Shown: positions 1 through 34,746 of the stretch, in pieces | Position numbering within the stretch: the first letter of the stretch is position 1 | How the letters are laid out: each line of letters begins with the position of its first letter | Assembly: GCA_030592355.1 (NCBI GenBank) | Contig: JAUVJE010000002.1 | Coordinates: forward strand, 1 to 34,746 | DNA length: 34,746 nucleotides | From: Clostridia bacterium | Lineage (GTDB): Bacteria; Bacillota; Clostridia; DUPQ01 | Direction of reading: 5' to 3' | The notes under the pieces: model-generated | What the model saw: only the letters and a program-made list of their open reading frames with translations | What the model was told of the DNA's origin: nothing | Databases searched by the model: none | Made by a program: the position numbers and the translations under genes

Positions 1-258
1 AAACTATATGGCAATGATCTCGGCGGTCTATGAGTAATTTTAACTTCTTTAAAATTCTTAATTTTTATTCCGGGTAATCTTTAGTAAGTGGTATTATATG
101 TGTATTAAAGTTAGAATGGATATGATTTGAATTGACAGTGATAGCATCATATATAACGAATACATTTTAAGTAGTTACAAGCACGCCAGTCGAAGTCAAT
201 CCAAAGTGTTCAAGAACAATAATGTTATACGCAATTTAATATTAAAGGAGCAACCTAC

Positions 259-975
259 ATGAATAATAAAGGCTGGAAATCTATAGAAGCAGTAAAACAT
301 TTTATGAAAATTGCAAATGTATTAATTCCGGGGAGAGCTGAAATATTAAGCACTATTGGGAAACTTGCTGAAAGTCTAAAAGAGGAAAATCTATTTGTAC
401 TAGATTTAGGTTGCGGTTATGGCGATCTTACTGCTGAGATCCTTAAGTATAAATCCGATGCTAAAGTAGTTATGCTTGATTTTTCCGAGGAAATGATTAA
501 AATCTGTAGAATGCGATTTAACGGAAATGAAAACATTGAAATATATGAAGCAGACTTAAATAAAAGTTTGCCGGGTAAAATAAAAAATTATAAATTCAAC
601 ATAGCGGCATCATCATTTTCTCTTCACCATATTGAGTATGAGAATAGAGTTGATTTGTATAAAAGCATATATGAACATTTAGTTAATGAGGGGATATTTG
701 CAAACGGAGACATGTTTATCGGAGAATCATCTAAAATTAATGATTGGGAATTTGATAAGTGGATTGAATGGATGAGGATTCAAATTAAAGAAAAACTTGG
801 GAAAGAAACTACTTTTGAGCAAGTAAAAGAAAGACAGTTGGAATCTTTTAAGCGTTTAGGTGATAAACCCGGAAGTATTTGGGATATGCGAAATGATATT
901 ATTGCTTCAGGATTTAAAAACGTTGACTGTTTATGCAAATTCCAAAACCAAGCATTAATTGTAGCTAGTAAATAA
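259..975 (+). CDS. Class I SAM-dependent methyltransferase
   Basis: 238-aa ORF. Rossmann-fold SAM motif I VLDLGCGYGDLT is followed by the acidic MLDFSEEM segment. AAAGGAG RBS lies ~8 nt upstream of the ATG. Confidence 0.75.
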   Translation: MNNKGWKSIEAVKHFMKIANVLIPGRAEILSTIGKLAESLKEENLFVLDLGCGYGDLTAEILKYKSDAKVVMLDFSEEMIKICRMRFNGNENIEIYEADLNKSLPGKIKNYKFNIAASSFSLHHIEYENRVDLYKSIYEHLVNEGIFANGDMFIGESSKINDWEFDKWIEWMRIQIKEKLGKETTFEQVKERQLESFKRLGDKPGSIWDMRNDIIASGFKNVDCLCKFQNQALIVASK

Positions 976-1020
976 AAAATGTGCTTATAACATTAATATA
1001 GCTATGTAATTGGAGGAAAG

Positions 1021-1584
1021 ATGGTAATACTAATAGGTGGAAATGGTTATACCGGCAAAACACTTTTATCTCAAAAACTATTGGAAAGATACAAAATTCC
1101 ATATTTGTCTATAGATCATATAAAAATGGGTCTTTACAGAGGATTTAAAGATGAAAAATATAACCCTGAGCAAGATTCGTTTATTCTTGGCGAAACTTTG
1201 TGGCCTATTATTAAAGGCATTATTATGACTAACATTGAAAACAGACAGAATATTATTATTGAGGGCTGTTATATTTTGCCTCATCTTATTGACGATTTTG
1301 AAGATAGCTATTCCAAGGAAATTGTTTCAGTTTTTTTAGGATTCTCTGATAATTATATAAGAAATTCTTATAAGTCAAAAATCATAAAAAATCAAAGCAT
1401 CATAGAGTTCAGGGAAGAAGAAAGCGAATCAATGAATGAGCAAATTCAACTTCATAAGATTTTTAGACAAAAATGTCTTGAGAATAAAGTGAACTATTTA
1501 GAAATAGATAAAGATTATGAAATGGAAATTGAAAAAGTTATTAAGTTTATAGATAAGCGTACAAACTTTATCCAGACAATATGA
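1021..1584 (+). CDS. P-loop NTPase / small-molecule kinase-like protein (2-phosphoglycerate-kinase-like; subfamily uncertain)
   Basis: 187-aa ORF with N-terminal Walker A GGNGYTGKT. GGAGGAAAG RBS immediately upstream. Size and layout fit a small P-loop kinase. Confidence 0.55.
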   Translation: MVILIGGNGYTGKTLLSQKLLERYKIPYLSIDHIKMGLYRGFKDEKYNPEQDSFILGETLWPIIKGIIMTNIENRQNIIIEGCYILPHLIDDFEDSYSKEIVSVFLGFSDNYIRNSYKSKIIKNQSIIEFREEESESMNEQIQLHKIFRQKCLENKVNYLEIDKDYEMEIEKVIKFIDKRTNFIQTI

Positions 1585-1665
1585 AATTAATTCAACGATT
1601 CAATGCCGTATTATTGTACAAAAATATGCTATAATTATGACAACGAAAAGGAAAGGAGATTTAAT

Positions 1666-1932
1666 ATGCCGCAGATTAAACCAATTTCAGATTTAAGAAA
1701 TACTAGTGAAATCTCAGAACTTTGTCATAAGAAAGATGAACCTATTTTTATCACTAAAAACGGTTATGGGGATCTGGTTATTATGAGTATTGAAACATAT
1801 GAACGCAATCTGGCGTTATCTGATATTTATAGAAAACTTTCAGAAGCTGAGACGCAATTGGAGAATAAGAGTTCTTTAGTTAACAGTGAAAGTGTTTTTA
1901 ATGATATAAGGAGTAAATATACAATAAAATGA
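1666..1932 (+). CDS. Type II antitoxin, Phd/YefM family
   Basis: Start moved to the ATG at 1666 (MPQIKPISDLRNTSEISELC...PIFITKNGYGDLVIMSIETYE, the typical Phd/YefM N-terminus), with an AAGGAAAGGAG RBS. The stop overlaps the toxin start (ATGA). Confidence 0.8.
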   Translation: MPQIKPISDLRNTSEISELCHKKDEPIFITKNGYGDLVIMSIETYERNLALSDIYRKLSEAETQLENKSSLVNSESVFNDIRSKYTIK

Positions 1933-2225
1933 AATACGTTATAAAATTTACTCCTTTGGCAATTGAGGATCTTGACCAAATTTTCATTTATATAGCTTTT
2001 GAATTATGCAATAATACCGCGGCAGAAAACCTGACATTAAAAATTGAGAATAGAATTAATAGGTTAAAAACGTTTCCATACCATTGCAGCCAAGTTACAG
2101 ATGAAATCCTAAAATTTAAAGGTTATCGAAAATTAATAGTTGACAACTATATTGTTTTTTATCTAGTAGACGAAAAAAGCAAAGAAGTTGTTATCATGAG
2201 AATCCTTTTTGGAGCAAGAATATGA
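1929..2225 (+). CDS. Type II toxin, RelE/ParE superfamily (ParE-like)
   Basis: 98-aa ORF with a 4-nt overlap onto the antitoxin. ParE-like pattern: A..DL..I..YI near the N-terminus and YR.L.V..YIVFY...E....V.I.RIL near the C-terminus. Confidence 0.8.
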   Translation: MKYVIKFTPLAIEDLDQIFIYIAFELCNNTAAENLTLKIENRINRLKTFPYHCSQVTDEILKFKGYRKLIVDNYIVFYLVDEKSKEVVIMRILFGARI

Positions 2226-2264
2226 AAGCATATTGTGATATGAAAATGAATTGGAGGAAACATA

Positions 2265-2738
2265 TTGAATAGAAAGCTCGAAATAAAACAAATCGGGATA
2301 ATCCACAGCCCGCATAAAACAAAAGACGAGTGCCCCATTCAAGGAATTTTCAGCCCCTTAGAGAAAGGGCGAATAGAAATATTCCCTGAATATGAAGAAG
2401 GATTAGAGAGTATTGAGACATTTTCGCATATTATGCTTTTTTATATTTTTGATAAAGCCGGCGTAATAAAATTATCCCGTCCAACATTTTTAGATGATGC
2501 TCCCCATGGTGTTTTTGCTTCCAGGCATCCATGCAGGCCAAACAGTATCGGCATATCAATTGTAAAACTAGAAAAAAGAAATAAAAATATACTGGAAGTA
2601 TCAGGAATAGACATTCTTGACGACAGCCCCCTGATTGACATTAAACCATATATCCCCCGGTTTGATTATTTTGCTAATGCAAATAATGGATGGGCAGAGA
2701 CAAAAAAAATCCTTCCAAAACCAAAGGGAAGAGAATAA
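2265..2738 (+). CDS. trmO: tRNA (t6A37) N6-methyltransferase TrmO / TsaA (UPF0066) family
   Basis: 157 aa, TTG start preceded by GGAGGA. Motifs IGIIHSP, FSHI, RPNSIGISIVKL and DILDDSPLIDIKPY are characteristic of the YaeB/TsaA fold. Confidence 0.8.
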   Translation: MNRKLEIKQIGIIHSPHKTKDECPIQGIFSPLEKGRIEIFPEYEEGLESIETFSHIMLFYIFDKAGVIKLSRPTFLDDAPHGVFASRHPCRPNSIGISIVKLEKRNKNILEVSGIDILDDSPLIDIKPYIPRFDYFANANNGWAETKKILPKPKGRE

Positions 2739-2836
2739 ACTGGCGGAGATTTGAATATAAGGGGGCACTGAAAAAGATTATGTGTAGAAAATATAAATAA
2801 CAATATATTTTACTATTAAGTTATACTCTCAGCGGT

Positions 2837-3520
2837 CTATGAATGATTGCGCTTTGAGTCTTTATAAAATCTATTCAACTTTTTCATATTGTAAATCCAT
2901 AGGAATATAATAAATGGTACAAATACAAGGAGAATCGGCAGGTTCAATGAAAGTATTGTGTTGAAGGTTCCGTGTAATAAAACTGGGTATAAAAGCGAGC
3001 GTCCGTAATATTTCCTGCTTAGTACCGGAGATTCGGCATATTTTGATAATGCAAGGTAATAACCCATGGTAATGGCAAAGAGCATATGTCCGGGAACGGA
3101 GAAAATAGCCCTATACAAAGCAACGGAGGGGGTATCCTGAAAATAACTCGTTAAGTAGAAAATATTTTCTACAGCGGCAAATCCAAGGGCGGCAAATGCA
3201 CAGTAAATAATACCGTCCATTTTTTCATTAAAAGCCGGATGTTTAAAGGCGATTTTCATTACTACGAGACGCTTCATGAATTCTTCTGTCAGCCCTGCGA
3301 TTATGAATGCCTGAAATATAATGCCAAGGATTCCCGCAAACACATTGAATCGCAGTAAAAACATTTGAATAGCCAACACAGGTATCGATGCCAGCATGCC
3401 ATAAAGGAATACTTTGCCAAGAAGTTTCACAGGCTCTCTGTCATACCTGTCAACGGCAAATAAAAACACTATCAGTACTATTACCGGAATCAATGCCAGC
3501 GAGATAATCGTAAAAGTCAT
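2837..3520 (-). CDS. prsW: PrsW-family intramembrane metalloprotease
   Basis: Polytopic membrane protein with GLTEEFMKR, AVENIFY, PGHMLFA and HGTFN motifs (the PrsW E-E-x3-K / H-x3-N pattern). Start set at the internal ATG (MTFTIISL) behind GGAAGAGGA. Confidence 0.7.
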   Translation of the reverse strand: MTFTIISLALIPVIVLIVFLFAVDRYDREPVKLLGKVFLYGMLASIPVLAIQMFLLRFNVFAGILGIIFQAFIIAGLTEEFMKRLVVMKIAFKHPAFNEKMDGIIYCAFAALGFAAVENIFYLTSYFQDTPSVALYRAIFSVPGHMLFAITMGYYLALSKYAESPVLSRKYYGRSLLYPVLLHGTFNTILSLNLPILLVFVPFIIFLWIYNMKKLNRFYKDSKRNHS

Positions 3521-3640
3521 TTTATCCTCTTCCCTGCACGTCAATACAGCATTTATTTGAATTATACTATAAACATGGCAAATTAATAACTTACTATAAA
3601 ATAAATAGAAAATTAGTTAAGAATAATGCAAATTGTACTA

Positions 3641-3669
3641 TTGAAAGAGATATGGTTGGATGGTAAACT
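3641..3669 (+). promoter_or_regulatory. Putative sigma-A promoter for the oxidoreductase gene
   Basis: TTGAAA (3641-3646), 17-nt spacer, TAAACT (3664-3669), about 28 nt upstream of the ATG at 3697. Confidence 0.4.
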
Positions 3670-3696
3670 GAAACCAATCAATCGGGAGGTGTCAAA

Positions 3697-4584
3697 ATGA
3701 AAAAAATAAAAGTAGCCATCGTAGGTTTGGACTCAAGTCATTCAATACAATTCGCAAACAGGGCGCAGGCTCCGGAGTGCGAACCGGACCAGAAGGTGGA
3801 AGGTATTGAGATAATAAGCTGCATGAGATTTGAAACTCCATTCCAGGATAAAAAAGGATTGGATGAGAGAACTGCGCAACTTGAAGGATGGGGTGTTAAA
3901 GTCTATGAGGATTTTGATAAGACCGTTGAAGGTGCGGAAGCGCTTTTACTGGAAGTAAACGACTCTAGTCTCCATGTTGAGTATTTCGAAAAAGCAGCGA
4001 AGCTGGGACTTCCGGTATTTCTTGACAAACCATTGGCCGACACTATGGAGAACGGACTTGAAATCGCACGGATAGCCAAAGAGTACAATGTCAGGATGTT
4101 TTCGGCATCTTCTCTCAGATTTATAGAAAATATGGTGGATACCGTTGATAAAGTTGAAAATATTCAATGCACAAGTGTTTTCGGTCCTCTTGGAATCGCA
4201 GCTGCCGGCGAATCCGTTGTATGGTACGGTGTGCATGCTTTTGAGTTACTTCAAAGGGCAATGGGCCGTGGGGCAAAAGAGGTCACAGCCGTTAATGATG
4301 AAAAAGGTGTTGTTGCGGTAATTCATTACGAAGACGGAAGAAGAGGTGTAGTTGAACTGGCTAAAGGAGCATTTGTTTACGGCGGTTCTGTCAGAAGCAA
4401 CGACGACAAGGCGGTCTTTATATGCGACATGAATTATGCATACAAGGGATTGCTTGAAAGAATAGTTGCATTTTTCAACGGCGCTCCGGCACCGGTGGAG
4501 TTTGAAGATACTCTGGAAATAATGAATCTGCTTGATACTACGGTGAGGGCAATGAAGTCCGGGAAGACCGAAAAACTCAAATAA
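3697..4584 (+). CDS. Gfo/Idh/MocA-family NAD(P)-dependent oxidoreductase
   Basis: 295 aa. N-terminal Rossmann beginning MKKIKVAIVGLDSSHS and an EKP-like FLDKPLA motif typical of the family. GGGAGG RBS. Confidence 0.6.
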   Translation: MKKIKVAIVGLDSSHSIQFANRAQAPECEPDQKVEGIEIISCMRFETPFQDKKGLDERTAQLEGWGVKVYEDFDKTVEGAEALLLEVNDSSLHVEYFEKAAKLGLPVFLDKPLADTMENGLEIARIAKEYNVRMFSASSLRFIENMVDTVDKVENIQCTSVFGPLGIAAAGESVVWYGVHAFELLQRAMGRGAKEVTAVNDEKGVVAVIHYEDGRRGVVELAKGAFVYGGSVRSNDDKAVFICDMNYAYKGLLERIVAFFNGAPAPVEFEDTLEIMNLLDTTVRAMKSGKTEKLK

Positions 4585-4590
4585 ACATTG

Positions 4591-4616
4591 AAGCTCCCGC
4601 TGAGGGGCTTTTTTAT
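4591..4616 (+). terminator. Rho-independent terminator
   Basis: AAGCTCC / GGGGCTT 7-bp stem (one G-U) with a 6-nt loop, followed by TTTTTTAT, directly after the stop at 4584. Confidence 0.7.
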
Positions 4617-4644
4617 CATAAAAGGACTATTTGTCATTTATACC

Positions 4645-4680
4645 TATTTGCTGTTTGTCCCTGGGGACAAACAGCAAATA
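4645..4680. repeat. Perfect 17-bp inverted repeat (36-nt palindrome), candidate operator
   Basis: TATTTGCTGTTTGTCCC tg GGGACAAACAGCAAATA. No U-tract follows. It lies between the terminator at 4591 and the ATG at 4711. Confidence 0.8.
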
Positions 4681-4710
4681 AGGCAAATAGTATTTGAAAG
4701 AAGGGTTGAA

Positions 4711-6093
4711 ATGATAAAAAAAGCGTTTATCATGCCCCACCCTCCGATTATAATTCCGGAAATCGGTAGCGGAAAAGAGAAAAAAGCACAGAGAACCATA
4801 GACGGATGTAAAAAAGCAGCGGCGGAAATTGCTCTGTATAAACCGGATACAATTATTATAATATCTCCTCACGGACCTGCTTACAGCAATGTAATATGTA
4901 TTGCCGCAGACCCTGTGCTAAAGGGCGATTTTGGAGGGTTTGGCAAAAAAAGATTGTCATATGAATTTGATAATGATATGGAATTGGTTGATAGTATTGC
5001 TACGGCTTTAGAATCCGAAGGATTTTTTACAGTTAAAAACAATACGAAAACCAGGGAAAGATATGATATTGATAATTTAATTGACCATGGAGCTCTTGTG
5101 CCTCTGTTTTTTGTTGCCAAAAAATATCCGGTATTCAATCTTGTTCATATTGCGACAGGTTTGCCCAATCCTGAAGATCTGTATAAATGCGGAATAGCCA
5201 TACAGGAGGTCTGTTCGGCCAGCGGGAAAAAGGTTGTGTTAATCGCAAGCGGGGATTTGTCCCATAAACTGACTCACGACGGACCATATGAATATAATCC
5301 CAAAGGACATATTTATGATGAGTTCGTGGTTAAATGCATTGAAGAAAACAACTTTTCGGCTTTAATGGATACATCCCCATACTTAAGGGAATGTGCAGGC
5401 GAATGCGGACACAAACCTATAAATATTATGCTGGGATTATTTGAGAGGCGCTCCTGCAATACAGAAGTATATTCGTATGAAGGTCCGTTCGGCGTAGGCT
5501 ATATGACGGCATGCATAGAAGATATCGGGGAAGGGAGAAGCGTCCTTGAAGAATACAGAACCCAAAAGAAAAAAGGAATTGCTGAATTGAGAAAAAATGA
5601 ATCACCCTATGTGAAGTTAGCCAGGAATACTATTGAAAGATTCGTTATTTCAGGTGAAAAGCCTGAGCCTTTCGGACCACAGAAGGAAAGAAAAGGCAGT
5701 TTTGTGTCAATTAAGAAAAACGGTATTCTGCGGGGATGCATCGGAACTATTGGTCCGACAAAGAATTGCATCGAGAATGAAATCGTTGATAACGCTATAA
5801 AGGCAGCCACAGAGGACCCAAGGTTTCCACCCATAGAACCTGATGAACTTGAGAATCTTGTAATTAGTGTTGATATACTAGCTGAATCGGAGAAAATCAA
5901 ATCAAGGGACATGCTGGATGTAAATGAATACGGTGTAATAGTTTCAAAAGGAATCAGGCGCGGACTGCTGCTTCCCAACCTTGAGGGAGTGGACACTGTT
6001 GATGAGCAAATCAGGATAGCGTTGAGTAAAGCCGAAATCAGCCAGGAGGATGAATACGAACTTGAACGGTTCAGGGTGGTGAGGTACAAATGA
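4711..6093 (+). CDS. Fusion protein: class III extradiol-dioxygenase/LigB-Memo-like domain + AMMECR1 domain (AmmeMemoRadiSam system protein)
   Basis: Start moved to 4711 (MIKKAFIMPHPP) because the upstream extension spans a terminator and a palindrome. The N-terminal half has HPP, SPHGP and GDLSHKL motifs. The C-terminal half has the AMMECR1 signature GILRGCIGTI. Confidence 0.75.
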   Translation: MIKKAFIMPHPPIIIPEIGSGKEKKAQRTIDGCKKAAAEIALYKPDTIIIISPHGPAYSNVICIAADPVLKGDFGGFGKKRLSYEFDNDMELVDSIATALESEGFFTVKNNTKTRERYDIDNLIDHGALVPLFFVAKKYPVFNLVHIATGLPNPEDLYKCGIAIQEVCSASGKKVVLIASGDLSHKLTHDGPYEYNPKGHIYDEFVVKCIEENNFSALMDTSPYLRECAGECGHKPINIMLGLFERRSCNTEVYSYEGPFGVGYMTACIEDIGEGRSVLEEYRTQKKKGIAELRKNESPYVKLARNTIERFVISGEKPEPFGPQKERKGSFVSIKKNGILRGCIGTIGPTKNCIENEIVDNAIKAATEDPRFPPIEPDELENLVISVDILAESEKIKSRDMLDVNEYGVIVSKGIRRGLLLPNLEGVDTVDEQIRIALSKAEISQEDEYELERFRVVRYK

Positions 6094-6932
6094 AAGAAGC
6101 TCTGTATTATTCTCCAATGGCAGATAATAAAGTTCGTTGCGAGTTATGTCCCCACCGCTGCATCATATCAGATGGGTCGACGGGGATATGCAGGGTGCGC
6201 AGGAACTATGGCGGTAAACTTTTTGCAGTGGCATATGAAATGATTTCCTCAATTGCCCTTGATCCTATAGAAAAAAAGCCTCTGGACTTTTTTATGCCCG
6301 GCGCCAATATTCTTTCCGTAGGAACATACGGCTGCAATTTCAATTGTGATTTCTGCCAGAATTATTCTATTTCACAGCAAACCCCTGAACTGGAGCGAAT
6401 TACGGTAGAAAGTTTATGTGAAACCGCCGGAAATCTTAAGGGGAATATCGGAATCGCATTTACATACAACGAACCTTTGATATGGTATGAGTACGTACTT
6501 GAAGCGTGTATGCTGAATCAGAAGCAGGGACGGATTAATGTTCTGGTGACAAATGGATACATAAACCCGGAACCGCTGGATAAATTGTTGCCTTATGTAG
6601 ATGCTATGAATATAGATTTAAAGGCTTTCAAAGATGATTTTTACAGCAAAATCTGCGGGGGCGGCCTTGACGCGGTAAAAACCACAATTAAAAAATGTGC
6701 TGGAAAATGTCATGTAGAATTGACAAATCTATCTATACCGGGTATGAATGACTCAGAAGAAGAAATGGATGAAATGTGCCGCTGGATAGCTTCCATTGAC
6801 AAAAACATACCGCTGCACCTTATATCCTTCAGACCATTATATAAAATGAAGGACCTGCCGCCGCAGGATTTCAACCGTCTGATTAGTTTGAGAAATACAG
6901 CCATGAAATATCTGAACAGAGTGATTATTTAA
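6090..6932 (+). CDS. AmmeMemoRadiSam-system radical SAM enzyme
   Basis: 280 aa with an ATGA overlap onto the upstream gene. CNFNCDFCQN (CX3CX2C) radical SAM cluster motif, plus an N-terminal Cys-rich CELCPHRC...GICRVR segment. Confidence 0.8.
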   Translation: MKEALYYSPMADNKVRCELCPHRCIISDGSTGICRVRRNYGGKLFAVAYEMISSIALDPIEKKPLDFFMPGANILSVGTYGCNFNCDFCQNYSISQQTPELERITVESLCETAGNLKGNIGIAFTYNEPLIWYEYVLEACMLNQKQGRINVLVTNGYINPEPLDKLLPYVDAMNIDLKAFKDDFYSKICGGGLDAVKTTIKKCAGKCHVELTNLSIPGMNDSEEEMDEMCRWIASIDKNIPLHLISFRPLYKMKDLPPQDFNRLISLRNTAMKYLNRVII

Positions 6933-7032
6933 TACATCAAATAACCCAAAATAAAAATTGCCACTGGGAATGAAAAGTGTCTATAAAAACAAATTTCATT
7001 TTTTACACAGCAATACGGCCAGAGCGGTTTCC

Positions 7033-7061
7033 TTGACATTCATATGCATATAAACTAATAT
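7033..7061 (+). promoter_or_regulatory. Putative sigma-A promoter for ilvN-ilvC
   Basis: TTGACA (7033-7038), 17-nt spacer, TAATAT (7056-7061). Confidence 0.45.
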
Positions 7062-7126
7062 ATTTAATACTATATATATGGGATTGTGTTATTATATAGA
7101 GAAGTGGATTGAATGGAGGTACGCAG

Positions 7127-7660
7127 ATGGAACAAAAACACACATTGTCCGTTTTAGTAGAAAACCACTCGGGTGTACTCTCAAGGGTAGCGGGTCTTTT
7201 CAGCCGCCGTGGATTCAATATCAGCAGCCTGGCTGTGGGCGAAACTCATAATCCCGGCATATCAAGGATAACCATCGTAGTAAAAGGCGACGATTATACC
7301 GTAGATCAGGTCAGCAAACAGTTGAACAAGTTGGTGGATGTTATAAAAATCAAAGTCTTTAAAACTCCGGAATTTGTAGGAAGAGAACTTGTTCTCATTA
7401 AAGTTAATGCTTTGGCAAGTTCAAGGGCTGAGATAATGCAATTGGCCAATATTTTCAGAGCTAATATCGTTGACGTCTCAAAAGAAACACTAACCGTAGA
7501 AATAGCAGCTGATCAGGGAAAAATCACGGCGTTGACATCATTGCTTGAGCAATTCGGAATTCTGGAAATCGTTAGAACTGGGATGATAGCAATAGAACGC
7601 GGAAGTGCAGAAAACCACGTATTAGAAGGAGGAATGGAAGTTGGCAAAGATGTATTATGA
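7127..7660 (+). CDS. ilvN: Acetolactate synthase small (regulatory) subunit
   Basis: Start at the ATG at 7127 behind GGAGG. The ACT-domain N-terminus [36 protein letters not shown] is diagnostic. Confidence 0.9.
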
Positions 7661-8636
7661 TAAGGATAGCAATCCTGAAATATTAAAAGATAAAGTAATA
7701 GCTATAATAGGATATGGTAGCCAGGGCCACGCACATGCCCTTAATCTTCATGAAAGCGGATATAATGTAATTGTAGGGTTAAAACCTGATTCATCCAGCA
7801 GGGCAAAGGCCGAAGCGGCAGGATTAAAAGTTACGGATACTGACAAAGCGGCAAAAGCAGGCGATCTCATAATGATTCTTGTTCCCGATGAAAAGCAGGC
7901 GGATATATTTAAAAGTGATATAGAACCAAATATGGAAAAAGGCGATGTGCTTATGTTTGCACATGGGTTTAATATAAATTACAACCAGATAGTTGCACCT
8001 GATTTTACAGATGTAATCATGGTGGCTCCAAAAGGACCGGGACATACTGTCAGGAGTCAATATGAAGAGGGAAGGGGCGTTCCGTCTCTCATCGCGGTAT
8101 ATCAGGACGCATCCGGAAAGGCAAAAGAATATGCCATGGCATATGCCTGTGGAATCGGAGCAGGCCGTGCGGGAATTCTTGAAACTACTTTTAGGGAAGA
8201 AACAGAAACAGATCTTTTTGGAGAGCAGGCTGTTTTATGCGGTGGTGTTACCGAACTGATGAAAGCAGGTTTTGAAGTCCTTATTGAAGCAGGCTATCAG
8301 CCCGAAAGCGCATATTTTGAATGCATACATGAAATGAAACTGATTATTGATCTCATTAATGAGGGTGGATTCGGATATATGAGATATTCTATAAGCGATA
8401 CAGCTGAATATGGTGATTATGTGACAGGGAGAAAAATAATCACTGAAGAAACCAGAAACACAATGCGTAAGGTTCTGTCTGATATACAGGACGGTACTTT
8501 TGCGGCAAATTGGATTGCTGAGAATAAAGCCGGGGGCCGGGCTCGTTTCCTAGCTACCCGAAGAAAGGAATCAGAGCATCAGCTTGAGGCCGTCGGGGCA
8601 GAGTTAAGAAAAATGATGAGCTGGCTCAAAAAATAA
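7641..8636 (+). CDS. ilvC: Ketol-acid reductoisomerase (NADP+)
   Basis: 331 aa with the [13 protein letters not shown] dinucleotide motif. TTG start lies 7 nt after GGAGG (alternative ATG at 7650). Overlaps the ilvN tail. Confidence 0.92.
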
Positions 8637-8644
8637 TGACACTT

Positions 8645-8675
8645 AATACCCGGCAAAACAGCCGGGTATTTATTA
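8645..8675 (+). terminator. Rho-independent terminator after ilvC
   Basis: AATACCCGGC / GCCGGGTATT 10-bp stem, AAAACA loop, then a T-rich TATTAATT tail. Confidence 0.6.
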
Positions 8676-8778
8676 ATTCGACTCGCTGACCCAGGGTCAA
8701 GGGTCAGCTGGTCTAATAAGGGAATGACAGCGGTTTTTGGGAATATGATAAAATTAACTACAGGAGAGAGTGATTGAT

Positions 8779-10308
8779 ATGGCAAGACGGATAATGATAC
8801 TTGATACAACGTTGAGAGACGGGGAGCAGACCCCCGGGGTCAACCTGAATACTGAAGAAAAAACAGCTATTGCAAAGCAACTTGAAGCTCTTGGCGTTGA
8901 TACTATAGAAGCAGGTTTTGCAATCACATCAAAGGGTGATTTTGAAGCGGTTAAAGCTGTTGCGGAAAGCGTTGAGAAATGTGTGGTAACCAGTCTTGCA
9001 AGAGCCGTTAAAAAGGATATCGATATTGCCTGGGAAGCCGTAAAAAATGCTAAAAAACCAGGGATTCACACTTTTATAGCTACAAGTGATATTCATATGA
9101 AATATAAACTTCGTATGACAGAAGATGAAGTTCTTCAAAAAACTGCAGACATGGTTGCCTATGCAAAACAATATACTGACTACGTTGAATTTTCCGCTGA
9201 GGATGCCAGCCGGTCAAGAAGAGAATTTTTATACAAGGTATATGAAACTGCAATAGAAGCGGGAGCAATTATGCTGAATGTTCCGGATACGGTTGGTTAT
9301 ACAACCCCCGATGAATTCGGCAAACTCATACGCGATATAAAAGAAAATGTAAAAGGCATCGGCAAGGTAGGTATCAGCGTGCACTGTCATAATGATTTGG
9401 GTTTGGCTGTAGCTAATTCGCTGGCGGCCATAATGAATGGAGCAGACCTCATTGAGTGTACGATTAACGGACTTGGTGAAAGAGCGGGTAATGCCGCACT
9501 CGAAGAAATAATAATGGCCCTTGATACGAGGGAGGATTTCTTCGGTTTCACTCATAGTATTAATACTAAGCGAATAAGCAAGACCAGTTCTCTGGTAAGC
9601 ACACTCACAGGTATCAGCATACAACCCAACAAGGCAATCGTGGGAAAGAATGCATTCGCACATGAATCAGGAATACACCAGCATGGAGTTCTCGCGGAAA
9701 AAACCACATACGAAATAATGACGCCGGAATCTATAGGGCTAATGCATAACAGCATGGTGCTGGGCAAACATTCGGGCAGACATGCATTTGAAGAGCGACT
9801 GCACGAAATGGGTTATGAACTTAGCAAAGACGACCTTAACGACGCGTTTGTGAAATTTAAAGATCTTGCGGACAAAAAAAAACATGTTCAGACAGAAGAT
9901 CTGGAAGCTATTCTTCTTGACAAGATGTTCAAGGTAGAGGAAGTATTTAAGCTGGATAGTTTTCAAATAAACAGCGGGAATAAATTAATTGCTACTGCTA
10001 CAATACGGCTTAAAACAGATGGAGAATTCATCACAGAAGCCGCCACCGGGGATGGCCCCGTAGATGCGGCGTTGAATGCCATTGAAAGATGCATGGACTA
10101 TCCAATGAAACTTGAAGACTATAAAATCAAGGCTGTAACAGGCGGCAAAGATGCAATGGGAGAAGTAAATGTCCGTATTGCAAAAGACGGAAAACGATTT
10201 GTGGGACACGGTGTTTCTACAGATATTTTGGAAGCTAGCATAAGGGCGTATCTCAATGCAGCGAACAGAGCGTATTCGGTACTTGTACTAAAAAAGAATG
10301 GAGAGTGA
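8779..10308 (+). CDS. leuA: 2-isopropylmalate synthase
   Basis: Start at the ATG at 8779 (MARRIMILDTTLRDGEQ). HCHNDLGLAVANSLAA motif. The C-terminal LeuA dimerisation/regulatory domain is present. Confidence 0.9.
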   Translation: MARRIMILDTTLRDGEQTPGVNLNTEEKTAIAKQLEALGVDTIEAGFAITSKGDFEAVKAVAESVEKCVVTSLARAVKKDIDIAWEAVKNAKKPGIHTFIATSDIHMKYKLRMTEDEVLQKTADMVAYAKQYTDYVEFSAEDASRSRREFLYKVYETAIEAGAIMLNVPDTVGYTTPDEFGKLIRDIKENVKGIGKVGISVHCHNDLGLAVANSLAAIMNGADLIECTINGLGERAGNAALEEIIMALDTREDFFGFTHSINTKRISKTSSLVSTLTGISIQPNKAIVGKNAFAHESGIHQHGVLAEKTTYEIMTPESIGLMHNSMVLGKHSGRHAFEERLHEMGYELSKDDLNDAFVKFKDLADKKKHVQTEDLEAILLDKMFKVEEVFKLDSFQINSGNKLIATATIRLKTDGEFITEAATGDGPVDAALNAIERCMDYPMKLEDYKIKAVTGGKDAMGEVNVRIAKDGKRFVGHGVSTDILEASIRAYLNAANRAYSVLVLKKNGE

Positions 10309-10309
10309 C

Positions 10310-11872
10310 ATGAGTAGAGTTAGCATATATGATTCCACTCTCAGGGACGGCGCCCAGGGCAAAGGGATATCTTTTACAGTAAAAGATAAAATTAAGATTG
10401 TGAAAAAACTTGATGATTTGGGGATTGATTTTATTGAAGCCGGGAATCCCGGATCCAATCCAAAAGATAGTGATTTCTTTACTGAAATTAAGAAAATTGA
10501 TTTAAAACACACCAAAATAGTTGCCTTTGGAAGCACGCGGCGCCCTCACATAGATGTCATAGATGATGCTAATTTGCGTTCGCTTTTAGATGCAGGAACA
10601 GAAAACGTAACCATTTTTGGAAAGAGCTGGGATTTTCAGGTTAACGAAGTACTTAAAACTACGCTTTTGGAGAATCTTGCAATGATAAAGGATTCCATCG
10701 CATTTATGAAAGGCGAGGGAAAATCAGTTGTTTTTGATGCGGAACATTTCTTTGATGGATATAAAGCGAACCCGTCTTATGCCGTGAAAACTCTTCAGGC
10801 AGCCATAGACGGCGGTGCAGAAGTATTATGCCTTTGCGATACAAGGGGTGGAACATTACCTGCTGAAATAGGAGAAATAACAGGGGCAATAGTTTCTTTG
10901 GTGGATATTGAAGTAGGAATTCACTGCCATAATGACAATGGAATGGCTGTGGCTGGTTCAATAGCTGCGGTTGAGGCAGGTGCAGTTTCGGTTCAGGGGA
11001 CCATGAATGGTCTTGGCGAAAGATGCGGCAATGCAAATCTTACGACAATAGTTCCCAATCTGCAATTGCTTATGGGTAAGGAATGCATTCCCGGCGAAAG
11101 CATGAGAGTATGGTCTGAAACTGCGATTTATATAAGTGAAATATCCAATATGGCTTTGCCCGACGGCTCGCCTTTTGTGGGGTCGGCTGCTTTTGCCCAT
11201 AAGGGCGGTATGCATACGGATGCCATGGCAAAAAACCCGGTGTCATATGAGCTGTTTAATCCATCTAAAGTAGGAAACATCAGGCATATATTAATGAGTG
11301 AAGTAGCGGGTGGAAGCGCGGTTGTGAAACTTATAAATAAAATTAATGCGAATATAATAAAAAAGAGTCCCGAAACAAAAAAAATTATGTCAAAATTAAA
11401 GGAAATGGAATTCAAAGGATACCAATATGAAGCGGCAGAGGCAAGCTTTGAGCTGATTATTAGGAAAATTCTTGGATTGTACAAACCTTATTTTGAACTT
11501 GTAGAATTTAAAGTCATGGTAAACGAACCCAGTATTAATAATATAAATTCCACGGCCATGATAAAAATAAAAGTGGGAAGGCAATTCGAAATAACCGCCG
11601 CCGAAGGCGATGGTCCGGTGGATGCTCTGGATGGTGCTCTTCGAAAGGCGCTTACGAAATTTTATCCCAATCTGGAAAAGATTAAACTCACTGATTACAA
11701 AGTGCGTGTGTTGGATTCGGAATCGGCTACTGCTGCAAAGGTCCGTGTCTTAATTGAATCCACAGACGGTAAGTCCGAATGGACTACGATAGGTGTTTCA
11801 AGTGATATTATCGAGGCCAGTTGGCTTGCACTTGTAGACTCCATTGAGTATTGCCTTTGCCAGGAAGTGTAA
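10310..11872 (+). CDS. cimA: (R)-citramalate synthase
   Basis: Start at the ATG at 10310 (MSRVSIYDSTLRDGAQGKGISF). HCHNDNGMAVAGSIAA motif. The ~520-aa long-form architecture is typical of CimA. Confidence 0.8.
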   Translation: MSRVSIYDSTLRDGAQGKGISFTVKDKIKIVKKLDDLGIDFIEAGNPGSNPKDSDFFTEIKKIDLKHTKIVAFGSTRRPHIDVIDDANLRSLLDAGTENVTIFGKSWDFQVNEVLKTTLLENLAMIKDSIAFMKGEGKSVVFDAEHFFDGYKANPSYAVKTLQAAIDGGAEVLCLCDTRGGTLPAEIGEITGAIVSLVDIEVGIHCHNDNGMAVAGSIAAVEAGAVSVQGTMNGLGERCGNANLTTIVPNLQLLMGKECIPGESMRVWSETAIYISEISNMALPDGSPFVGSAAFAHKGGMHTDAMAKNPVSYELFNPSKVGNIRHILMSEVAGGSAVVKLINKINANIIKKSPETKKIMSKLKEMEFKGYQYEAAEASFELIIRKILGLYKPYFELVEFKVMVNEPSINNINSTAMIKIKVGRQFEITAAEGDGPVDALDGALRKALTKFYPNLEKIKLTDYKVRVLDSESATAAKVRVLIESTDGKSEWTTIGVSSDIIEASWLALVDSIEYCLCQEV

Positions 11873-11873
11873 C

Positions 11874-12134
11874 ATGATTCTGTACGGAAGACTTATGAAG
11901 GGAAATATGTTGTTGAAGGATTCCAAAGCTGCCGGAACGAATCCCAATGAATCTTTTCATGATTTGATGGAAAATGCTTTTTTGGAGTTATGCAGGAATC
12001 TGGACATTCCTGTTCCCATCTGGTTGAAAAAGAACACCAGAGAGATTGCCAGGTATAGAAAAACTTATTTTGAGAAAGAGCAATTTGTTGAAGATACGGT
12101 TTTTGACCGTTTTATACTTAGAATAGAGGTGTGA
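11874..12134 (+). CDS. Small hypothetical protein (86 aa)
   Basis: ORF begins 2 nt after the cimA stop and ends 1 nt before the next gene. No motif recognised. The start codon is uncertain. Confidence 0.35.
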   Translation: MILYGRLMKGNMLLKDSKAAGTNPNESFHDLMENAFLELCRNLDIPVPIWLKKNTREIARYRKTYFEKEQFVEDTVFDRFILRIEV

Positions 12135-12135
12135 A

Positions 12136-12861
12136 GTGAAAAAAAGACTTTTATTGATAATTCTGATTATTATTCCTGTCGTAATGCTTTCGGGCTGTGT
12201 TCCTAAAATTAGCGAAGACACATATGAAATAATGAATATTTTCTATGAAAACAGGACGCTGACATACGAACGTACTGAAAATGACTCTATTACGGATGTG
12301 GTTTATAATATAAATGTCGACGATAATATAGTTTCAACAAGTGTAGAAATTAATTTTGAAAGCGGACAATTCAGGTCAGAGTCAGTTTTCAATGCTGAAA
12401 CACTGATTCCCATAAGCGCTCATAAAGGAAATTCCTATGCCCTTGATCCGTCTCAAAACTGGGACATATTTGCCCAATATGGTGACTTGCTGAACATGAC
12501 GGCAAAAACCCCCGATAAAACGGAGATGAAAACGCTGGATCTTCCCAAGCGGTATATAGATAATGAAGCGTTGCTTTTCTCTATGGGAGCGCTCAAATAT
12601 GAAGAAGGTTTTGAAAAAAATATCAATGTTCCCATTATCGACGCCGGAGAAATTGTTACGTTTAAAGTTACATATCAGGGAAGGGAAACAATCGACGTTC
12701 CTTTTGGAACAATAGAGTGCATTAAAGTGGAAGTCAAGTACAATGGTCTTGTTCTGGGTGCAAAACCAAAAATGCATATGTGGTATACGGACGATAGCGA
12801 CCGGATTCCTGTAATGTATGAAAACCGGGGTATTTACCTCAAATTAAAGTCTGTATTATAA
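12136..12861 (+). CDS. Putative lipoprotein of unknown function
   Basis: GTG start. Signal peptide MKKRLLLIILIIIPVVMLSGC ends in the lipobox LSGC. The rest is hydrophilic and predicted beta-rich. Confidence 0.6.
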   Translation: MKKRLLLIILIIIPVVMLSGCVPKISEDTYEIMNIFYENRTLTYERTENDSITDVVYNINVDDNIVSTSVEINFESGQFRSESVFNAETLIPISAHKGNSYALDPSQNWDIFAQYGDLLNMTAKTPDKTEMKTLDLPKRYIDNEALLFSMGALKYEEGFEKNINVPIIDAGEIVTFKVTYQGRETIDVPFGTIECIKVEVKYNGLVLGAKPKMHMWYTDDSDRIPVMYENRGIYLKLKSVL

Positions 12862-12891
12862 TCCCGTAAAAAAAGTTTAGATTATAACTAT

Positions 12892-12920
12892 CATCCATAC
12901 ATCCCAAGGATGTATGGATG
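12892..12920. repeat. Palindromic element copy A (13-bp stem, CAA loop)
   Basis: CATCCATACATCC caa GGATGTATGGATG. It is near-identical to the core of the hairpin at 32461-32501 and has only a weak T-tract (TTTG). Confidence 0.8.
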
Positions 12921-12990
12921 TTTGAGTTAGCCTGCGACTCATTATTCGTTTAGTGTGGATGGATTTTGTTTAGCTCTGTTAAACTTTCTA

Positions 12991-13019
12991 TTGAAACAAA
13001 CGTAGAAAAATTATATAAT
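12991..13019 (+). promoter_or_regulatory. Putative sigma-A promoter of the purine-catabolism operon
   Basis: TTGAAA (12991-12996), 17-nt spacer, consensus TATAAT (13014-13019), ~47 nt upstream of the ATG at 13067. Confidence 0.5.
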
Positions 13020-13066
13020 TTGTATGCGGATATTCACTAGGGAGAGCGTTTTCTTCAGGGGGGGCT

Positions 13067-13651
13067 ATGAAACGTGATGCGGTCGTACTGGCGGCTGGAT
13101 TTTCGAGCCGTACAGACACTAATAAAATGACACTGGTAATAGAAAATAAAACAATTCTTGCGAGAGTTATTGAGACTCTTTCGTCTGTATGCGATGAAAT
13201 CGTGGTAGTGGGCGGACATAATTTTGATTCCATTAAGCAAATAACTGATGATTTCGACAGAGTAAAGCTGGTAAAAAACGAGGCATATCACCTTGGAATG
13301 TTCAGCTCTGTCATATGCGGAACAAGAGAAATGAAAAAAGATTTTTTCCTCATTCCCGGTGACTGCCCGGCCGTCAAAATAACAACGTATCAAAAGCTCT
13401 TAAAAAGCCGGGGGAATTTTATTGTGCCGGTATTTAATAAAAAAGGCGGTCATCCGGTGCTTATAAAAAAAGAATTGATTCCAAAGCTTCTTGACGAACC
13501 GGTTGAATCAAATCTTAAGGCCTTTAGAAATAAATGCAATCCCGAATTTGTTGAAGTAGATGACGAAGGAATCCTGCTGGATATAGATACTCCGGAGGAT
13601 TTTAACTATATAAAGGAAATTGTCGGGAGGAGGAGTCGCAGTGAAAATTGA
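13067..13651 (+). CDS. mocA: Molybdenum cofactor cytidylyltransferase (MobA/MocA-like nucleotidyltransferase)
   Basis: 194 aa. N-terminal AVVLAAGFSSR nucleotide-binding motif, IPGDCP, and the context next to Mo hydroxylases. Confidence 0.7.
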   Translation: MKRDAVVLAAGFSSRTDTNKMTLVIENKTILARVIETLSSVCDEIVVVGGHNFDSIKQITDDFDRVKLVKNEAYHLGMFSSVICGTREMKKDFFLIPGDCPAVKITTYQKLLKSRGNFIVPVFNKKGGHPVLIKKELIPKLLDEPVESNLKAFRNKCNPEFVEVDDEGILLDIDTPEDFNYIKEIVGRRSRSEN

Positions 13652-14435
13652 TTCATATCGAAGGGTTGGATCCATAGAAGAAGCTTATGAGCTGCTGACG
13701 GAAAAATCCGGTGCAGCGATTATCGGCGGAGGAGCATGGCTGAAACTTATGCCAAAGACAATAGATACTGCAATAGATTTGTCAGATTTGGGGTTGGATA
13801 AAGTAACCGGGTTAGAAAATGAATATGAAATTGGTTGTATGGTAAAACTCAGACAGCTTGAAAAATTCACTCCGTTCCAAATGATATTCGACGGCATCCT
13901 GATTCAAAGCGCAGGGTCAATCATGGGTGTTACTGTGAGGAATATCGCGACGGCCGGGGGCACTGTTGCGGGCAAATACGGATTTTCGGATTTGCTGCCC
14001 GTTCTTTTAGCCATGGATGCGGAAGTAGAATTATATAAAAGAGGCAGATTGAAACTTGAACAGTTTATGGATGAAACCGGTGTTTTAAAGGACATACTTA
14101 CTCGTATATATATTAGAAAAACCGAGGGACGCGGATGGTTTTATACGATGAAAAATACAGCTATCGATTTTCCTATCCTTAACGCCGCAATTACTTCTTC
14201 GCAAAAGGGATGCAGGATTGTAATAGGCGCCAGACCCTACAAGGCTGCATTGGCAAAAAAAGCGATGCAATTTATCGACAGAATTGAAAAACCGGGGGAA
14301 GTAGAAATAATTGAGGCCGCTAACATTGCTGCCGGCGAACTGAAATTTGGCAGCAACCAAAGAGGGTCTTCGGACTACAGGAGAGAACTTTGCATCACAT
14401 TTGTTAAGCGGGGGCTCAGGAAGGTGCTGTTATGA
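13641..14435 (+). CDS. Mo-hydroxylase set 1, FAD-binding (medium) subunit
   Basis: GTG start at 13641 behind GGAGGAGG. AAIIGGGAWL FAD_binding_5-type motif. CoxM/XdhB-like size (264 aa). Confidence 0.75.
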   Translation: MKIDSYRRVGSIEEAYELLTEKSGAAIIGGGAWLKLMPKTIDTAIDLSDLGLDKVTGLENEYEIGCMVKLRQLEKFTPFQMIFDGILIQSAGSIMGVTVRNIATAGGTVAGKYGFSDLLPVLLAMDAEVELYKRGRLKLEQFMDETGVLKDILTRIYIRKTEGRGWFYTMKNTAIDFPILNAAITSSQKGCRIVIGARPYKAALAKKAMQFIDRIEKPGEVEIIEAANIAAGELKFGSNQRGSSDYRRELCITFVKRGLRKVLL

Positions 14436-14881
14436 AAATTAAAATTAAAATAAACGGAACCATAAAAACAATTAACGTGAAAGCTGATGAATACCTTGTG
14501 GATACTCTGAGAAACAATGGGTGTGTTAGTGTGAGAAGAGGATGCGACACCACCTCATGCGGGATTTGCACGGTACTTCTTGACGGAGCGCCGGTGGCCT
14601 CATGCAGCTATCTTTCATGCAGGGCTGACAGTCATGAGGTGACGACCGTTGAAGGTATTCAGGAAGAAGCTGCACTAATAGCAGATTTCTTCGGGCATGA
14701 AGGAGCTGACCAATGCGGATATTGCAATCCATCCATGGCACTCACATTGTATGCGATGAAACGGGAACTTAAAAATCCTGATGATGATGAAATACGCGCC
14801 TACCTGGTAGGCAATCTTTGCAGATGCTCGGGATATGTCGCCCAGCACAGGGCAATCAGGGCTTATCTGGAGGTGGAATAA
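14432..14881 (+). CDS. Mo-hydroxylase set 1, [2Fe-2S] (small) subunit
   Basis: 149 aa. Both Cys clusters are present (CDTTSCGICTV...C and CGYCNP...CRCSGY). ATGA overlap with the FAD subunit. Confidence 0.85.
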   Translation: MKIKIKINGTIKTINVKADEYLVDTLRNNGCVSVRRGCDTTSCGICTVLLDGAPVASCSYLSCRADSHEVTTVEGIQEEAALIADFFGHEGADQCGYCNPSMALTLYAMKRELKNPDDDEIRAYLVGNLCRCSGYVAQHRAIRAYLEVE

Positions 14882-17193
14882 TGAAATATGTAAATAAAAC
14901 CATACCGTCCGTTGACGGAAAAGGTCTTATGATGGGCAAACCCGGTTATACAGATGACCTTGCGGAACCCAATTCATTGATCGTAAGAGTTCTCAGAAGT
15001 CCGCATCCTTTTGCAAAAATCATAAAAATAAATAAAGAAAAAGCATTGACGCTTGAAGGGGTCGAATGTGTTCTTACACATAAGGATTTTAAAAGAATTG
15101 CCGTAACCAGGGCGGGACAGGGATATCCGGAACCCTCGCCTCATGATAAGTTTATATTGGACGACCATGTACGCCATATAGGAGACGAAGTAGCTGCCGT
15201 AGCGGCATGTGATAAGGAAACCGCGAAAAAAGCCCTGGAACTTATTGATGTTGAATACGAAGTTCTGGAACCGGTGCTTGATTTCGAAAAAGCGTATGAA
15301 AACAAAAATGTAATACACAGCGAACCGGAAATACACGAGATGTTTCCTATAGGCCTTGAGCCTCTTAAAAATGTAGCAGCATCATATATGATGAATGTGG
15401 GTGATGTGGATAAGACCCTTGAGGAATGTGATGTTATATTGGACACCCGGTTCTACACACAGGCTCAGGCCCATGTGATGATGGAACCTCATACCGCTAA
15501 TGCAAGAATCGACTATCAGGGAAGACTGGTGATGTATTCATCTACGCAAACCCCTATACATGTAAGAAGAATACTCTCCCATGCACTGGAATATCCGCTT
15601 AGTAAAATTCGTGTAATTAAACCGAGAATCGGAGGGGGATACGGAGGCAAACAATGTCTTCACGGCGAATTTTTAGTAGCTGCTGTCACTCTGAGAACCG
15701 GGAAACCTTCAAAAATAGTTTATACACGAAAGGAAGTTTTTGAATCCACATTTTCACGGCACCCAATGCGTTTTGATATAAAATTAGGGGCAATGAACGA
15801 CGGTACGCTAAAAGGCATAGATGTGGATGTTCTTTCTGACACAGGCGCTTACGGCGAACATGCCCTTACCGTATTTATGGTCGCCGGTTCAAAAGTATTC
15901 CCTTTGTATAATAAAGTGGATTCAGTTCGTTTCGGAGGGAAAGTTGTTTATACAAATCACACACCTGCAGGGGCTTTCAGAGGGTATGGAGCCATTCAGG
16001 GCAATTATGCATTAGAATCCGCAATTGATATGCTCTGCGATAAGATGAATATCGACCCCGTGGAATTCCGGATGAAAAATATGATAAAGGAAGGGGAGAC
16101 ATCGCCGATATTTGCGATAATGGGAGAGGGCACTGAAGGCACTGCGATGAACATGGAATCCTGCAAACTGGATTATTGCGTAAAAAGAGGTCTTGAAATT
16201 ATAAATTGGAAAGACAAATATCCTAAAAAGACAACTGAAGATGGAAAAGTAAGGGGAGTGGGAATGGCCATAGCAATGCAGGGCTCGGGGATACCGTATA
16301 TTGATATGGGCTCGGCCATGATAAAATTAAACGATGACGGGTTTTTCAATCTGATGGTAGGAGCCACGGAACTTGGACAGGGCAGCGATACGATTCTTGG
16401 ACAAATTGCCGCGGAAAGCCTTGGTGTCAATCCCGATAAAATAGTTATTTATTCATCTGACTCAGACTTGACCCCATTTGATACCGGTGCTTATGCCTCA
16501 AGTACTACTTATGTGTCCGGCAATGCCGTAAAACTTACCGCTGACAGGATGAAAGAAATGATTATAGAAGAAGGAGCGAAAGCGTTGGGAACACGTTTAG
16601 CTGAAACTGATTTTGATGGTAAAATAATTAAATCAGGCGATAAAGAAATGACCCTTGCAGAATTATCAAACCGTCTTTATTACAATGAAGATCAGAAACA
16701 ACTGATGGCCTGCGAGTCTTATGTAGGCACAAAATCCCCACCGCCGTTTATGGCAGGTTTTGCAGAGGTAGAGATTGATCCTGAAACAGGTAAAGTTGAT
16801 ATTGTTGATTACGCTGCAGTTGTGGATTGCGGGACTACAATTAACCCAGCCCTTGCCAGGGTACAGGTGGAAGGCGGATTGGTACAGGGCATCGGCATGA
16901 CTATGTACGAGGATGTGGTGTATACGTCAAATGGAGGCATGGTTACAAATAACATGATGAACTATCGTATTCCCACAAGAAAAGAAATAACTGATATGCA
17001 TGTGGAATTCGCCGACAGTTTTGAACCGTCGGGACCATATGGAGCAAAGTCGGTGGGTGAAATCGGGATAGATACACCGCCGGCAGCTATTACAAATGCA
17101 ATTTACAACGCAGTTGGAGTAAGAATCCAGGAACTTCCGGTAACGCCGGAAAAAGTGTTTATGGGAATATTGAAGCAAAAGGATAAGGAGTAA
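14881..17193 (+). CDS. Mo-hydroxylase set 1, molybdopterin-binding (large) subunit, xanthine dehydrogenase family
   Basis: Start at the ATG at 14881 (1-nt overlap with the upstream TAA). 770 aa. Motifs RIGGGYGGKQ, AGAFRGYGAIQ and GAKSVGEIG. Confidence 0.85.
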   Translation: MKYVNKTIPSVDGKGLMMGKPGYTDDLAEPNSLIVRVLRSPHPFAKIIKINKEKALTLEGVECVLTHKDFKRIAVTRAGQGYPEPSPHDKFILDDHVRHIGDEVAAVAACDKETAKKALELIDVEYEVLEPVLDFEKAYENKNVIHSEPEIHEMFPIGLEPLKNVAASYMMNVGDVDKTLEECDVILDTRFYTQAQAHVMMEPHTANARIDYQGRLVMYSSTQTPIHVRRILSHALEYPLSKIRVIKPRIGGGYGGKQCLHGEFLVAAVTLRTGKPSKIVYTRKEVFESTFSRHPMRFDIKLGAMNDGTLKGIDVDVLSDTGAYGEHALTVFMVAGSKVFPLYNKVDSVRFGGKVVYTNHTPAGAFRGYGAIQGNYALESAIDMLCDKMNIDPVEFRMKNMIKEGETSPIFAIMGEGTEGTAMNMESCKLDYCVKRGLEIINWKDKYPKKTTEDGKVRGVGMAIAMQGSGIPYIDMGSAMIKLNDDGFFNLMVGATELGQGSDTILGQIAAESLGVNPDKIVIYSSDSDLTPFDTGAYASSTTYVSGNAVKLTADRMKEMIIEEGAKALGTRLAETDFDGKIIKSGDKEMTLAELSNRLYYNEDQKQLMACESYVGTKSPPPFMAGFAEVEIDPETGKVDIVDYAAVVDCGTTINPALARVQVEGGLVQGIGMTMYEDVVYTSNGGMVTNNMMNYRIPTRKEITDMHVEFADSFEPSGPYGAKSVGEIGIDTPPAAITNAIYNAVGVRIQELPVTPEKVFMGILKQKDKE

Positions 17194-17197
17194 AAAA

Positions 17198-17824
17198 ATG
17201 GACAGAAAGAAAATATTAAAACTAGTTTCGCAAATTATATTTTTCGGAGCTTTATGGGGAATTACAGAAGCCACGCTTGGATATTTATTGCATTTCCTTC
17301 CACCAACAGTTGCGGGGATAATCATGTTTCCCATAGCGGCATTCATTCTTATTAAATCATATAAAGCGACAGGATCAAGAGCCGCGCTGATTTATATTGG
17401 TTTCGTAGCGGCAGGAATAAAAGCAGTTGACTTTTTACTACCGGGAATGATTGTATTCAAAACTATAAATCCTATGATTTCAATAGTCCTTGAAGCGCTG
17501 GTAGTTGCCGCTGCCTATCCGATGCTGAGCAATTTAAAAGCAGGATGGAAACTTTCAGGCGGTATTGCGGCAAGTGTGGGATGGCGTACGGGTTACATAA
17601 TATATATGGTCATTCAATATTTTATTACAGGGTTTGTATCAAGCTATATCTCAACACCGTTTTTCACAATTAATTTTATGCTGTTGAATGGTGTTCTAAG
17701 TGGAGTCCTGCTATTTGGAATGTTGATGCTGGAATCAAAAGTAAAGCTTAAAGCAATGAAATTCAGACCTGTTTATGCCCTTGCAGCGCTGGTGCTGGCC
17801 ATGGGCCTGCAACTGGTTATTTAA
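17198..17824 (+). CDS. Integral membrane protein, ~6-7 TM, unknown function
   Basis: 208 aa, almost entirely hydrophobic segments. AAGGAG RBS. Starts 5 nt after the Mo-subunit stop. No family motif recognised. Confidence 0.6.
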   Translation: MDRKKILKLVSQIIFFGALWGITEATLGYLLHFLPPTVAGIIMFPIAAFILIKSYKATGSRAALIYIGFVAAGIKAVDFLLPGMIVFKTINPMISIVLEALVVAAAYPMLSNLKAGWKLSGGIAASVGWRTGYIIYMVIQYFITGFVSSYISTPFFTINFMLLNGVLSGVLLFGMLMLESKVKLKAMKFRPVYALAALVLAMGLQLVI

Positions 17825-17830
17825 ATAAGC

Positions 17831-17856
17831 AAAAATTGTCCCTTTGGACAATTTTT
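17831..17856 (+). terminator. Hairpin after the membrane-protein gene (weak terminator or processing site)
   Basis: AAAAATTGTCC cttt GGACAATTTTT. The A5/T5 tracts form the base of the stem. An alternative pairing exists between TTGTCCC (17836-42) and GGGACAA (17858-64). Confidence 0.45.
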
Positions 17857-17885
17857 GGGGACAAATTTGTACTTGAGGAATATAA

Positions 17886-18707
17886 ATGAATATTTATAGT
17901 GAAATAAGCAAGCATATGGATTCGGGAACCGCATGTATATTAGCGACTGTAGTGGGAAAAAGCGGTGAAGGACCTGTAGAAGTCGGCAAGAAAATGATTG
18001 TGGGCTCAGACGGTATTGCGAAAGGAACGGTAGGCGGCGGTGCTCTTGAATTCTACGCCCGCGAACGCTGTAAAGAACTATTGGCAGACCGTAAAAATTT
18101 GCTGGAAAAATACTTGTTGAACGAAGGCGAAGTTATAAAAGATGCAAAGACTTTGCCTATGGTATGCGGTGGGGAGGTTTCAATTTTCTATGAGTATATC
18201 GGGCCGGATGCCTGCATATACATTTTCGGGGGAGGACACGTTGGACAGGCAACGGTTAATGTTTTAAAAACTATGAATTTCCACATAACCGTGATAGATG
18301 AAAGAAAAGCGGTTTATAATGCATTTAAAGGTGCAGACCGTAAGGTGAATATGTCTTTCACAGAGTTTATTGAGAGCGAAGGCATAGAGGAAGGAAGCTT
18401 TATCATAGTATGCACACCTTCGCATAAGCATGACTACAATGTGATTTATAAAGTCATTGAACTAGGACTTAAGCCCCAATATATCGGAATGTTGTGTTCA
18501 CCATCCAAATTAAATGATTTTTTGAGCAGGATTTACAAAAAATTCGGAAAGAATGCGGACCTTTCAAATCTCTATTCGCCGATTGGCCTTGATATAGGAG
18601 GAGGTTCCCCGGAGGAAATCGCCATATCTATAGTTTCAGAAATTCTGGTTGTAAACAATGGTAAAACCGGACATAAACACATGAGGGTCGGAGACTTCAA
18701 ATGGTAA
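17886..18707 (+). CDS. xdhC: XdhC/CoxI-family Mo-hydroxylase maturation protein
   Basis: 273 aa. N-terminal XdhC_CoxI pattern (ATVVGKSGEGPVEVGKKMIV...GTVGGGALE) and the Rossmann part IFGGGHVGQA. Confidence 0.8.
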   Translation: MNIYSEISKHMDSGTACILATVVGKSGEGPVEVGKKMIVGSDGIAKGTVGGGALEFYARERCKELLADRKNLLEKYLLNEGEVIKDAKTLPMVCGGEVSIFYEYIGPDACIYIFGGGHVGQATVNVLKTMNFHITVIDERKAVYNAFKGADRKVNMSFTEFIESEGIEEGSFIIVCTPSHKHDYNVIYKVIELGLKPQYIGMLCSPSKLNDFLSRIYKKFGKNADLSNLYSPIGLDIGGGSPEEIAISIVSEILVVNNGKTGHKHMRVGDFKW

Positions 18708-19189
18708 CGATTATAACCGGGCCGTTAAATTCAGGGAAAACCACCAGAGTGGTGGAAGAATATAGGAACGTGGCCAGGGGAGATGGTTTTGTTTCCTTAA
18801 AAAGAATGAACGGTAAAGTTGTCGAAGGTTTTGACCTGATGAGATTGTCTACCGGTGAAAAGAGACCTTTTATAAGGAGAATCGGCAGCGAACCTAAGAA
18901 CTGGGTGGAAAACTGCACGTTGGGACCTTATACATTTTCAGATGATGCCGTCGGGTGGGCTGCAATGCAGATTTCCGGATTTATAAGCAACGGTATTTCC
19001 CCTGTATATCTCGATGAAGTGGGCATCATGGAATTAGCCGGTAAATGTTTTTATAAGATTGTTAAAAAGATAGTAAACTCCGGCACGAACGCTTATATAT
19101 CGGTCAGAGACGAATCCCTTGAAGCCGTAATTGAAAAGCTTGAAATTGACGGAGCGAAAATAATCAAGATGGGAGACAGATATGCATGA
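18701..19189 (+). CDS. Small P-loop NTPase (THEP1/DUF2478-like), probable accessory protein
   Basis: 162 aa. Walker A GPLNSGKTT at residues 7-15 and Walker B-like VYLDEVG. 7-nt overlap with xdhC. Confidence 0.55.
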   Translation: MVTIITGPLNSGKTTRVVEEYRNVARGDGFVSLKRMNGKVVEGFDLMRLSTGEKRPFIRRIGSEPKNWVENCTLGPYTFSDDAVGWAAMQISGFISNGISPVYLDEVGIMELAGKCFYKIVKKIVNSGTNAYISVRDESLEAVIEKLEIDGAKIIKMGDRYA

Positions 19190-20477
19190 CCTTGGAATAA
19201 TTGGGGGACAACTGTATATCGAAAGCGAATTTCAAAGAAAGAATCTGTTTGTAAAAAACGGTGCGATTTCCGGTATATCCGACGGTGTTGAAGGCTGCTT
19301 GGAATACTATGATGCATCGGGTAAAAAAATTATCCCGGGACTAATTGATCCTCATGTGCACTTTGCTCTGAATGTAAGCGGCCGCACATCAGCGGACAAC
19401 TTTTTTTCAGGATCTGTCAGCGCCGCCTTTGGAGGAGTAACCACTTTCATCGATTTTTTGGATCCGGTTTCAAAAGCCTTGGATTTACCCGGTGCTTTAA
19501 AAAGGAGAAAAAGCGCTGCAAAAGACAGTGTTGTAAACTATCTTTTTCATGCTACTGCGGCAAATCCGAAGGGCGAAACCGAAAAAATAGCCATGGAGAT
19601 GAAAAACCTGGGACTTCATACTATAAAAATATTCACTACTTATGAAGAATCCGGAAGACGCACTTATGATACCGAAATAAAAGAGTTTCTTGAATTGTCA
19701 AAAAAATATGGATTCATGGTGCTTGCCCATGTGGAAAATGATGACATTGTAGGTATGCATCCGAAACAATTGGTCAGTAATCTTCCCGAAGCACGCAGCG
19801 AAGAAGCTGAAATTACAGAAGCCCTTAAACTGGCGGCAATGGTCCGGGAAACGGGTGGAGAACTATATATGGTTCATACCAGCAGCGGCCGCACAGTGAG
19901 GGAACTGATAAAATGTTTTTCGGGAATAGTCGGAAATAGGTTTCATATTGAAAGCTGTCCCCACTATTTTTCATTTGACGACAGTAAATATGAAAACGAA
20001 GACGGATACCTTTATACTATGATTCCTCCACTGCGAGATTCAAGGGCTGTAAGATTACTGAAAAAATATTCTAATTTTGTCGAAAGCATCGGAACGGATC
20101 ATTGTCCGTATATGGAAAATGAGAAAGCCAGGCAGTGGCTTGATGAAATTCCAATGGGAATTGGATCAATCGAGCACTCCTTTGTCGTAATGCACAGCAT
20201 TCTTGGTAATAAGGCAATAGATAAGATGAGCAGATGCCCGGCGGAAATTTTCGGGTTGTATCCGTGGAAAGGTTTGCTGGCAGTTGGCTCGGATGCTGAC
20301 ATAACGATATACGATGATAATGAAAATTATAGAATCCATGGAAACCATTCTGCGTGTGATTATACGGTTTATGAGGGATTTGACGTAAAAGTTAAAATTG
20401 AATCCACAATATGCGGCGGGGAATTTGTTATAAGAAAAGGTGAATTTAAAAGGGGGAACGGAAAATGTTTGCTCTGA
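19182..20477 (+). CDS. Cyclic amidohydrolase (hydantoinase/dihydropyrimidinase-like, HyuA-like)
   Basis: 431 aa. Metal-ligand set GLIDPHVHF, HTIKIFTTY (carbamylated-Lys position), LAHVEND, MVHTSS and GTDHCPY. Confidence 0.75.
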   Translation: MHDLGIIGGQLYIESEFQRKNLFVKNGAISGISDGVEGCLEYYDASGKKIIPGLIDPHVHFALNVSGRTSADNFFSGSVSAAFGGVTTFIDFLDPVSKALDLPGALKRRKSAAKDSVVNYLFHATAANPKGETEKIAMEMKNLGLHTIKIFTTYEESGRRTYDTEIKEFLELSKKYGFMVLAHVENDDIVGMHPKQLVSNLPEARSEEAEITEALKLAAMVRETGGELYMVHTSSGRTVRELIKCFSGIVGNRFHIESCPHYFSFDDSKYENEDGYLYTMIPPLRDSRAVRLLKKYSNFVESIGTDHCPYMENEKARQWLDEIPMGIGSIEHSFVVMHSILGNKAIDKMSRCPAEIFGLYPWKGLLAVGSDADITIYDDNENYRIHGNHSACDYTVYEGFDVKVKIESTICGGEFVIRKGEFKRGNGKCLL

Positions 20478-21742
20478 CAAATGTAAGAATTTTCGATTTG
20501 CAGAATTATTATGACAACGGATACATTATTTTTAATGAGAAAATAAAGGAAGTCGGCGACATGGCTGGCTTTAGGGACAATGGTTATGAAATTATAGATG
20601 GAACGGGACATCTTGCGATGCCGTCCCTGACAGTTGCTCATACTCACATATATTCAACATTCGCAAGGGGAATGGTTATTCCGTTCAATCCTGCGAATTT
20701 TCAGGAAATTCTGGAGCAGTTATGGTGGAAAATGGATTCACACCTTACCGGGGAAGATATATATATGAGTGGAATCGTCAGTGGAGTGGATTATGCGAAA
20801 AACGGTGTGACTACAGTTATTGATCATCACGCGGGCAAGAAGATTAAAGGGTCGTTGACGCTGCTTAAAAAAGCTGTTTGCGAAAAGGTCGGTTTAAGGG
20901 GTTCTTTTTGTTTCGAAACCAGCGACCGATTTGATGTAGACGCATGCATAAGTGAAAACAATAACAGCGCAGACATATTCGGGCTTCATGCATCTATGAC
21001 GCTATCTGACGACACTTTGATTAAAGTTAAGGATTCTTTAGGGGACAAACCGGTGCATATACATGCGGCTGAAAGCTGGATGGATCAGGAAAACTGCCTG
21101 TCTTATCACGGAGAACGGGTGATAGAAAGGTTGGACCGTCATGGTTTGCTTAATAAAAATTCCATACTGGCTCATTGCATTCATATAAATGAAGACGAGG
21201 CGGAAATCATTGAGAAGAACGGCTGTTGGGTAGCTTTGAATATTCAGTCGAATATGAATAATGCAGTCGGTTTGCCGGATTACAAAATGCTTAAAGAAAA
21301 GGGAATAAAATGTCTTATTGGCAACGACGGCATGTCAATGGGAATAACCGGTGAATGGATGTCCCTGTATCTTGCAATGAAACACAGATATTTATCCCAT
21401 ACTGCATTTGACATGTCGGATTTGCTCACGGTTATTGATAACAATAATAAATATGTAAACGAAACAATGGATATCAGTATCGGAAGGATTAAACCGGGAT
21501 ACGATGCAGATTTGCTGTCTATTGAATACGAACCGCCTACGCCCATAGGTAAAGACAATGCATTCGGTCATATTTTATTTGGTTTGAGCAGGGCGTTCAC
21601 ACCGGAACATGTATGGTGCAAAGGGAAGCATATTGTCAGACATTATCATGTAAGTGATGAGTTAGAGAAAAAATATAAAGAGGCGAAGAAGACTGCGGAA
21701 AAGCTTTGGGAAAGGATTAAGAGCGATAGTTATAATGGATAA
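20465..21742 (+). CDS. ssnA: SsnA-type aminohydrolase (amidohydrolase superfamily, chlorohydrolase/deaminase branch)
   Basis: 425 aa. Motifs HTHIYSTFARGM, VHIHAAES, AHCIH and GNDGMS. 13-nt overlap with the upstream gene. Confidence 0.7.
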   Translation: MFALTNVRIFDLQNYYDNGYIIFNEKIKEVGDMAGFRDNGYEIIDGTGHLAMPSLTVAHTHIYSTFARGMVIPFNPANFQEILEQLWWKMDSHLTGEDIYMSGIVSGVDYAKNGVTTVIDHHAGKKIKGSLTLLKKAVCEKVGLRGSFCFETSDRFDVDACISENNNSADIFGLHASMTLSDDTLIKVKDSLGDKPVHIHAAESWMDQENCLSYHGERVIERLDRHGLLNKNSILAHCIHINEDEAEIIEKNGCWVALNIQSNMNNAVGLPDYKMLKEKGIKCLIGNDGMSMGITGEWMSLYLAMKHRYLSHTAFDMSDLLTVIDNNNKYVNETMDISIGRIKPGYDADLLSIEYEPPTPIGKDNAFGHILFGLSRAFTPEHVWCKGKHIVRHYHVSDELEKKYKEAKKTAEKLWERIKSDSYNG

Positions 21743-22808
21743 TCTTAAAACAAAATTTGACGGGTTGGTTCTTTCTAATCCCCTGATGCCGGCATCGGGT
21801 CCATTAACAGGTGATTTTGAAGGTTTGCAATTCATCCGGGAACAGGGAGTAGGCGCGGTAGTAACGAAAACTATTTCTATAAAAGCTGCAAAAGTGCCGC
21901 GGCCATGCATATACGGGGGCAGGGATTATATACAGAACTCTGAACTGTGGTCCGAATACCCGATGGAGAAATGGACGAAAGAAATTCTTCCTCAGTTTAT
22001 GAAAATTAAAAAAGTTCCGTTGATTGTGAGTGCAGGATATTCAGCTGAAGACATGGAGGTGCTGATACCAGAATTGGATAAATTTGCTGATGCGTTTGAA
22101 ATTTCAACCCACTATGTGGGGAAAAATCTGGATGTCATAGCCAATACCGTAAAGACAATCAGAAAAAACACTGACAAGCCGGTATATATGAAAATAAGTC
22201 CCCACATACCCAATCCTGTGGAATTTGCAAAAGCAGTAAGGGACGCAGGTGCCACCGGTGTAGTAGCAATTAATTCTCTCGGACCAACCATGAATATTGA
22301 TATTGCATCCCGCACGGTGAACTATGGAGGAAAAAGCGGTTTTTCCTGGACATCGGGACCTGTTATTAAAAACCTTGCCCTTGCTATAGTTTATACAATT
22401 AAATCAGCACTGCCGGATTTCACTGTCATAGGAACAGGGGGAATACAAAACGCCGATGATATAATTGAGTTTTTGCTGGCCGGAGCAAACGGAGTCCAGA
22501 TGCTGTCCGGGGCTTTGCTGAAAGGCAAAAATCTTTATTCGGAAATAATAAAAGACCTACCGGGTGCTTTAGAAAAACATGGTTTTAACAGCATAGAACA
22601 GATAAGGAAGACAGAATTAAAAATAGAGTCGGGGTATATCCCGAAGGTTCCGACACTTATCGAGGATAAATGTACCCATTGCAGATTATGTGAAAAAATA
22701 TGCCCTTATTTTGCTATATATTACGATGGCATAATACGGTTTGACGGTGAAAAATGCTTTGGCTGCGATTTGTGTATATCAAAGTGTCCGGCCGGGGCTT
22801 TGAAATGA
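21735..22808 (+). CDS. Dihydroorotate/dihydropyrimidine dehydrogenase-like flavoprotein with C-terminal 2x[4Fe-4S] domain (PreA-like)
   Basis: 357 aa. DHOD-fold N-terminus (LSNPLMPASGPL, VVTKTIS, GTGGI) and a C-terminal CTHCRLCEKICP ... CFGCDLCISKCP. Confidence 0.7.
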   Translation: MDNLKTKFDGLVLSNPLMPASGPLTGDFEGLQFIREQGVGAVVTKTISIKAAKVPRPCIYGGRDYIQNSELWSEYPMEKWTKEILPQFMKIKKVPLIVSAGYSAEDMEVLIPELDKFADAFEISTHYVGKNLDVIANTVKTIRKNTDKPVYMKISPHIPNPVEFAKAVRDAGATGVVAINSLGPTMNIDIASRTVNYGGKSGFSWTSGPVIKNLALAIVYTIKSALPDFTVIGTGGIQNADDIIEFLLAGANGVQMLSGALLKGKNLYSEIIKDLPGALEKHGFNSIEQIRKTELKIESGYIPKVPTLIEDKCTHCRLCEKICPYFAIYYDGIIRFDGEKCFGCDLCISKCPAGALK

Positions 22809-22821
22809 GAGGAGCTTAAAG

Positions 22822-24912
22822 ATGTCCGGTATTAGTAAATCCATCCCGAAACAGGATACGGCGGAAAAAACTTCCGGCGAAGCTCTGTACATAGGCGATA
22901 TCAAAGTTGACGGCATGCTCCATGCCAAGACTCTTAGGTCGACAAAAACCAGGGCATTGATTAAGGAAATAAAACTTCCGGATCTTCCGGAGGGATATCA
23001 TATTGTAGATTACAGGGATATTCCGGGGGAAAATTACGTAAAAATTATTTTTGAAGATATGCCTGTATTTGCAGAAAAAACTGTAAATTATTATGGGGAG
23101 CCAATTCTTTTGGTTATCGGTTCTGATAAACAGCAAATACTGAAATTGATTGATGCTATTGAGGTAATATATGAACCGCTGGAACCTCGCTACAAGTATA
23201 CGAAAAGTGTAGTTCATTATGAATATGAAAAGGGCAATACAGACACTGCTTTCGCCAATGCCGTAAGGACAATCAACGGGGAGTACAAAACCGGATATCA
23301 GGAGCACATTTACTTAGAACCTCAGGGTGTTATAAGTTTGTATGATGAGAATAAAATAACAATATTGGGATCCATGCAGTGCCCGTATTATATAAAAAAC
23401 GCAGTTATGCAGGTTTTAAACGCTGATGAAGACGGTGTGCGAGTGCAACAGGCTACGACAGGGGGAGCCTTTGGAGGCAAAGAGGAATTCCCTTCTCTTA
23501 TAGCATGCCAGGCTGCAGTTGCTTCGGCAAAACTGAAAAAACCTGTAAGTCTTATATACGATCGTATGGAAGATATAGAAACAACCACAAAAAGACATCC
23601 GTCTCTCATTAAGTTTACCGCAGCCATCGGCCCAGATTTTACAGTTGACGGAATCAGAGCGCATGTCTCTCTTGACAGCGGTGCTTATATAGGGTTGTCC
23701 GGGGTAGTGCTGCAGAGGGCTATGATTGCCGCAAGCGGAGTATACACAATAAAAAATTTATCCGTTTCCGGGGATGTTTACGAAACCAATTCAGTGCCTA
23801 ACGGAGCCTTCCGTGGATTCGGTGCTCCGCAGATGTTCTTTGCCGTCGAAATGTTTATGGAACATATAGCAAAGGAACTAAAATATAGTCCACTTGAGTT
23901 CAAGTTGAATTATTTGGCAAAAACGGGCGATGCCACTTCAACGGGAGGACAGTTCAGGAATCCAATAATAATGCGGGATATGGTTCATAAAGCATGGGAA
24001 ATATCGGATTACCGGAGAAAAACCACGGAATTTTCGCAACTTGGTGTATATAAGGGAATCGGCATGTCATTATTTCTGCATGGGTGCGGATTTACGGGCA
24101 GCGGAGAACAGAAGCACATTAAGGCAGTTGTCAGACTTCGGAAAAATAAGGATGATACGGTAACAATTCTTGCGTCCAGCACAGACATGGGACAGGGCGC
24201 TGCCACCACACTAAGGAAAATAGCTGCCGGGATACTCGAATTGTCCGTTGAACAAATCATATACAATAAACCCGATACCGACCATGTGCCGGATTCCGGA
24301 CCAACGGTGGCATCGCGCACGATAATGATAGTGGGAGGGCTTATAGCCAGGGCGGCTGTGGACCTTAAAGAAAAGTGGAAACCCGGAGAAGAAATAATTG
24401 TGGAACAACGTTATAAACAACCGGAATTTATAAAATGGGATGAAGATAAATTGCGCGGCGATGCTTATCCCGCATACTCATGGGGAGTTGTCGTCAGCGA
24501 AGTGGAGGTAAATCCCGTCACATGGACAGTGGAGCTGAAAGGATTATGGTCTGTGTATGATATTGGTATAGCCATTGATGAAAGAATTGTCATAGGGCAA
24601 ATCGAGGGAGGGCTTCTTCAGGGAATAAGTTACGGCATGATGGAAGTTATGGAATGCAAAGAAGGTATTATTCAACAAAGAAATGTGACGGACTACATAA
24701 TACCAACCGCTGCCGATAGTATAAATATGCATACGGTTTTGATGGATAACTCATATCCTCTGGGACCGTATGGAGCAAAAGGCGCGGGAGAATTGCCATT
24801 GGTGGGCGGAGCGCCTGCAGTTGCCATGGCGATTGAAAACGCAATCGGGAAAAAAGTTACCAGAATACCGGTAACGCCGGAATATATAATGGAGCTGATG
24901 AAAAATGGCTGA
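22822..24912 (+). CDS. Mo-hydroxylase set 2, molybdopterin-binding (large) subunit, xanthine dehydrogenase family
   Basis: 696 aa. Motifs TTGGAFGGKEEF, NGAFRGFGAPQ and GAKGAGELP. GAGGAG RBS. Confidence 0.85.
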   Translation: MSGISKSIPKQDTAEKTSGEALYIGDIKVDGMLHAKTLRSTKTRALIKEIKLPDLPEGYHIVDYRDIPGENYVKIIFEDMPVFAEKTVNYYGEPILLVIGSDKQQILKLIDAIEVIYEPLEPRYKYTKSVVHYEYEKGNTDTAFANAVRTINGEYKTGYQEHIYLEPQGVISLYDENKITILGSMQCPYYIKNAVMQVLNADEDGVRVQQATTGGAFGGKEEFPSLIACQAAVASAKLKKPVSLIYDRMEDIETTTKRHPSLIKFTAAIGPDFTVDGIRAHVSLDSGAYIGLSGVVLQRAMIAASGVYTIKNLSVSGDVYETNSVPNGAFRGFGAPQMFFAVEMFMEHIAKELKYSPLEFKLNYLAKTGDATSTGGQFRNPIIMRDMVHKAWEISDYRRKTTEFSQLGVYKGIGMSLFLHGCGFTGSGEQKHIKAVVRLRKNKDDTVTILASSTDMGQGAATTLRKIAAGILELSVEQIIYNKPDTDHVPDSGPTVASRTIMIVGGLIARAAVDLKEKWKPGEEIIVEQRYKQPEFIKWDEDKLRGDAYPAYSWGVVVSEVEVNPVTWTVELKGLWSVYDIGIAIDERIVIGQIEGGLLQGISYGMMEVMECKEGIIQQRNVTDYIIPTAADSINMHTVLMDNSYPLGPYGAKGAGELPLVGGAPAVAMAIENAIGKKVTRIPVTPEYIMELMKNG

Positions 24913-25378
24913 AATCAAATTTGTATTAAACAATGAGAAAGTCCAAATTGACAGAGACCCGACAATGCGTCTCCTTGATGTGCTTCGTGATGATTTCGGG
25001 CTTATAGGAGTAAAAGAAGGTTGCGGCGAAGGAGAATGCGGTGCCTGCTCGGTACTCATCGACAGCGAAGTGGCAAGTTCCTGCATTGTGCCCCTTGGGA
25101 ATGTGTTCGACAAGAAAATTGTGACGATAGAAGGATTTAAAAAAACTGACAGATACAAGGTACTTCATGAGGCTTACGAGGAGGAGGGTGCAGTACAATG
25201 TGGATTCTGCATACCCGGAATGCTGCTGGCATCTGAGTCGCTTTTAAATAAAAATCCCCATCCTTCAGAGGATGAAATACGCGACGGATTGTCCGGGAAT
25301 CTTTGCAGATGCACAGGATACAACATGATTGTAAGGGCTGTACAAAGAGCCGCTGAAACAGGTGAGGGATTATGGTAA
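24905..25378 (+). CDS. Mo-hydroxylase set 2, [2Fe-2S] (small) subunit
   Basis: 157 aa. CGEGECGACSV...C and CGFCIPG...CRCTGY. 8-nt overlap with the large subunit. Confidence 0.85.
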   Translation: MAEIKFVLNNEKVQIDRDPTMRLLDVLRDDFGLIGVKEGCGEGECGACSVLIDSEVASSCIVPLGNVFDKKIVTIEGFKKTDRYKVLHEAYEEEGAVQCGFCIPGMLLASESLLNKNPHPSEDEIRDGLSGNLCRCTGYNMIVRAVQRAAETGEGLW

Positions 25379-26247
25379 AATCATATTTCCCCAAAACATA
25401 CCGGCAGGCACTTGAGATTCTTGCAAAAAGCAATCCTGCAATTATTGCAGGCGGCACGGATCTCATGGTAAAAAAACGCAGATGGTCCGGTTTATCCCCC
25501 GGATTTTCAGAAGATATGATTTTTATTTCACAACTCAGGGAATTAGATTACATCCGCAGGGAAAATGGGAAAATATACATCGGTGCAAATGTAACGCTGG
25601 AAAAATTGCTTCATGACAAAGACATACCGGAGATTCTTAAAAAAGCAGTGGCATCCATGGCATCTCCCGGTGTCAGGCATACCGCGACATTGGCCGGCAA
25701 TATAGCAAATGCATCACCGGCCGGAGATACGCTGCCTGTTCTATATATTTTAAATGCCCGGATAGTTATCGGAAGCCTTGAAAGAGAGAATGTAATTCAA
25801 ATCGAAGATTTCATACTCGGTCCGGGTTCTATTGATTTGCGAAGAAGTGAAATAATAAAGGAAATTATAATAGATGATACTGATTTTGATTTTATGATGT
25901 ATGAAAAAGTCGGCGGCAGGAAATCTGATGCTATTTCCAAGGTATCTTTTGCAGCTGCGGTATCTTCGGTATTTGATATGGTTACTGACATGAGGATAGC
26001 TATAGGGGCTGTGGCTCCGACCGTCGTACGGATAAGAGAATTTGAACTTCAGTTGATAGATACACCGGTAAATGAGATGGCGCAAATATCTGGTTTGGTG
26101 AAAGATTTATATAAACCATTGATAAAACCTATAAGCGATCAAAGATCCACAGCTGACTACCGGAAAATGTGTGTGTTGAATTTTATAGAAGAATTTCTTA
26201 ATAAAGCCGGAAAAAGAATAGGTAAGGAGAAAGATATTGATTGGTGA
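25372..26247 (+). CDS. Mo-hydroxylase set 2, FAD-binding (medium) subunit
   Basis: 291 aa. PAIIAGGTDLMV FAD_binding_5 motif and a C-terminal CO-dehydrogenase flavoprotein-like part (SDQRSTADYR). Confidence 0.8.
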   Translation: MVKSYFPKTYRQALEILAKSNPAIIAGGTDLMVKKRRWSGLSPGFSEDMIFISQLRELDYIRRENGKIYIGANVTLEKLLHDKDIPEILKKAVASMASPGVRHTATLAGNIANASPAGDTLPVLYILNARIVIGSLERENVIQIEDFILGPGSIDLRRSEIIKEIIIDDTDFDFMMYEKVGGRKSDAISKVSFAAAVSSVFDMVTDMRIAIGAVAPTVVRIREFELQLIDTPVNEMAQISGLVKDLYKPLIKPISDQRSTADYRKMCVLNFIEEFLNKAGKRIGKEKDIDW

Positions 26248-26773
26248 AAGAATCAGACACAGAAGAAATGAAATTAAAATGAGCATGAAAGTCCTTGCTG
26301 AAAAAACAGGACTTACATCAGGTTTTATAAGTCAGGTTGAACGCGAACTTGCCGAACCCTCCATAACCTCGCTTCGTAAAATTGCAGAAGCACTGGGAGT
26401 AGCGGTTTTTTATTTTTTTACTGAGAAGAAAAACACAGGAATTGTAGTTAGAAATAATAAAAGGCAAAGTAGAAACTTCCCAAAATCCCACCTTACCTAT
26501 GAATTGTTATCGCCGGACTTGAACAGACAGATGGAGATGTTCATGGCCTCTTTGGAACCCGGAGCCGAGACTTGCGACGAACCTCTTTCCCATAATGGGG
26601 AAGAAGTGACCCATGTGCTTGAAGGAACCATGTGGATTAAAATCGGGAAAGATGAATACACATTGGAAACAGGTGACACTATTTACTATTTTTCGAGTAT
26701 GCCTCACAAAATAGTAAATACCGGGAGTATCATGCTTCGTTTTATATCAACAATAACGCCCCCGGCGTTTTAA
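26237..26773 (+). CDS. XRE-family HTH + cupin domain transcriptional regulator
   Basis: 178 aa, TTG start behind AAGGAGA. HTH segment MKVLAEKTGLTSGFISQVERE. Cupin part HNGEEVTHVLEGTMWI...GDTIYYFSSMPHKIVN. Confidence 0.8.
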   Translation: MIGERIRHRRNEIKMSMKVLAEKTGLTSGFISQVERELAEPSITSLRKIAEALGVAVFYFFTEKKNTGIVVRNNKRQSRNFPKSHLTYELLSPDLNRQMEMFMASLEPGAETCDEPLSHNGEEVTHVLEGTMWIKIGKDEYTLETGDTIYYFSSMPHKIVNTGSIMLRFISTITPPAF

Positions 26774-26827
26774 ATCGAAATTTACATTAAGACGACATCC
26801 TGATTGATAGAATATTGGAGGAAATAG

Positions 26828-28537
26828 ATGAATACTATGCAGCTGGCAAAAGTCGCACGAGGCGATAAAAAAGCAGATTTAGTTCTGAAAAATTGTACTA
26901 TTGTTAATGTTTTCAACCACAAGGTGGAGCACGGTGATATTGCAATTACCGACGGTATCATCGCCGGCATCGGGAAATATTCAGGGAGAAAGGAAATTGA
27001 CCTTGAAGGCGGATTTGTCTGCCCCGGATTTATAGACGGCCATGTGCATATTGAATCTTCTATGCTTACACCCCCGCAATTTGCAAAAACGGTTATTCCC
27101 AAGGGCACAACCACAGTAATAGCGGACCCCCATGAAATTGCAAACGTTTGCGGTATAGACGGTATTGAATTTATGCTTGACAGCAGCGAAAAGCTTCCTT
27201 TGGATGTATTTATTATGCTTCCTTCCTGCGTTCCGTCAACAGACTATGAAAATTCCGGCGCGGTTCTTTCCGCGGAGGACTTAGCTCCGTTAATGGACCA
27301 CGAGCGCGTTATTGGACTTGGAGAAATGATGAATTATCCCGGTGTAATCAATGGTATTAAGAAAATCCATGACAAGTTGAATATCGCCGGGGGACGGATG
27401 ATTGACGGACATGCTCCGGGAGTTACCGGTAAAGAACTGAACGCCTATGTTGCATCGGGTATAAAGACAGACCATGAATGCACGGCAGTAGACGAAATGG
27501 AAGAAAAACTGAGACGGGGAATGTATATTATTATCAGGGAAGGTTCTGCAACAAGAAACCTGGATACTCTGATTGCGGGTGTCAGCAAAGACAATCTGAG
27601 AAGAATGCTTTTTTGCACCGACGATAAACATCCCAAGAGTATAAAGAACGAAGGTCATATCAATTACAATGTTAAAAGAGCCGTAAGCCATGGGGTTGAC
27701 GCCATTGACGCGATTTTAATGGCAACACTGAATACCGCAGAATGCTACGGACTTCGGGACAGGGGCGCAATAGCACCTGGCTACATAGCAGATATTCTGG
27801 TTTTGGATAATCTTAAAAACTTTTCAGTTATGCAGGTTTTCAAAAAAGGAAAGCTGGTAGCTGCAAACGGAGAAGCAAAATTCGGAGCGCGTGCAGTGGC
27901 TGACCAACGTGTGTTAAATACAGTCGTACTCAATGACAATATGAAAATTAATCTTGATTTACACCTGAAATCGGATGTAGTTAAAGTAATCCAGATAATT
28001 GAAGACAATATAATAACTAAAAAAGTTATCAGAAAAGTAGATGTAGATGACGGATATTATAAAAACAATCCAAAGCTGGACATACTGAAACTGGCTGTTA
28101 TAGAAAGGCATAAGAAAACCGGTAATATCGGACTTGGCCTGGTAGAAGGCTACGGATTGAAAAATGGCGCAGTAGCCCTGACAATTGCCCATGACTCTCA
28201 CAATATTATAGTTGTCGGTGACAATGACAGGGATATGTTGGAAGCGGTCAGGGAATTACAGAAATGCGAGGGTGGAATAACCATATGCAGCGGCGGAAAG
28301 GTTATGGGAAGCCTGACTCTGGAGGTCGGTGGATTGATGACTGATTCATCAATTGAATCAGTGGAAGATAAAGTTGATGAGTTGGTGGGAATTGCGGAGA
28401 AAATGGGCATTAACAAAGGATTGGATCCATTTTTAACACTATCCTTCCTCTCGCTTCCAGTAATACCCGAACTTAAACTAACCGACCGAGGCCTTTTTGA
28501 CGTAACAACCTTCGGCTTTGTGGGCACGGAAGAGTAG
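26828..28537 (+). CDS. ade: Adenine deaminase
   Basis: 569 aa, the canonical length. PGFIDGHVHIESSML metal motif. GGAGGAAATAG RBS. Confidence 0.85.
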   Translation: MNTMQLAKVARGDKKADLVLKNCTIVNVFNHKVEHGDIAITDGIIAGIGKYSGRKEIDLEGGFVCPGFIDGHVHIESSMLTPPQFAKTVIPKGTTTVIADPHEIANVCGIDGIEFMLDSSEKLPLDVFIMLPSCVPSTDYENSGAVLSAEDLAPLMDHERVIGLGEMMNYPGVINGIKKIHDKLNIAGGRMIDGHAPGVTGKELNAYVASGIKTDHECTAVDEMEEKLRRGMYIIIREGSATRNLDTLIAGVSKDNLRRMLFCTDDKHPKSIKNEGHINYNVKRAVSHGVDAIDAILMATLNTAECYGLRDRGAIAPGYIADILVLDNLKNFSVMQVFKKGKLVAANGEAKFGARAVADQRVLNTVVLNDNMKINLDLHLKSDVVKVIQIIEDNIITKKVIRKVDVDDGYYKNNPKLDILKLAVIERHKKTGNIGLGLVEGYGLKNGAVALTIAHDSHNIIVVGDNDRDMLEAVRELQKCEGGITICSGGKVMGSLTLEVGGLMTDSSIESVEDKVDELVGIAEKMGINKGLDPFLTLSFLSLPVIPELKLTDRGLFDVTTFGFVGTEE

Positions 28538-28562
28538 TAACGACTAATGCAAATATGATAGT

Positions 28563-28591
28563 TTGAAGAGTGTTGAGATGTGTGGTAAAAT
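28563..28591 (+). promoter_or_regulatory. Putative sigma-A promoter for the PLP-enzyme/ygeY unit
   Basis: TTGAAG (28563-28568), 17-nt spacer, TAAAAT (28586-28591). Confidence 0.45.
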
Positions 28592-28624
28592 TTAGTAGCA
28601 CTTAATATATTTAGTGTTACTAAA
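28591..28624. promoter_or_regulatory. 12-bp inverted repeat abutting the -10 box (candidate operator)
   Basis: TTTAGTAGCACT - 10 nt - AGTGTTACTAAA (11/12 complementary), at the predicted transcription start region. Confidence 0.4.
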
Positions 28625-28650
28625 TTATAAGTAAATTGAGGTCAGGGTAT

Positions 28651-29883
28651 ATGGTATATATAAAAGGGTATGAGTGCACAATTTGCAATTCACAGTATGA
28701 AGTGAATGAAAAACTTCATACCTGTCCTAAGTGCGGCGAAAAAGGCATATTGGAAATCATTTACGACTATCAGAAAATAAAATCAAAAATGACAAAGTCA
28801 TATTTTGCAAACTGCACGGATAATTCTATGTGGCGATACCATTATACAATGTCTGTAGAGCCTGGATTAAGAAGCAAGTATCTTAGAGTTGGCGGAACTC
28901 CGTTATATAAGGCAAAACATCTTTGCGATATTATGGGATTTAAGAAAATTTATATAAAAGACGAAGGTGTGAATCCCACCGCATCATTGAAAGACCGGGC
29001 TTCAGCCGTGGCGGTGGCCGATGCTGTTGCACTTAAGGCTGCTATAATAAGCTGCAGTTCCACGGGGAATGCAGCATCGTCGCTTGCGGGGAATGCAGCG
29101 AGAATTGGAATGAATACAGTAATTTTTGTGCCTGAAAGAACACCGGAAGGAAAGCTTTCGCAATTGTTGATTTTCGGAGCAAAAGTTATAGTGGTGAAGG
29201 GCAGTTACAGAGATGCTTTTGAGATGTCGCAAAAGGCGATAAAAAAATGGGGATGGTACAATAGGAATGCGGCAATCAATCCGCATCTGGTGGAAGGGAA
29301 AAAAACAGTAGCCCTTGAAATTGCTGAGCAGATGGATTGGAAAGTGCCTGATTGGGTTGCAGTATCTGTAGGCGACGGCTGCACGATTGCGGGAGTTTAT
29401 AAAGGCTTTCACGATCTTTTACAGCTGGGAATAATCGACAGGATACCAAAGCTCCTGGGCGTGCAGTCAGACGGCTGCAGTCCCTTTGTCAACGCATATG
29501 TGAAAAAACAGAAAATAGAACCAACTGAAGAAAATACCATCGCAGACAGTATTTCCGTAGGAATTCCCAGAAATCCGGTTAAAGCAATAAGGGCGGTTGA
29601 AAAATCAGGAGGTTCCTGGATAGCGGTTTCCGACCACAATATATTAAAAGCCATGAAAACACTTGGAAGCAACGAAGGAATTTTCACCGAACCGGCGGGT
29701 GCAGCAAGCCTTGAAGGAGCCGAAGAAGCTTTGAAACTTGGGATAATAAAACCCGATGAAACCATATGTATCATTGCAACAGGTAATGGTCTTAAAGATA
29801 CAAAAAATGCCTTGGAAATTGCAGGCAAACCGATATATATTGAACCCGATATGAATGAATTAATAAAAATAATAGGGAAATAA
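28651..29883 (+). CDS. Threonine-synthase-like fold-type II PLP enzyme with N-terminal zinc ribbon
   Basis: Start at the ATG at 28651. CTIC...CPKC zinc-ribbon. PLP-lysine motif NPTASLKDR. Glycine-rich SVGDGCTIAG loop. Confidence 0.7.
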   Translation: MVYIKGYECTICNSQYEVNEKLHTCPKCGEKGILEIIYDYQKIKSKMTKSYFANCTDNSMWRYHYTMSVEPGLRSKYLRVGGTPLYKAKHLCDIMGFKKIYIKDEGVNPTASLKDRASAVAVADAVALKAAIISCSSTGNAASSLAGNAARIGMNTVIFVPERTPEGKLSQLLIFGAKVIVVKGSYRDAFEMSQKAIKKWGWYNRNAAINPHLVEGKKTVALEIAEQMDWKVPDWVAVSVGDGCTIAGVYKGFHDLLQLGIIDRIPKLLGVQSDGCSPFVNAYVKKQKIEPTEENTIADSISVGIPRNPVKAIRAVEKSGGSWIAVSDHNILKAMKTLGSNEGIFTEPAGAASLEGAEEALKLGIIKPDETICIIATGNGLKDTKNALEIAGKPIYIEPDMNELIKIIGK

Positions 29884-29907
29884 CCCTTTAATACAGGAGG
29901 ACAAATA

Positions 29908-31275
29908 ATGAACGGCATACCCTTTGGACCAACTTATGATGAAATGCTTGAGAGGAATCTTATAGATCCCGAAATCAAAGGGAAAGCAGAGAAAGCAATA
30001 AGCGATGAATTAGATCCTATAAATCTTTTTAACATCACTTGGAAAGATACAGATAATAATGTCAGAAAGATAGTGCTTCCACCGGAACTTACCGGTATTG
30101 ACGCCAATATTGTAGTGCTTCTCGGTAAAGATTTTCCTTCCGGCTCACACAAAGTGGGTCCTGCATATTCCACTCTCATAGAAGGCTGCGTGGATGGTGA
30201 CATACTTCCGGGACAACACACGATACTTGGGCCTTCAACGGGAAATTTCGGCATAGGCGTATCATATATATGCAACTTAATGGGGTATGATGCAATAGTA
30301 ATCATGCCTGACAATATGAGCAAAGAACGTTATGAGAGAATTGAGAGATACGGAGCTGAACTTGATCTTACGCCGGGAACGGAGTCTGATGTTATATTAA
30401 CCTTGCAAAGAACATATGAATTGGCGAAAGATCCCAAAATGCGGTCGCTGGCGCAGTTTGAATTGCTGCCCAACTATCGCTTTCACAGACATGTAACGGG
30501 AAACTCCGCCATAGAGGCGGTTGAAGGCATAGGTAATGGCAGAATAGCATGTTTTGCATGTGCTCCGGGCTCCGCCGGCACCATTGCCGCCGGAGACCAG
30601 ATAAAAGAAACCTTTCCTGAAGTCAGGATTGCCGCCCTTGAGCCTTACGAGTGCTCTACACTTACAAACGGAGGCCGTGGGCAGCACCGGATAGAGGGGA
30701 TAGGCGACAAGATGTGCACGCTGATACACAATGTTTTAAACACTGATTTTGTAGTACTTATACGCGATGATGATTGTGTAAGGGGACTTAAGGTTATACA
30801 CGATGGTGCCGATATTTTGGCTGAATCAGGAATTGATATGGAAACGATTTTGTATATGAAGGATCTTTTCGGTGTATCGGGTATCTGCAACATCATAGGT
30901 TCCATTAAGATGGCAAAACACCTGCACCTGGGCCCGGGAGACAATGTTGTTACTGTAGCAACCGACGGCTATGACAGATATGAATCCGTCATTGAAGATC
31001 TTGACCGCCGTTATCTGGAAGTAGAAGATTTTGTACTGAGACGTTGGAAAAAGGATGTGTTCGACAATGCTGATGAGAGCAACATAATGGATTTCCGCCA
31101 AAGCGATAAAAAGGAACAGCTTTTTCAACAGAAAGAAAAGGACTGGATCCCGTTCGGATATACAAAAGAGTACATGGATTCTATGAAAGATCAGAATTTC
31201 TGGGATGCTGAATACGCAAAAGTAAAATACTATGATAAAAAAATCAAAGAGATGAGGAGGCAGCCCAATGATTGA
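29908..31275 (+). CDS. Fold-type II PLP-dependent enzyme (Trp-synthase-beta/cysteine-synthase superfamily), specificity unknown
   Basis: 455 aa. [13 protein letters not shown] (TrpB-like GSHK lysine motif), [12 protein letters not shown], and a long C-terminal extension. AGGAGG RBS. Confidence 0.6.
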
Positions 31276-32488
31276 TTTTAAGGCTATCCTTGAAAAAGCA
31301 GAATCGTACAGGGTTGAAATGTCTGCATTTCTCCGCGACATGATAAGGCTGCCCAGTGAAAGTTGCAATGAAAAGGAAGTTGTTCTTCGCATAAAAGAGG
31401 AAATGGAAAAAGTTGGTTTTGATAAAATTGAAATTGATCCAATGGGTAATATTCTGGGATATATAGGCCACGGCAAACACCTTATCGCAATGGATGCCCA
31501 TATTGATACTGTAGGGGTAGGTGAAAGAGATCTGTGGAACTACGACCCCTTTGAAGGATATGAAGATGATGAAATAATAATCGGCAGGGGAACCAGCGAC
31601 CAGGAAGGCGGAATGGCCTCGATGGTATATGCCGGTAAAATTATAAAAGACCTTGGACTGGAAGACGATTATACGTTATTGGTCACAGGAACGGTGCAGG
31701 AAGAAGACTGCGACGGCCTGTGCTGGCAGTATATTATAGAAAAAGACAAGATAAGGCCTGAGTTCGTAGTGATAACTGAACCTACCTCGCTCAATATTTA
31801 CCGGGGACACAGGGGCAGGATGGAGATAAAAATATCCACCTACGGTATAAGCTGCCATGGTTCGGCTCCTGAAAGAGGCGACAATGCCATTTACAAAATG
31901 GCTCCGATTATAAATGAGCTAAAAGAGCTGCACGGCAATCTGAAACATGATACTTTTCTTGGAAAAGGAAGCCTGACGGTATCTGAAGTATTTTTCAGCT
32001 CGCCTTCAAGATGCGCAGTTGCAGACGGGTGCTCCATATCTGTAGACCGCAGGCTGACAGCAGGGGAAACATATGAATATGCATTGGAGCAGATTAGAAA
32101 TCTGGATTCTGTAAAAGCTGCAGGAGCAACCGTGGAAATGTATGACTATAAGCGTCCGGCCTATACAGGGCTGGTGTATCCAACCAAGAGCTACTTCCCG
32201 ACATGGGTGCTTGAAGAAAAACACCCTGCATGCAAAACGCTTGTAGATACATATAAGGGATTATTTAATAAAAAACCGCTAGTGGACAAATGGACGTTTT
32301 CCACAAATGCAGTTTCAATAATGGGTAGGTTTAAAATACCATGCATAGGTTTCGGTCCCGGTCATGAAGATCAGGCCCATGCCCCAAACGAGCGTACATG
32401 GAAAGATGAACTGGTAAAAGCCGCCGCAATGTACGCGGCAATACCATTGGTATATATTCAAACCATCATCCACACATCCCAAGGATGA
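31268..32488 (+). CDS. ygeY: YgeY-family M20 metallohydrolase
   Basis: 406 aa. M20 ligand motifs [20 protein letters not shown] and VQEEDCDG. The N-terminus resembles YgeY proteins. 8-nt overlap with the upstream gene. Confidence 0.75.
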
Positions 32489-32501
32489 ATGGATGATGGT
32501 T
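32461..32501. repeat. Palindromic element copy B (19-bp stem with 2-nt bubble, CAA loop)
   Basis: AACCATCATCCACACATCC caa GGATGAATGGATGATGGTT. The core matches copy A at 28 of 30 nt. The ygeY stop codon (32486-32488) lies in the right arm. Confidence 0.8.
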
Positions 32502-32538
32502 TGATTACTAATGAAATATATTATTTAGGAGAGGTAAT

Positions 32539-33522
32539 ATGAAAACTGAATTTAAGGGGAAACATTTTATATCATTGCAAGACTGGACAAAAGAAGAGCT
32601 GGACACGCTGCTTGAGGTGTCCTATGATTTGAAAAAGAAATTCGCAAATGGAGTGCAGACACCCTATTTGCCATATAAAACCATGTTCCTGATGTTCTTT
32701 GAACAGTCAACCAGGACAAGGAATTCAATGGAAGCGGGAATTGCACAGCTGGGCGGCCATGGTAATTTTCTTGATGTCAGTACAATGCAGATATCCCATG
32801 GGGAGTCTGCAAAAGACACGGCGATAATACTTTCCAGTTACGGGCACGGCATAGCCTGTAGGAATTGTTTCTGGGAAGTTGGAAATAAATACCTTCGGGA
32901 AATGGCGGAATATTCGACTGTTCCCGTTATGAGTCTTCAGTGCGACCTGTATCATCCCATGCAGGGTATCGCCGACCTAATGACCATACAGGAAAAAACC
33001 AAAACAACCAGAAATCTGAAGGTTTCTATAATTTGGGCATATGCAACCAGCCACAAAAAACCGATTTCGGTTCCGCTGACACAGGCGCTTCTGTTTCCAA
33101 GATACGGAATGGATGTCACTCTGGCATATCCAAAAGGATATGACCTTCCGGATTGGGCGATTGCACAGGCAAGGGAAAACGCAGAAAAGAACAATGGTAA
33201 ATTTAGGATAACCCACAATATGGAAGAGGCTTACATAGATGCAGATGTAGTTATTCCTAAAAATTGGGGTAGTTGGGTAAATAACCAGAGCAGCGAAGTT
33301 GTTGATGATTTGTTGGAATCTTACAAAGGTTGGAAATGTACTGAAGAAATGATGGCCCTGGCAGCTAAAAATGTAATGTACATGCATGCGCTGCCTGCAG
33401 ACAGGGGCAATGAGGTGGAAGATTCCGTAATAGACGGACCGCATTCAATAGTTTATGACGAAGCGGAAAACCGGCTGCACACCGCAAAGGCTGTAATGAT
33501 GCTTACAATGGGTGATAAGTAA
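32539..33522 (+). CDS. ygeW: YgeW-like carbamoyltransferase (ATCase/OTCase superfamily)
   Basis: 327 aa. Motifs STRTR, LQCDLYHPMQGIADL, WAYATSHKKPISVP, YGMDVTLAYPKGYDLP and HALPADRGNEV. The middle motifs match my recollection of E. coli YgeW. Confidence 0.75.
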   Translation: MKTEFKGKHFISLQDWTKEELDTLLEVSYDLKKKFANGVQTPYLPYKTMFLMFFEQSTRTRNSMEAGIAQLGGHGNFLDVSTMQISHGESAKDTAIILSSYGHGIACRNCFWEVGNKYLREMAEYSTVPVMSLQCDLYHPMQGIADLMTIQEKTKTTRNLKVSIIWAYATSHKKPISVPLTQALLFPRYGMDVTLAYPKGYDLPDWAIAQARENAEKNNGKFRITHNMEEAYIDADVVIPKNWGSWVNNQSSEVVDDLLESYKGWKCTEEMMALAAKNVMYMHALPADRGNEVEDSVIDGPHSIVYDEAENRLHTAKAVMMLTMGDK

Positions 33523-33531
33523 AGGAGAGAT

Positions 33532-34479
33532 ATGGGAAAATTGGCCGTAATAGCCATAGGAGGCAACTCCCTTATAAAGGACAAACAGCATATGCAGGTC
33601 GACGATCAGTATGATGCAATCTGCGAAACGGTGAAATACATTACTGATATAATCGAAGAGGGTTATGAAGTTGTAATAACCCACGGCAATGGTCCCCAGG
33701 TGGGATTCATCATGCGCAGGTCTGAAATAGCTGAAGAAGTAGAACATATGCATCCTGTTCCTCTTGTCAGTTGTGATGCGGACACACAGGGTGCCCTTGG
33801 TTATCAGATTCAGCAGGCATTCCATAATGAATTTACGAAACGGAGCATCAAAAAGAATGCGGTAACAATTGTAACGCAGGTAGAAGTTGATGAAAATGAT
33901 CCCGCATTTAAGAACCCCGCCAAACCTATTGGCTTATTTCATAATGACGCACAGGTGAAACGGCTTAGAAAAGACCATCCCGATTGGGTGATGACTATGG
34001 ATTCAGGCAGGGGATACAGGCGGGTAGTACCGTCACCCATGCCAAAGAAAATAGTTGAAATAGACGCCATTGAGAATCTTGTTAATTCCGGATTCACGGT
34101 AATAGCAGTTGGTGGCGGCGGTATTCCCGTGGTTGTTGATAAAAACAACGGTTACAGGGGAGTGAATGCAGTAATCGATAAAGATCATGCATCAGGAATG
34201 CTAGCGACAAAACTTGGAGCGGATGTTTTTATTATATTAACAGCGGTTGAAAATGTATGTATCAATTTCGGAAAGCCGAATGAAAAAAGAATCAAAGCGA
34301 CTGATATAAATAGTATTAAAGAACTAAGGGAACAAGGCCACTTTGCACCCGGAAGTATGCTTCCCAAGATAAATGCTGCCATGACTTATCTTGAAAACGG
34401 CGGAGAAAAAGCCATAATAACATCACCTGAAAATCTGCTTAAAGCAGTACGCGGTGAAGCAGGCACAATTATAATATGA
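33532..34479 (+). CDS. arcC: Carbamate kinase
   Basis: 315 aa. AIGGNSL and ITHGNGPQVG motifs. AAAGGAGAG RBS. Confidence 0.9.
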   Translation: MGKLAVIAIGGNSLIKDKQHMQVDDQYDAICETVKYITDIIEEGYEVVITHGNGPQVGFIMRRSEIAEEVEHMHPVPLVSCDADTQGALGYQIQQAFHNEFTKRSIKKNAVTIVTQVEVDENDPAFKNPAKPIGLFHNDAQVKRLRKDHPDWVMTMDSGRGYRRVVPSPMPKKIVEIDAIENLVNSGFTVIAVGGGGIPVVVDKNNGYRGVNAVIDKDHASGMLATKLGADVFIILTAVENVCINFGKPNEKRIKATDINSIKELREQGHFAPGSMLPKINAAMTYLENGGEKAIITSPENLLKAVRGEAGTIII

Positions 34480-34504
34480 GAATAAGATCCTCATTTTTCT
34501 CTTT

Positions 34505-34540
34505 TCAGCAAATTACCCCTTGGATGATTTGCTGATTTTT
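34505..34540 (+). terminator. Rho-independent terminator at the end of the cluster
   Basis: TCAGCAAAT / ATTTGCTGA 9-bp stem with a 13-nt loop, followed by TTTTTAATTT. Confidence 0.55.
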
Positions 34541-34603
34541 AATTTACGCTGGCTTTTGCACAGGGATTCCACAGATTTGTGCACAGGCAGACGCTTTCTA
34601 TAA

Positions 34604-34746
34604 AAGGACTTCTACACATTATGTACAGTATCCACTCTGATAAACGCAGTTTTTGGAAATTCCTTTGAAAAGAGCCGTGATGATCATTCCTGGTGGGGTC
34701 GACTCATTGAAAATGCCGTTGGAGCACATCTGTTGAACCGACTTGG
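34604..34746 (+). pseudogene. 5'-truncated remnant of a DUF4143-type AAA ATPase gene (runs off the window)
   Basis: The frame is open from 34604 to the window end and reads ...FEKSRDDHSWWGRLIENAVGAHLLNRL. This resembles the C-terminal region of DUF4143 ATPases. There is no in-frame ATG and a TAA lies at 34601-34603. Confidence 0.35.

Follow-up and report, generated by a model that had tools for sequence, protein, structure and literature searches.

Does the 21-kb gene cluster at positions 13067-34479 of a Clostridia bacterium contig encode anaerobic purine breakdown, and which of its enzymes might act where the usual YgeX is missing? The window analyzed here is the whole contig JAUVJE010000002.1 (34,746 nucleotides), and the absences reported below cover this contig. 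The 20 co-directional ORFs on the plus strand listed in the initial annotation were all confirmed at their coordinates. With starts supported by ribosome-binding sites (GTG at 13641 after AGGAGG, ATG at 14881 after GGAGG, and ATG at 28651), the 11 start/stop overlaps of 1-13 nt at 13641, 14432, 14881, 18701, 19182, 20465, 21735, 24905, 25372, 26237, and 31268 measured 11, 4, 1, 7, 8, 13, 8, 8, 7, 11, and 8 nt, respectively. Only four gaps were 50 nt or longer, namely those after 17824 (61 nt), 26773 (54 nt), 28537 (98-113 nt), and 32488 (50 nt). Gene lengths agreed with independent gene calls for L083, the closest relative (264, 150, 770, 208, 273, 162, 431, 421, 357, 696, 157, 284, 178, and 569 aa), so there are no obvious pseudogenes in the cluster. 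Two features were found at its left end.

12892..12920, plus strand, terminator-like hairpin with a 13-bp stem and 6 G-C pairs, the longest in the scan
12991..13019, plus strand, promoter-like site (TTGAAA-17-TATAAT, 11 of 12 positions, a consensus match only), 48 nt 5' of mocA and the best in the region

The hairpin appears to close the upstream DUF3108 gene and to mark the left boundary of the cluster; the genes located 5' (ilvN, ilvC, leuA, a cimA-like gene, and the DUF3108 gene) are unrelated.

We consider it probable (about 0.7) from sequence comparisons that the cluster encodes the anaerobic reductive uric acid (2,8-dioxopurine) pathway in a variant form, in which one or both of two PLP enzymes may replace YgeX. 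The steps proposed below were derived from homology to enzymes characterized in E. coli, C. sporogenes, and C. difficile. The chemistry of this pathway was solved in 2025 (Li et al. 2025, PMC12507026; Liu et al. 2025, bioRxiv 10.1101/2025.04.24.650524), and the earlier suggestion that part of it is undescribed does not hold. The entry into the pathway and the oxidation state of the purine ring would be governed by the following genes.

26237..26773, plus strand, HTH_3 plus cupin regulator, PuuR-like (PF01381, PF07883)
26828..28537, plus strand, adenine deaminase (TIGR01178 655 bits, above the cut-off of 472.5)
13067..13651, plus strand, MocA-type molybdenum cofactor cytidylyltransferase (TIGR03310 131 bits, cut-off 186; DVU_1551 family 153 bits; 30% identity to E. 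coli MocA)
13641..14435, plus strand, FAD subunit 1, YgfM-like (best NCBIfam model TIGR03312 Se_sel_red_FAD; 29% to E. coli YgfM)
14432..14881, plus strand, [2Fe-2S] subunit 1 (XdhC_XDHase 124 bits; glyceraldehyde DH gamma 139 bits)
14881..17193, plus strand, Mo subunit 1 (Mo1), XdhD type (36% identity to E. coli XdhD)
17198..17824, plus strand, 208-aa membrane protein with 7 predicted helices, without known family
17886..18707, plus strand, XdhC-family Moco insertion/maturation factor, short form (PF02625, PF13478; XdhC_rel_AOR 192 bits)
18701..19189, plus strand, small P-loop NTPase, NTPase_1/THEP1 family (PF03266 42.8 bits, cut-off 23.9)
22822..24912, plus strand, Mo subunit 2 (Mo2), classical XDH type (PucD, XdhA, XdhB, and Se_dep_XDH models, each about 315 bits)
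24905..25378, plus strand, [2Fe-2S] subunit 2 (XdhC_XDHase 170 bits)
25372..26247, plus strand, FAD subunit 2 (XdhB_XDHase 149 bits)

Adenine deaminase is a feeder enzyme and would convert adenine to hypoxanthine. The HTH-cupin protein may be the local regulator; its orthologues (56-88% identical) were found in 15 of 80 loci, and its gene keeps the slot between those of FAD subunit 2 and adenine deaminase wherever the full layout is retained. Mo2, whose nearest solved structures are bovine XDH/XO, is probably the enzyme that, with its [2Fe-2S] and FAD subunits, converts hypoxanthine and xanthine to urate. Mo1 contains an XdhD-only insertion including the equivalent of Glu606 (AIMGEGTEG against AIGEGKAP), which was retained in three Mo1 orthologues and was missing from XdhA and Mo2. 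In addition, the solved structure nearest to Mo1 is 4-hydroxybenzoyl-CoA reductase, a reductive dehydroxylase. Mo1 is therefore probably the dehydroxylase that, with its own two partners, would remove the 6-oxo group of urate to give 2,8-dioxopurine. A second Mo hydroxylase had been regarded as a deviation; it is ordinary, because E. coli has XdhABC and XdhD-YgfM, and C. sporogenes has XDH and DOPDH.

MocA, XdhC, the membrane protein, and the small NTPase would serve the maturation of the two molybdenum enzymes. Pfam and NCBIfam searches gave no match for the membrane protein, and its 90 homologues were all named hypothetical except for one partial sequence labeled xanthine/uracil permease. 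Its AF2 model (pLDDT 93.5) showed a weak likeness to ECF S-components; no transporter was identified in the window. The membrane protein gene always lies immediately 5' of the XdhC-like gene and adjoins XdhC in L083, L084, L086, L088, and L089. NTPase orthologues come after XdhC in L083, L086, L088, and L089, and the trio was found repeatedly across phyla.

The reduction and opening of the rings and the formation of carbamoyl phosphate were assigned to six genes.

19182..20477, plus strand, HyuA-like cyclic amidohydrolase, hydantoinase/dihydropyrimidinase family (TIGR02033 244 bits, cut-off 393; 28% to E. coli HyuA)
20465..21742, plus strand, SsnA-like amidohydrolase (NF005540 344 bits, cut-off 444; TIGR03314 319, cut-off 455; 28.5% identity to E. 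coli SsnA)
21735..22808, plus strand, UacX-type reductase, DHOD/PydA-like FMN domain with a 2x[4Fe-4S] tail (PF01180 105 bits plus Fer4)
31268..32488, plus strand, YgeY M20 ureidohydrolase (TIGR03526 716 bits, cut-off 321.5; 72% to E. coli YgeY)
32539..33522, plus strand, short YgeW-like catabolic carbamoyltransferase, 327 aa, under every curated cut-off
33532..34479, plus strand, carbamate kinase (NF009007 436 bits, cut-off 266; TIGR00746 372, cut-off 358; 46% identity to E. coli YqeA)

The reductase gene, whose start overlaps the ssnA stop codon, would encode the enzyme that dearomatizes 2,8-dioxopurine. This PreA-like protein, previously counted as a deviation, is of the UacX type, which is published as taking the place of YgfK in C. 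difficile, and a DHOD-like "dehydrogenase X1" was already remarked in such clusters in 2013. The SsnA-like and HyuA-like amidohydrolases would act next, opening both rings and yielding 2,3-diureidopropionate. One ureido group may be phosphorolyzed by the carbamoyltransferase to carbamoyl phosphate, from which carbamate kinase would form ATP, and the other may be hydrolyzed by YgeY to leave 2,3-diaminopropionate. Assignment of the transferase to ornithine carbamoyltransferase was suggested by the HMM scores (OTC 255 against a cut-off of 281; YgeW 187 against 453) and was rejected by motif analysis: the ornithine motifs are replaced (DxxxSMG by KNWGSWV and HCLP by HALP), and YgeW-specific motifs are present, but three YgeW insertions are absent. 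The gene annotated as ygeW thus falls outside the curated YgeW family, but its product is, judged by these motifs, a shortened YgeW relative. SsnA, HyuA, MocA, and the carbamoyltransferase lie under curated cut-offs with just 28-34% identity to the E. coli enzymes; their substrates could therefore differ.

These low scores, with only 28% identity for SsnA and HyuA, and the parallel of UacX, the HyuA-like protein, and the M20 hydrolase with PydA/PydB/PydC are consistent with degradation of another N-heterocycle, for example by a reductive pyrimidine route, in which case the xanthine dehydrogenases would have a different substrate. We regard this as highly improbable, however, given that YgeY is 72% identical to its E. 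coli counterpart, that ORF 20465 scores best against the SsnA family, that Mo1 has the XdhD-specific insertion, and that the operon includes adenine deaminase. In addition, a CDA-fold protein, guanine-deaminase-like by eye, is encoded beside 22 related loci, and YgfK occupies the UacX slot of the otherwise collinear cluster of Mycoplasmatota WC30. The YgeY, SsnA, carbamate kinase, and adenine deaminase assignments support the claim of an anaerobic purine/urate cluster of the ygeW-ygeY-hyuA-ssnA-xdh-mocA-carbamate kinase type in which a carbamoyl-phosphate step yields ATP.

The cluster was compared with characterized systems. The E. coli ygeW-ygeX-ygeY-hyuA-yqeA ... mocA-ygfK-ssnA-ygfM-xdhD region encodes the reductive uric acid pathway (Li et al. 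2025, PMC12507026) and shares with the window an XdhD-type Mo enzyme with a YgfM-like FAD subunit, SsnA, HyuA, YgeY, a YgeW-related carbamoyltransferase, carbamate kinase, MocA, and a separate XDH. In contrast to E. coli, the window has a UacX-type reductase for YgfK, an XdhD split into three subunits, a carbamoyltransferase 69 residues shorter, and all genes on one strand; two PLP enzymes, the membrane protein, the NTPase, and adenine deaminase are extra, and YgeX, a permease, long YqeB, YqeC, and YgeV were not found in the window. The C. difficile uricolytic cluster likewise has a PydA-like FMN/Fe-S reductase (PF01180) beside SsnA instead of YgfK. That cluster contains YgeX, its XdhD has no FAD subunit, and the hydrolase UacY replaces YgeW and YqeA, hence there is no ATP step (Li et al. 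2025), whereas in the window the carbamoyltransferase and kinase are retained and each Mo enzyme comes with an FAD subunit. The C. sporogenes 2,8-dioxopurine pathway resembles the window in XDH followed by urate 6-dehydroxylase, a reductase, two amidohydrolases, YgeW with carbamate kinase for ATP, and YgeY; its fused FeS-Mo XdhAC enzyme, YgfK, YgeX, and SelD/YqeB/YqeC dependence (Liu et al. 2025, bioRxiv 10.1101/2025.04.24.650524) have no counterpart in the window.

The arginine deiminase module (catabolic OTC plus carbamate kinase) shares ureido phosphorolysis to carbamoyl phosphate followed by substrate-level ATP formation, but the transferase of the window lacks the ornithine-binding DxxxSMG and HCLP, and there is no arginine deiminase. 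The Rabinowitz pathway of obligate purinolytic clostridia (xanthine to formiminoglycine to glycine) is likewise an anaerobic purine fermentation, mainly of environmental Bacillota. It employs xanthine amidohydrolase, decarboxylase, and formimino-transfer enzymes. None of its enzyme families matched among the 35 scanned ORFs of the window, and SsnA, YgeY, and the carbamoyltransferase belong to another pathway.

The absences listed in the initial annotation hold for the window. tblastn with E. coli YgeX, YgfK, YqeC, and XanQ/UacT/GhxQ found nothing, the sole match of YqeB was the short XdhC-like gene (29% identity to part of YqeB), and none of the 35 scanned ORFs matched selD in the family-model scan. 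Canonical ygfK, ygeX, and permease genes did not flank the cluster in its closest relatives, whose flanks hold unrelated genes. Of the content described as non-canonical, the reductase, the second Mo hydroxylase, and adenine deaminase were thus unexceptional, whereas the absence of YgeX and the presence of the membrane protein, the NTPase, and the following PLP enzymes stand.

28651..29883, plus strand, ThrC-like PLP enzyme with an N-terminal Zn ribbon (TIGR00260 206 bits, cut-off 167)
29908..31275, plus strand, PALP455, 455-aa CysK-fold PLP enzyme (PF00291 only; cysKM 132 bits, cut-off 344)

PALP455, the stop codon of whose gene overlaps the ygeY start, is an enzyme of the β-substituted alanine synthase/lyase type. 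It has additional helices at both termini and approximately 150 extra residues, and its AF2 core matches CysK and β-cyanoalanine synthase (target TM approximately 0.8). Because this fold acts on β-substituted alanines, and diaminopropionate and albizziin are such alanines, PALP455, with or without the ThrC-like enzyme, may do the job of the missing YgeX: the β-amino (or β-ureido) group would be removed via a PLP-aminoacrylate, and the C3 unit would enter central metabolism.

Gene content was counted in the 51 loci of at least 15 kb among the best 80 of at least 587 related genome loci; in these 80, PALP455 was 73-88% identical and the layout was conserved. The ThrC-like gene was present in 49 of the 51, YgeY in 43, the carbamoyltransferase in 45, and UacX or YgfK in 38, whereas true YgeX was found in only three and was absent from 40 of the 43 YgeY-containing loci. 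PALP455 nearly always adjoins YgeY and the carbamoyltransferase, and the full layout was found again in Vallitalea okinawensis and Izemoplasmatales. The order in YgeW-type loci is hyuA-ygeW-PALP455-yqeA-ThrClike-ygeY; PALP455 therefore stands in the ygeX position of E. coli ygeW-ygeX-ygeY-hyuA-yqeA. The Desulfitobacterium sp. Sab5 locus (L041) lacks the ygeX that adjoins the pair in L016, L038, and L048. On the other hand, three loci have YgeX together with both PLP enzymes, and the pair is therefore not strictly alternative to YgeX.

That the two genes are a housekeeping threonine synthase and cysteine synthase, in the operon by chance, is very unlikely. All sources give them these names, the score of the ThrC-like protein exceeds the TIGR00260 cut-off, conservation of PALP455 is very strong, and in a few of its loci purine genes are missing from the surrounding 10 kb. 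However, the ThrC-like protein has Leu for the Arg of NPxR(I/L)EGQKT and GDGC(T/S) for GNAGN, changes invariant in 66 of 66 family members, whereas all five solved threonine synthases have the canonical motifs. We take this Arg to be the residue that binds the substrate phosphate in the T. thermophilus structure work. The enzyme is thus, on its motifs, probably not a threonine synthase. PALP455 likewise falls far below the cysKM cut-off and carries its extra residues, and both genes hold their positions in the purine clusters of Clostridia, Mycoplasmatota, and Marinimicrobia.

It is also possible, though doubtful, that in the same pathway the pair turns diaminopropionate (or albizziin) into serine by β-replacement with water, a step peculiar to threonine-synthase chemistry, so that carbon would flow to glycine and C1-tetrahydrofolate and not directly to pyruvate. 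A serine hydroxymethyltransferase gene adjoins the ThrC-like gene in L008, L022, L034, L037, and L043, in three gene orders; four to five Izemoplasmatales loci carry gcvT-H-Pa-Pb at a distance of 4-5 kb downstream of the cluster; gcvH-lplA-lipA is immediately upstream of mocA in Vallitalea; and in L051 genes for a class-V aminotransferase, a 2-hydroxyacid dehydrogenase, and a YgeV-like regulator come after the pair. Such neighbors, however, occur in just about 11 of 80 loci and not in the window, and some of these loci belong to related lineages and hence do not count as independent. The SHMT and gcv genes could also be the housekeeping ones, and hydrolytic conversion of diaminopropionate to serine by these families is without biochemical precedent.

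In Moorella-type and Marinimicrobia loci, PALP455 also has maturation genes (YqeB/YqeC/XdhC) as neighbors. This CysK-fold enzyme, perhaps along with the ThrC-like enzyme, might accordingly supply the Mo=S/Se ligand of both hydroxylases with sulfur or selenium from (seleno)cysteine or phosphoserine, replacing the NifS-like, SelD, YqeB, and YqeC functions missing from the window. Consistent with this, PALP455 neighbors YqeB, the YqeC-MocA fusion, and XdhC in L045, L047, L050, L055, L009, and L034, and another XDH-family enzyme in L053, and a 33%-identical relative comes after the XdhC-NTPase genes in Marinimicrobia L086. The absence of selD, yqeB, and yqeC from the window, set against the selenium dependence of the characterized enzymes, including the C. 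sporogenes pathway, also speaks for it and, like these maturation-gene neighborhoods, counts against the main reading of the cluster. We nevertheless consider a maturation role unlikely: most loci place PALP455 between the Ade/ThrC-like genes and ygeY or between the ygeW and carbamate kinase genes, the enzymes of characterized clusters are matured without PALP455, and the absence of YgeX from nearly all YgeY-containing loci is left unexplained. Furthermore, we know of no CysK-fold enzyme that performs Moco sulfuration.

Taken together, positions 13067-34479 are a real 21-kb operon, probably for the anaerobic breakdown of adenine, xanthine, and uric acid, which is mostly ordinary. Two unstudied vitamin-B6 enzymes occupy the usual place of YgeX in it, and this layout is common to hundreds of species.

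The region from 13067 to 34479 contains 20 co-directional ORFs, whose order was established from NCBIfam and Pfam matches and from a comparison with the E. coli K-12 region. The starts at 13641 (GTG), 14881 (ATG), and 28651 (ATG) were picked by the Shine-Dalgarno-like sequence ahead of each. With these starts, 11 junctions overlap by 1–13 nt and gaps of 50 nt or more occur only after 17824, 26773, 28537, and 32488, just as the initial annotation had read them. The genes are as follows, by start position.

13067, + strand: MocA (30% identity to E. coli MocA)
13641, + strand: FAD subunit of molybdenum-enzyme set 1
14432, + strand: 2Fe-2S subunit of set 1
14881, + strand: molybdenum subunit of set 1 (Mo1)
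17198, + strand: 208-aa membrane protein, no family
17886, + strand: XdhC-family maturation factor (PF02625 and PF13478)
18701, + strand: NTPase_1 P-loop protein (PF03266)
19182, + strand: HyuA-like amidohydrolase (28% identity to E. coli HyuA)
20465, + strand: SsnA-like amidohydrolase (best matches, SsnA models)
21735, + strand: DHOD/PydA-like reductase with two [4Fe-4S] motifs (PF01180 and Fer4)
22822, + strand: molybdenum subunit of set 2 (Mo2)
24905, + strand: 2Fe-2S subunit of set 2
25372, + strand: FAD subunit of set 2
26237, + strand: HTH-cupin regulator (PF01381 and PF07883)
26828, + strand: adenine deaminase (655 bits, above the cut-off)
28651, + strand: ThrC-like PLP enzyme
29908, + strand: 455-aa PLP enzyme of the CysK fold (PALP455)
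31268, + strand: YgeY (716 bits; 72% identity to E. coli YgeY)
32539, + strand: 327-aa carbamoyltransferase
33532, + strand: carbamate kinase (above the cut-off)

A terminator-like hairpin with a 13-bp stem (12892–12920) is located immediately 5' of mocA, and the best promoter-like site of the region follows it at 12991–13019. Unrelated genes occupy the left flank (ilvN, ilvC, two LeuA-family genes, a DUF3108 gene, an AmmeMemoRadiSam system, and a RelE toxin gene). The window is a complete contig, and a search of it with Rfam at E values up to 0.1 detected no purine, Moco, or xanthine riboswitch or other RNA family. Between the DUF3108 gene and mocA, the closest relative (locus L083) carries an extra 387-aa gene without a Pfam family (4557–5720), at a place where the window has only approximately 200 non-coding nucleotides (12862–13066). 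The AmmeMemoRadiSam system (4588–6932) consists of a 501-aa protein matching the B and A components and then a radical SAM partner. Positions 1–3000 have a G+C content of 0.30, compared with about 0.42 elsewhere in the window, and hold a methyltransferase gene, two ORFs without a family match, and a RelE/StbE toxin gene (1929–2225) whose start overlaps the stop of an upstream 109-aa ORF (1603–1932).

According to papers published in 2025, XdhD (DOPDH) reduces urate to 2,8-dioxopurine, 2,8-dioxopurine is dearomatized by YgfK, ring opening by SsnA and HyuA yields 2,3-diureidopropionate, this compound is de-carbamoylated by YgeY and by YgeW, with carbamate kinase yielding ATP, and 2,3-diaminopropionate is converted to pyruvate by deamination through YgeX. 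In the C. difficile variant, a PydA-like protein, UacX (PF01180), takes the place of YgfK (Li et al. 2025, PMC12507026), and a "dehydrogenase X1" had already been noted in these neighbourhoods (Barba et al. 2013). With this route published, the suggestion in the initial annotation that part of the chemistry may be undescribed no longer holds. The cluster itself is real and of the type first named: YgeY scored 716 bits against a cut-off of 321.5. The SsnA-like protein (28.5% identity to E. coli SsnA) scored 344 against 444 and 319 against 455.5, yet SsnA models ranked best; the HyuA-like protein scored 244 with TIGR02033 (cut-off, 393). The SsnA, HyuA, MocA, and transferase proteins are all below curated cut-offs and share 28–34% identity with the E. 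coli proteins. Of the markers of the selenium-dependent molybdenum hydroxylase trait (SelD, YqeB, and YqeC), tblastn found neither YqeC nor the long YqeB in the window, and the scanned ORFs included no match to SelD. The cluster belongs to a known pathway, and its layout is not described in the literature searched. Most of the departures first claimed for it proved ordinary, among them the UacX-type reductase and the second molybdenum enzyme; the lack of YgeX in the window, the two PLP enzymes, and the trio of membrane protein, XdhC, and NTPase stand as departures.

The reductase gene at 21735 overlaps the ssnA stop codon, and the product, with PF01180 and two [4Fe-4S] motifs, fits the UacX type as Li et al. 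described it by PF01180. In Mycoplasmatota bacterium WC30 (L088, CP134495.1), a 1003-aa YgfK is encoded between ssnA and the Mo2 gene (14628–17639). The same slot is occupied by UacX in the window (21735–22808) and in Vallitalea, and the clusters are otherwise collinear; the YgfK/UacX exchange is a swap in place.

Mo1 shows 36% identity to E. coli XdhD and contains the XdhD-only insertion with the equivalent of Glu606 (AIMGEGTEG in Mo1, AIGEGKAP in XdhD). Li et al. [quoted passage not shown] Three other genomes retain the insertion in their Mo1 orthologues; it is absent from E. coli XdhA, Mo2, and the fused 850-aa enzymes encoded at other loci. The best model for the FAD partner of Mo1 is the YgfM family, and among solved structures, bovine xanthine dehydrogenases are nearest to Mo2. 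On sequence grounds, Mo1 was assigned a putative role in urate dehydroxylation and Mo2 one in purine oxidation. Mo2, which adjoins ssnA and uacX, had been considered as a candidate urate dehydroxylase and was dropped in favour of Mo1 on the evidence of the insertion. The presence of two molybdenum enzymes together is normal.

The 327-aa carbamoyltransferase is shorter than full-length YgeW (approximately 396 aa), lacks three YgeW insertions, and scored 187 and 172 with YgeW models (cut-offs, 453 and 500, respectively). It scored 255 with the ornithine carbamoyltransferase model (cut-off, 281), and despite this score its identity as a true catabolic enzyme of that kind was rejected on the replacement of the ornithine-binding motifs DxxxSMG and HCLP by KNWGSWV and HALP. 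An alignment with YgeW revealed YgeW-specific motifs common to both proteins in the second-substrate domain: PKNWGSW (PKSWAPY in YgeW), LQCDLYHPMQ (LQCDIDHPTQ), WAYATSHKKPISVP (WAYSPSYGKPLSVP), and WKCTEEMMAL (WHCTEEMMEL). The protein is best described, from its sequence, as a short relative of YgeW, and by inference only it would function like YgeW.

When one genome per species was scanned with PALP455, at least 587 related loci were found. The best 80, which are 73–88% identical, come from Clostridia, Vallitaleaceae, Gemmiger formicilis, Moorella, Desulfitobacterium, Syntrophomonadaceae, and many Izemoplasmatales. Mapping of the window proteins onto the loci gave the recurrent order HyuA-SsnA-UacX-Mo2-FeS2-FAD2-(HTH)-Ade-ThrClike-PALP455-YgeY-transferase-(kinase), in which FeS2 and FAD2 are the partners of Mo2. 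The left half of the cluster has an identical layout in the closest relative (a 2.45-Mb MAG contig), a Vallitalea okinawensis isolate (GCA_002964605.1, with the cluster at about 13.5–48 kb of contig PQDH01000007.1), and Mycoplasmatota WC30. Canonical ygfK, ygeX, or permease genes just outside the window would have made its composition ordinary; the flanks of the closest relative and V. okinawensis contain none of them, and the genes there are unrelated. Among the 51 of the best 80 loci that are at least 15 kb long, the short transferase alternates with true YgeW (36 and 9 loci, respectively). In 22 Izemoplasmatales loci, a 160-aa protein of the cytidine-deaminase fold, which by eye resembles the Bacillus-type guanine deaminase, adjoins the cluster (e.g., L011 14148–14630, − strand).

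YgeX was not found in the window: the best DAP-lyase scores were 55.5 vs 276 for the ThrC-like protein and 22.7 vs 532 for PALP455, and tblastn for YgeX gave only a 23% match. A ygeX gene was present within 10 kb in only 3 of the 51 long loci. The ThrC-like protein exceeds the threonine synthase HMM cut-off and is named threonine synthase in every database. All five solved ThrC proteins have Arg in the motif NPxR(I/L)EGQKT, a residue which we take to bind the substrate phosphate, and the sequence GNAGN; all 66 members of the ThrC-like family have Leu in place of this Arg and GDGC(T/S) in place of GNAGN. PALP455 scored 132 with the cysteine synthase CysK/CysM model (cut-off, 344), and with 455 aa and extra helices it has only the fold in common with CysK/CysM of approximately 300 aa. 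The predicted model, in which the active-site loop (residues 257–269) has low confidence, confirmed the fold of the core as that of CysK/beta-substituted-alanine synthases (target TM, approximately 0.8) and did not reveal the substrate. Judging from this core fold, the substrates should be beta-substituted alanines, a class to which both diaminopropionate and albizziin belong.

In loci with true YgeW, the gene order is hyuA-ygeW-PALP455-yqeA-ThrClike-ygeY, and PALP455 occupies the position of ygeX in E. coli. The most likely role of the PLP pair is functional replacement of YgeX, for which we estimate roughly even odds. In this layout, the final step is apparently performed by enzymes labelled threonine synthase and cysteine synthase, and the pair is unmentioned in the urate-pathway, selenium-trait, and reaction-module literature searched. 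In Moorella-type loci and in those of Marinimicrobia, PALP455 also adjoins YqeB, YqeC, and XdhC, which suggests, as an alternative for the pair, a role in maturation through sulfur or selenium delivery.

Other neighbours suggest that the pathway ends differently, via serine. In five loci, an SHMT gene is the immediate neighbour of the ThrC-like gene, with three different arrangements among them (L008 8584–9930, L022 7171–8451, L034 9511–10752, L037 7160–8431, and L043 64–1368); in several Izemoplasmatales, gcvT, gcvH, gcvPa, and gcvPb follow the cluster at a distance of 4–5 kb (L011 and L030–L033, at about 16.5–21 kb); gcvH-lplA-lipA is found just 5' of mocA in V. okinawensis (L089 3328–5290); and a class-V aminotransferase and a 2-hydroxyacid dehydrogenase are encoded after the PLP pair in a Syntrophomonas contig (L051 3404–8565). 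However, only a minority of loci have such neighbours, and the window has none. The same segment of L051 also holds genes for a DUF1015 protein and a YgeV-like sigma-54 regulator, and PucR-family regulator genes follow the pair in L052 and L018.

The membrane protein at 17198 matched nothing in Pfam (E values up to 5) or NCBIfam. Ninety homologues were detected, and the named ones are "hypothetical" except for one partial xanthine/uracil permease label. Its gene is located 5' of an XdhC-like gene in all five contexts examined, including L084 and L086. The confidently predicted model has seven helices, compared with the six-helix fold of ECF S components, and its likeness to the latter is non-significant (best meaningful match, 5edl; E value, 0.48; probability, 0.96; TM, 0.5). 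A role in cofactor supply or maturation is proposed with low confidence. The small NTPase showed no similarity to E. coli YqeC in a BLAST comparison at 1e-3. In L086 (Marinimicrobia), a DUF4213/DUF364 protein is encoded between the membrane protein and XdhC (8623–9348). In L084, the membrane-protein/XdhC pair stands alone (8001–9567), with CbiA/ParA-like, Nitro_FeMo-Co, and DUF134 genes and no purine genes nearby, a context that may point to a more general role with metal cofactors. In the window, a near-perfect palindromic hairpin with a 12-bp stem (17830–17857) fills the 61 nt that separate the membrane protein gene from xdhC; it could be an internal attenuator or RNA processing site.

Taken jointly, these features might be read as follows. 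The PLP pair would form an undescribed terminal branch, in which a C3 diamino acid or its 3-ureido form is converted via PLP-aminoacrylate to serine and then to glycine and C1 units, and which replaces YgeX in hundreds of environmental Bacillota, Mycoplasmatota, and Marinimicrobia; the trio would serve a separate, undescribed maturation of molybdenum enzymes. We regard this combined reading as rather unlikely.

The 2025 studies of the urate pathway used gut organisms, all of which have YgeX. The window represents a second, very widespread layout, and its related loci are mostly environmental. The worthwhile lead is the PLP pair at the place of YgeX, followed by the maturation trio, and V. okinawensis is a cultured organism suited to both. 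The short YgeW-like transferase and the UacX/YgfK swap are natural experiments for the engineering of urate-degrading probiotics. Once established, the role of the PLP pair would correct a large block of misannotation and fill in the rest of the pathway in these lineages, the DNA-scavenging Izemoplasmatales among them. It could also distinguish between pyruvate and serine plus glycine as the form in which purine carbon reaches metabolism.

Follow-up and report, generated by a model that had tools for sequence, protein, structure and literature searches.

A Clostridia locus pairing two molybdenum hydroxylases as a putative variant of the 2,8-dioxopurine (reductive urate) pathway cluster

Introduction

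The 2,8-dioxopurine pathway is a recent discovery, made in 2025 in gut bacteria, where the enzyme that opens it reportedly requires selenium. In Clostridium sporogenes, XdhAC is the DOPDH, a selenium-dependent enzyme that needs SelD and does not use NAD(P)H, and the gut-bacterial xanthine dehydrogenase has been knocked out in the same organism (Liu et al., bioRxiv 10.1101/2025.04.24.650524). Judging from length, domain make-up and cluster context, we take XdhAC to be of the TIGR03311 type and the C. sporogenes XdhABC, like the knocked-out xanthine dehydrogenase, to be of the NF043082 type. In Escherichia coli, XdhD-YgfM has been shown to reduce urate to 2,8-dioxopurine, and residue E606 of XdhD has been proposed, on the basis of a Boltz-1 model, to orient urate in the active site (Li et al., bioRxiv 10.1101/2025.05.19.654654).

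Xanthine-degradation loci, with xanthine dehydrogenases and accessory genes beside purine deaminases, have been described in Izemoplasmatales and Clostridium (Wasmund et al. 2021, PMC8289736, Extended Data Fig. 9), and xanthine-dehydrogenase-related genes are up-regulated in cultured Izemoplasma (Zheng et al.). Both papers appeared before the 2,8-dioxopurine pathway was known and regard the molybdenum (Mo) enzymes generically as xanthine dehydrogenases, with no separate roles assigned. Here we analyze a window of 34,746 nucleotides from the metagenome-assembled genome (MAG) of a Clostridia bacterium (GCA_030592355.1, contig JAUVJE010000002.1), which probably holds a locus of the kind reported by Wasmund et al. 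in the same lineages.

Results and Discussion

Organization of the locus

As the initial annotation had it, two complete three-subunit Mo hydroxylases lie in permuted gene order on the forward strand, within a single tightly packed gene string: FAD-FeS-Mo in the first (Set 1) and Mo-FeS-FAD in the second (Set 2).

12892-13019, +, likely operon boundary (consensus scan only): terminator-like hairpin at 12892-12920, then the region's best sigma-70-like site at 12991-13019 (TTGAAA-17-TATAAT)
13067-13651, +, MocA-like molybdenum cofactor cytidylyltransferase (PF12804, 3e-29)
13641-14435, +, Set 1 FAD subunit, 264 aa, YgfM-like by size and best match (PF00941, PF03450)
14432-14881, +, Set 1 2x[2Fe-2S] subunit, 149 aa (PF01799, PF00111)
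14881-17193, +, Set 1 Mo subunit, 770 aa (P0001), unfused XdhD-type, proposed urate 6-reductase / 2,8-dioxopurine dehydrogenase
16096-16155, +, XdhD-type insertion loop of that subunit, residues 406-425 (...IMGEGTEG...), E416 aligned with E. coli XdhD E606
17198-17824, +, hydrophobic membrane protein, 208 aa, no family match, conserved beside the Set 1 Mo gene
17886-18707, +, XdhC-family Moco insertion chaperone, 273 aa (PF13478, PF02625)
18701-19189, +, small P-loop NTPase (PF03266), not a YqeC
19182-20477, +, HyuA-like cyclic amidohydrolase (hydantoinase; TIGR02033 244 bits, below cut-off; 28% identity to E. coli HyuA)
20465-21742, +, SsnA-family aminohydrolase, pathway marker (NF005540 344 bits, TIGR03314 319 bits, both below cut-off)
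21735-22808, +, UacX-type reductase (DHO_dh fold plus 2x[4Fe-4S]; domains and Li et al.), in YgfK's place, proposed 2,8-dioxopurine reductase
22822-24912, +, Set 2 Mo subunit, 696 aa (P0002), proposed xanthine/hypoxanthine dehydrogenase
24905-25378, +, Set 2 2x[2Fe-2S] subunit, 157 aa, eight Cys present
25372-26247, +, Set 2 FAD subunit, 291 aa, XdhB-like by size
26237-26773, +, XRE-HTH and cupin regulator
26828-28537, +, adenine deaminase (adenine to hypoxanthine; PF13382, 4e-64)
28636-34479, +, lower pathway genes, as follows
28636-29883, +, threonine-synthase-like PLP enzyme
29908-31275, +, CysK-like PLP enzyme
31268-32488, +, YgeY (716 bits, 72% identity to E. coli YgeY)
32539-33522, +, OTC/YgeW-like carbamoyltransferase
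33532-34479, +, carbamate kinase

Between 13067 and 26773, adjacent genes overlap or lie 4-13 nt apart (the ATG of the Set 1 Mo gene overlaps the TAA of the preceding gene), the single exception being a 61-nt gap that holds a hairpin (17830-17857). The promoter-like site and the terminator-like hairpin are both located upstream of the first gene of the string, and the suggestion that the two sets form one operon is plausible from the spacing, the hairpin and the promoter-like site. The Set 1 FAD gene has a GTG start preceded by a GGGAGGAGGAG ribosome-binding site. The description of the sets as paralogous stands at the superfamily level only, with identities between them of 27% (Mo), 34% (FeS) and 27% (FAD).

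Co-located with the Mo enzymes are the SsnA, UacX-type reductase, HyuA-like, YgeY, carbamoyltransferase and carbamate kinase genes by which a 2,8-dioxopurine cluster is recognized, and this gene content matches the clusters characterized by Liu et al. (bioRxiv 10.1101/2025.04.24.650524) and Li et al. (bioRxiv 10.1101/2025.05.19.654654). By its genes, the string belongs with the 2,8-dioxopurine (reductive urate) clusters reported in 2025, in a variant form that is new within an already known system. The E. coli XdhD locus is likewise linked to ssnA, a hyuA-like gene, ygeY, mocA (the MocA-like protein here is 30% identical to E. coli MocA and scores 131 bits with TIGR03310, below cut-off) and carbamate kinase, whereas here the reductase is UacX instead of YgfK, and yqeB and yqeC are absent. 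The terminal YgeX/DpaL is not present in the cluster, and two other PLP enzymes occupy its place.

The 20-gene layout was found again in about 30 loci of uncultured Clostridia, Izemoplasmatales and Petrocella, and Set 1 and Set 2 are conserved as a pair in Clostridia, Izemoplasmatales and other lineages (39-91% identity per gene), a pattern that favors a distinct and necessary function for each. A search of the source MAG, which is 87% complete, revealed only two PF02738 genes, namely the Set 1 and Set 2 Mo genes, and two is also the full complement in each of four relatives that carry this cluster. Provided that purines are the starting point of the pathway, one of these enzymes must make urate and the other 2,8-dioxopurine.

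Active-site residues of the two Mo subunits

The motifs noted previously in both large subunits are present as quoted. In a HMMER alignment to bovine xanthine oxidase, Set 2 residues Q186, E221, R299, R331, F333, F424, T425 and E657 correspond to bovine Q767, E802, R880, R912, F914, F1009, T1010 and E1261, so that all eight pocket and catalytic positions of the bovine enzyme are matched, and these residues are invariant in 76 of 76 homologues, some of them in genomes without the pathway. The Glu following GGK in Set 2 is thus the counterpart of bovine E802, as the initial annotation had anticipated, and its view of Set 2 as a xanthine-type enzyme finds support in this homology. Bovine xanthine oxidase is also the best PDB match of the Set 2 Mo subunit (E = 3e-58), albeit a distant one (162 bits for the first aligned stretch, residues 5-521, and less for the C-terminal stretch). 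Set 2 contains the same three cofactor modules as the bovine and Rhodobacter capsulatus enzymes (PDB 1FO4, 3SR6, 1JRO), but distributed over three separate subunits in the order given above, and it falls below the curated xanthine dehydrogenase equivalog cut-offs (pucD, XdhA and xdhB; 315-318 bits versus 780-850). Neither Mo subunit, in fact, reaches any NCBIfam equivalog cut-off.

In Set 1, Q258 occupies the E802 column, V334 that of R880 and Y369 that of F914, and E727 is the catalytic Glu. The two sets differ at four of the eight pocket positions (E802, R880, F914 and F1009), and T1010 has no aligned residue in Set 1. Set 1 shares with XdhD the Gln at E802, the lack of Arg at R880, the Tyr at F914 and the Ile at the F1009 position, but it retains R912, a position taken by Gln in XdhD. 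The AFRG(Y/F)G motif is conserved in both sets, as had been stated; however, it holds R912 and F914 and not the substrate-binding R880, which is kept only in Set 2. These differences, together with the 27% identity of the Mo subunits and their joint conservation across lineages, make it extremely unlikely that the two enzymes are redundant isoenzymes with the same substrate profile, differing for instance only in electron acceptor or regulation, even though several xanthine-dehydrogenase-type enzymes do occur in some genomes.

The residue after GGK, which had been put forward as diagnostic, proves insufficient for assigning roles, because Gln is likewise found in E. coli XdhA and in the XdhA family NF043082, while the TIGR03311-type enzymes have Glu and Arg (E802 and R880) as in xanthine oxidase. 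The pocket signature of the latter is QERRF(V/L/I)..E, against QQVRYI..E in Set 1, and a pocket resembling that of xanthine oxidase is therefore still compatible with urate 6-reduction. We have consequently assigned the roles from tree placement, from the presence or absence of the XdhD-specific Glu loop and of the F1009/T1010 pair, and from the way the enzymes are distributed among genomes; the GEG loop and F1009/T1010 appear to be better discriminating markers than the residue after GGK.

Phylogeny and the XdhD-type loop

In a FastTree phylogeny of 96 sequences, E. coli XdhD and the Set 1 Mo subunit share a clade that excludes XdhA/NF043082, TIGR03311 and the Set 2 enzymes (SH-like support 0.997, and 1.00 after removal of the loop columns from the alignment). 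Set 2 forms a separate clade (0.984), and neither set falls inside the TIGR03311 clade (1.0), the members of which are 27-30% identical to either set; the TIGR03311 cut-off of 830 bits is likewise reached by neither (Set 1, 296.6; Set 2, 313). The XdhA/NF043082 enzymes branch as sister to the XdhD/Set 1 clade and share Gln802 and Tyr914 with Set 1, but their gene order is Mo-FAD-FeS, they lack the XdhD loop, and at the F1009/T1010 positions they present Thr together with an aromatic residue or His. They share 24-27% identity with Set 2 and 35-40% with Set 1; NF043082/XdhA enzymes (37-40%) come nearly as close to Set 1 as XdhD does, at only 36%.

Set 1 can be regarded as the unfused version of ygfM-xdhD, with the FAD gene directly upstream in both cases. 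Its FeS and Mo domains, fused in XdhD, are encoded by separate genes (14432-14881 and 14881-17193), and its 575.5 bits against the TIGR03313 cut-off of 1101.9 relate to a model built with the N-terminal domain fused on. The FeS subunit of Set 1 is closer to XdhC than to the XdhD N-domain and has all eight Cys ligands (Cys 38, 43, 46, 58, 95, 98, 130 and 132), whereas the N-terminal domain of XdhD lacks Cys throughout residues 1-189. The FAD subunit is similar in length to YgfM (264 versus 259 aa), which is its best BLAST match (66 bits versus 41 for XdhB, both similarities being weak); TIGR03312 is its best NCBIfam match, scoring 70.8 bits against a cut-off of 241.5.

The insertion loop, with its Glu common to Set 1 and XdhD (E416/E606), is absent from the aligned XdhA, NF043082, TIGR03311 and Set 2 sequences and shorter in 4-HBCR. 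A Glu of the E416 type is found in 29 of 31 cluster-linked Set 1 homologues. The GEG loop is retained in Set 1-type copies inside uricolytic clusters without a TIGR03311 enzyme and lost in stand-alone Set 1 paralogues, several of them in genomes that have a TIGR03311 enzyme. As for Set 2, its homologues in the Clostridium estertheticum group and Pectinatus are neighbors of fused TIGR03311-like enzymes, those of Veillonella magna are encoded away from the SsnA locus, and one genome without SsnA has a Set 2 homologue as its sole Mo hydroxylase.

Taken together, these data make an unfused XdhD/YgfM-type urate 6-reductase the most likely identity of Set 1, and a xanthine dehydrogenase that of Set 2. 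Counting against this are the scores of both Mo subunits below every NCBIfam equivalog cut-off, the near-equal identity of Set 1 to the NF043082/XdhA enzymes and to XdhD, the closeness of its FeS subunit to XdhC and the weak FAD-subunit similarities. A reversal of these roles, with Set 2 as the urate 6-reductase (like the presumed TIGR03311-type XdhAC) and Set 1 as the xanthine dehydrogenase (like the XdhA type), would accommodate the QERRF..E signature that Set 2 shares with TIGR03311, the Gln at 802 and missing R880 that Set 1 shares with XdhA and NF043082 enzymes, the higher score of the Set 1 Mo subunit with NF043082 (648 bits) than with TIGR03313 (575 bits), and the position of the Set 2 Mo gene directly after hyuA-ssnA-uacX. 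We nevertheless consider it decidedly unlikely, given the placement of Set 1 in the XdhD and not the XdhA clade (0.997-1.00), its XdhD loop, the exclusion of Set 2 from the TIGR03311 clade, in which the F1009/T1010 pair kept by Set 2 is missing, and the occurrence of Set 2 homologues both in clusters with TIGR03311-like enzymes and in genomes without SsnA.

Two Mo hydroxylases with differing purine specificities have been recorded in purinolytic clostridia. By analogy with the purine hydroxylase and xanthine dehydrogenase of Clostridium purinolyticum, both sets could be oxidative hydroxylases of different regiospecificity, 2,8-dioxopurine arising by hydroxylation and not by urate reduction, or Set 1 could act on another heterocycle. 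The existence of loop-less Set 1 relatives as stand-alone triplets is in line with this, as is the finding that, among solved structures, the nearest to the Set 1 Mo subunit is 4-hydroxybenzoyl-CoA reductase, which is not a purine enzyme. Such a scenario seems unlikely, however, since Set 1 keeps the XdhD loop and the cluster context, its nearest characterized relative reduces urate to 2,8-dioxopurine, and no third Mo enzyme is found in the genome for the step from urate to 2,8-dioxopurine.

Proposed route from purines

From the genes observed, the clades they fall in, the residues that correspond and the distribution among genomes, we infer the substrates, reaction directions, electron carriers and selenium independence set out here and below. 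It is probable that Set 2, as xanthine dehydrogenase, and Set 1, as urate 6-reductase, carry out in series the opening redox steps of the 2,8-dioxopurine pathway. The adenine deaminase would supply hypoxanthine, a Set 2 substrate, from adenine; Set 2 would oxidize hypoxanthine and xanthine to urate; and Set 1, working in the reductive direction, would remove the 6-oxo group of urate to yield 2,8-dioxopurine, the net outcome being conversion of xanthine (2,6-dioxopurine) to its 2,8 isomer via urate. The UacX reductase would then dearomatize 2,8-dioxopurine, SsnA and HyuA would open the rings, and the lower genes would lead to carbamoyl phosphate/ATP and a C3 product. By analogy with XdhD-YgfM, electrons may be carried by NAD(H) via the FAD subunits.

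Of the ideas first advanced for this locus, action of Set 1 at another ring position gains support from its homology to the XdhD clade and its loop, and interconversion between xanthine, urate and another dioxopurine from the related enzymes shown in the 2025 papers to perform such reactions. The alternative of a two-step hydroxylation is not retained, the route being read as an oxidation followed by a reductive dehydroxylation. If these roles are right, E. coli XdhABC and the NF043082 enzymes would be functional counterparts of Set 2 (xanthine to urate), and XdhAC, in the same kind of cluster, would catalyze the reaction proposed for Set 1, although with a fused FeS-Mo chain and no FAD subunit.

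Selenium genes and enzyme lineages

The selenium trait was defined by SelD (TIGR00476), YqeB (TIGR03309) and YqeC (TIGR03172). A genome-wide profile search of the source MAG gave a best SelD match of 21 bits and no YqeC, and the XdhC-like gene of the cluster, the one checked for YqeB, has no TIGR03309 match. None of the three had a match above cut-off in the closest MAG, the complete Izemoplasma sp. B36 genome or Izimoplasma ZiA1, and Petrocella has only SelD. The failure to find these genes in the MAG or in a complete Izemoplasma genome suggests that this form of the cluster is selenium-independent. As to the XdhC-family chaperone itself, its NF045664 and TIGR02964 matches are below cut-off, and it was rejected as a YqeB, resembling only the N-terminal half of the E. 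coli protein.

We tentatively propose, as a possibility of slightly less than even probability, that the locus encodes a selenium-independent, fully flavin-wired form of the pathway, in which each enzyme has its own FAD and intact 2x[2Fe-2S] modules, maturation depends on an XdhC-type chaperone instead of SelD/YqeB/YqeC, and the conversion of xanthine to 2,8-dioxopurine is a redox-neutral couple; this form, and not that of gut clostridia, would be used by DNA-degrading Izemoplasmatales and uncultured sediment Clostridia. With hypoxanthine as the starting point, the dehydrogenase would release four electrons, as many as the urate reductase and UacX together would consume. A probably selenium-free version, widespread in environmental anaerobes that degrade extracellular DNA, would widen the ecological range of the pathway past animal guts and would be easier to move into a probiotic chassis.

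More generally, the locus suggests that unrelated lineages of Mo hydroxylases can replace one another in the opening chemistry: XdhD-type or TIGR03311-type enzymes would perform the 6-reduction of urate, and XdhA-type or Set 2-type enzymes the oxidation of xanthine. Their co-occurrence is not strictly exclusive, as one genome (G115) carries TIGR03311, NF043082 and Set 2-like enzymes together.

The locus within a known anaerobic pathway

The anaerobic purine pathway is taken here as defined by two papers from 2025 (Liu et al. bioRxiv 10.1101/2025.04.24.650524; Li et al. bioRxiv 10.1101/2025.05.19.654654). Its first step, from urate to 2,8-dioxopurine, is carried out in Clostridium sporogenes by the selenium-dependent XdhAC, which does not use NAD(P)H (Liu et al.), and in E. 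coli by XdhD-YgfM with NADH (Li et al.). According to the same papers, the second step, ring reduction, is mediated by YgfK or, in C. difficile, by the PydA-like UacX, and is followed in sequence by SsnA, HyuA, YgeW/YqeA, YgeY and YgeX. A separate xanthine dehydrogenase supplies the urate from hypoxanthine and xanthine. Pfam and NCBIfam scans of the window identify SsnA, HyuA, UacX, YgeY, a carbamoyltransferase and a carbamate kinase, together with exactly two Mo hydroxylases (Set 1 and Set 2), which are also the only two in the source MAG (2.18 Mb, 239 contigs, 87% complete), of which the window is one contig. The locus is a new variant of an already known pathway and not a new kind of system.

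Layout of the cluster

All purine-cluster genes of the window lie on the + strand, in the following order.

Genes 1-7: MocA-like cytidylyltransferase; Set 1 FAD, FeS and Mo subunits; 208-aa membrane protein; XdhC-family chaperone; small P-loop NTPase
Genes 8-13: HyuA-like hydantoinase; SsnA; DHO_dh + 2x[4Fe-4S] reductase; Set 2 Mo, FeS and FAD subunits
Genes 14-20: HTH-cupin regulator; adenine deaminase; two PLP enzymes; YgeY; carbamoyltransferase; carbamate kinase

Features of the region
12892-12920: terminator-like hairpin, directly upstream of the gene string
12991-13019: best promoter-like site of the region, directly upstream of the gene string
13641-17193, + strand: Set 1
17198-17824, + strand: 208-aa membrane protein
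17830-17857: 12-bp hairpin, its 3' arm rich in T, downstream of the membrane-protein gene and ahead of xdhC
22822-26247, + strand: Set 2
28636-31275, + strand: two PLP enzymes in the YgeX/DpaL slot

Between 13067 and 26773 neighboring genes overlap or are separated by 4-13 nt, the sole exception being the 61-nt gap that holds the 17830-17857 hairpin, which may act as an attenuator or stabilize the RNA. Given this tight spacing and the hairpin and promoter-like site upstream, the single operon proposed in the initial annotation is plausible, as read from sequence alone.

In most related loci the Set 1 Mo gene is directly followed by the almost wholly hydrophobic membrane protein, which has no match in the Pfam and NCBIfam scans and may serve as a transporter or in membrane anchoring. 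The window ORFs scanned showed no NCS2-type purine permease. Two PLP enzymes occupy the YgeX/DpaL slot: the first resembles threonine synthase (NF006050, 295 bits), and the second is CysK/SbnA-like and 70-88% conserved across clusters, including gut-type clusters where it lies beside TIGR03311. DpaL was not found in the source MAG.

Pocket residues of the two enzymes

The coordinates, gene order, Mo-subunit lengths (770 and 696 aa) and motifs originally reported for the two sets are all correct. With identities of 27% (Mo), 34% (FeS) and 27% (FAD), Set 1 and Set 2 are distant relatives only, and all eight Cys ligands are kept in both FeS subunits. For the Set 2 Mo subunit, a HMMER alignment was made against chain C of 3SR6, bovine xanthine oxidase, where adding 570 to the index gives the bovine numbering.

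Set 2 residues and their bovine counterparts
Q186 = Q767; E221 = E802; R299 = R880; R331 = R912
F333 = F914; F424 = F1009; T425 = T1010; E657 = E1261

At corresponding columns Set 1 has Q258, V334, R367, Y369 and E727, so that of the two sets only Set 2 retains R880. The AFRG(Y/F)G motif, considered as the source of the substrate arginine, was rejected as such, since it comprises R912 and F914 and not R880. The Glu following GGK in Set 2 (E221) corresponds to bovine E802, which contacts the substrate, in agreement with the initial annotation.

Reference Mo enzymes comprised E. coli XdhA and XdhD and 12 members each of the NCBIfam families TIGR03311 and NF043082, drawn from 151 sampled genomes of the phylum; Set 2 homologues came from 80 named loci. 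The TIGR03311 gene of a typical Bacillota cluster lies among ygfK or uacX, ssnA, hyuA, ygeW, ygeY and a PLP gene, and is adjoined by an NF043082-type xdhABC. C. sporogenes XdhAC, which has FeS and Mo domains (the latter at residues 307-839), is presumably of the TIGR03311 type and its XdhABC of the NF043082 type, in keeping with the published description. Across 143 Mo subunits, the signatures tell four pocket types apart.

Pocket signatures at columns Q767, E802, R880, R912, F914, F1009, T1010 and E1261
Set 2-like (76/76): QERRFFTE; XdhD loop absent
TIGR03311: QERRF(V/L/I)-E; XdhD loop absent
XdhA / NF043082: QQxRYT(H/Y/W)E; XdhD loop absent
E. coli XdhD: QQNQYI-E; XdhD loop present
Set 1-like: QQ(V/I/N/A)RYI-E; XdhD loop present

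The initial annotation had read a Glu after GGK as the mark of a xanthine-type enzyme and a Gln as that of another activity. As a general rule this fails, being ruled out by the Gln of XdhA and NF043082 and by the Glu and Arg found in TIGR03311, and the roles it drew for the two enzymes, xanthine-type for Set 2 and a different hydroxylation for Set 1, are instead supported by other markers.

Assignment of roles

In FastTree analysis XdhD groups with Set 1-like enzymes (support 0.997, rising to 1.00 once the loop columns are taken out of the alignment), XdhA with NF043082 (1.0) and TIGR03311 with related fused enzymes (1.0), and the Set 2-like enzymes form a clade of their own (0.984). The tree contains no fused XdhD of the phylum because a TIGR03313 search of the 151 genomes (E <= 1e-180) gave no match. 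The XdhD loop inserts about 10 residues, among them E606, which was singled out as orienting urate in a predicted complex of the E. coli enzyme (Li et al. bioRxiv 10.1101/2025.05.19.654654). Set 1 has E416 (...IMGEGTEG...) at this position, as Glu is likewise found in 29/31 cluster-linked homologues, and its gene order, FAD-FeS-Mo, corresponds to E. coli ygfM-xdhD without the fusion.

Loop-bearing copies lie within uricolytic clusters of genomes without a TIGR03311 enzyme (the window and genomes G107 and G049). Relatives of Set 1 that lack the loop form stand-alone FAD-FeS-Mo triplets and lie outside such clusters, several of them in TIGR03311-bearing genomes. In the tree the loop appears to be ancestral and lost in nested subclades. 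Membership by identity alone was consequently rejected, these triplets being 51-60% identical to Set 1. They include seven Bacillota loci (L144-L150, in G004, G082, G133, G072, G046, G137 and G113), at least two of whose genomes also carry TIGR03311 and NF043082 enzymes; some adjoin UacT-like permeases or YqeC, and the triplets are perhaps a further hydroxylase of purines or heterocycles.

Judged by genomic context, Set 2 homologues are placed as an independent xanthine dehydrogenase would be. In the Clostridium estertheticum group, Pectinatus and others they neighbor a fused enzyme of TIGR03311-like type; Veillonella magna has its TIGR03311-like gene next to SsnA and its Set 2-like operon alone elsewhere; and in a Limiplasma genome without SsnA the Set 2-like enzyme is the sole Mo hydroxylase. 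Production of xanthine from urate has been reported for a Veillonella strain, and a literature search for the sequence of the characterized Veillonella atypica XDH returned nothing usable. Four clusters that seemed to hold Set 2 only (L081, L084, L085 and L088) were rejected as such, each genome having a Set 1-type gene elsewhere, full-length and with the GEG loop for L081 and L085 and fragmentary for L084 and L088; for L091 no Set 1-type gene was found in the 1.9-Mb MAG.

The loop, the tree and these contexts argue for Set 1 as the urate reductase and Set 2 as the xanthine dehydrogenase. There is nevertheless some probability that the roles are swapped, because the similarity of Set 1 to NF043082 enzymes almost equals that to XdhD, the FAD and FeS comparisons are weak, the function of E606 is taken from a predicted complex and co-occurrence of the enzyme types is not strictly exclusive. 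Strict complementarity among the four types was in fact rejected, given that genome G115 combines TIGR03311, NF043082 and Set 2-like enzymes and V. magna has three of the four. To the same effect, none of the six subunits (0/6) reaches an NCBIfam equivalog cut-off, so that model names are not transferable to them, and assigning partners by FAD- or FeS-subunit similarity was rejected, these similarities being too weak.

Conservation and selenium

About 30 loci share the 20-gene layout gene for gene, with identities of 39-91% per gene; they belong to MAGs of uncultured Clostridia and of Bacilli, to Petrocella sp. FN5 and to Izemoplasmatales, among them the complete genome NZ_CP168077. "Xanthine-degradation loci" had already been noted in Izemoplasmatales, the two enzymes not being separated (Wasmund et al. 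2021, PMC8289736). SelD and YqeC were not found in the 87%-complete source MAG, and the XdhC-like gene of the cluster, where YqeB was sought, has no TIGR03309 match. In three further genomes (the closest MAG, the complete Izemoplasma genome and Izimoplasma ZiA1) no match to SelD, YqeB or YqeC reaches its cut-off, and Petrocella has SelD alone. What the cluster encodes instead is a chaperone of the XdhC family and a P-loop NTPase. The absence of the selenium-trait genes, most telling in the complete genome, suggests a selenium-independent version of the pathway.

Additional observations

In E. coli K-12 XdhD, the N-terminal "2Fe-2S" domain has no Cys in residues 1-189 (first ~190 codons, L003:25317-25900), and all eight ligand positions kept in XdhC, Set 1, Set 2 and one TIGR03311 member are replaced. 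The domain is probably unable to coordinate Fe-S clusters, and the route taken by electrons between the YgfM FAD and Mo is thereby put in question. In Dethiosulfatibacter aminovorans and a related MAG (L080 and L083), an extra Set 1-related enzyme, with Tyr replacing the loop Glu, lies directly upstream of the Set 2 genes; in the related genomes of L081 and L085 a copy with the GEG loop lies elsewhere, at a distance of about 13 kb in that of L085, so that a purine region would have three Mo hydroxylases. Positions 3697-6932 of the window, upstream of the purine cluster and unrelated to it, hold the AmmeMemoRadiSam trio in a row: an oxidoreductase of GFO/IDH/MocA type, a fusion of LigB-like (Memo) and AMMECR1 parts, and a radical SAM enzyme.

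Follow-up and report, generated by a model that had tools for sequence, protein, structure and literature searches.

The window, the whole 34,746-nt stretch of clostridial DNA analysed here, carries two genes for PLP enzymes between adenine deaminase and ygeY. The first encodes a ThrC-like protein (ThrCL) and the second a CysK-like protein (CysKL), together referred to as the pair. The features of the locus are as follows:

13067..19189, + strand: mocA, FAD subunit, XdhD-like Mo subunit, 208-aa ORF, xdhC and 162-aa ORF
19182-20477, + strand: HyuA-like hydantoinase
20465-21742, + strand: SsnA-like amidohydrolase
21735..22808, + strand: PydA/DHODH-like reductase in the YgfK position, matched here to the UacX type
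22822..26247, + strand: second molybdenum hydroxylase set (Mo, 2Fe-2S and FAD subunits)
26237..26773, + strand: HTH-cupin (PuuR-like) regulator, a conserved element of many related clusters
26828..28537, + strand: adenine deaminase (TIGR01178, 654.6 bits)
28563..28591, + strand: promoter-like hexamers TTGAAG-17-TAAAAT ahead of ThrCL, at chance level
28651..29883, + strand: ThrCL, ThrC-like fold-type II PLP enzyme of 410 aa with an N-terminal four-Cys zinc ribbon
29908..31275, + strand: CysKL, CysK-like PLP enzyme of 455 aa with K82 and an STGNF loop
31268..32488, + strand: ygeY, M20 ureido-group hydrolase (TIGR03526, 716 bits; 72% identity to E. coli YgeY)
32539..33522, + strand: OTC-like carbamoyltransferase in the YgeW position, under the cut-offs of the OTC, putrescine carbamoyltransferase and YgeW models
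33532..34479, + strand: carbamate kinase (YqeA equivalent), by profile match

The initial annotation described the two ORFs well. A ThrC-like ORF with NPTASLKDR and CTIC...CPKC motifs is present at 28651-29883, as is a 455-aa PLP ORF with a long C-terminal tail at 29908-31275, and the final 8 nt of the latter overlap the start of ygeY at 31268 as claimed. An apparent CysKL-YgeY fusion in three other loci was rejected, as a stop codon lies between the genes. The ThrCL start is an ATG that follows a GAGG at a distance of 9 nt; the other option, a TTG at 28636, is less probable. The same annotation credited the unit with its own promoter-like sequence. The hexamers exist, but one such site was found against 1.1 expected in shuffled sequences, giving no excess over chance. 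They are followed by an inverted repeat (11-of-12) at about 28590-28625.

The cluster around the pair contains genes for XDH, the UacX-type reductase, SsnA, HyuA, YgeY, the carbamoyltransferase and carbamate kinase. The XdhD-like Mo subunit is 36% identical to E. coli XdhD, and the UacX type to which the reductase was matched has been described by Li et al. for C. difficile (10.1101/2025.05.19.654654). This enzyme set is that of the published reductive uric-acid pathway (10.1101/2025.05.19.654654; PMC12990295). The locus that holds the pair is a variant form of the gene cluster for reductive (2,8-dioxopurine) degradation of uric acid.

ThrCL matches PF00291 at 251.7 bits and retains the Schiff-base lysine, placing it among the fold-type II PLP enzymes. 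This lysine is K114, in NPTASLKDR, and the zinc ribbon is formed by C9-x2-C12 and C25-x2-C28. Its nearest solved relatives are the threonine synthases of Aquifex (2ZSJ), M. tuberculosis (2D1F), Thermus (1UIM) and Bacillus (6CGQ), with E-values of 4e-67 to 6e-52, and it shares their PLP lysine motif and overall fold. It also scores above the cut-off of the threonine synthase model TIGR00260 (206.5 against 167.1 bits), although it falls below that of the closest equivalog, NF006050 (294.3 against 303). Public records name the protein threonine synthase.

The differences from threonine synthase lie in the N-terminal zinc ribbon, the purine-cluster context and a set of residues fixed across the family, namely T88A, S155A accompanied by one inserted residue, R160L, N188D and Q164K (Thermus numbering). 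ThrCL of the window departs from the conserved ThrC residues T88, S155, R160 and N188 at A141, A208, L213 and D242. Family-wide, these positions hold A, A, L/M and D in 65, 64, 65 and 65 of 65 proteins, respectively. In six further ThrCLs the A, A and D are likewise found, and the residue matching R160 is L, C or T. The original T, S, R and N are retained in all four solved threonine synthases and in two housekeeping ones. In Thermus thermophilus ThrC these four residues presumably bind the substrate phosphate; the comparison itself computed a contrast in conservation. As judged from this signature, ThrCL is no threonine synthase.

CysKL matches PF00291 at 90.3 bits, again with the Schiff-base lysine (K82, within a 13-residue motif), and is likewise a fold-type II PLP protein. 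Its nearest solved relatives are of the CysK and beta-cyanoalanine synthase type (8SRT, 9JXU, 3VC3), at an E-value of 3e-31, 24-30% identity and a TM of about 0.85 across about 310 residues. It keeps the CysK motifs of PLP-binding and aminoacrylate type, including the PLP lysine, Asn loop, phosphate loop and N1 serine. In contrast to CysK, the lysine motif reads SHKVGP rather than S(I/V)KDR, and the loop STGNF rather than TSGNT. CysKL is also longer than CysK, by about 60 residues at the N-terminus and 95 at the C-terminus. Both extensions, the N-terminal (1-60) and the helical C-terminal (about 360-455), are conserved and include the invariant W413 and W432. Distant relatives carry generic names, and look-alikes in the Atlas are called only ‘putative cysteine synthase’.

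Placement by HMM, which the initial annotation had proposed, shows that neither ORF reaches the DpaL, CysK/CysM, cysteate synthase, CBS or TrpB models. CysKL scores 129, 132 and 88.6 bits against TIGR01139, TIGR01136 and TIGR01138, under cut-offs of 351, 344 and 394. The pair gives 85.7 bits with the cysteate synthase model (cut-off 324.9), and 70.9 bits with both the SbnA (349.95) and CBS (510.25) models. The initial annotation's ‘TrpB-like’ label for the GSHK motif stands for the H-K dyad, the one feature in which CysKL resembles TrpB, but not for the family, as no TrpB or TrpB2 model matched at E <= 0.001 in the NCBIfam profile search. No ortA, ord or oraSE neighbours, the context of OrtB, were found in any locus examined. 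Cysteate synthase, SbnA, TrpB and OrtB belong to the same PLP superfamily as the pair, and both SbnA and cysteate synthase act on C3 amino acids bearing a beta leaving group.

YgeX (DpaL; b2871 in E. coli) is likewise of fold-type II and PLP-dependent, and its gene adjoins ygeY and ygeW in the reductive uric-acid cluster. The pair differs in comprising two proteins rather than one, and is not orthologous, with 23% identity over part of ThrCL. Against the DpaL models TIGR01747, TIGR03528 and NF006058 the pair gives at most 55.6 bits, compared with cut-offs of 274-532; at a cut-off of 276, ThrCL scores 55.6 and CysKL 26.8 bits, and TIGR03528 gives 22.7 against 532. The YgeX motif NAFKMLGG, quoted in the initial annotation as matching neither ORF well, was confirmed around K77 of the E. 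coli protein. Asp120 of YgeX, in the loop TTDGNH, is the second catalytic base of the E. coli enzyme. It is replaced by Thr in both ThrCL (STGNA) and CysKL (STGNF).

No DpaL was found in the window's genome, which is 86.9% complete and whose best match is 27.8 bits, nor in 10 other pair-bearing genomes, several of them complete. The housekeeping hom-thrC-thrB operon is located elsewhere in the genome, split over two contig ends (hom-thrC on C215, thrC-thrB on C37), and a true cysK of 398.9 bits is also separate. Neither ORF is DpaL/YgeX, the housekeeping ThrC or CysK. The first two of these identities were the ones the initial annotation had named as fatal to its reading, and neither applies. 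Family membership is settled by the residue signature together with these separate housekeeping genes.

The linkage of the pair to ssnA, hyuA, ygeY, the carbamoyltransferase, XDH and the YgfK/UacX-type reductase holds across loci. A one-genome-per-species collection gave at least 587 matching stretches; of the 80 best related CysKL loci among them, 71 have ThrCL, 58 have ygeY and 58 have a carbamoyltransferase. Gene order differs between these loci, an argument that function has been selected for, as opposed to a single operon having been passed down by common descent. ThrCL often adjoins ygeY or hyuA, and CysKL often adjoins the carbamoyltransferase. A Cloacimonadota relative of 35% identity is found in the same kind of cluster. 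Cultured organisms that carry ThrCL and CysKL include Vallitalea okinawensis, a Neomoorella species, Desulfitobacterium sp. Sab5 and Gemmiger formicilis. Three of the 80 loci hold DpaL and the pair in one cluster. Within Desulfitobacteriia, similar clusters occur with YgeX (L029, L051, L061) and without it (L054), and no DpaL was found in the genome of L054. The contexts of the lone CysKL genes (L049, L053, L136-L140) gave no functional hint.

The phyletic pattern was recorded in a phylum sample of 401 genomes, 75 of which carry a strong YgeY. The pair without DpaL is found in 54 of the 75, both in 13, DpaL only in 5 and neither in 3, although the sampled genomes are related to one another and the counts overstate their independence. 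YgeX, in 18 of the 75, is the minority solution in the sampled phylum compared with the pair, in 67. ThrCL tracks YgeY whether or not DpaL is present, with a YgeY-like match in 76 of 77 ThrCL genomes; CysKL is found in 75 of the 77 when all three of its subfamilies are counted. Conversely, ThrCL is absent from 11 of 58 genomes with CysKL of the core and second subfamilies. As 9 of these 11 also lack YgeY, CysKL has some role outside the pathway.

A mutual exclusion of CysKL and DpaL, with 17 genomes holding neither, was considered and rejected, as the E-value threshold was too strict. The third CysKL subfamily (35-40% identity), sought in 37 selected genomes, fills the ‘neither’ genomes and also occurs in genomes with DpaL. 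ThrCL, CysKL and DpaL are encoded in one cluster in genome G304, and likewise in G018 by match coordinates. In G201, ThrCL lies in a second, paralogous cluster apart from DpaL. The claim that YgeX has been replaced by the pair is upheld in part: DpaL is missing from 54 of the 75 genomes although they carry the pair, and none was found in the window's genome, but the 13 genomes with both show that this is not a simple one-for-one swap. The retention of DpaL beside the pair, in some cases within one cluster, suggests that the pair may do something YgeX does not.

The published pathway, which dates from 2025 and was established in E. coli, C. sporogenes and C. difficile, ends with YgeX, the enzyme these organisms use. 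No ThrCL was found among the annotation entries listed for C. sporogenes. The pair is mentioned in neither pathway paper (10.1101/2025.05.19.654654; PMC12990295), and a literature search found no paper on it. The computed results are the family placement, the loss of conserved ThrC residues, the existence of separate housekeeping genes, the gene neighbourhood and the phyletic pattern. The best explanation of these sequence data is that ThrCL and CysKL are distinct PLP enzymes, each catalytically competent, inherited together and dedicated to reductive purine/uric-acid degradation. The pair occupies the position of YgeX and probably its role, and on this reading it takes over from YgeX at the pathway end in the window's genome and in most YgeY-bearing genomes of the phylum.

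We infer the substrate, product and division of labour of the pair as follows. YgeY and the carbamoyltransferase would remove both ureido groups, yielding 2,3-diaminopropionate (DAP). Two PLP steps by the pair, compared with the single one of YgeX, would then turn DAP into pyruvate and ammonia; that the pair performs this terminal C3 amino-acid step is judged somewhat likelier to be right than wrong. One enzyme may ready the substrate, by racemisation of D- to L-DAP or by beta-replacement, and the other may carry out an alpha,beta-elimination through an aminoacrylate intermediate, a split thought the most likely. Such eliminations through aminoacrylate are known among CysK-family enzymes. For the ureido intermediates, a D (R) configuration is proposed in the published work, and YgeX is reported to accept both enantiomers of DAP. 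One candidate for novel chemistry would be the coupling of an L-specific beta-lyase with a fold-type II racemase acting on diaminopropionate (or albizziin). That the pair performs this, or directs the C3 compound to another fate so far undescribed in the anaerobic uricolytic pathway, is a tentative proposal with clearly less than an even chance.

The pair may instead serve the purine pathway at a step other than that of YgeX, which is considered rather unlikely. It could act on albizziin (3-ureidoalanine) or another amino-ureido intermediate, invert the stereochemistry before YgeY, or turn the C3 unit into serine or cysteine by beta-replacement, with DAP removed by YgeX where present and by another enzyme elsewhere. 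The 13 genomes with both systems agree with such a role, as do the frequent positions of ThrCL beside ygeY or hyuA and of CysKL beside the carbamoyltransferase, and the existence of ureido-nucleophile enzymes in the CysK family, such as the O-ureido-L-serine synthase 3X43, which is among the sequence matches. However, it leaves 54 of the 75 genomes with no candidate enzyme for DAP, and PLP chemistry needs a free alpha-amino group, limiting the substrates to albizziin and DAP. The YgeY-like match in nearly every ThrCL genome also counts against it, as hydrolysis presumably still takes off the ureido group. A single heteromeric PLP enzyme, in which ThrCL and CysKL form an obligate complex, is improbable. 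It would account for the near-constant presence of CysKL in ThrCL genomes, for the two genes' adjacency in many clusters and for the conserved CysKL extensions, which have no counterpart in solved CysK structures. Against this, other genes intervene in several cluster types, CysKL occurs without ThrCL in 11 genomes and both proteins have complete active-site motifs. A complex prediction for the two, with a score of 0.00, counts neither for nor against binding.

Two further explanations place the pair outside C3 catabolism. CysK-type enzymes can use selenide, and the cluster is a selenium-linked hydroxylase neighbourhood according to the model names of YgeY and SsnA. The pair also co-occurs with XDH genes, DpaL present or not, and might mature selenium-dependent molybdenum hydroxylases, for example through a selenocysteine-like compound. 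This is very improbable, as active hydroxylases exist in E. coli, which lacks the pair, and in C. sporogenes, with no pair among the entries listed; moreover, ThrCL follows YgeY rather than the XDH genes, and the consumption of DAP is left unexplained. The least probable reading, given almost no weight, is that an ordinary threonine synthase and cysteine synthase merely lie beside purine genes. ThrCL does pass the TIGR00260 cut-off, is publicly named accordingly and has no second TIGR00260 match beside it in two Izemoplasma-type genomes. Nevertheless, it is without the four conserved ThrC residues, CysKL is far under every CysK/CysM cut-off, the genome has separate hom-thrC-thrB and cysK genes, and the purine-cluster linkage holds across phyla.

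The reductive uric-acid pathway is being pursued for urate-lowering probiotics. The function of the pair, once known, would complete this pathway for most anaerobes carrying it, would bear directly on the stereochemistry of the intermediates and would give roles to two large, highly conserved protein families. If the racemase and L-specific beta-lyase were confirmed, the D/L question of the pathway would be settled. Should the chemistry prove to be undescribed, the terminal module that prevails in Bacillota and related anaerobes, among them gut species such as Gemmiger formicilis, would be the pair and not YgeX. Threonine synthase and cysteine synthase are the names under which both proteins are routinely, and wrongly, annotated. 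Surveys with ygeX as their marker, or in which any PF00291 neighbour is read as YgeX, can mis-score the organisms that carry these proteins.

The genome that holds the window as contig C82 is a 2.18-Mb metagenome-assembled genome, 86.9% complete, and the window DNA is best represented in cold-seep metagenome runs. A single long purine-degradation cluster extends on the + strand from approximately 13.0 kb to the window end.

Genes of the purine-degradation cluster, in the order listed
mocA, +, first-listed gene
First Mo-hydroxylase, large subunit, +, 36% identity to E. coli XdhD
xdhC, +
HyuA-like hydantoinase, +
SsnA-like amidohydrolase, +
PydA/DHODH-like reductase, +, in place of YgfK
Second Mo-hydroxylase, three subunits, +
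HTH-cupin regulator, +
Adenine deaminase, +
28651-29883, +, ThrCL, ThrC-like PLP enzyme, after adenine deaminase
29908-31275, +, CysKL, CysK-like PLP enzyme, before ygeY
ygeY, +, TIGR03526, 716 bits
32539-33522, +, OTC-like carbamoyltransferase, after ygeY
Carbamate kinase, +, last listed gene

The cluster encodes the enzymes of the reductive “2,8-dioxopurine” uric-acid pathway reported in 2025. Reduction of urate gives 2,8-dioxopurine, whose ring undergoes a further reduction. Ring opening by SsnA and HyuA yields 2,3-diureidopropionate, from which YgeW and YgeY strip both ureido groups to leave 2,3-diaminopropionate (DAP), and YgeX (DpaL) converts DAP to pyruvate and ammonia (10.1101/2025.05.19.654654; PMC12990295). 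The R (D) configuration has been proposed for the ureido intermediates, and both DAP isomers are reported to be used equally by E. coli YgeX (10.1101/2025.05.19.654654; PMC12990295). The PydA-like reductase of the window corresponds to UacX, described for C. difficile by Li et al. (10.1101/2025.05.19.654654). In C. sporogenes, urate raises dpaL expression 59-fold, and the sole annotated thrC among the entries listed is of the long type and is not induced (supplementary table). The ThrCL-CysKL pair is mentioned in neither pathway paper, one of which scored any PF00291 gene in the neighbourhood as “YgeX”.

Both PLP genes are as initially described. ThrCL has 410 aa, an NPTASLKDR motif and a CTIC...CPKC ribbon; CysKL has 455 aa with its 13-residue lysine motif, and its gene overlaps ygeY by 8 nt. 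The NAFKMLGG motif given for YgeX is present in the E. coli sequence, and DpaL models gave at most 55.6 bits with ThrCL and CysKL against cut-offs of at least 274. The promoter-like hexamers ascribed to the unit do exist at 28563-28591, but their frequency is not above chance. Just after them, upstream of ThrCL, lies an 11-of-12 inverted repeat (TTTAGTAGCAC...GTGTTACTAAA; 28590-28625), which could be a candidate operator for the HTH-cupin regulator, itself conserved in related clusters.

ThrCL exceeds the cut-off of the generic thrC model (206.5 vs 167.1 bits), and threonine synthases are the nearest relatives with solved structures (E 4e-67). It was aligned to four solved ThrCs in Thermus numbering, with K61 correctly recovered. 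Residues T88, S155, R160 and N188, which we take to hold the substrate phosphate, are kept in all four solved enzymes; ThrCL has A, A, L and D at these positions. Across 65 family members, A occupies position 88 in 65, A position 155 in 64, L or M position 160 in 65 and D position 188 in 65, with an additional Q164K change and four invariant ribbon cysteines. The same signature is found in more distant ThrCLs, including one from Cloacimonadota. The housekeeping thrC is separate: its hom-thrC-thrB operon is split between two contig ends, with hom-thrC on C215 and thrC-thrB on C37, and both fragments retain the canonical residues. The two thrC halves overlap at model positions 147-181, and C215 and C37 probably adjoin each other in the genome.

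Over about 300 residues CysKL is similar to CysK (E 3e-31), retaining the lysine, the Asn and phosphate loops and the N1 serine, yet its 132 bits fall short of the cut-off of 344; a true cysK elsewhere in the genome scores 398.9 bits. In the predicted structure (pLDDT 94), only the core matches CysK and beta-cyanoalanine synthase, and residues 1-60 and a helical part at approximately 360-455 have no structural counterpart in the matched enzymes. W45, W413 and W432 in these extensions are invariant even at 25-35% identity. CysKL has thousands of close relatives, with approximately 75% identity between distant Bacillota lineages. One relative (34% identity) is listed under an anaerobic protist, Aduncisulcus paluster, which may reflect gene transfer or contamination.

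Relatives of ThrCL are often on the same contigs as those of CysKL, and the pair lies within purine clusters of Vallitalea, Paradesulfitobacterium and Izemoplasmataceae. Of at least 587 matching stretches in a collection with one genome per species, the 80 best loci contain ThrCL in 71 cases, ygeY and a carbamoyltransferase in 58 each and XDH subunits in about 50; loci lacking these are mostly short contigs. A Cloacimonadota CysKL (35% identity) is flanked by carbamate kinase and XDH genes; nearby are YgfK, ygeY, three carbamoyltransferases and one ThrCL. Gene order varies by lineage.

Gene orders at pair loci
Window type: ThrCL-CysKL-ygeY-OTC
Second type: YgeW-CysKL-carbamate kinase-ThrCL-ygeY
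Moorellaceae: regulator-CysKL-XDH-ThrCL-hyuA, with ygeY elsewhere in the genome

Among 401 sampled genomes from the phylum of the window, ThrCL (≥47% identity) occurs in 77, of which 76 have a YgeY-like gene, and in 68 of the 75 genomes with a strong YgeY. CysKL passes a strict threshold in 58. Genomes apparently with ThrCL alone carry a third, more divergent CysKL subfamily (35-40% identity), found in 16 of 17 such genomes and in 12 of 12 with DpaL, usually adjoining ThrCL and ygeY. CysKL is absent from all five genomes that have YgeY and DpaL without ThrCL, which are E. coli-like.

Strong-YgeY genomes (n=75)
Pair without DpaL: 54
Pair with DpaL: 13
DpaL without pair: 5
Neither: 3

DpaL was not found in 10 further pair-bearing genomes reached through the loci, including complete Desulfitobacterium, Neomoorella and Izemoplasma-type genomes; Vallitalea okinawensis and a Gemmiger formicilis isolate are also among the DpaL-less. 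The 54 genomes hold all the other pathway enzymes but no DpaL, and consumption of DAP by the pair would be the simplest account of them. A free alpha-amino group is needed for PLP chemistry, and therefore only DAP and albizziin would qualify as substrates. The existence of YgeX-only and pair-only genomes suggests that either looks sufficient alone. CysK- and ThrC-type enzymes typically act on L-substrates. Given the proposed D ureido intermediates, racemisation or beta-replacement ahead of an L-specific elimination would explain why the two are inherited together. The ThrCL pocket, with Asp, Leu and Lys at the ThrC phosphate site, may better fit an amino or ureido substituent than phosphate. 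The pair would represent a previously undescribed version of a known pathway's terminal part, prevailing in this phylum and built from two uncharacterised, mis-annotated PLP enzyme families.

The proposal that two PLP enzymes replace YgeX is partly supported: it agrees with the 54 genomes, but the 13 that hold both, sometimes in one cluster, do not fit a simple replacement. In Desulfitobacteriia, near-identical clusters either have a YgeX gene inserted behind CysKL or lack one. ThrCL tracks YgeY, not YgeX absence, and in one genome (G201) lies in a second, paralogous ring-opening cluster; CysKL occurs without ThrCL in 11 genomes, mostly lacking YgeY. A distinct or additional role for the pair is therefore quite possible.

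Two paralogous purine-type clusters are present in some genomes (L133 and L134 in G201; also L126, L127 and L131). The second clusters encode a paralogue of YgeY with 38% identity to the E. coli protein, as well as a second carbamoyltransferase and an SsnA-like amidohydrolase that shares only 22-26% identity with E. coli SsnA. This SsnA-like gene may replace HyuA, because several clusters carrying it gave no HyuA match within their 20-kb stretches. In an Izemoplasmataceae locus (L012, 11356-17389), a block of ygeY, OTC-like and cytidine/guanine-type deaminase genes occurs twice in tandem, through genuine duplication or through an artefact of assembly.

The window carbamoyltransferase (32539-33522) is not YgeW (34% identity to the E. 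coli protein) and falls under the cut-offs of the YgeW, OTC and putrescine-CT models. Its type retains 70-90% identity between distant lineages, and in related clusters the enzyme is of this type or else a true YgeW (65-67% identity to E. coli YgeW). Two ORFs within the cluster, 17198-17824 (208 aa) and 18701-19189 (162 aa), gave no hit in NCBIfam at E ≤ 1e-10. Upstream of the cluster, 3697-6932 and 7109-11872 hold an AmmeMemoRadiSam system, comprising the radical SAM enzyme and a protein A that carries a fused dioxygenase-like domain, and the branched-chain amino-acid genes ilvN, ilvC, leuA and cimA.
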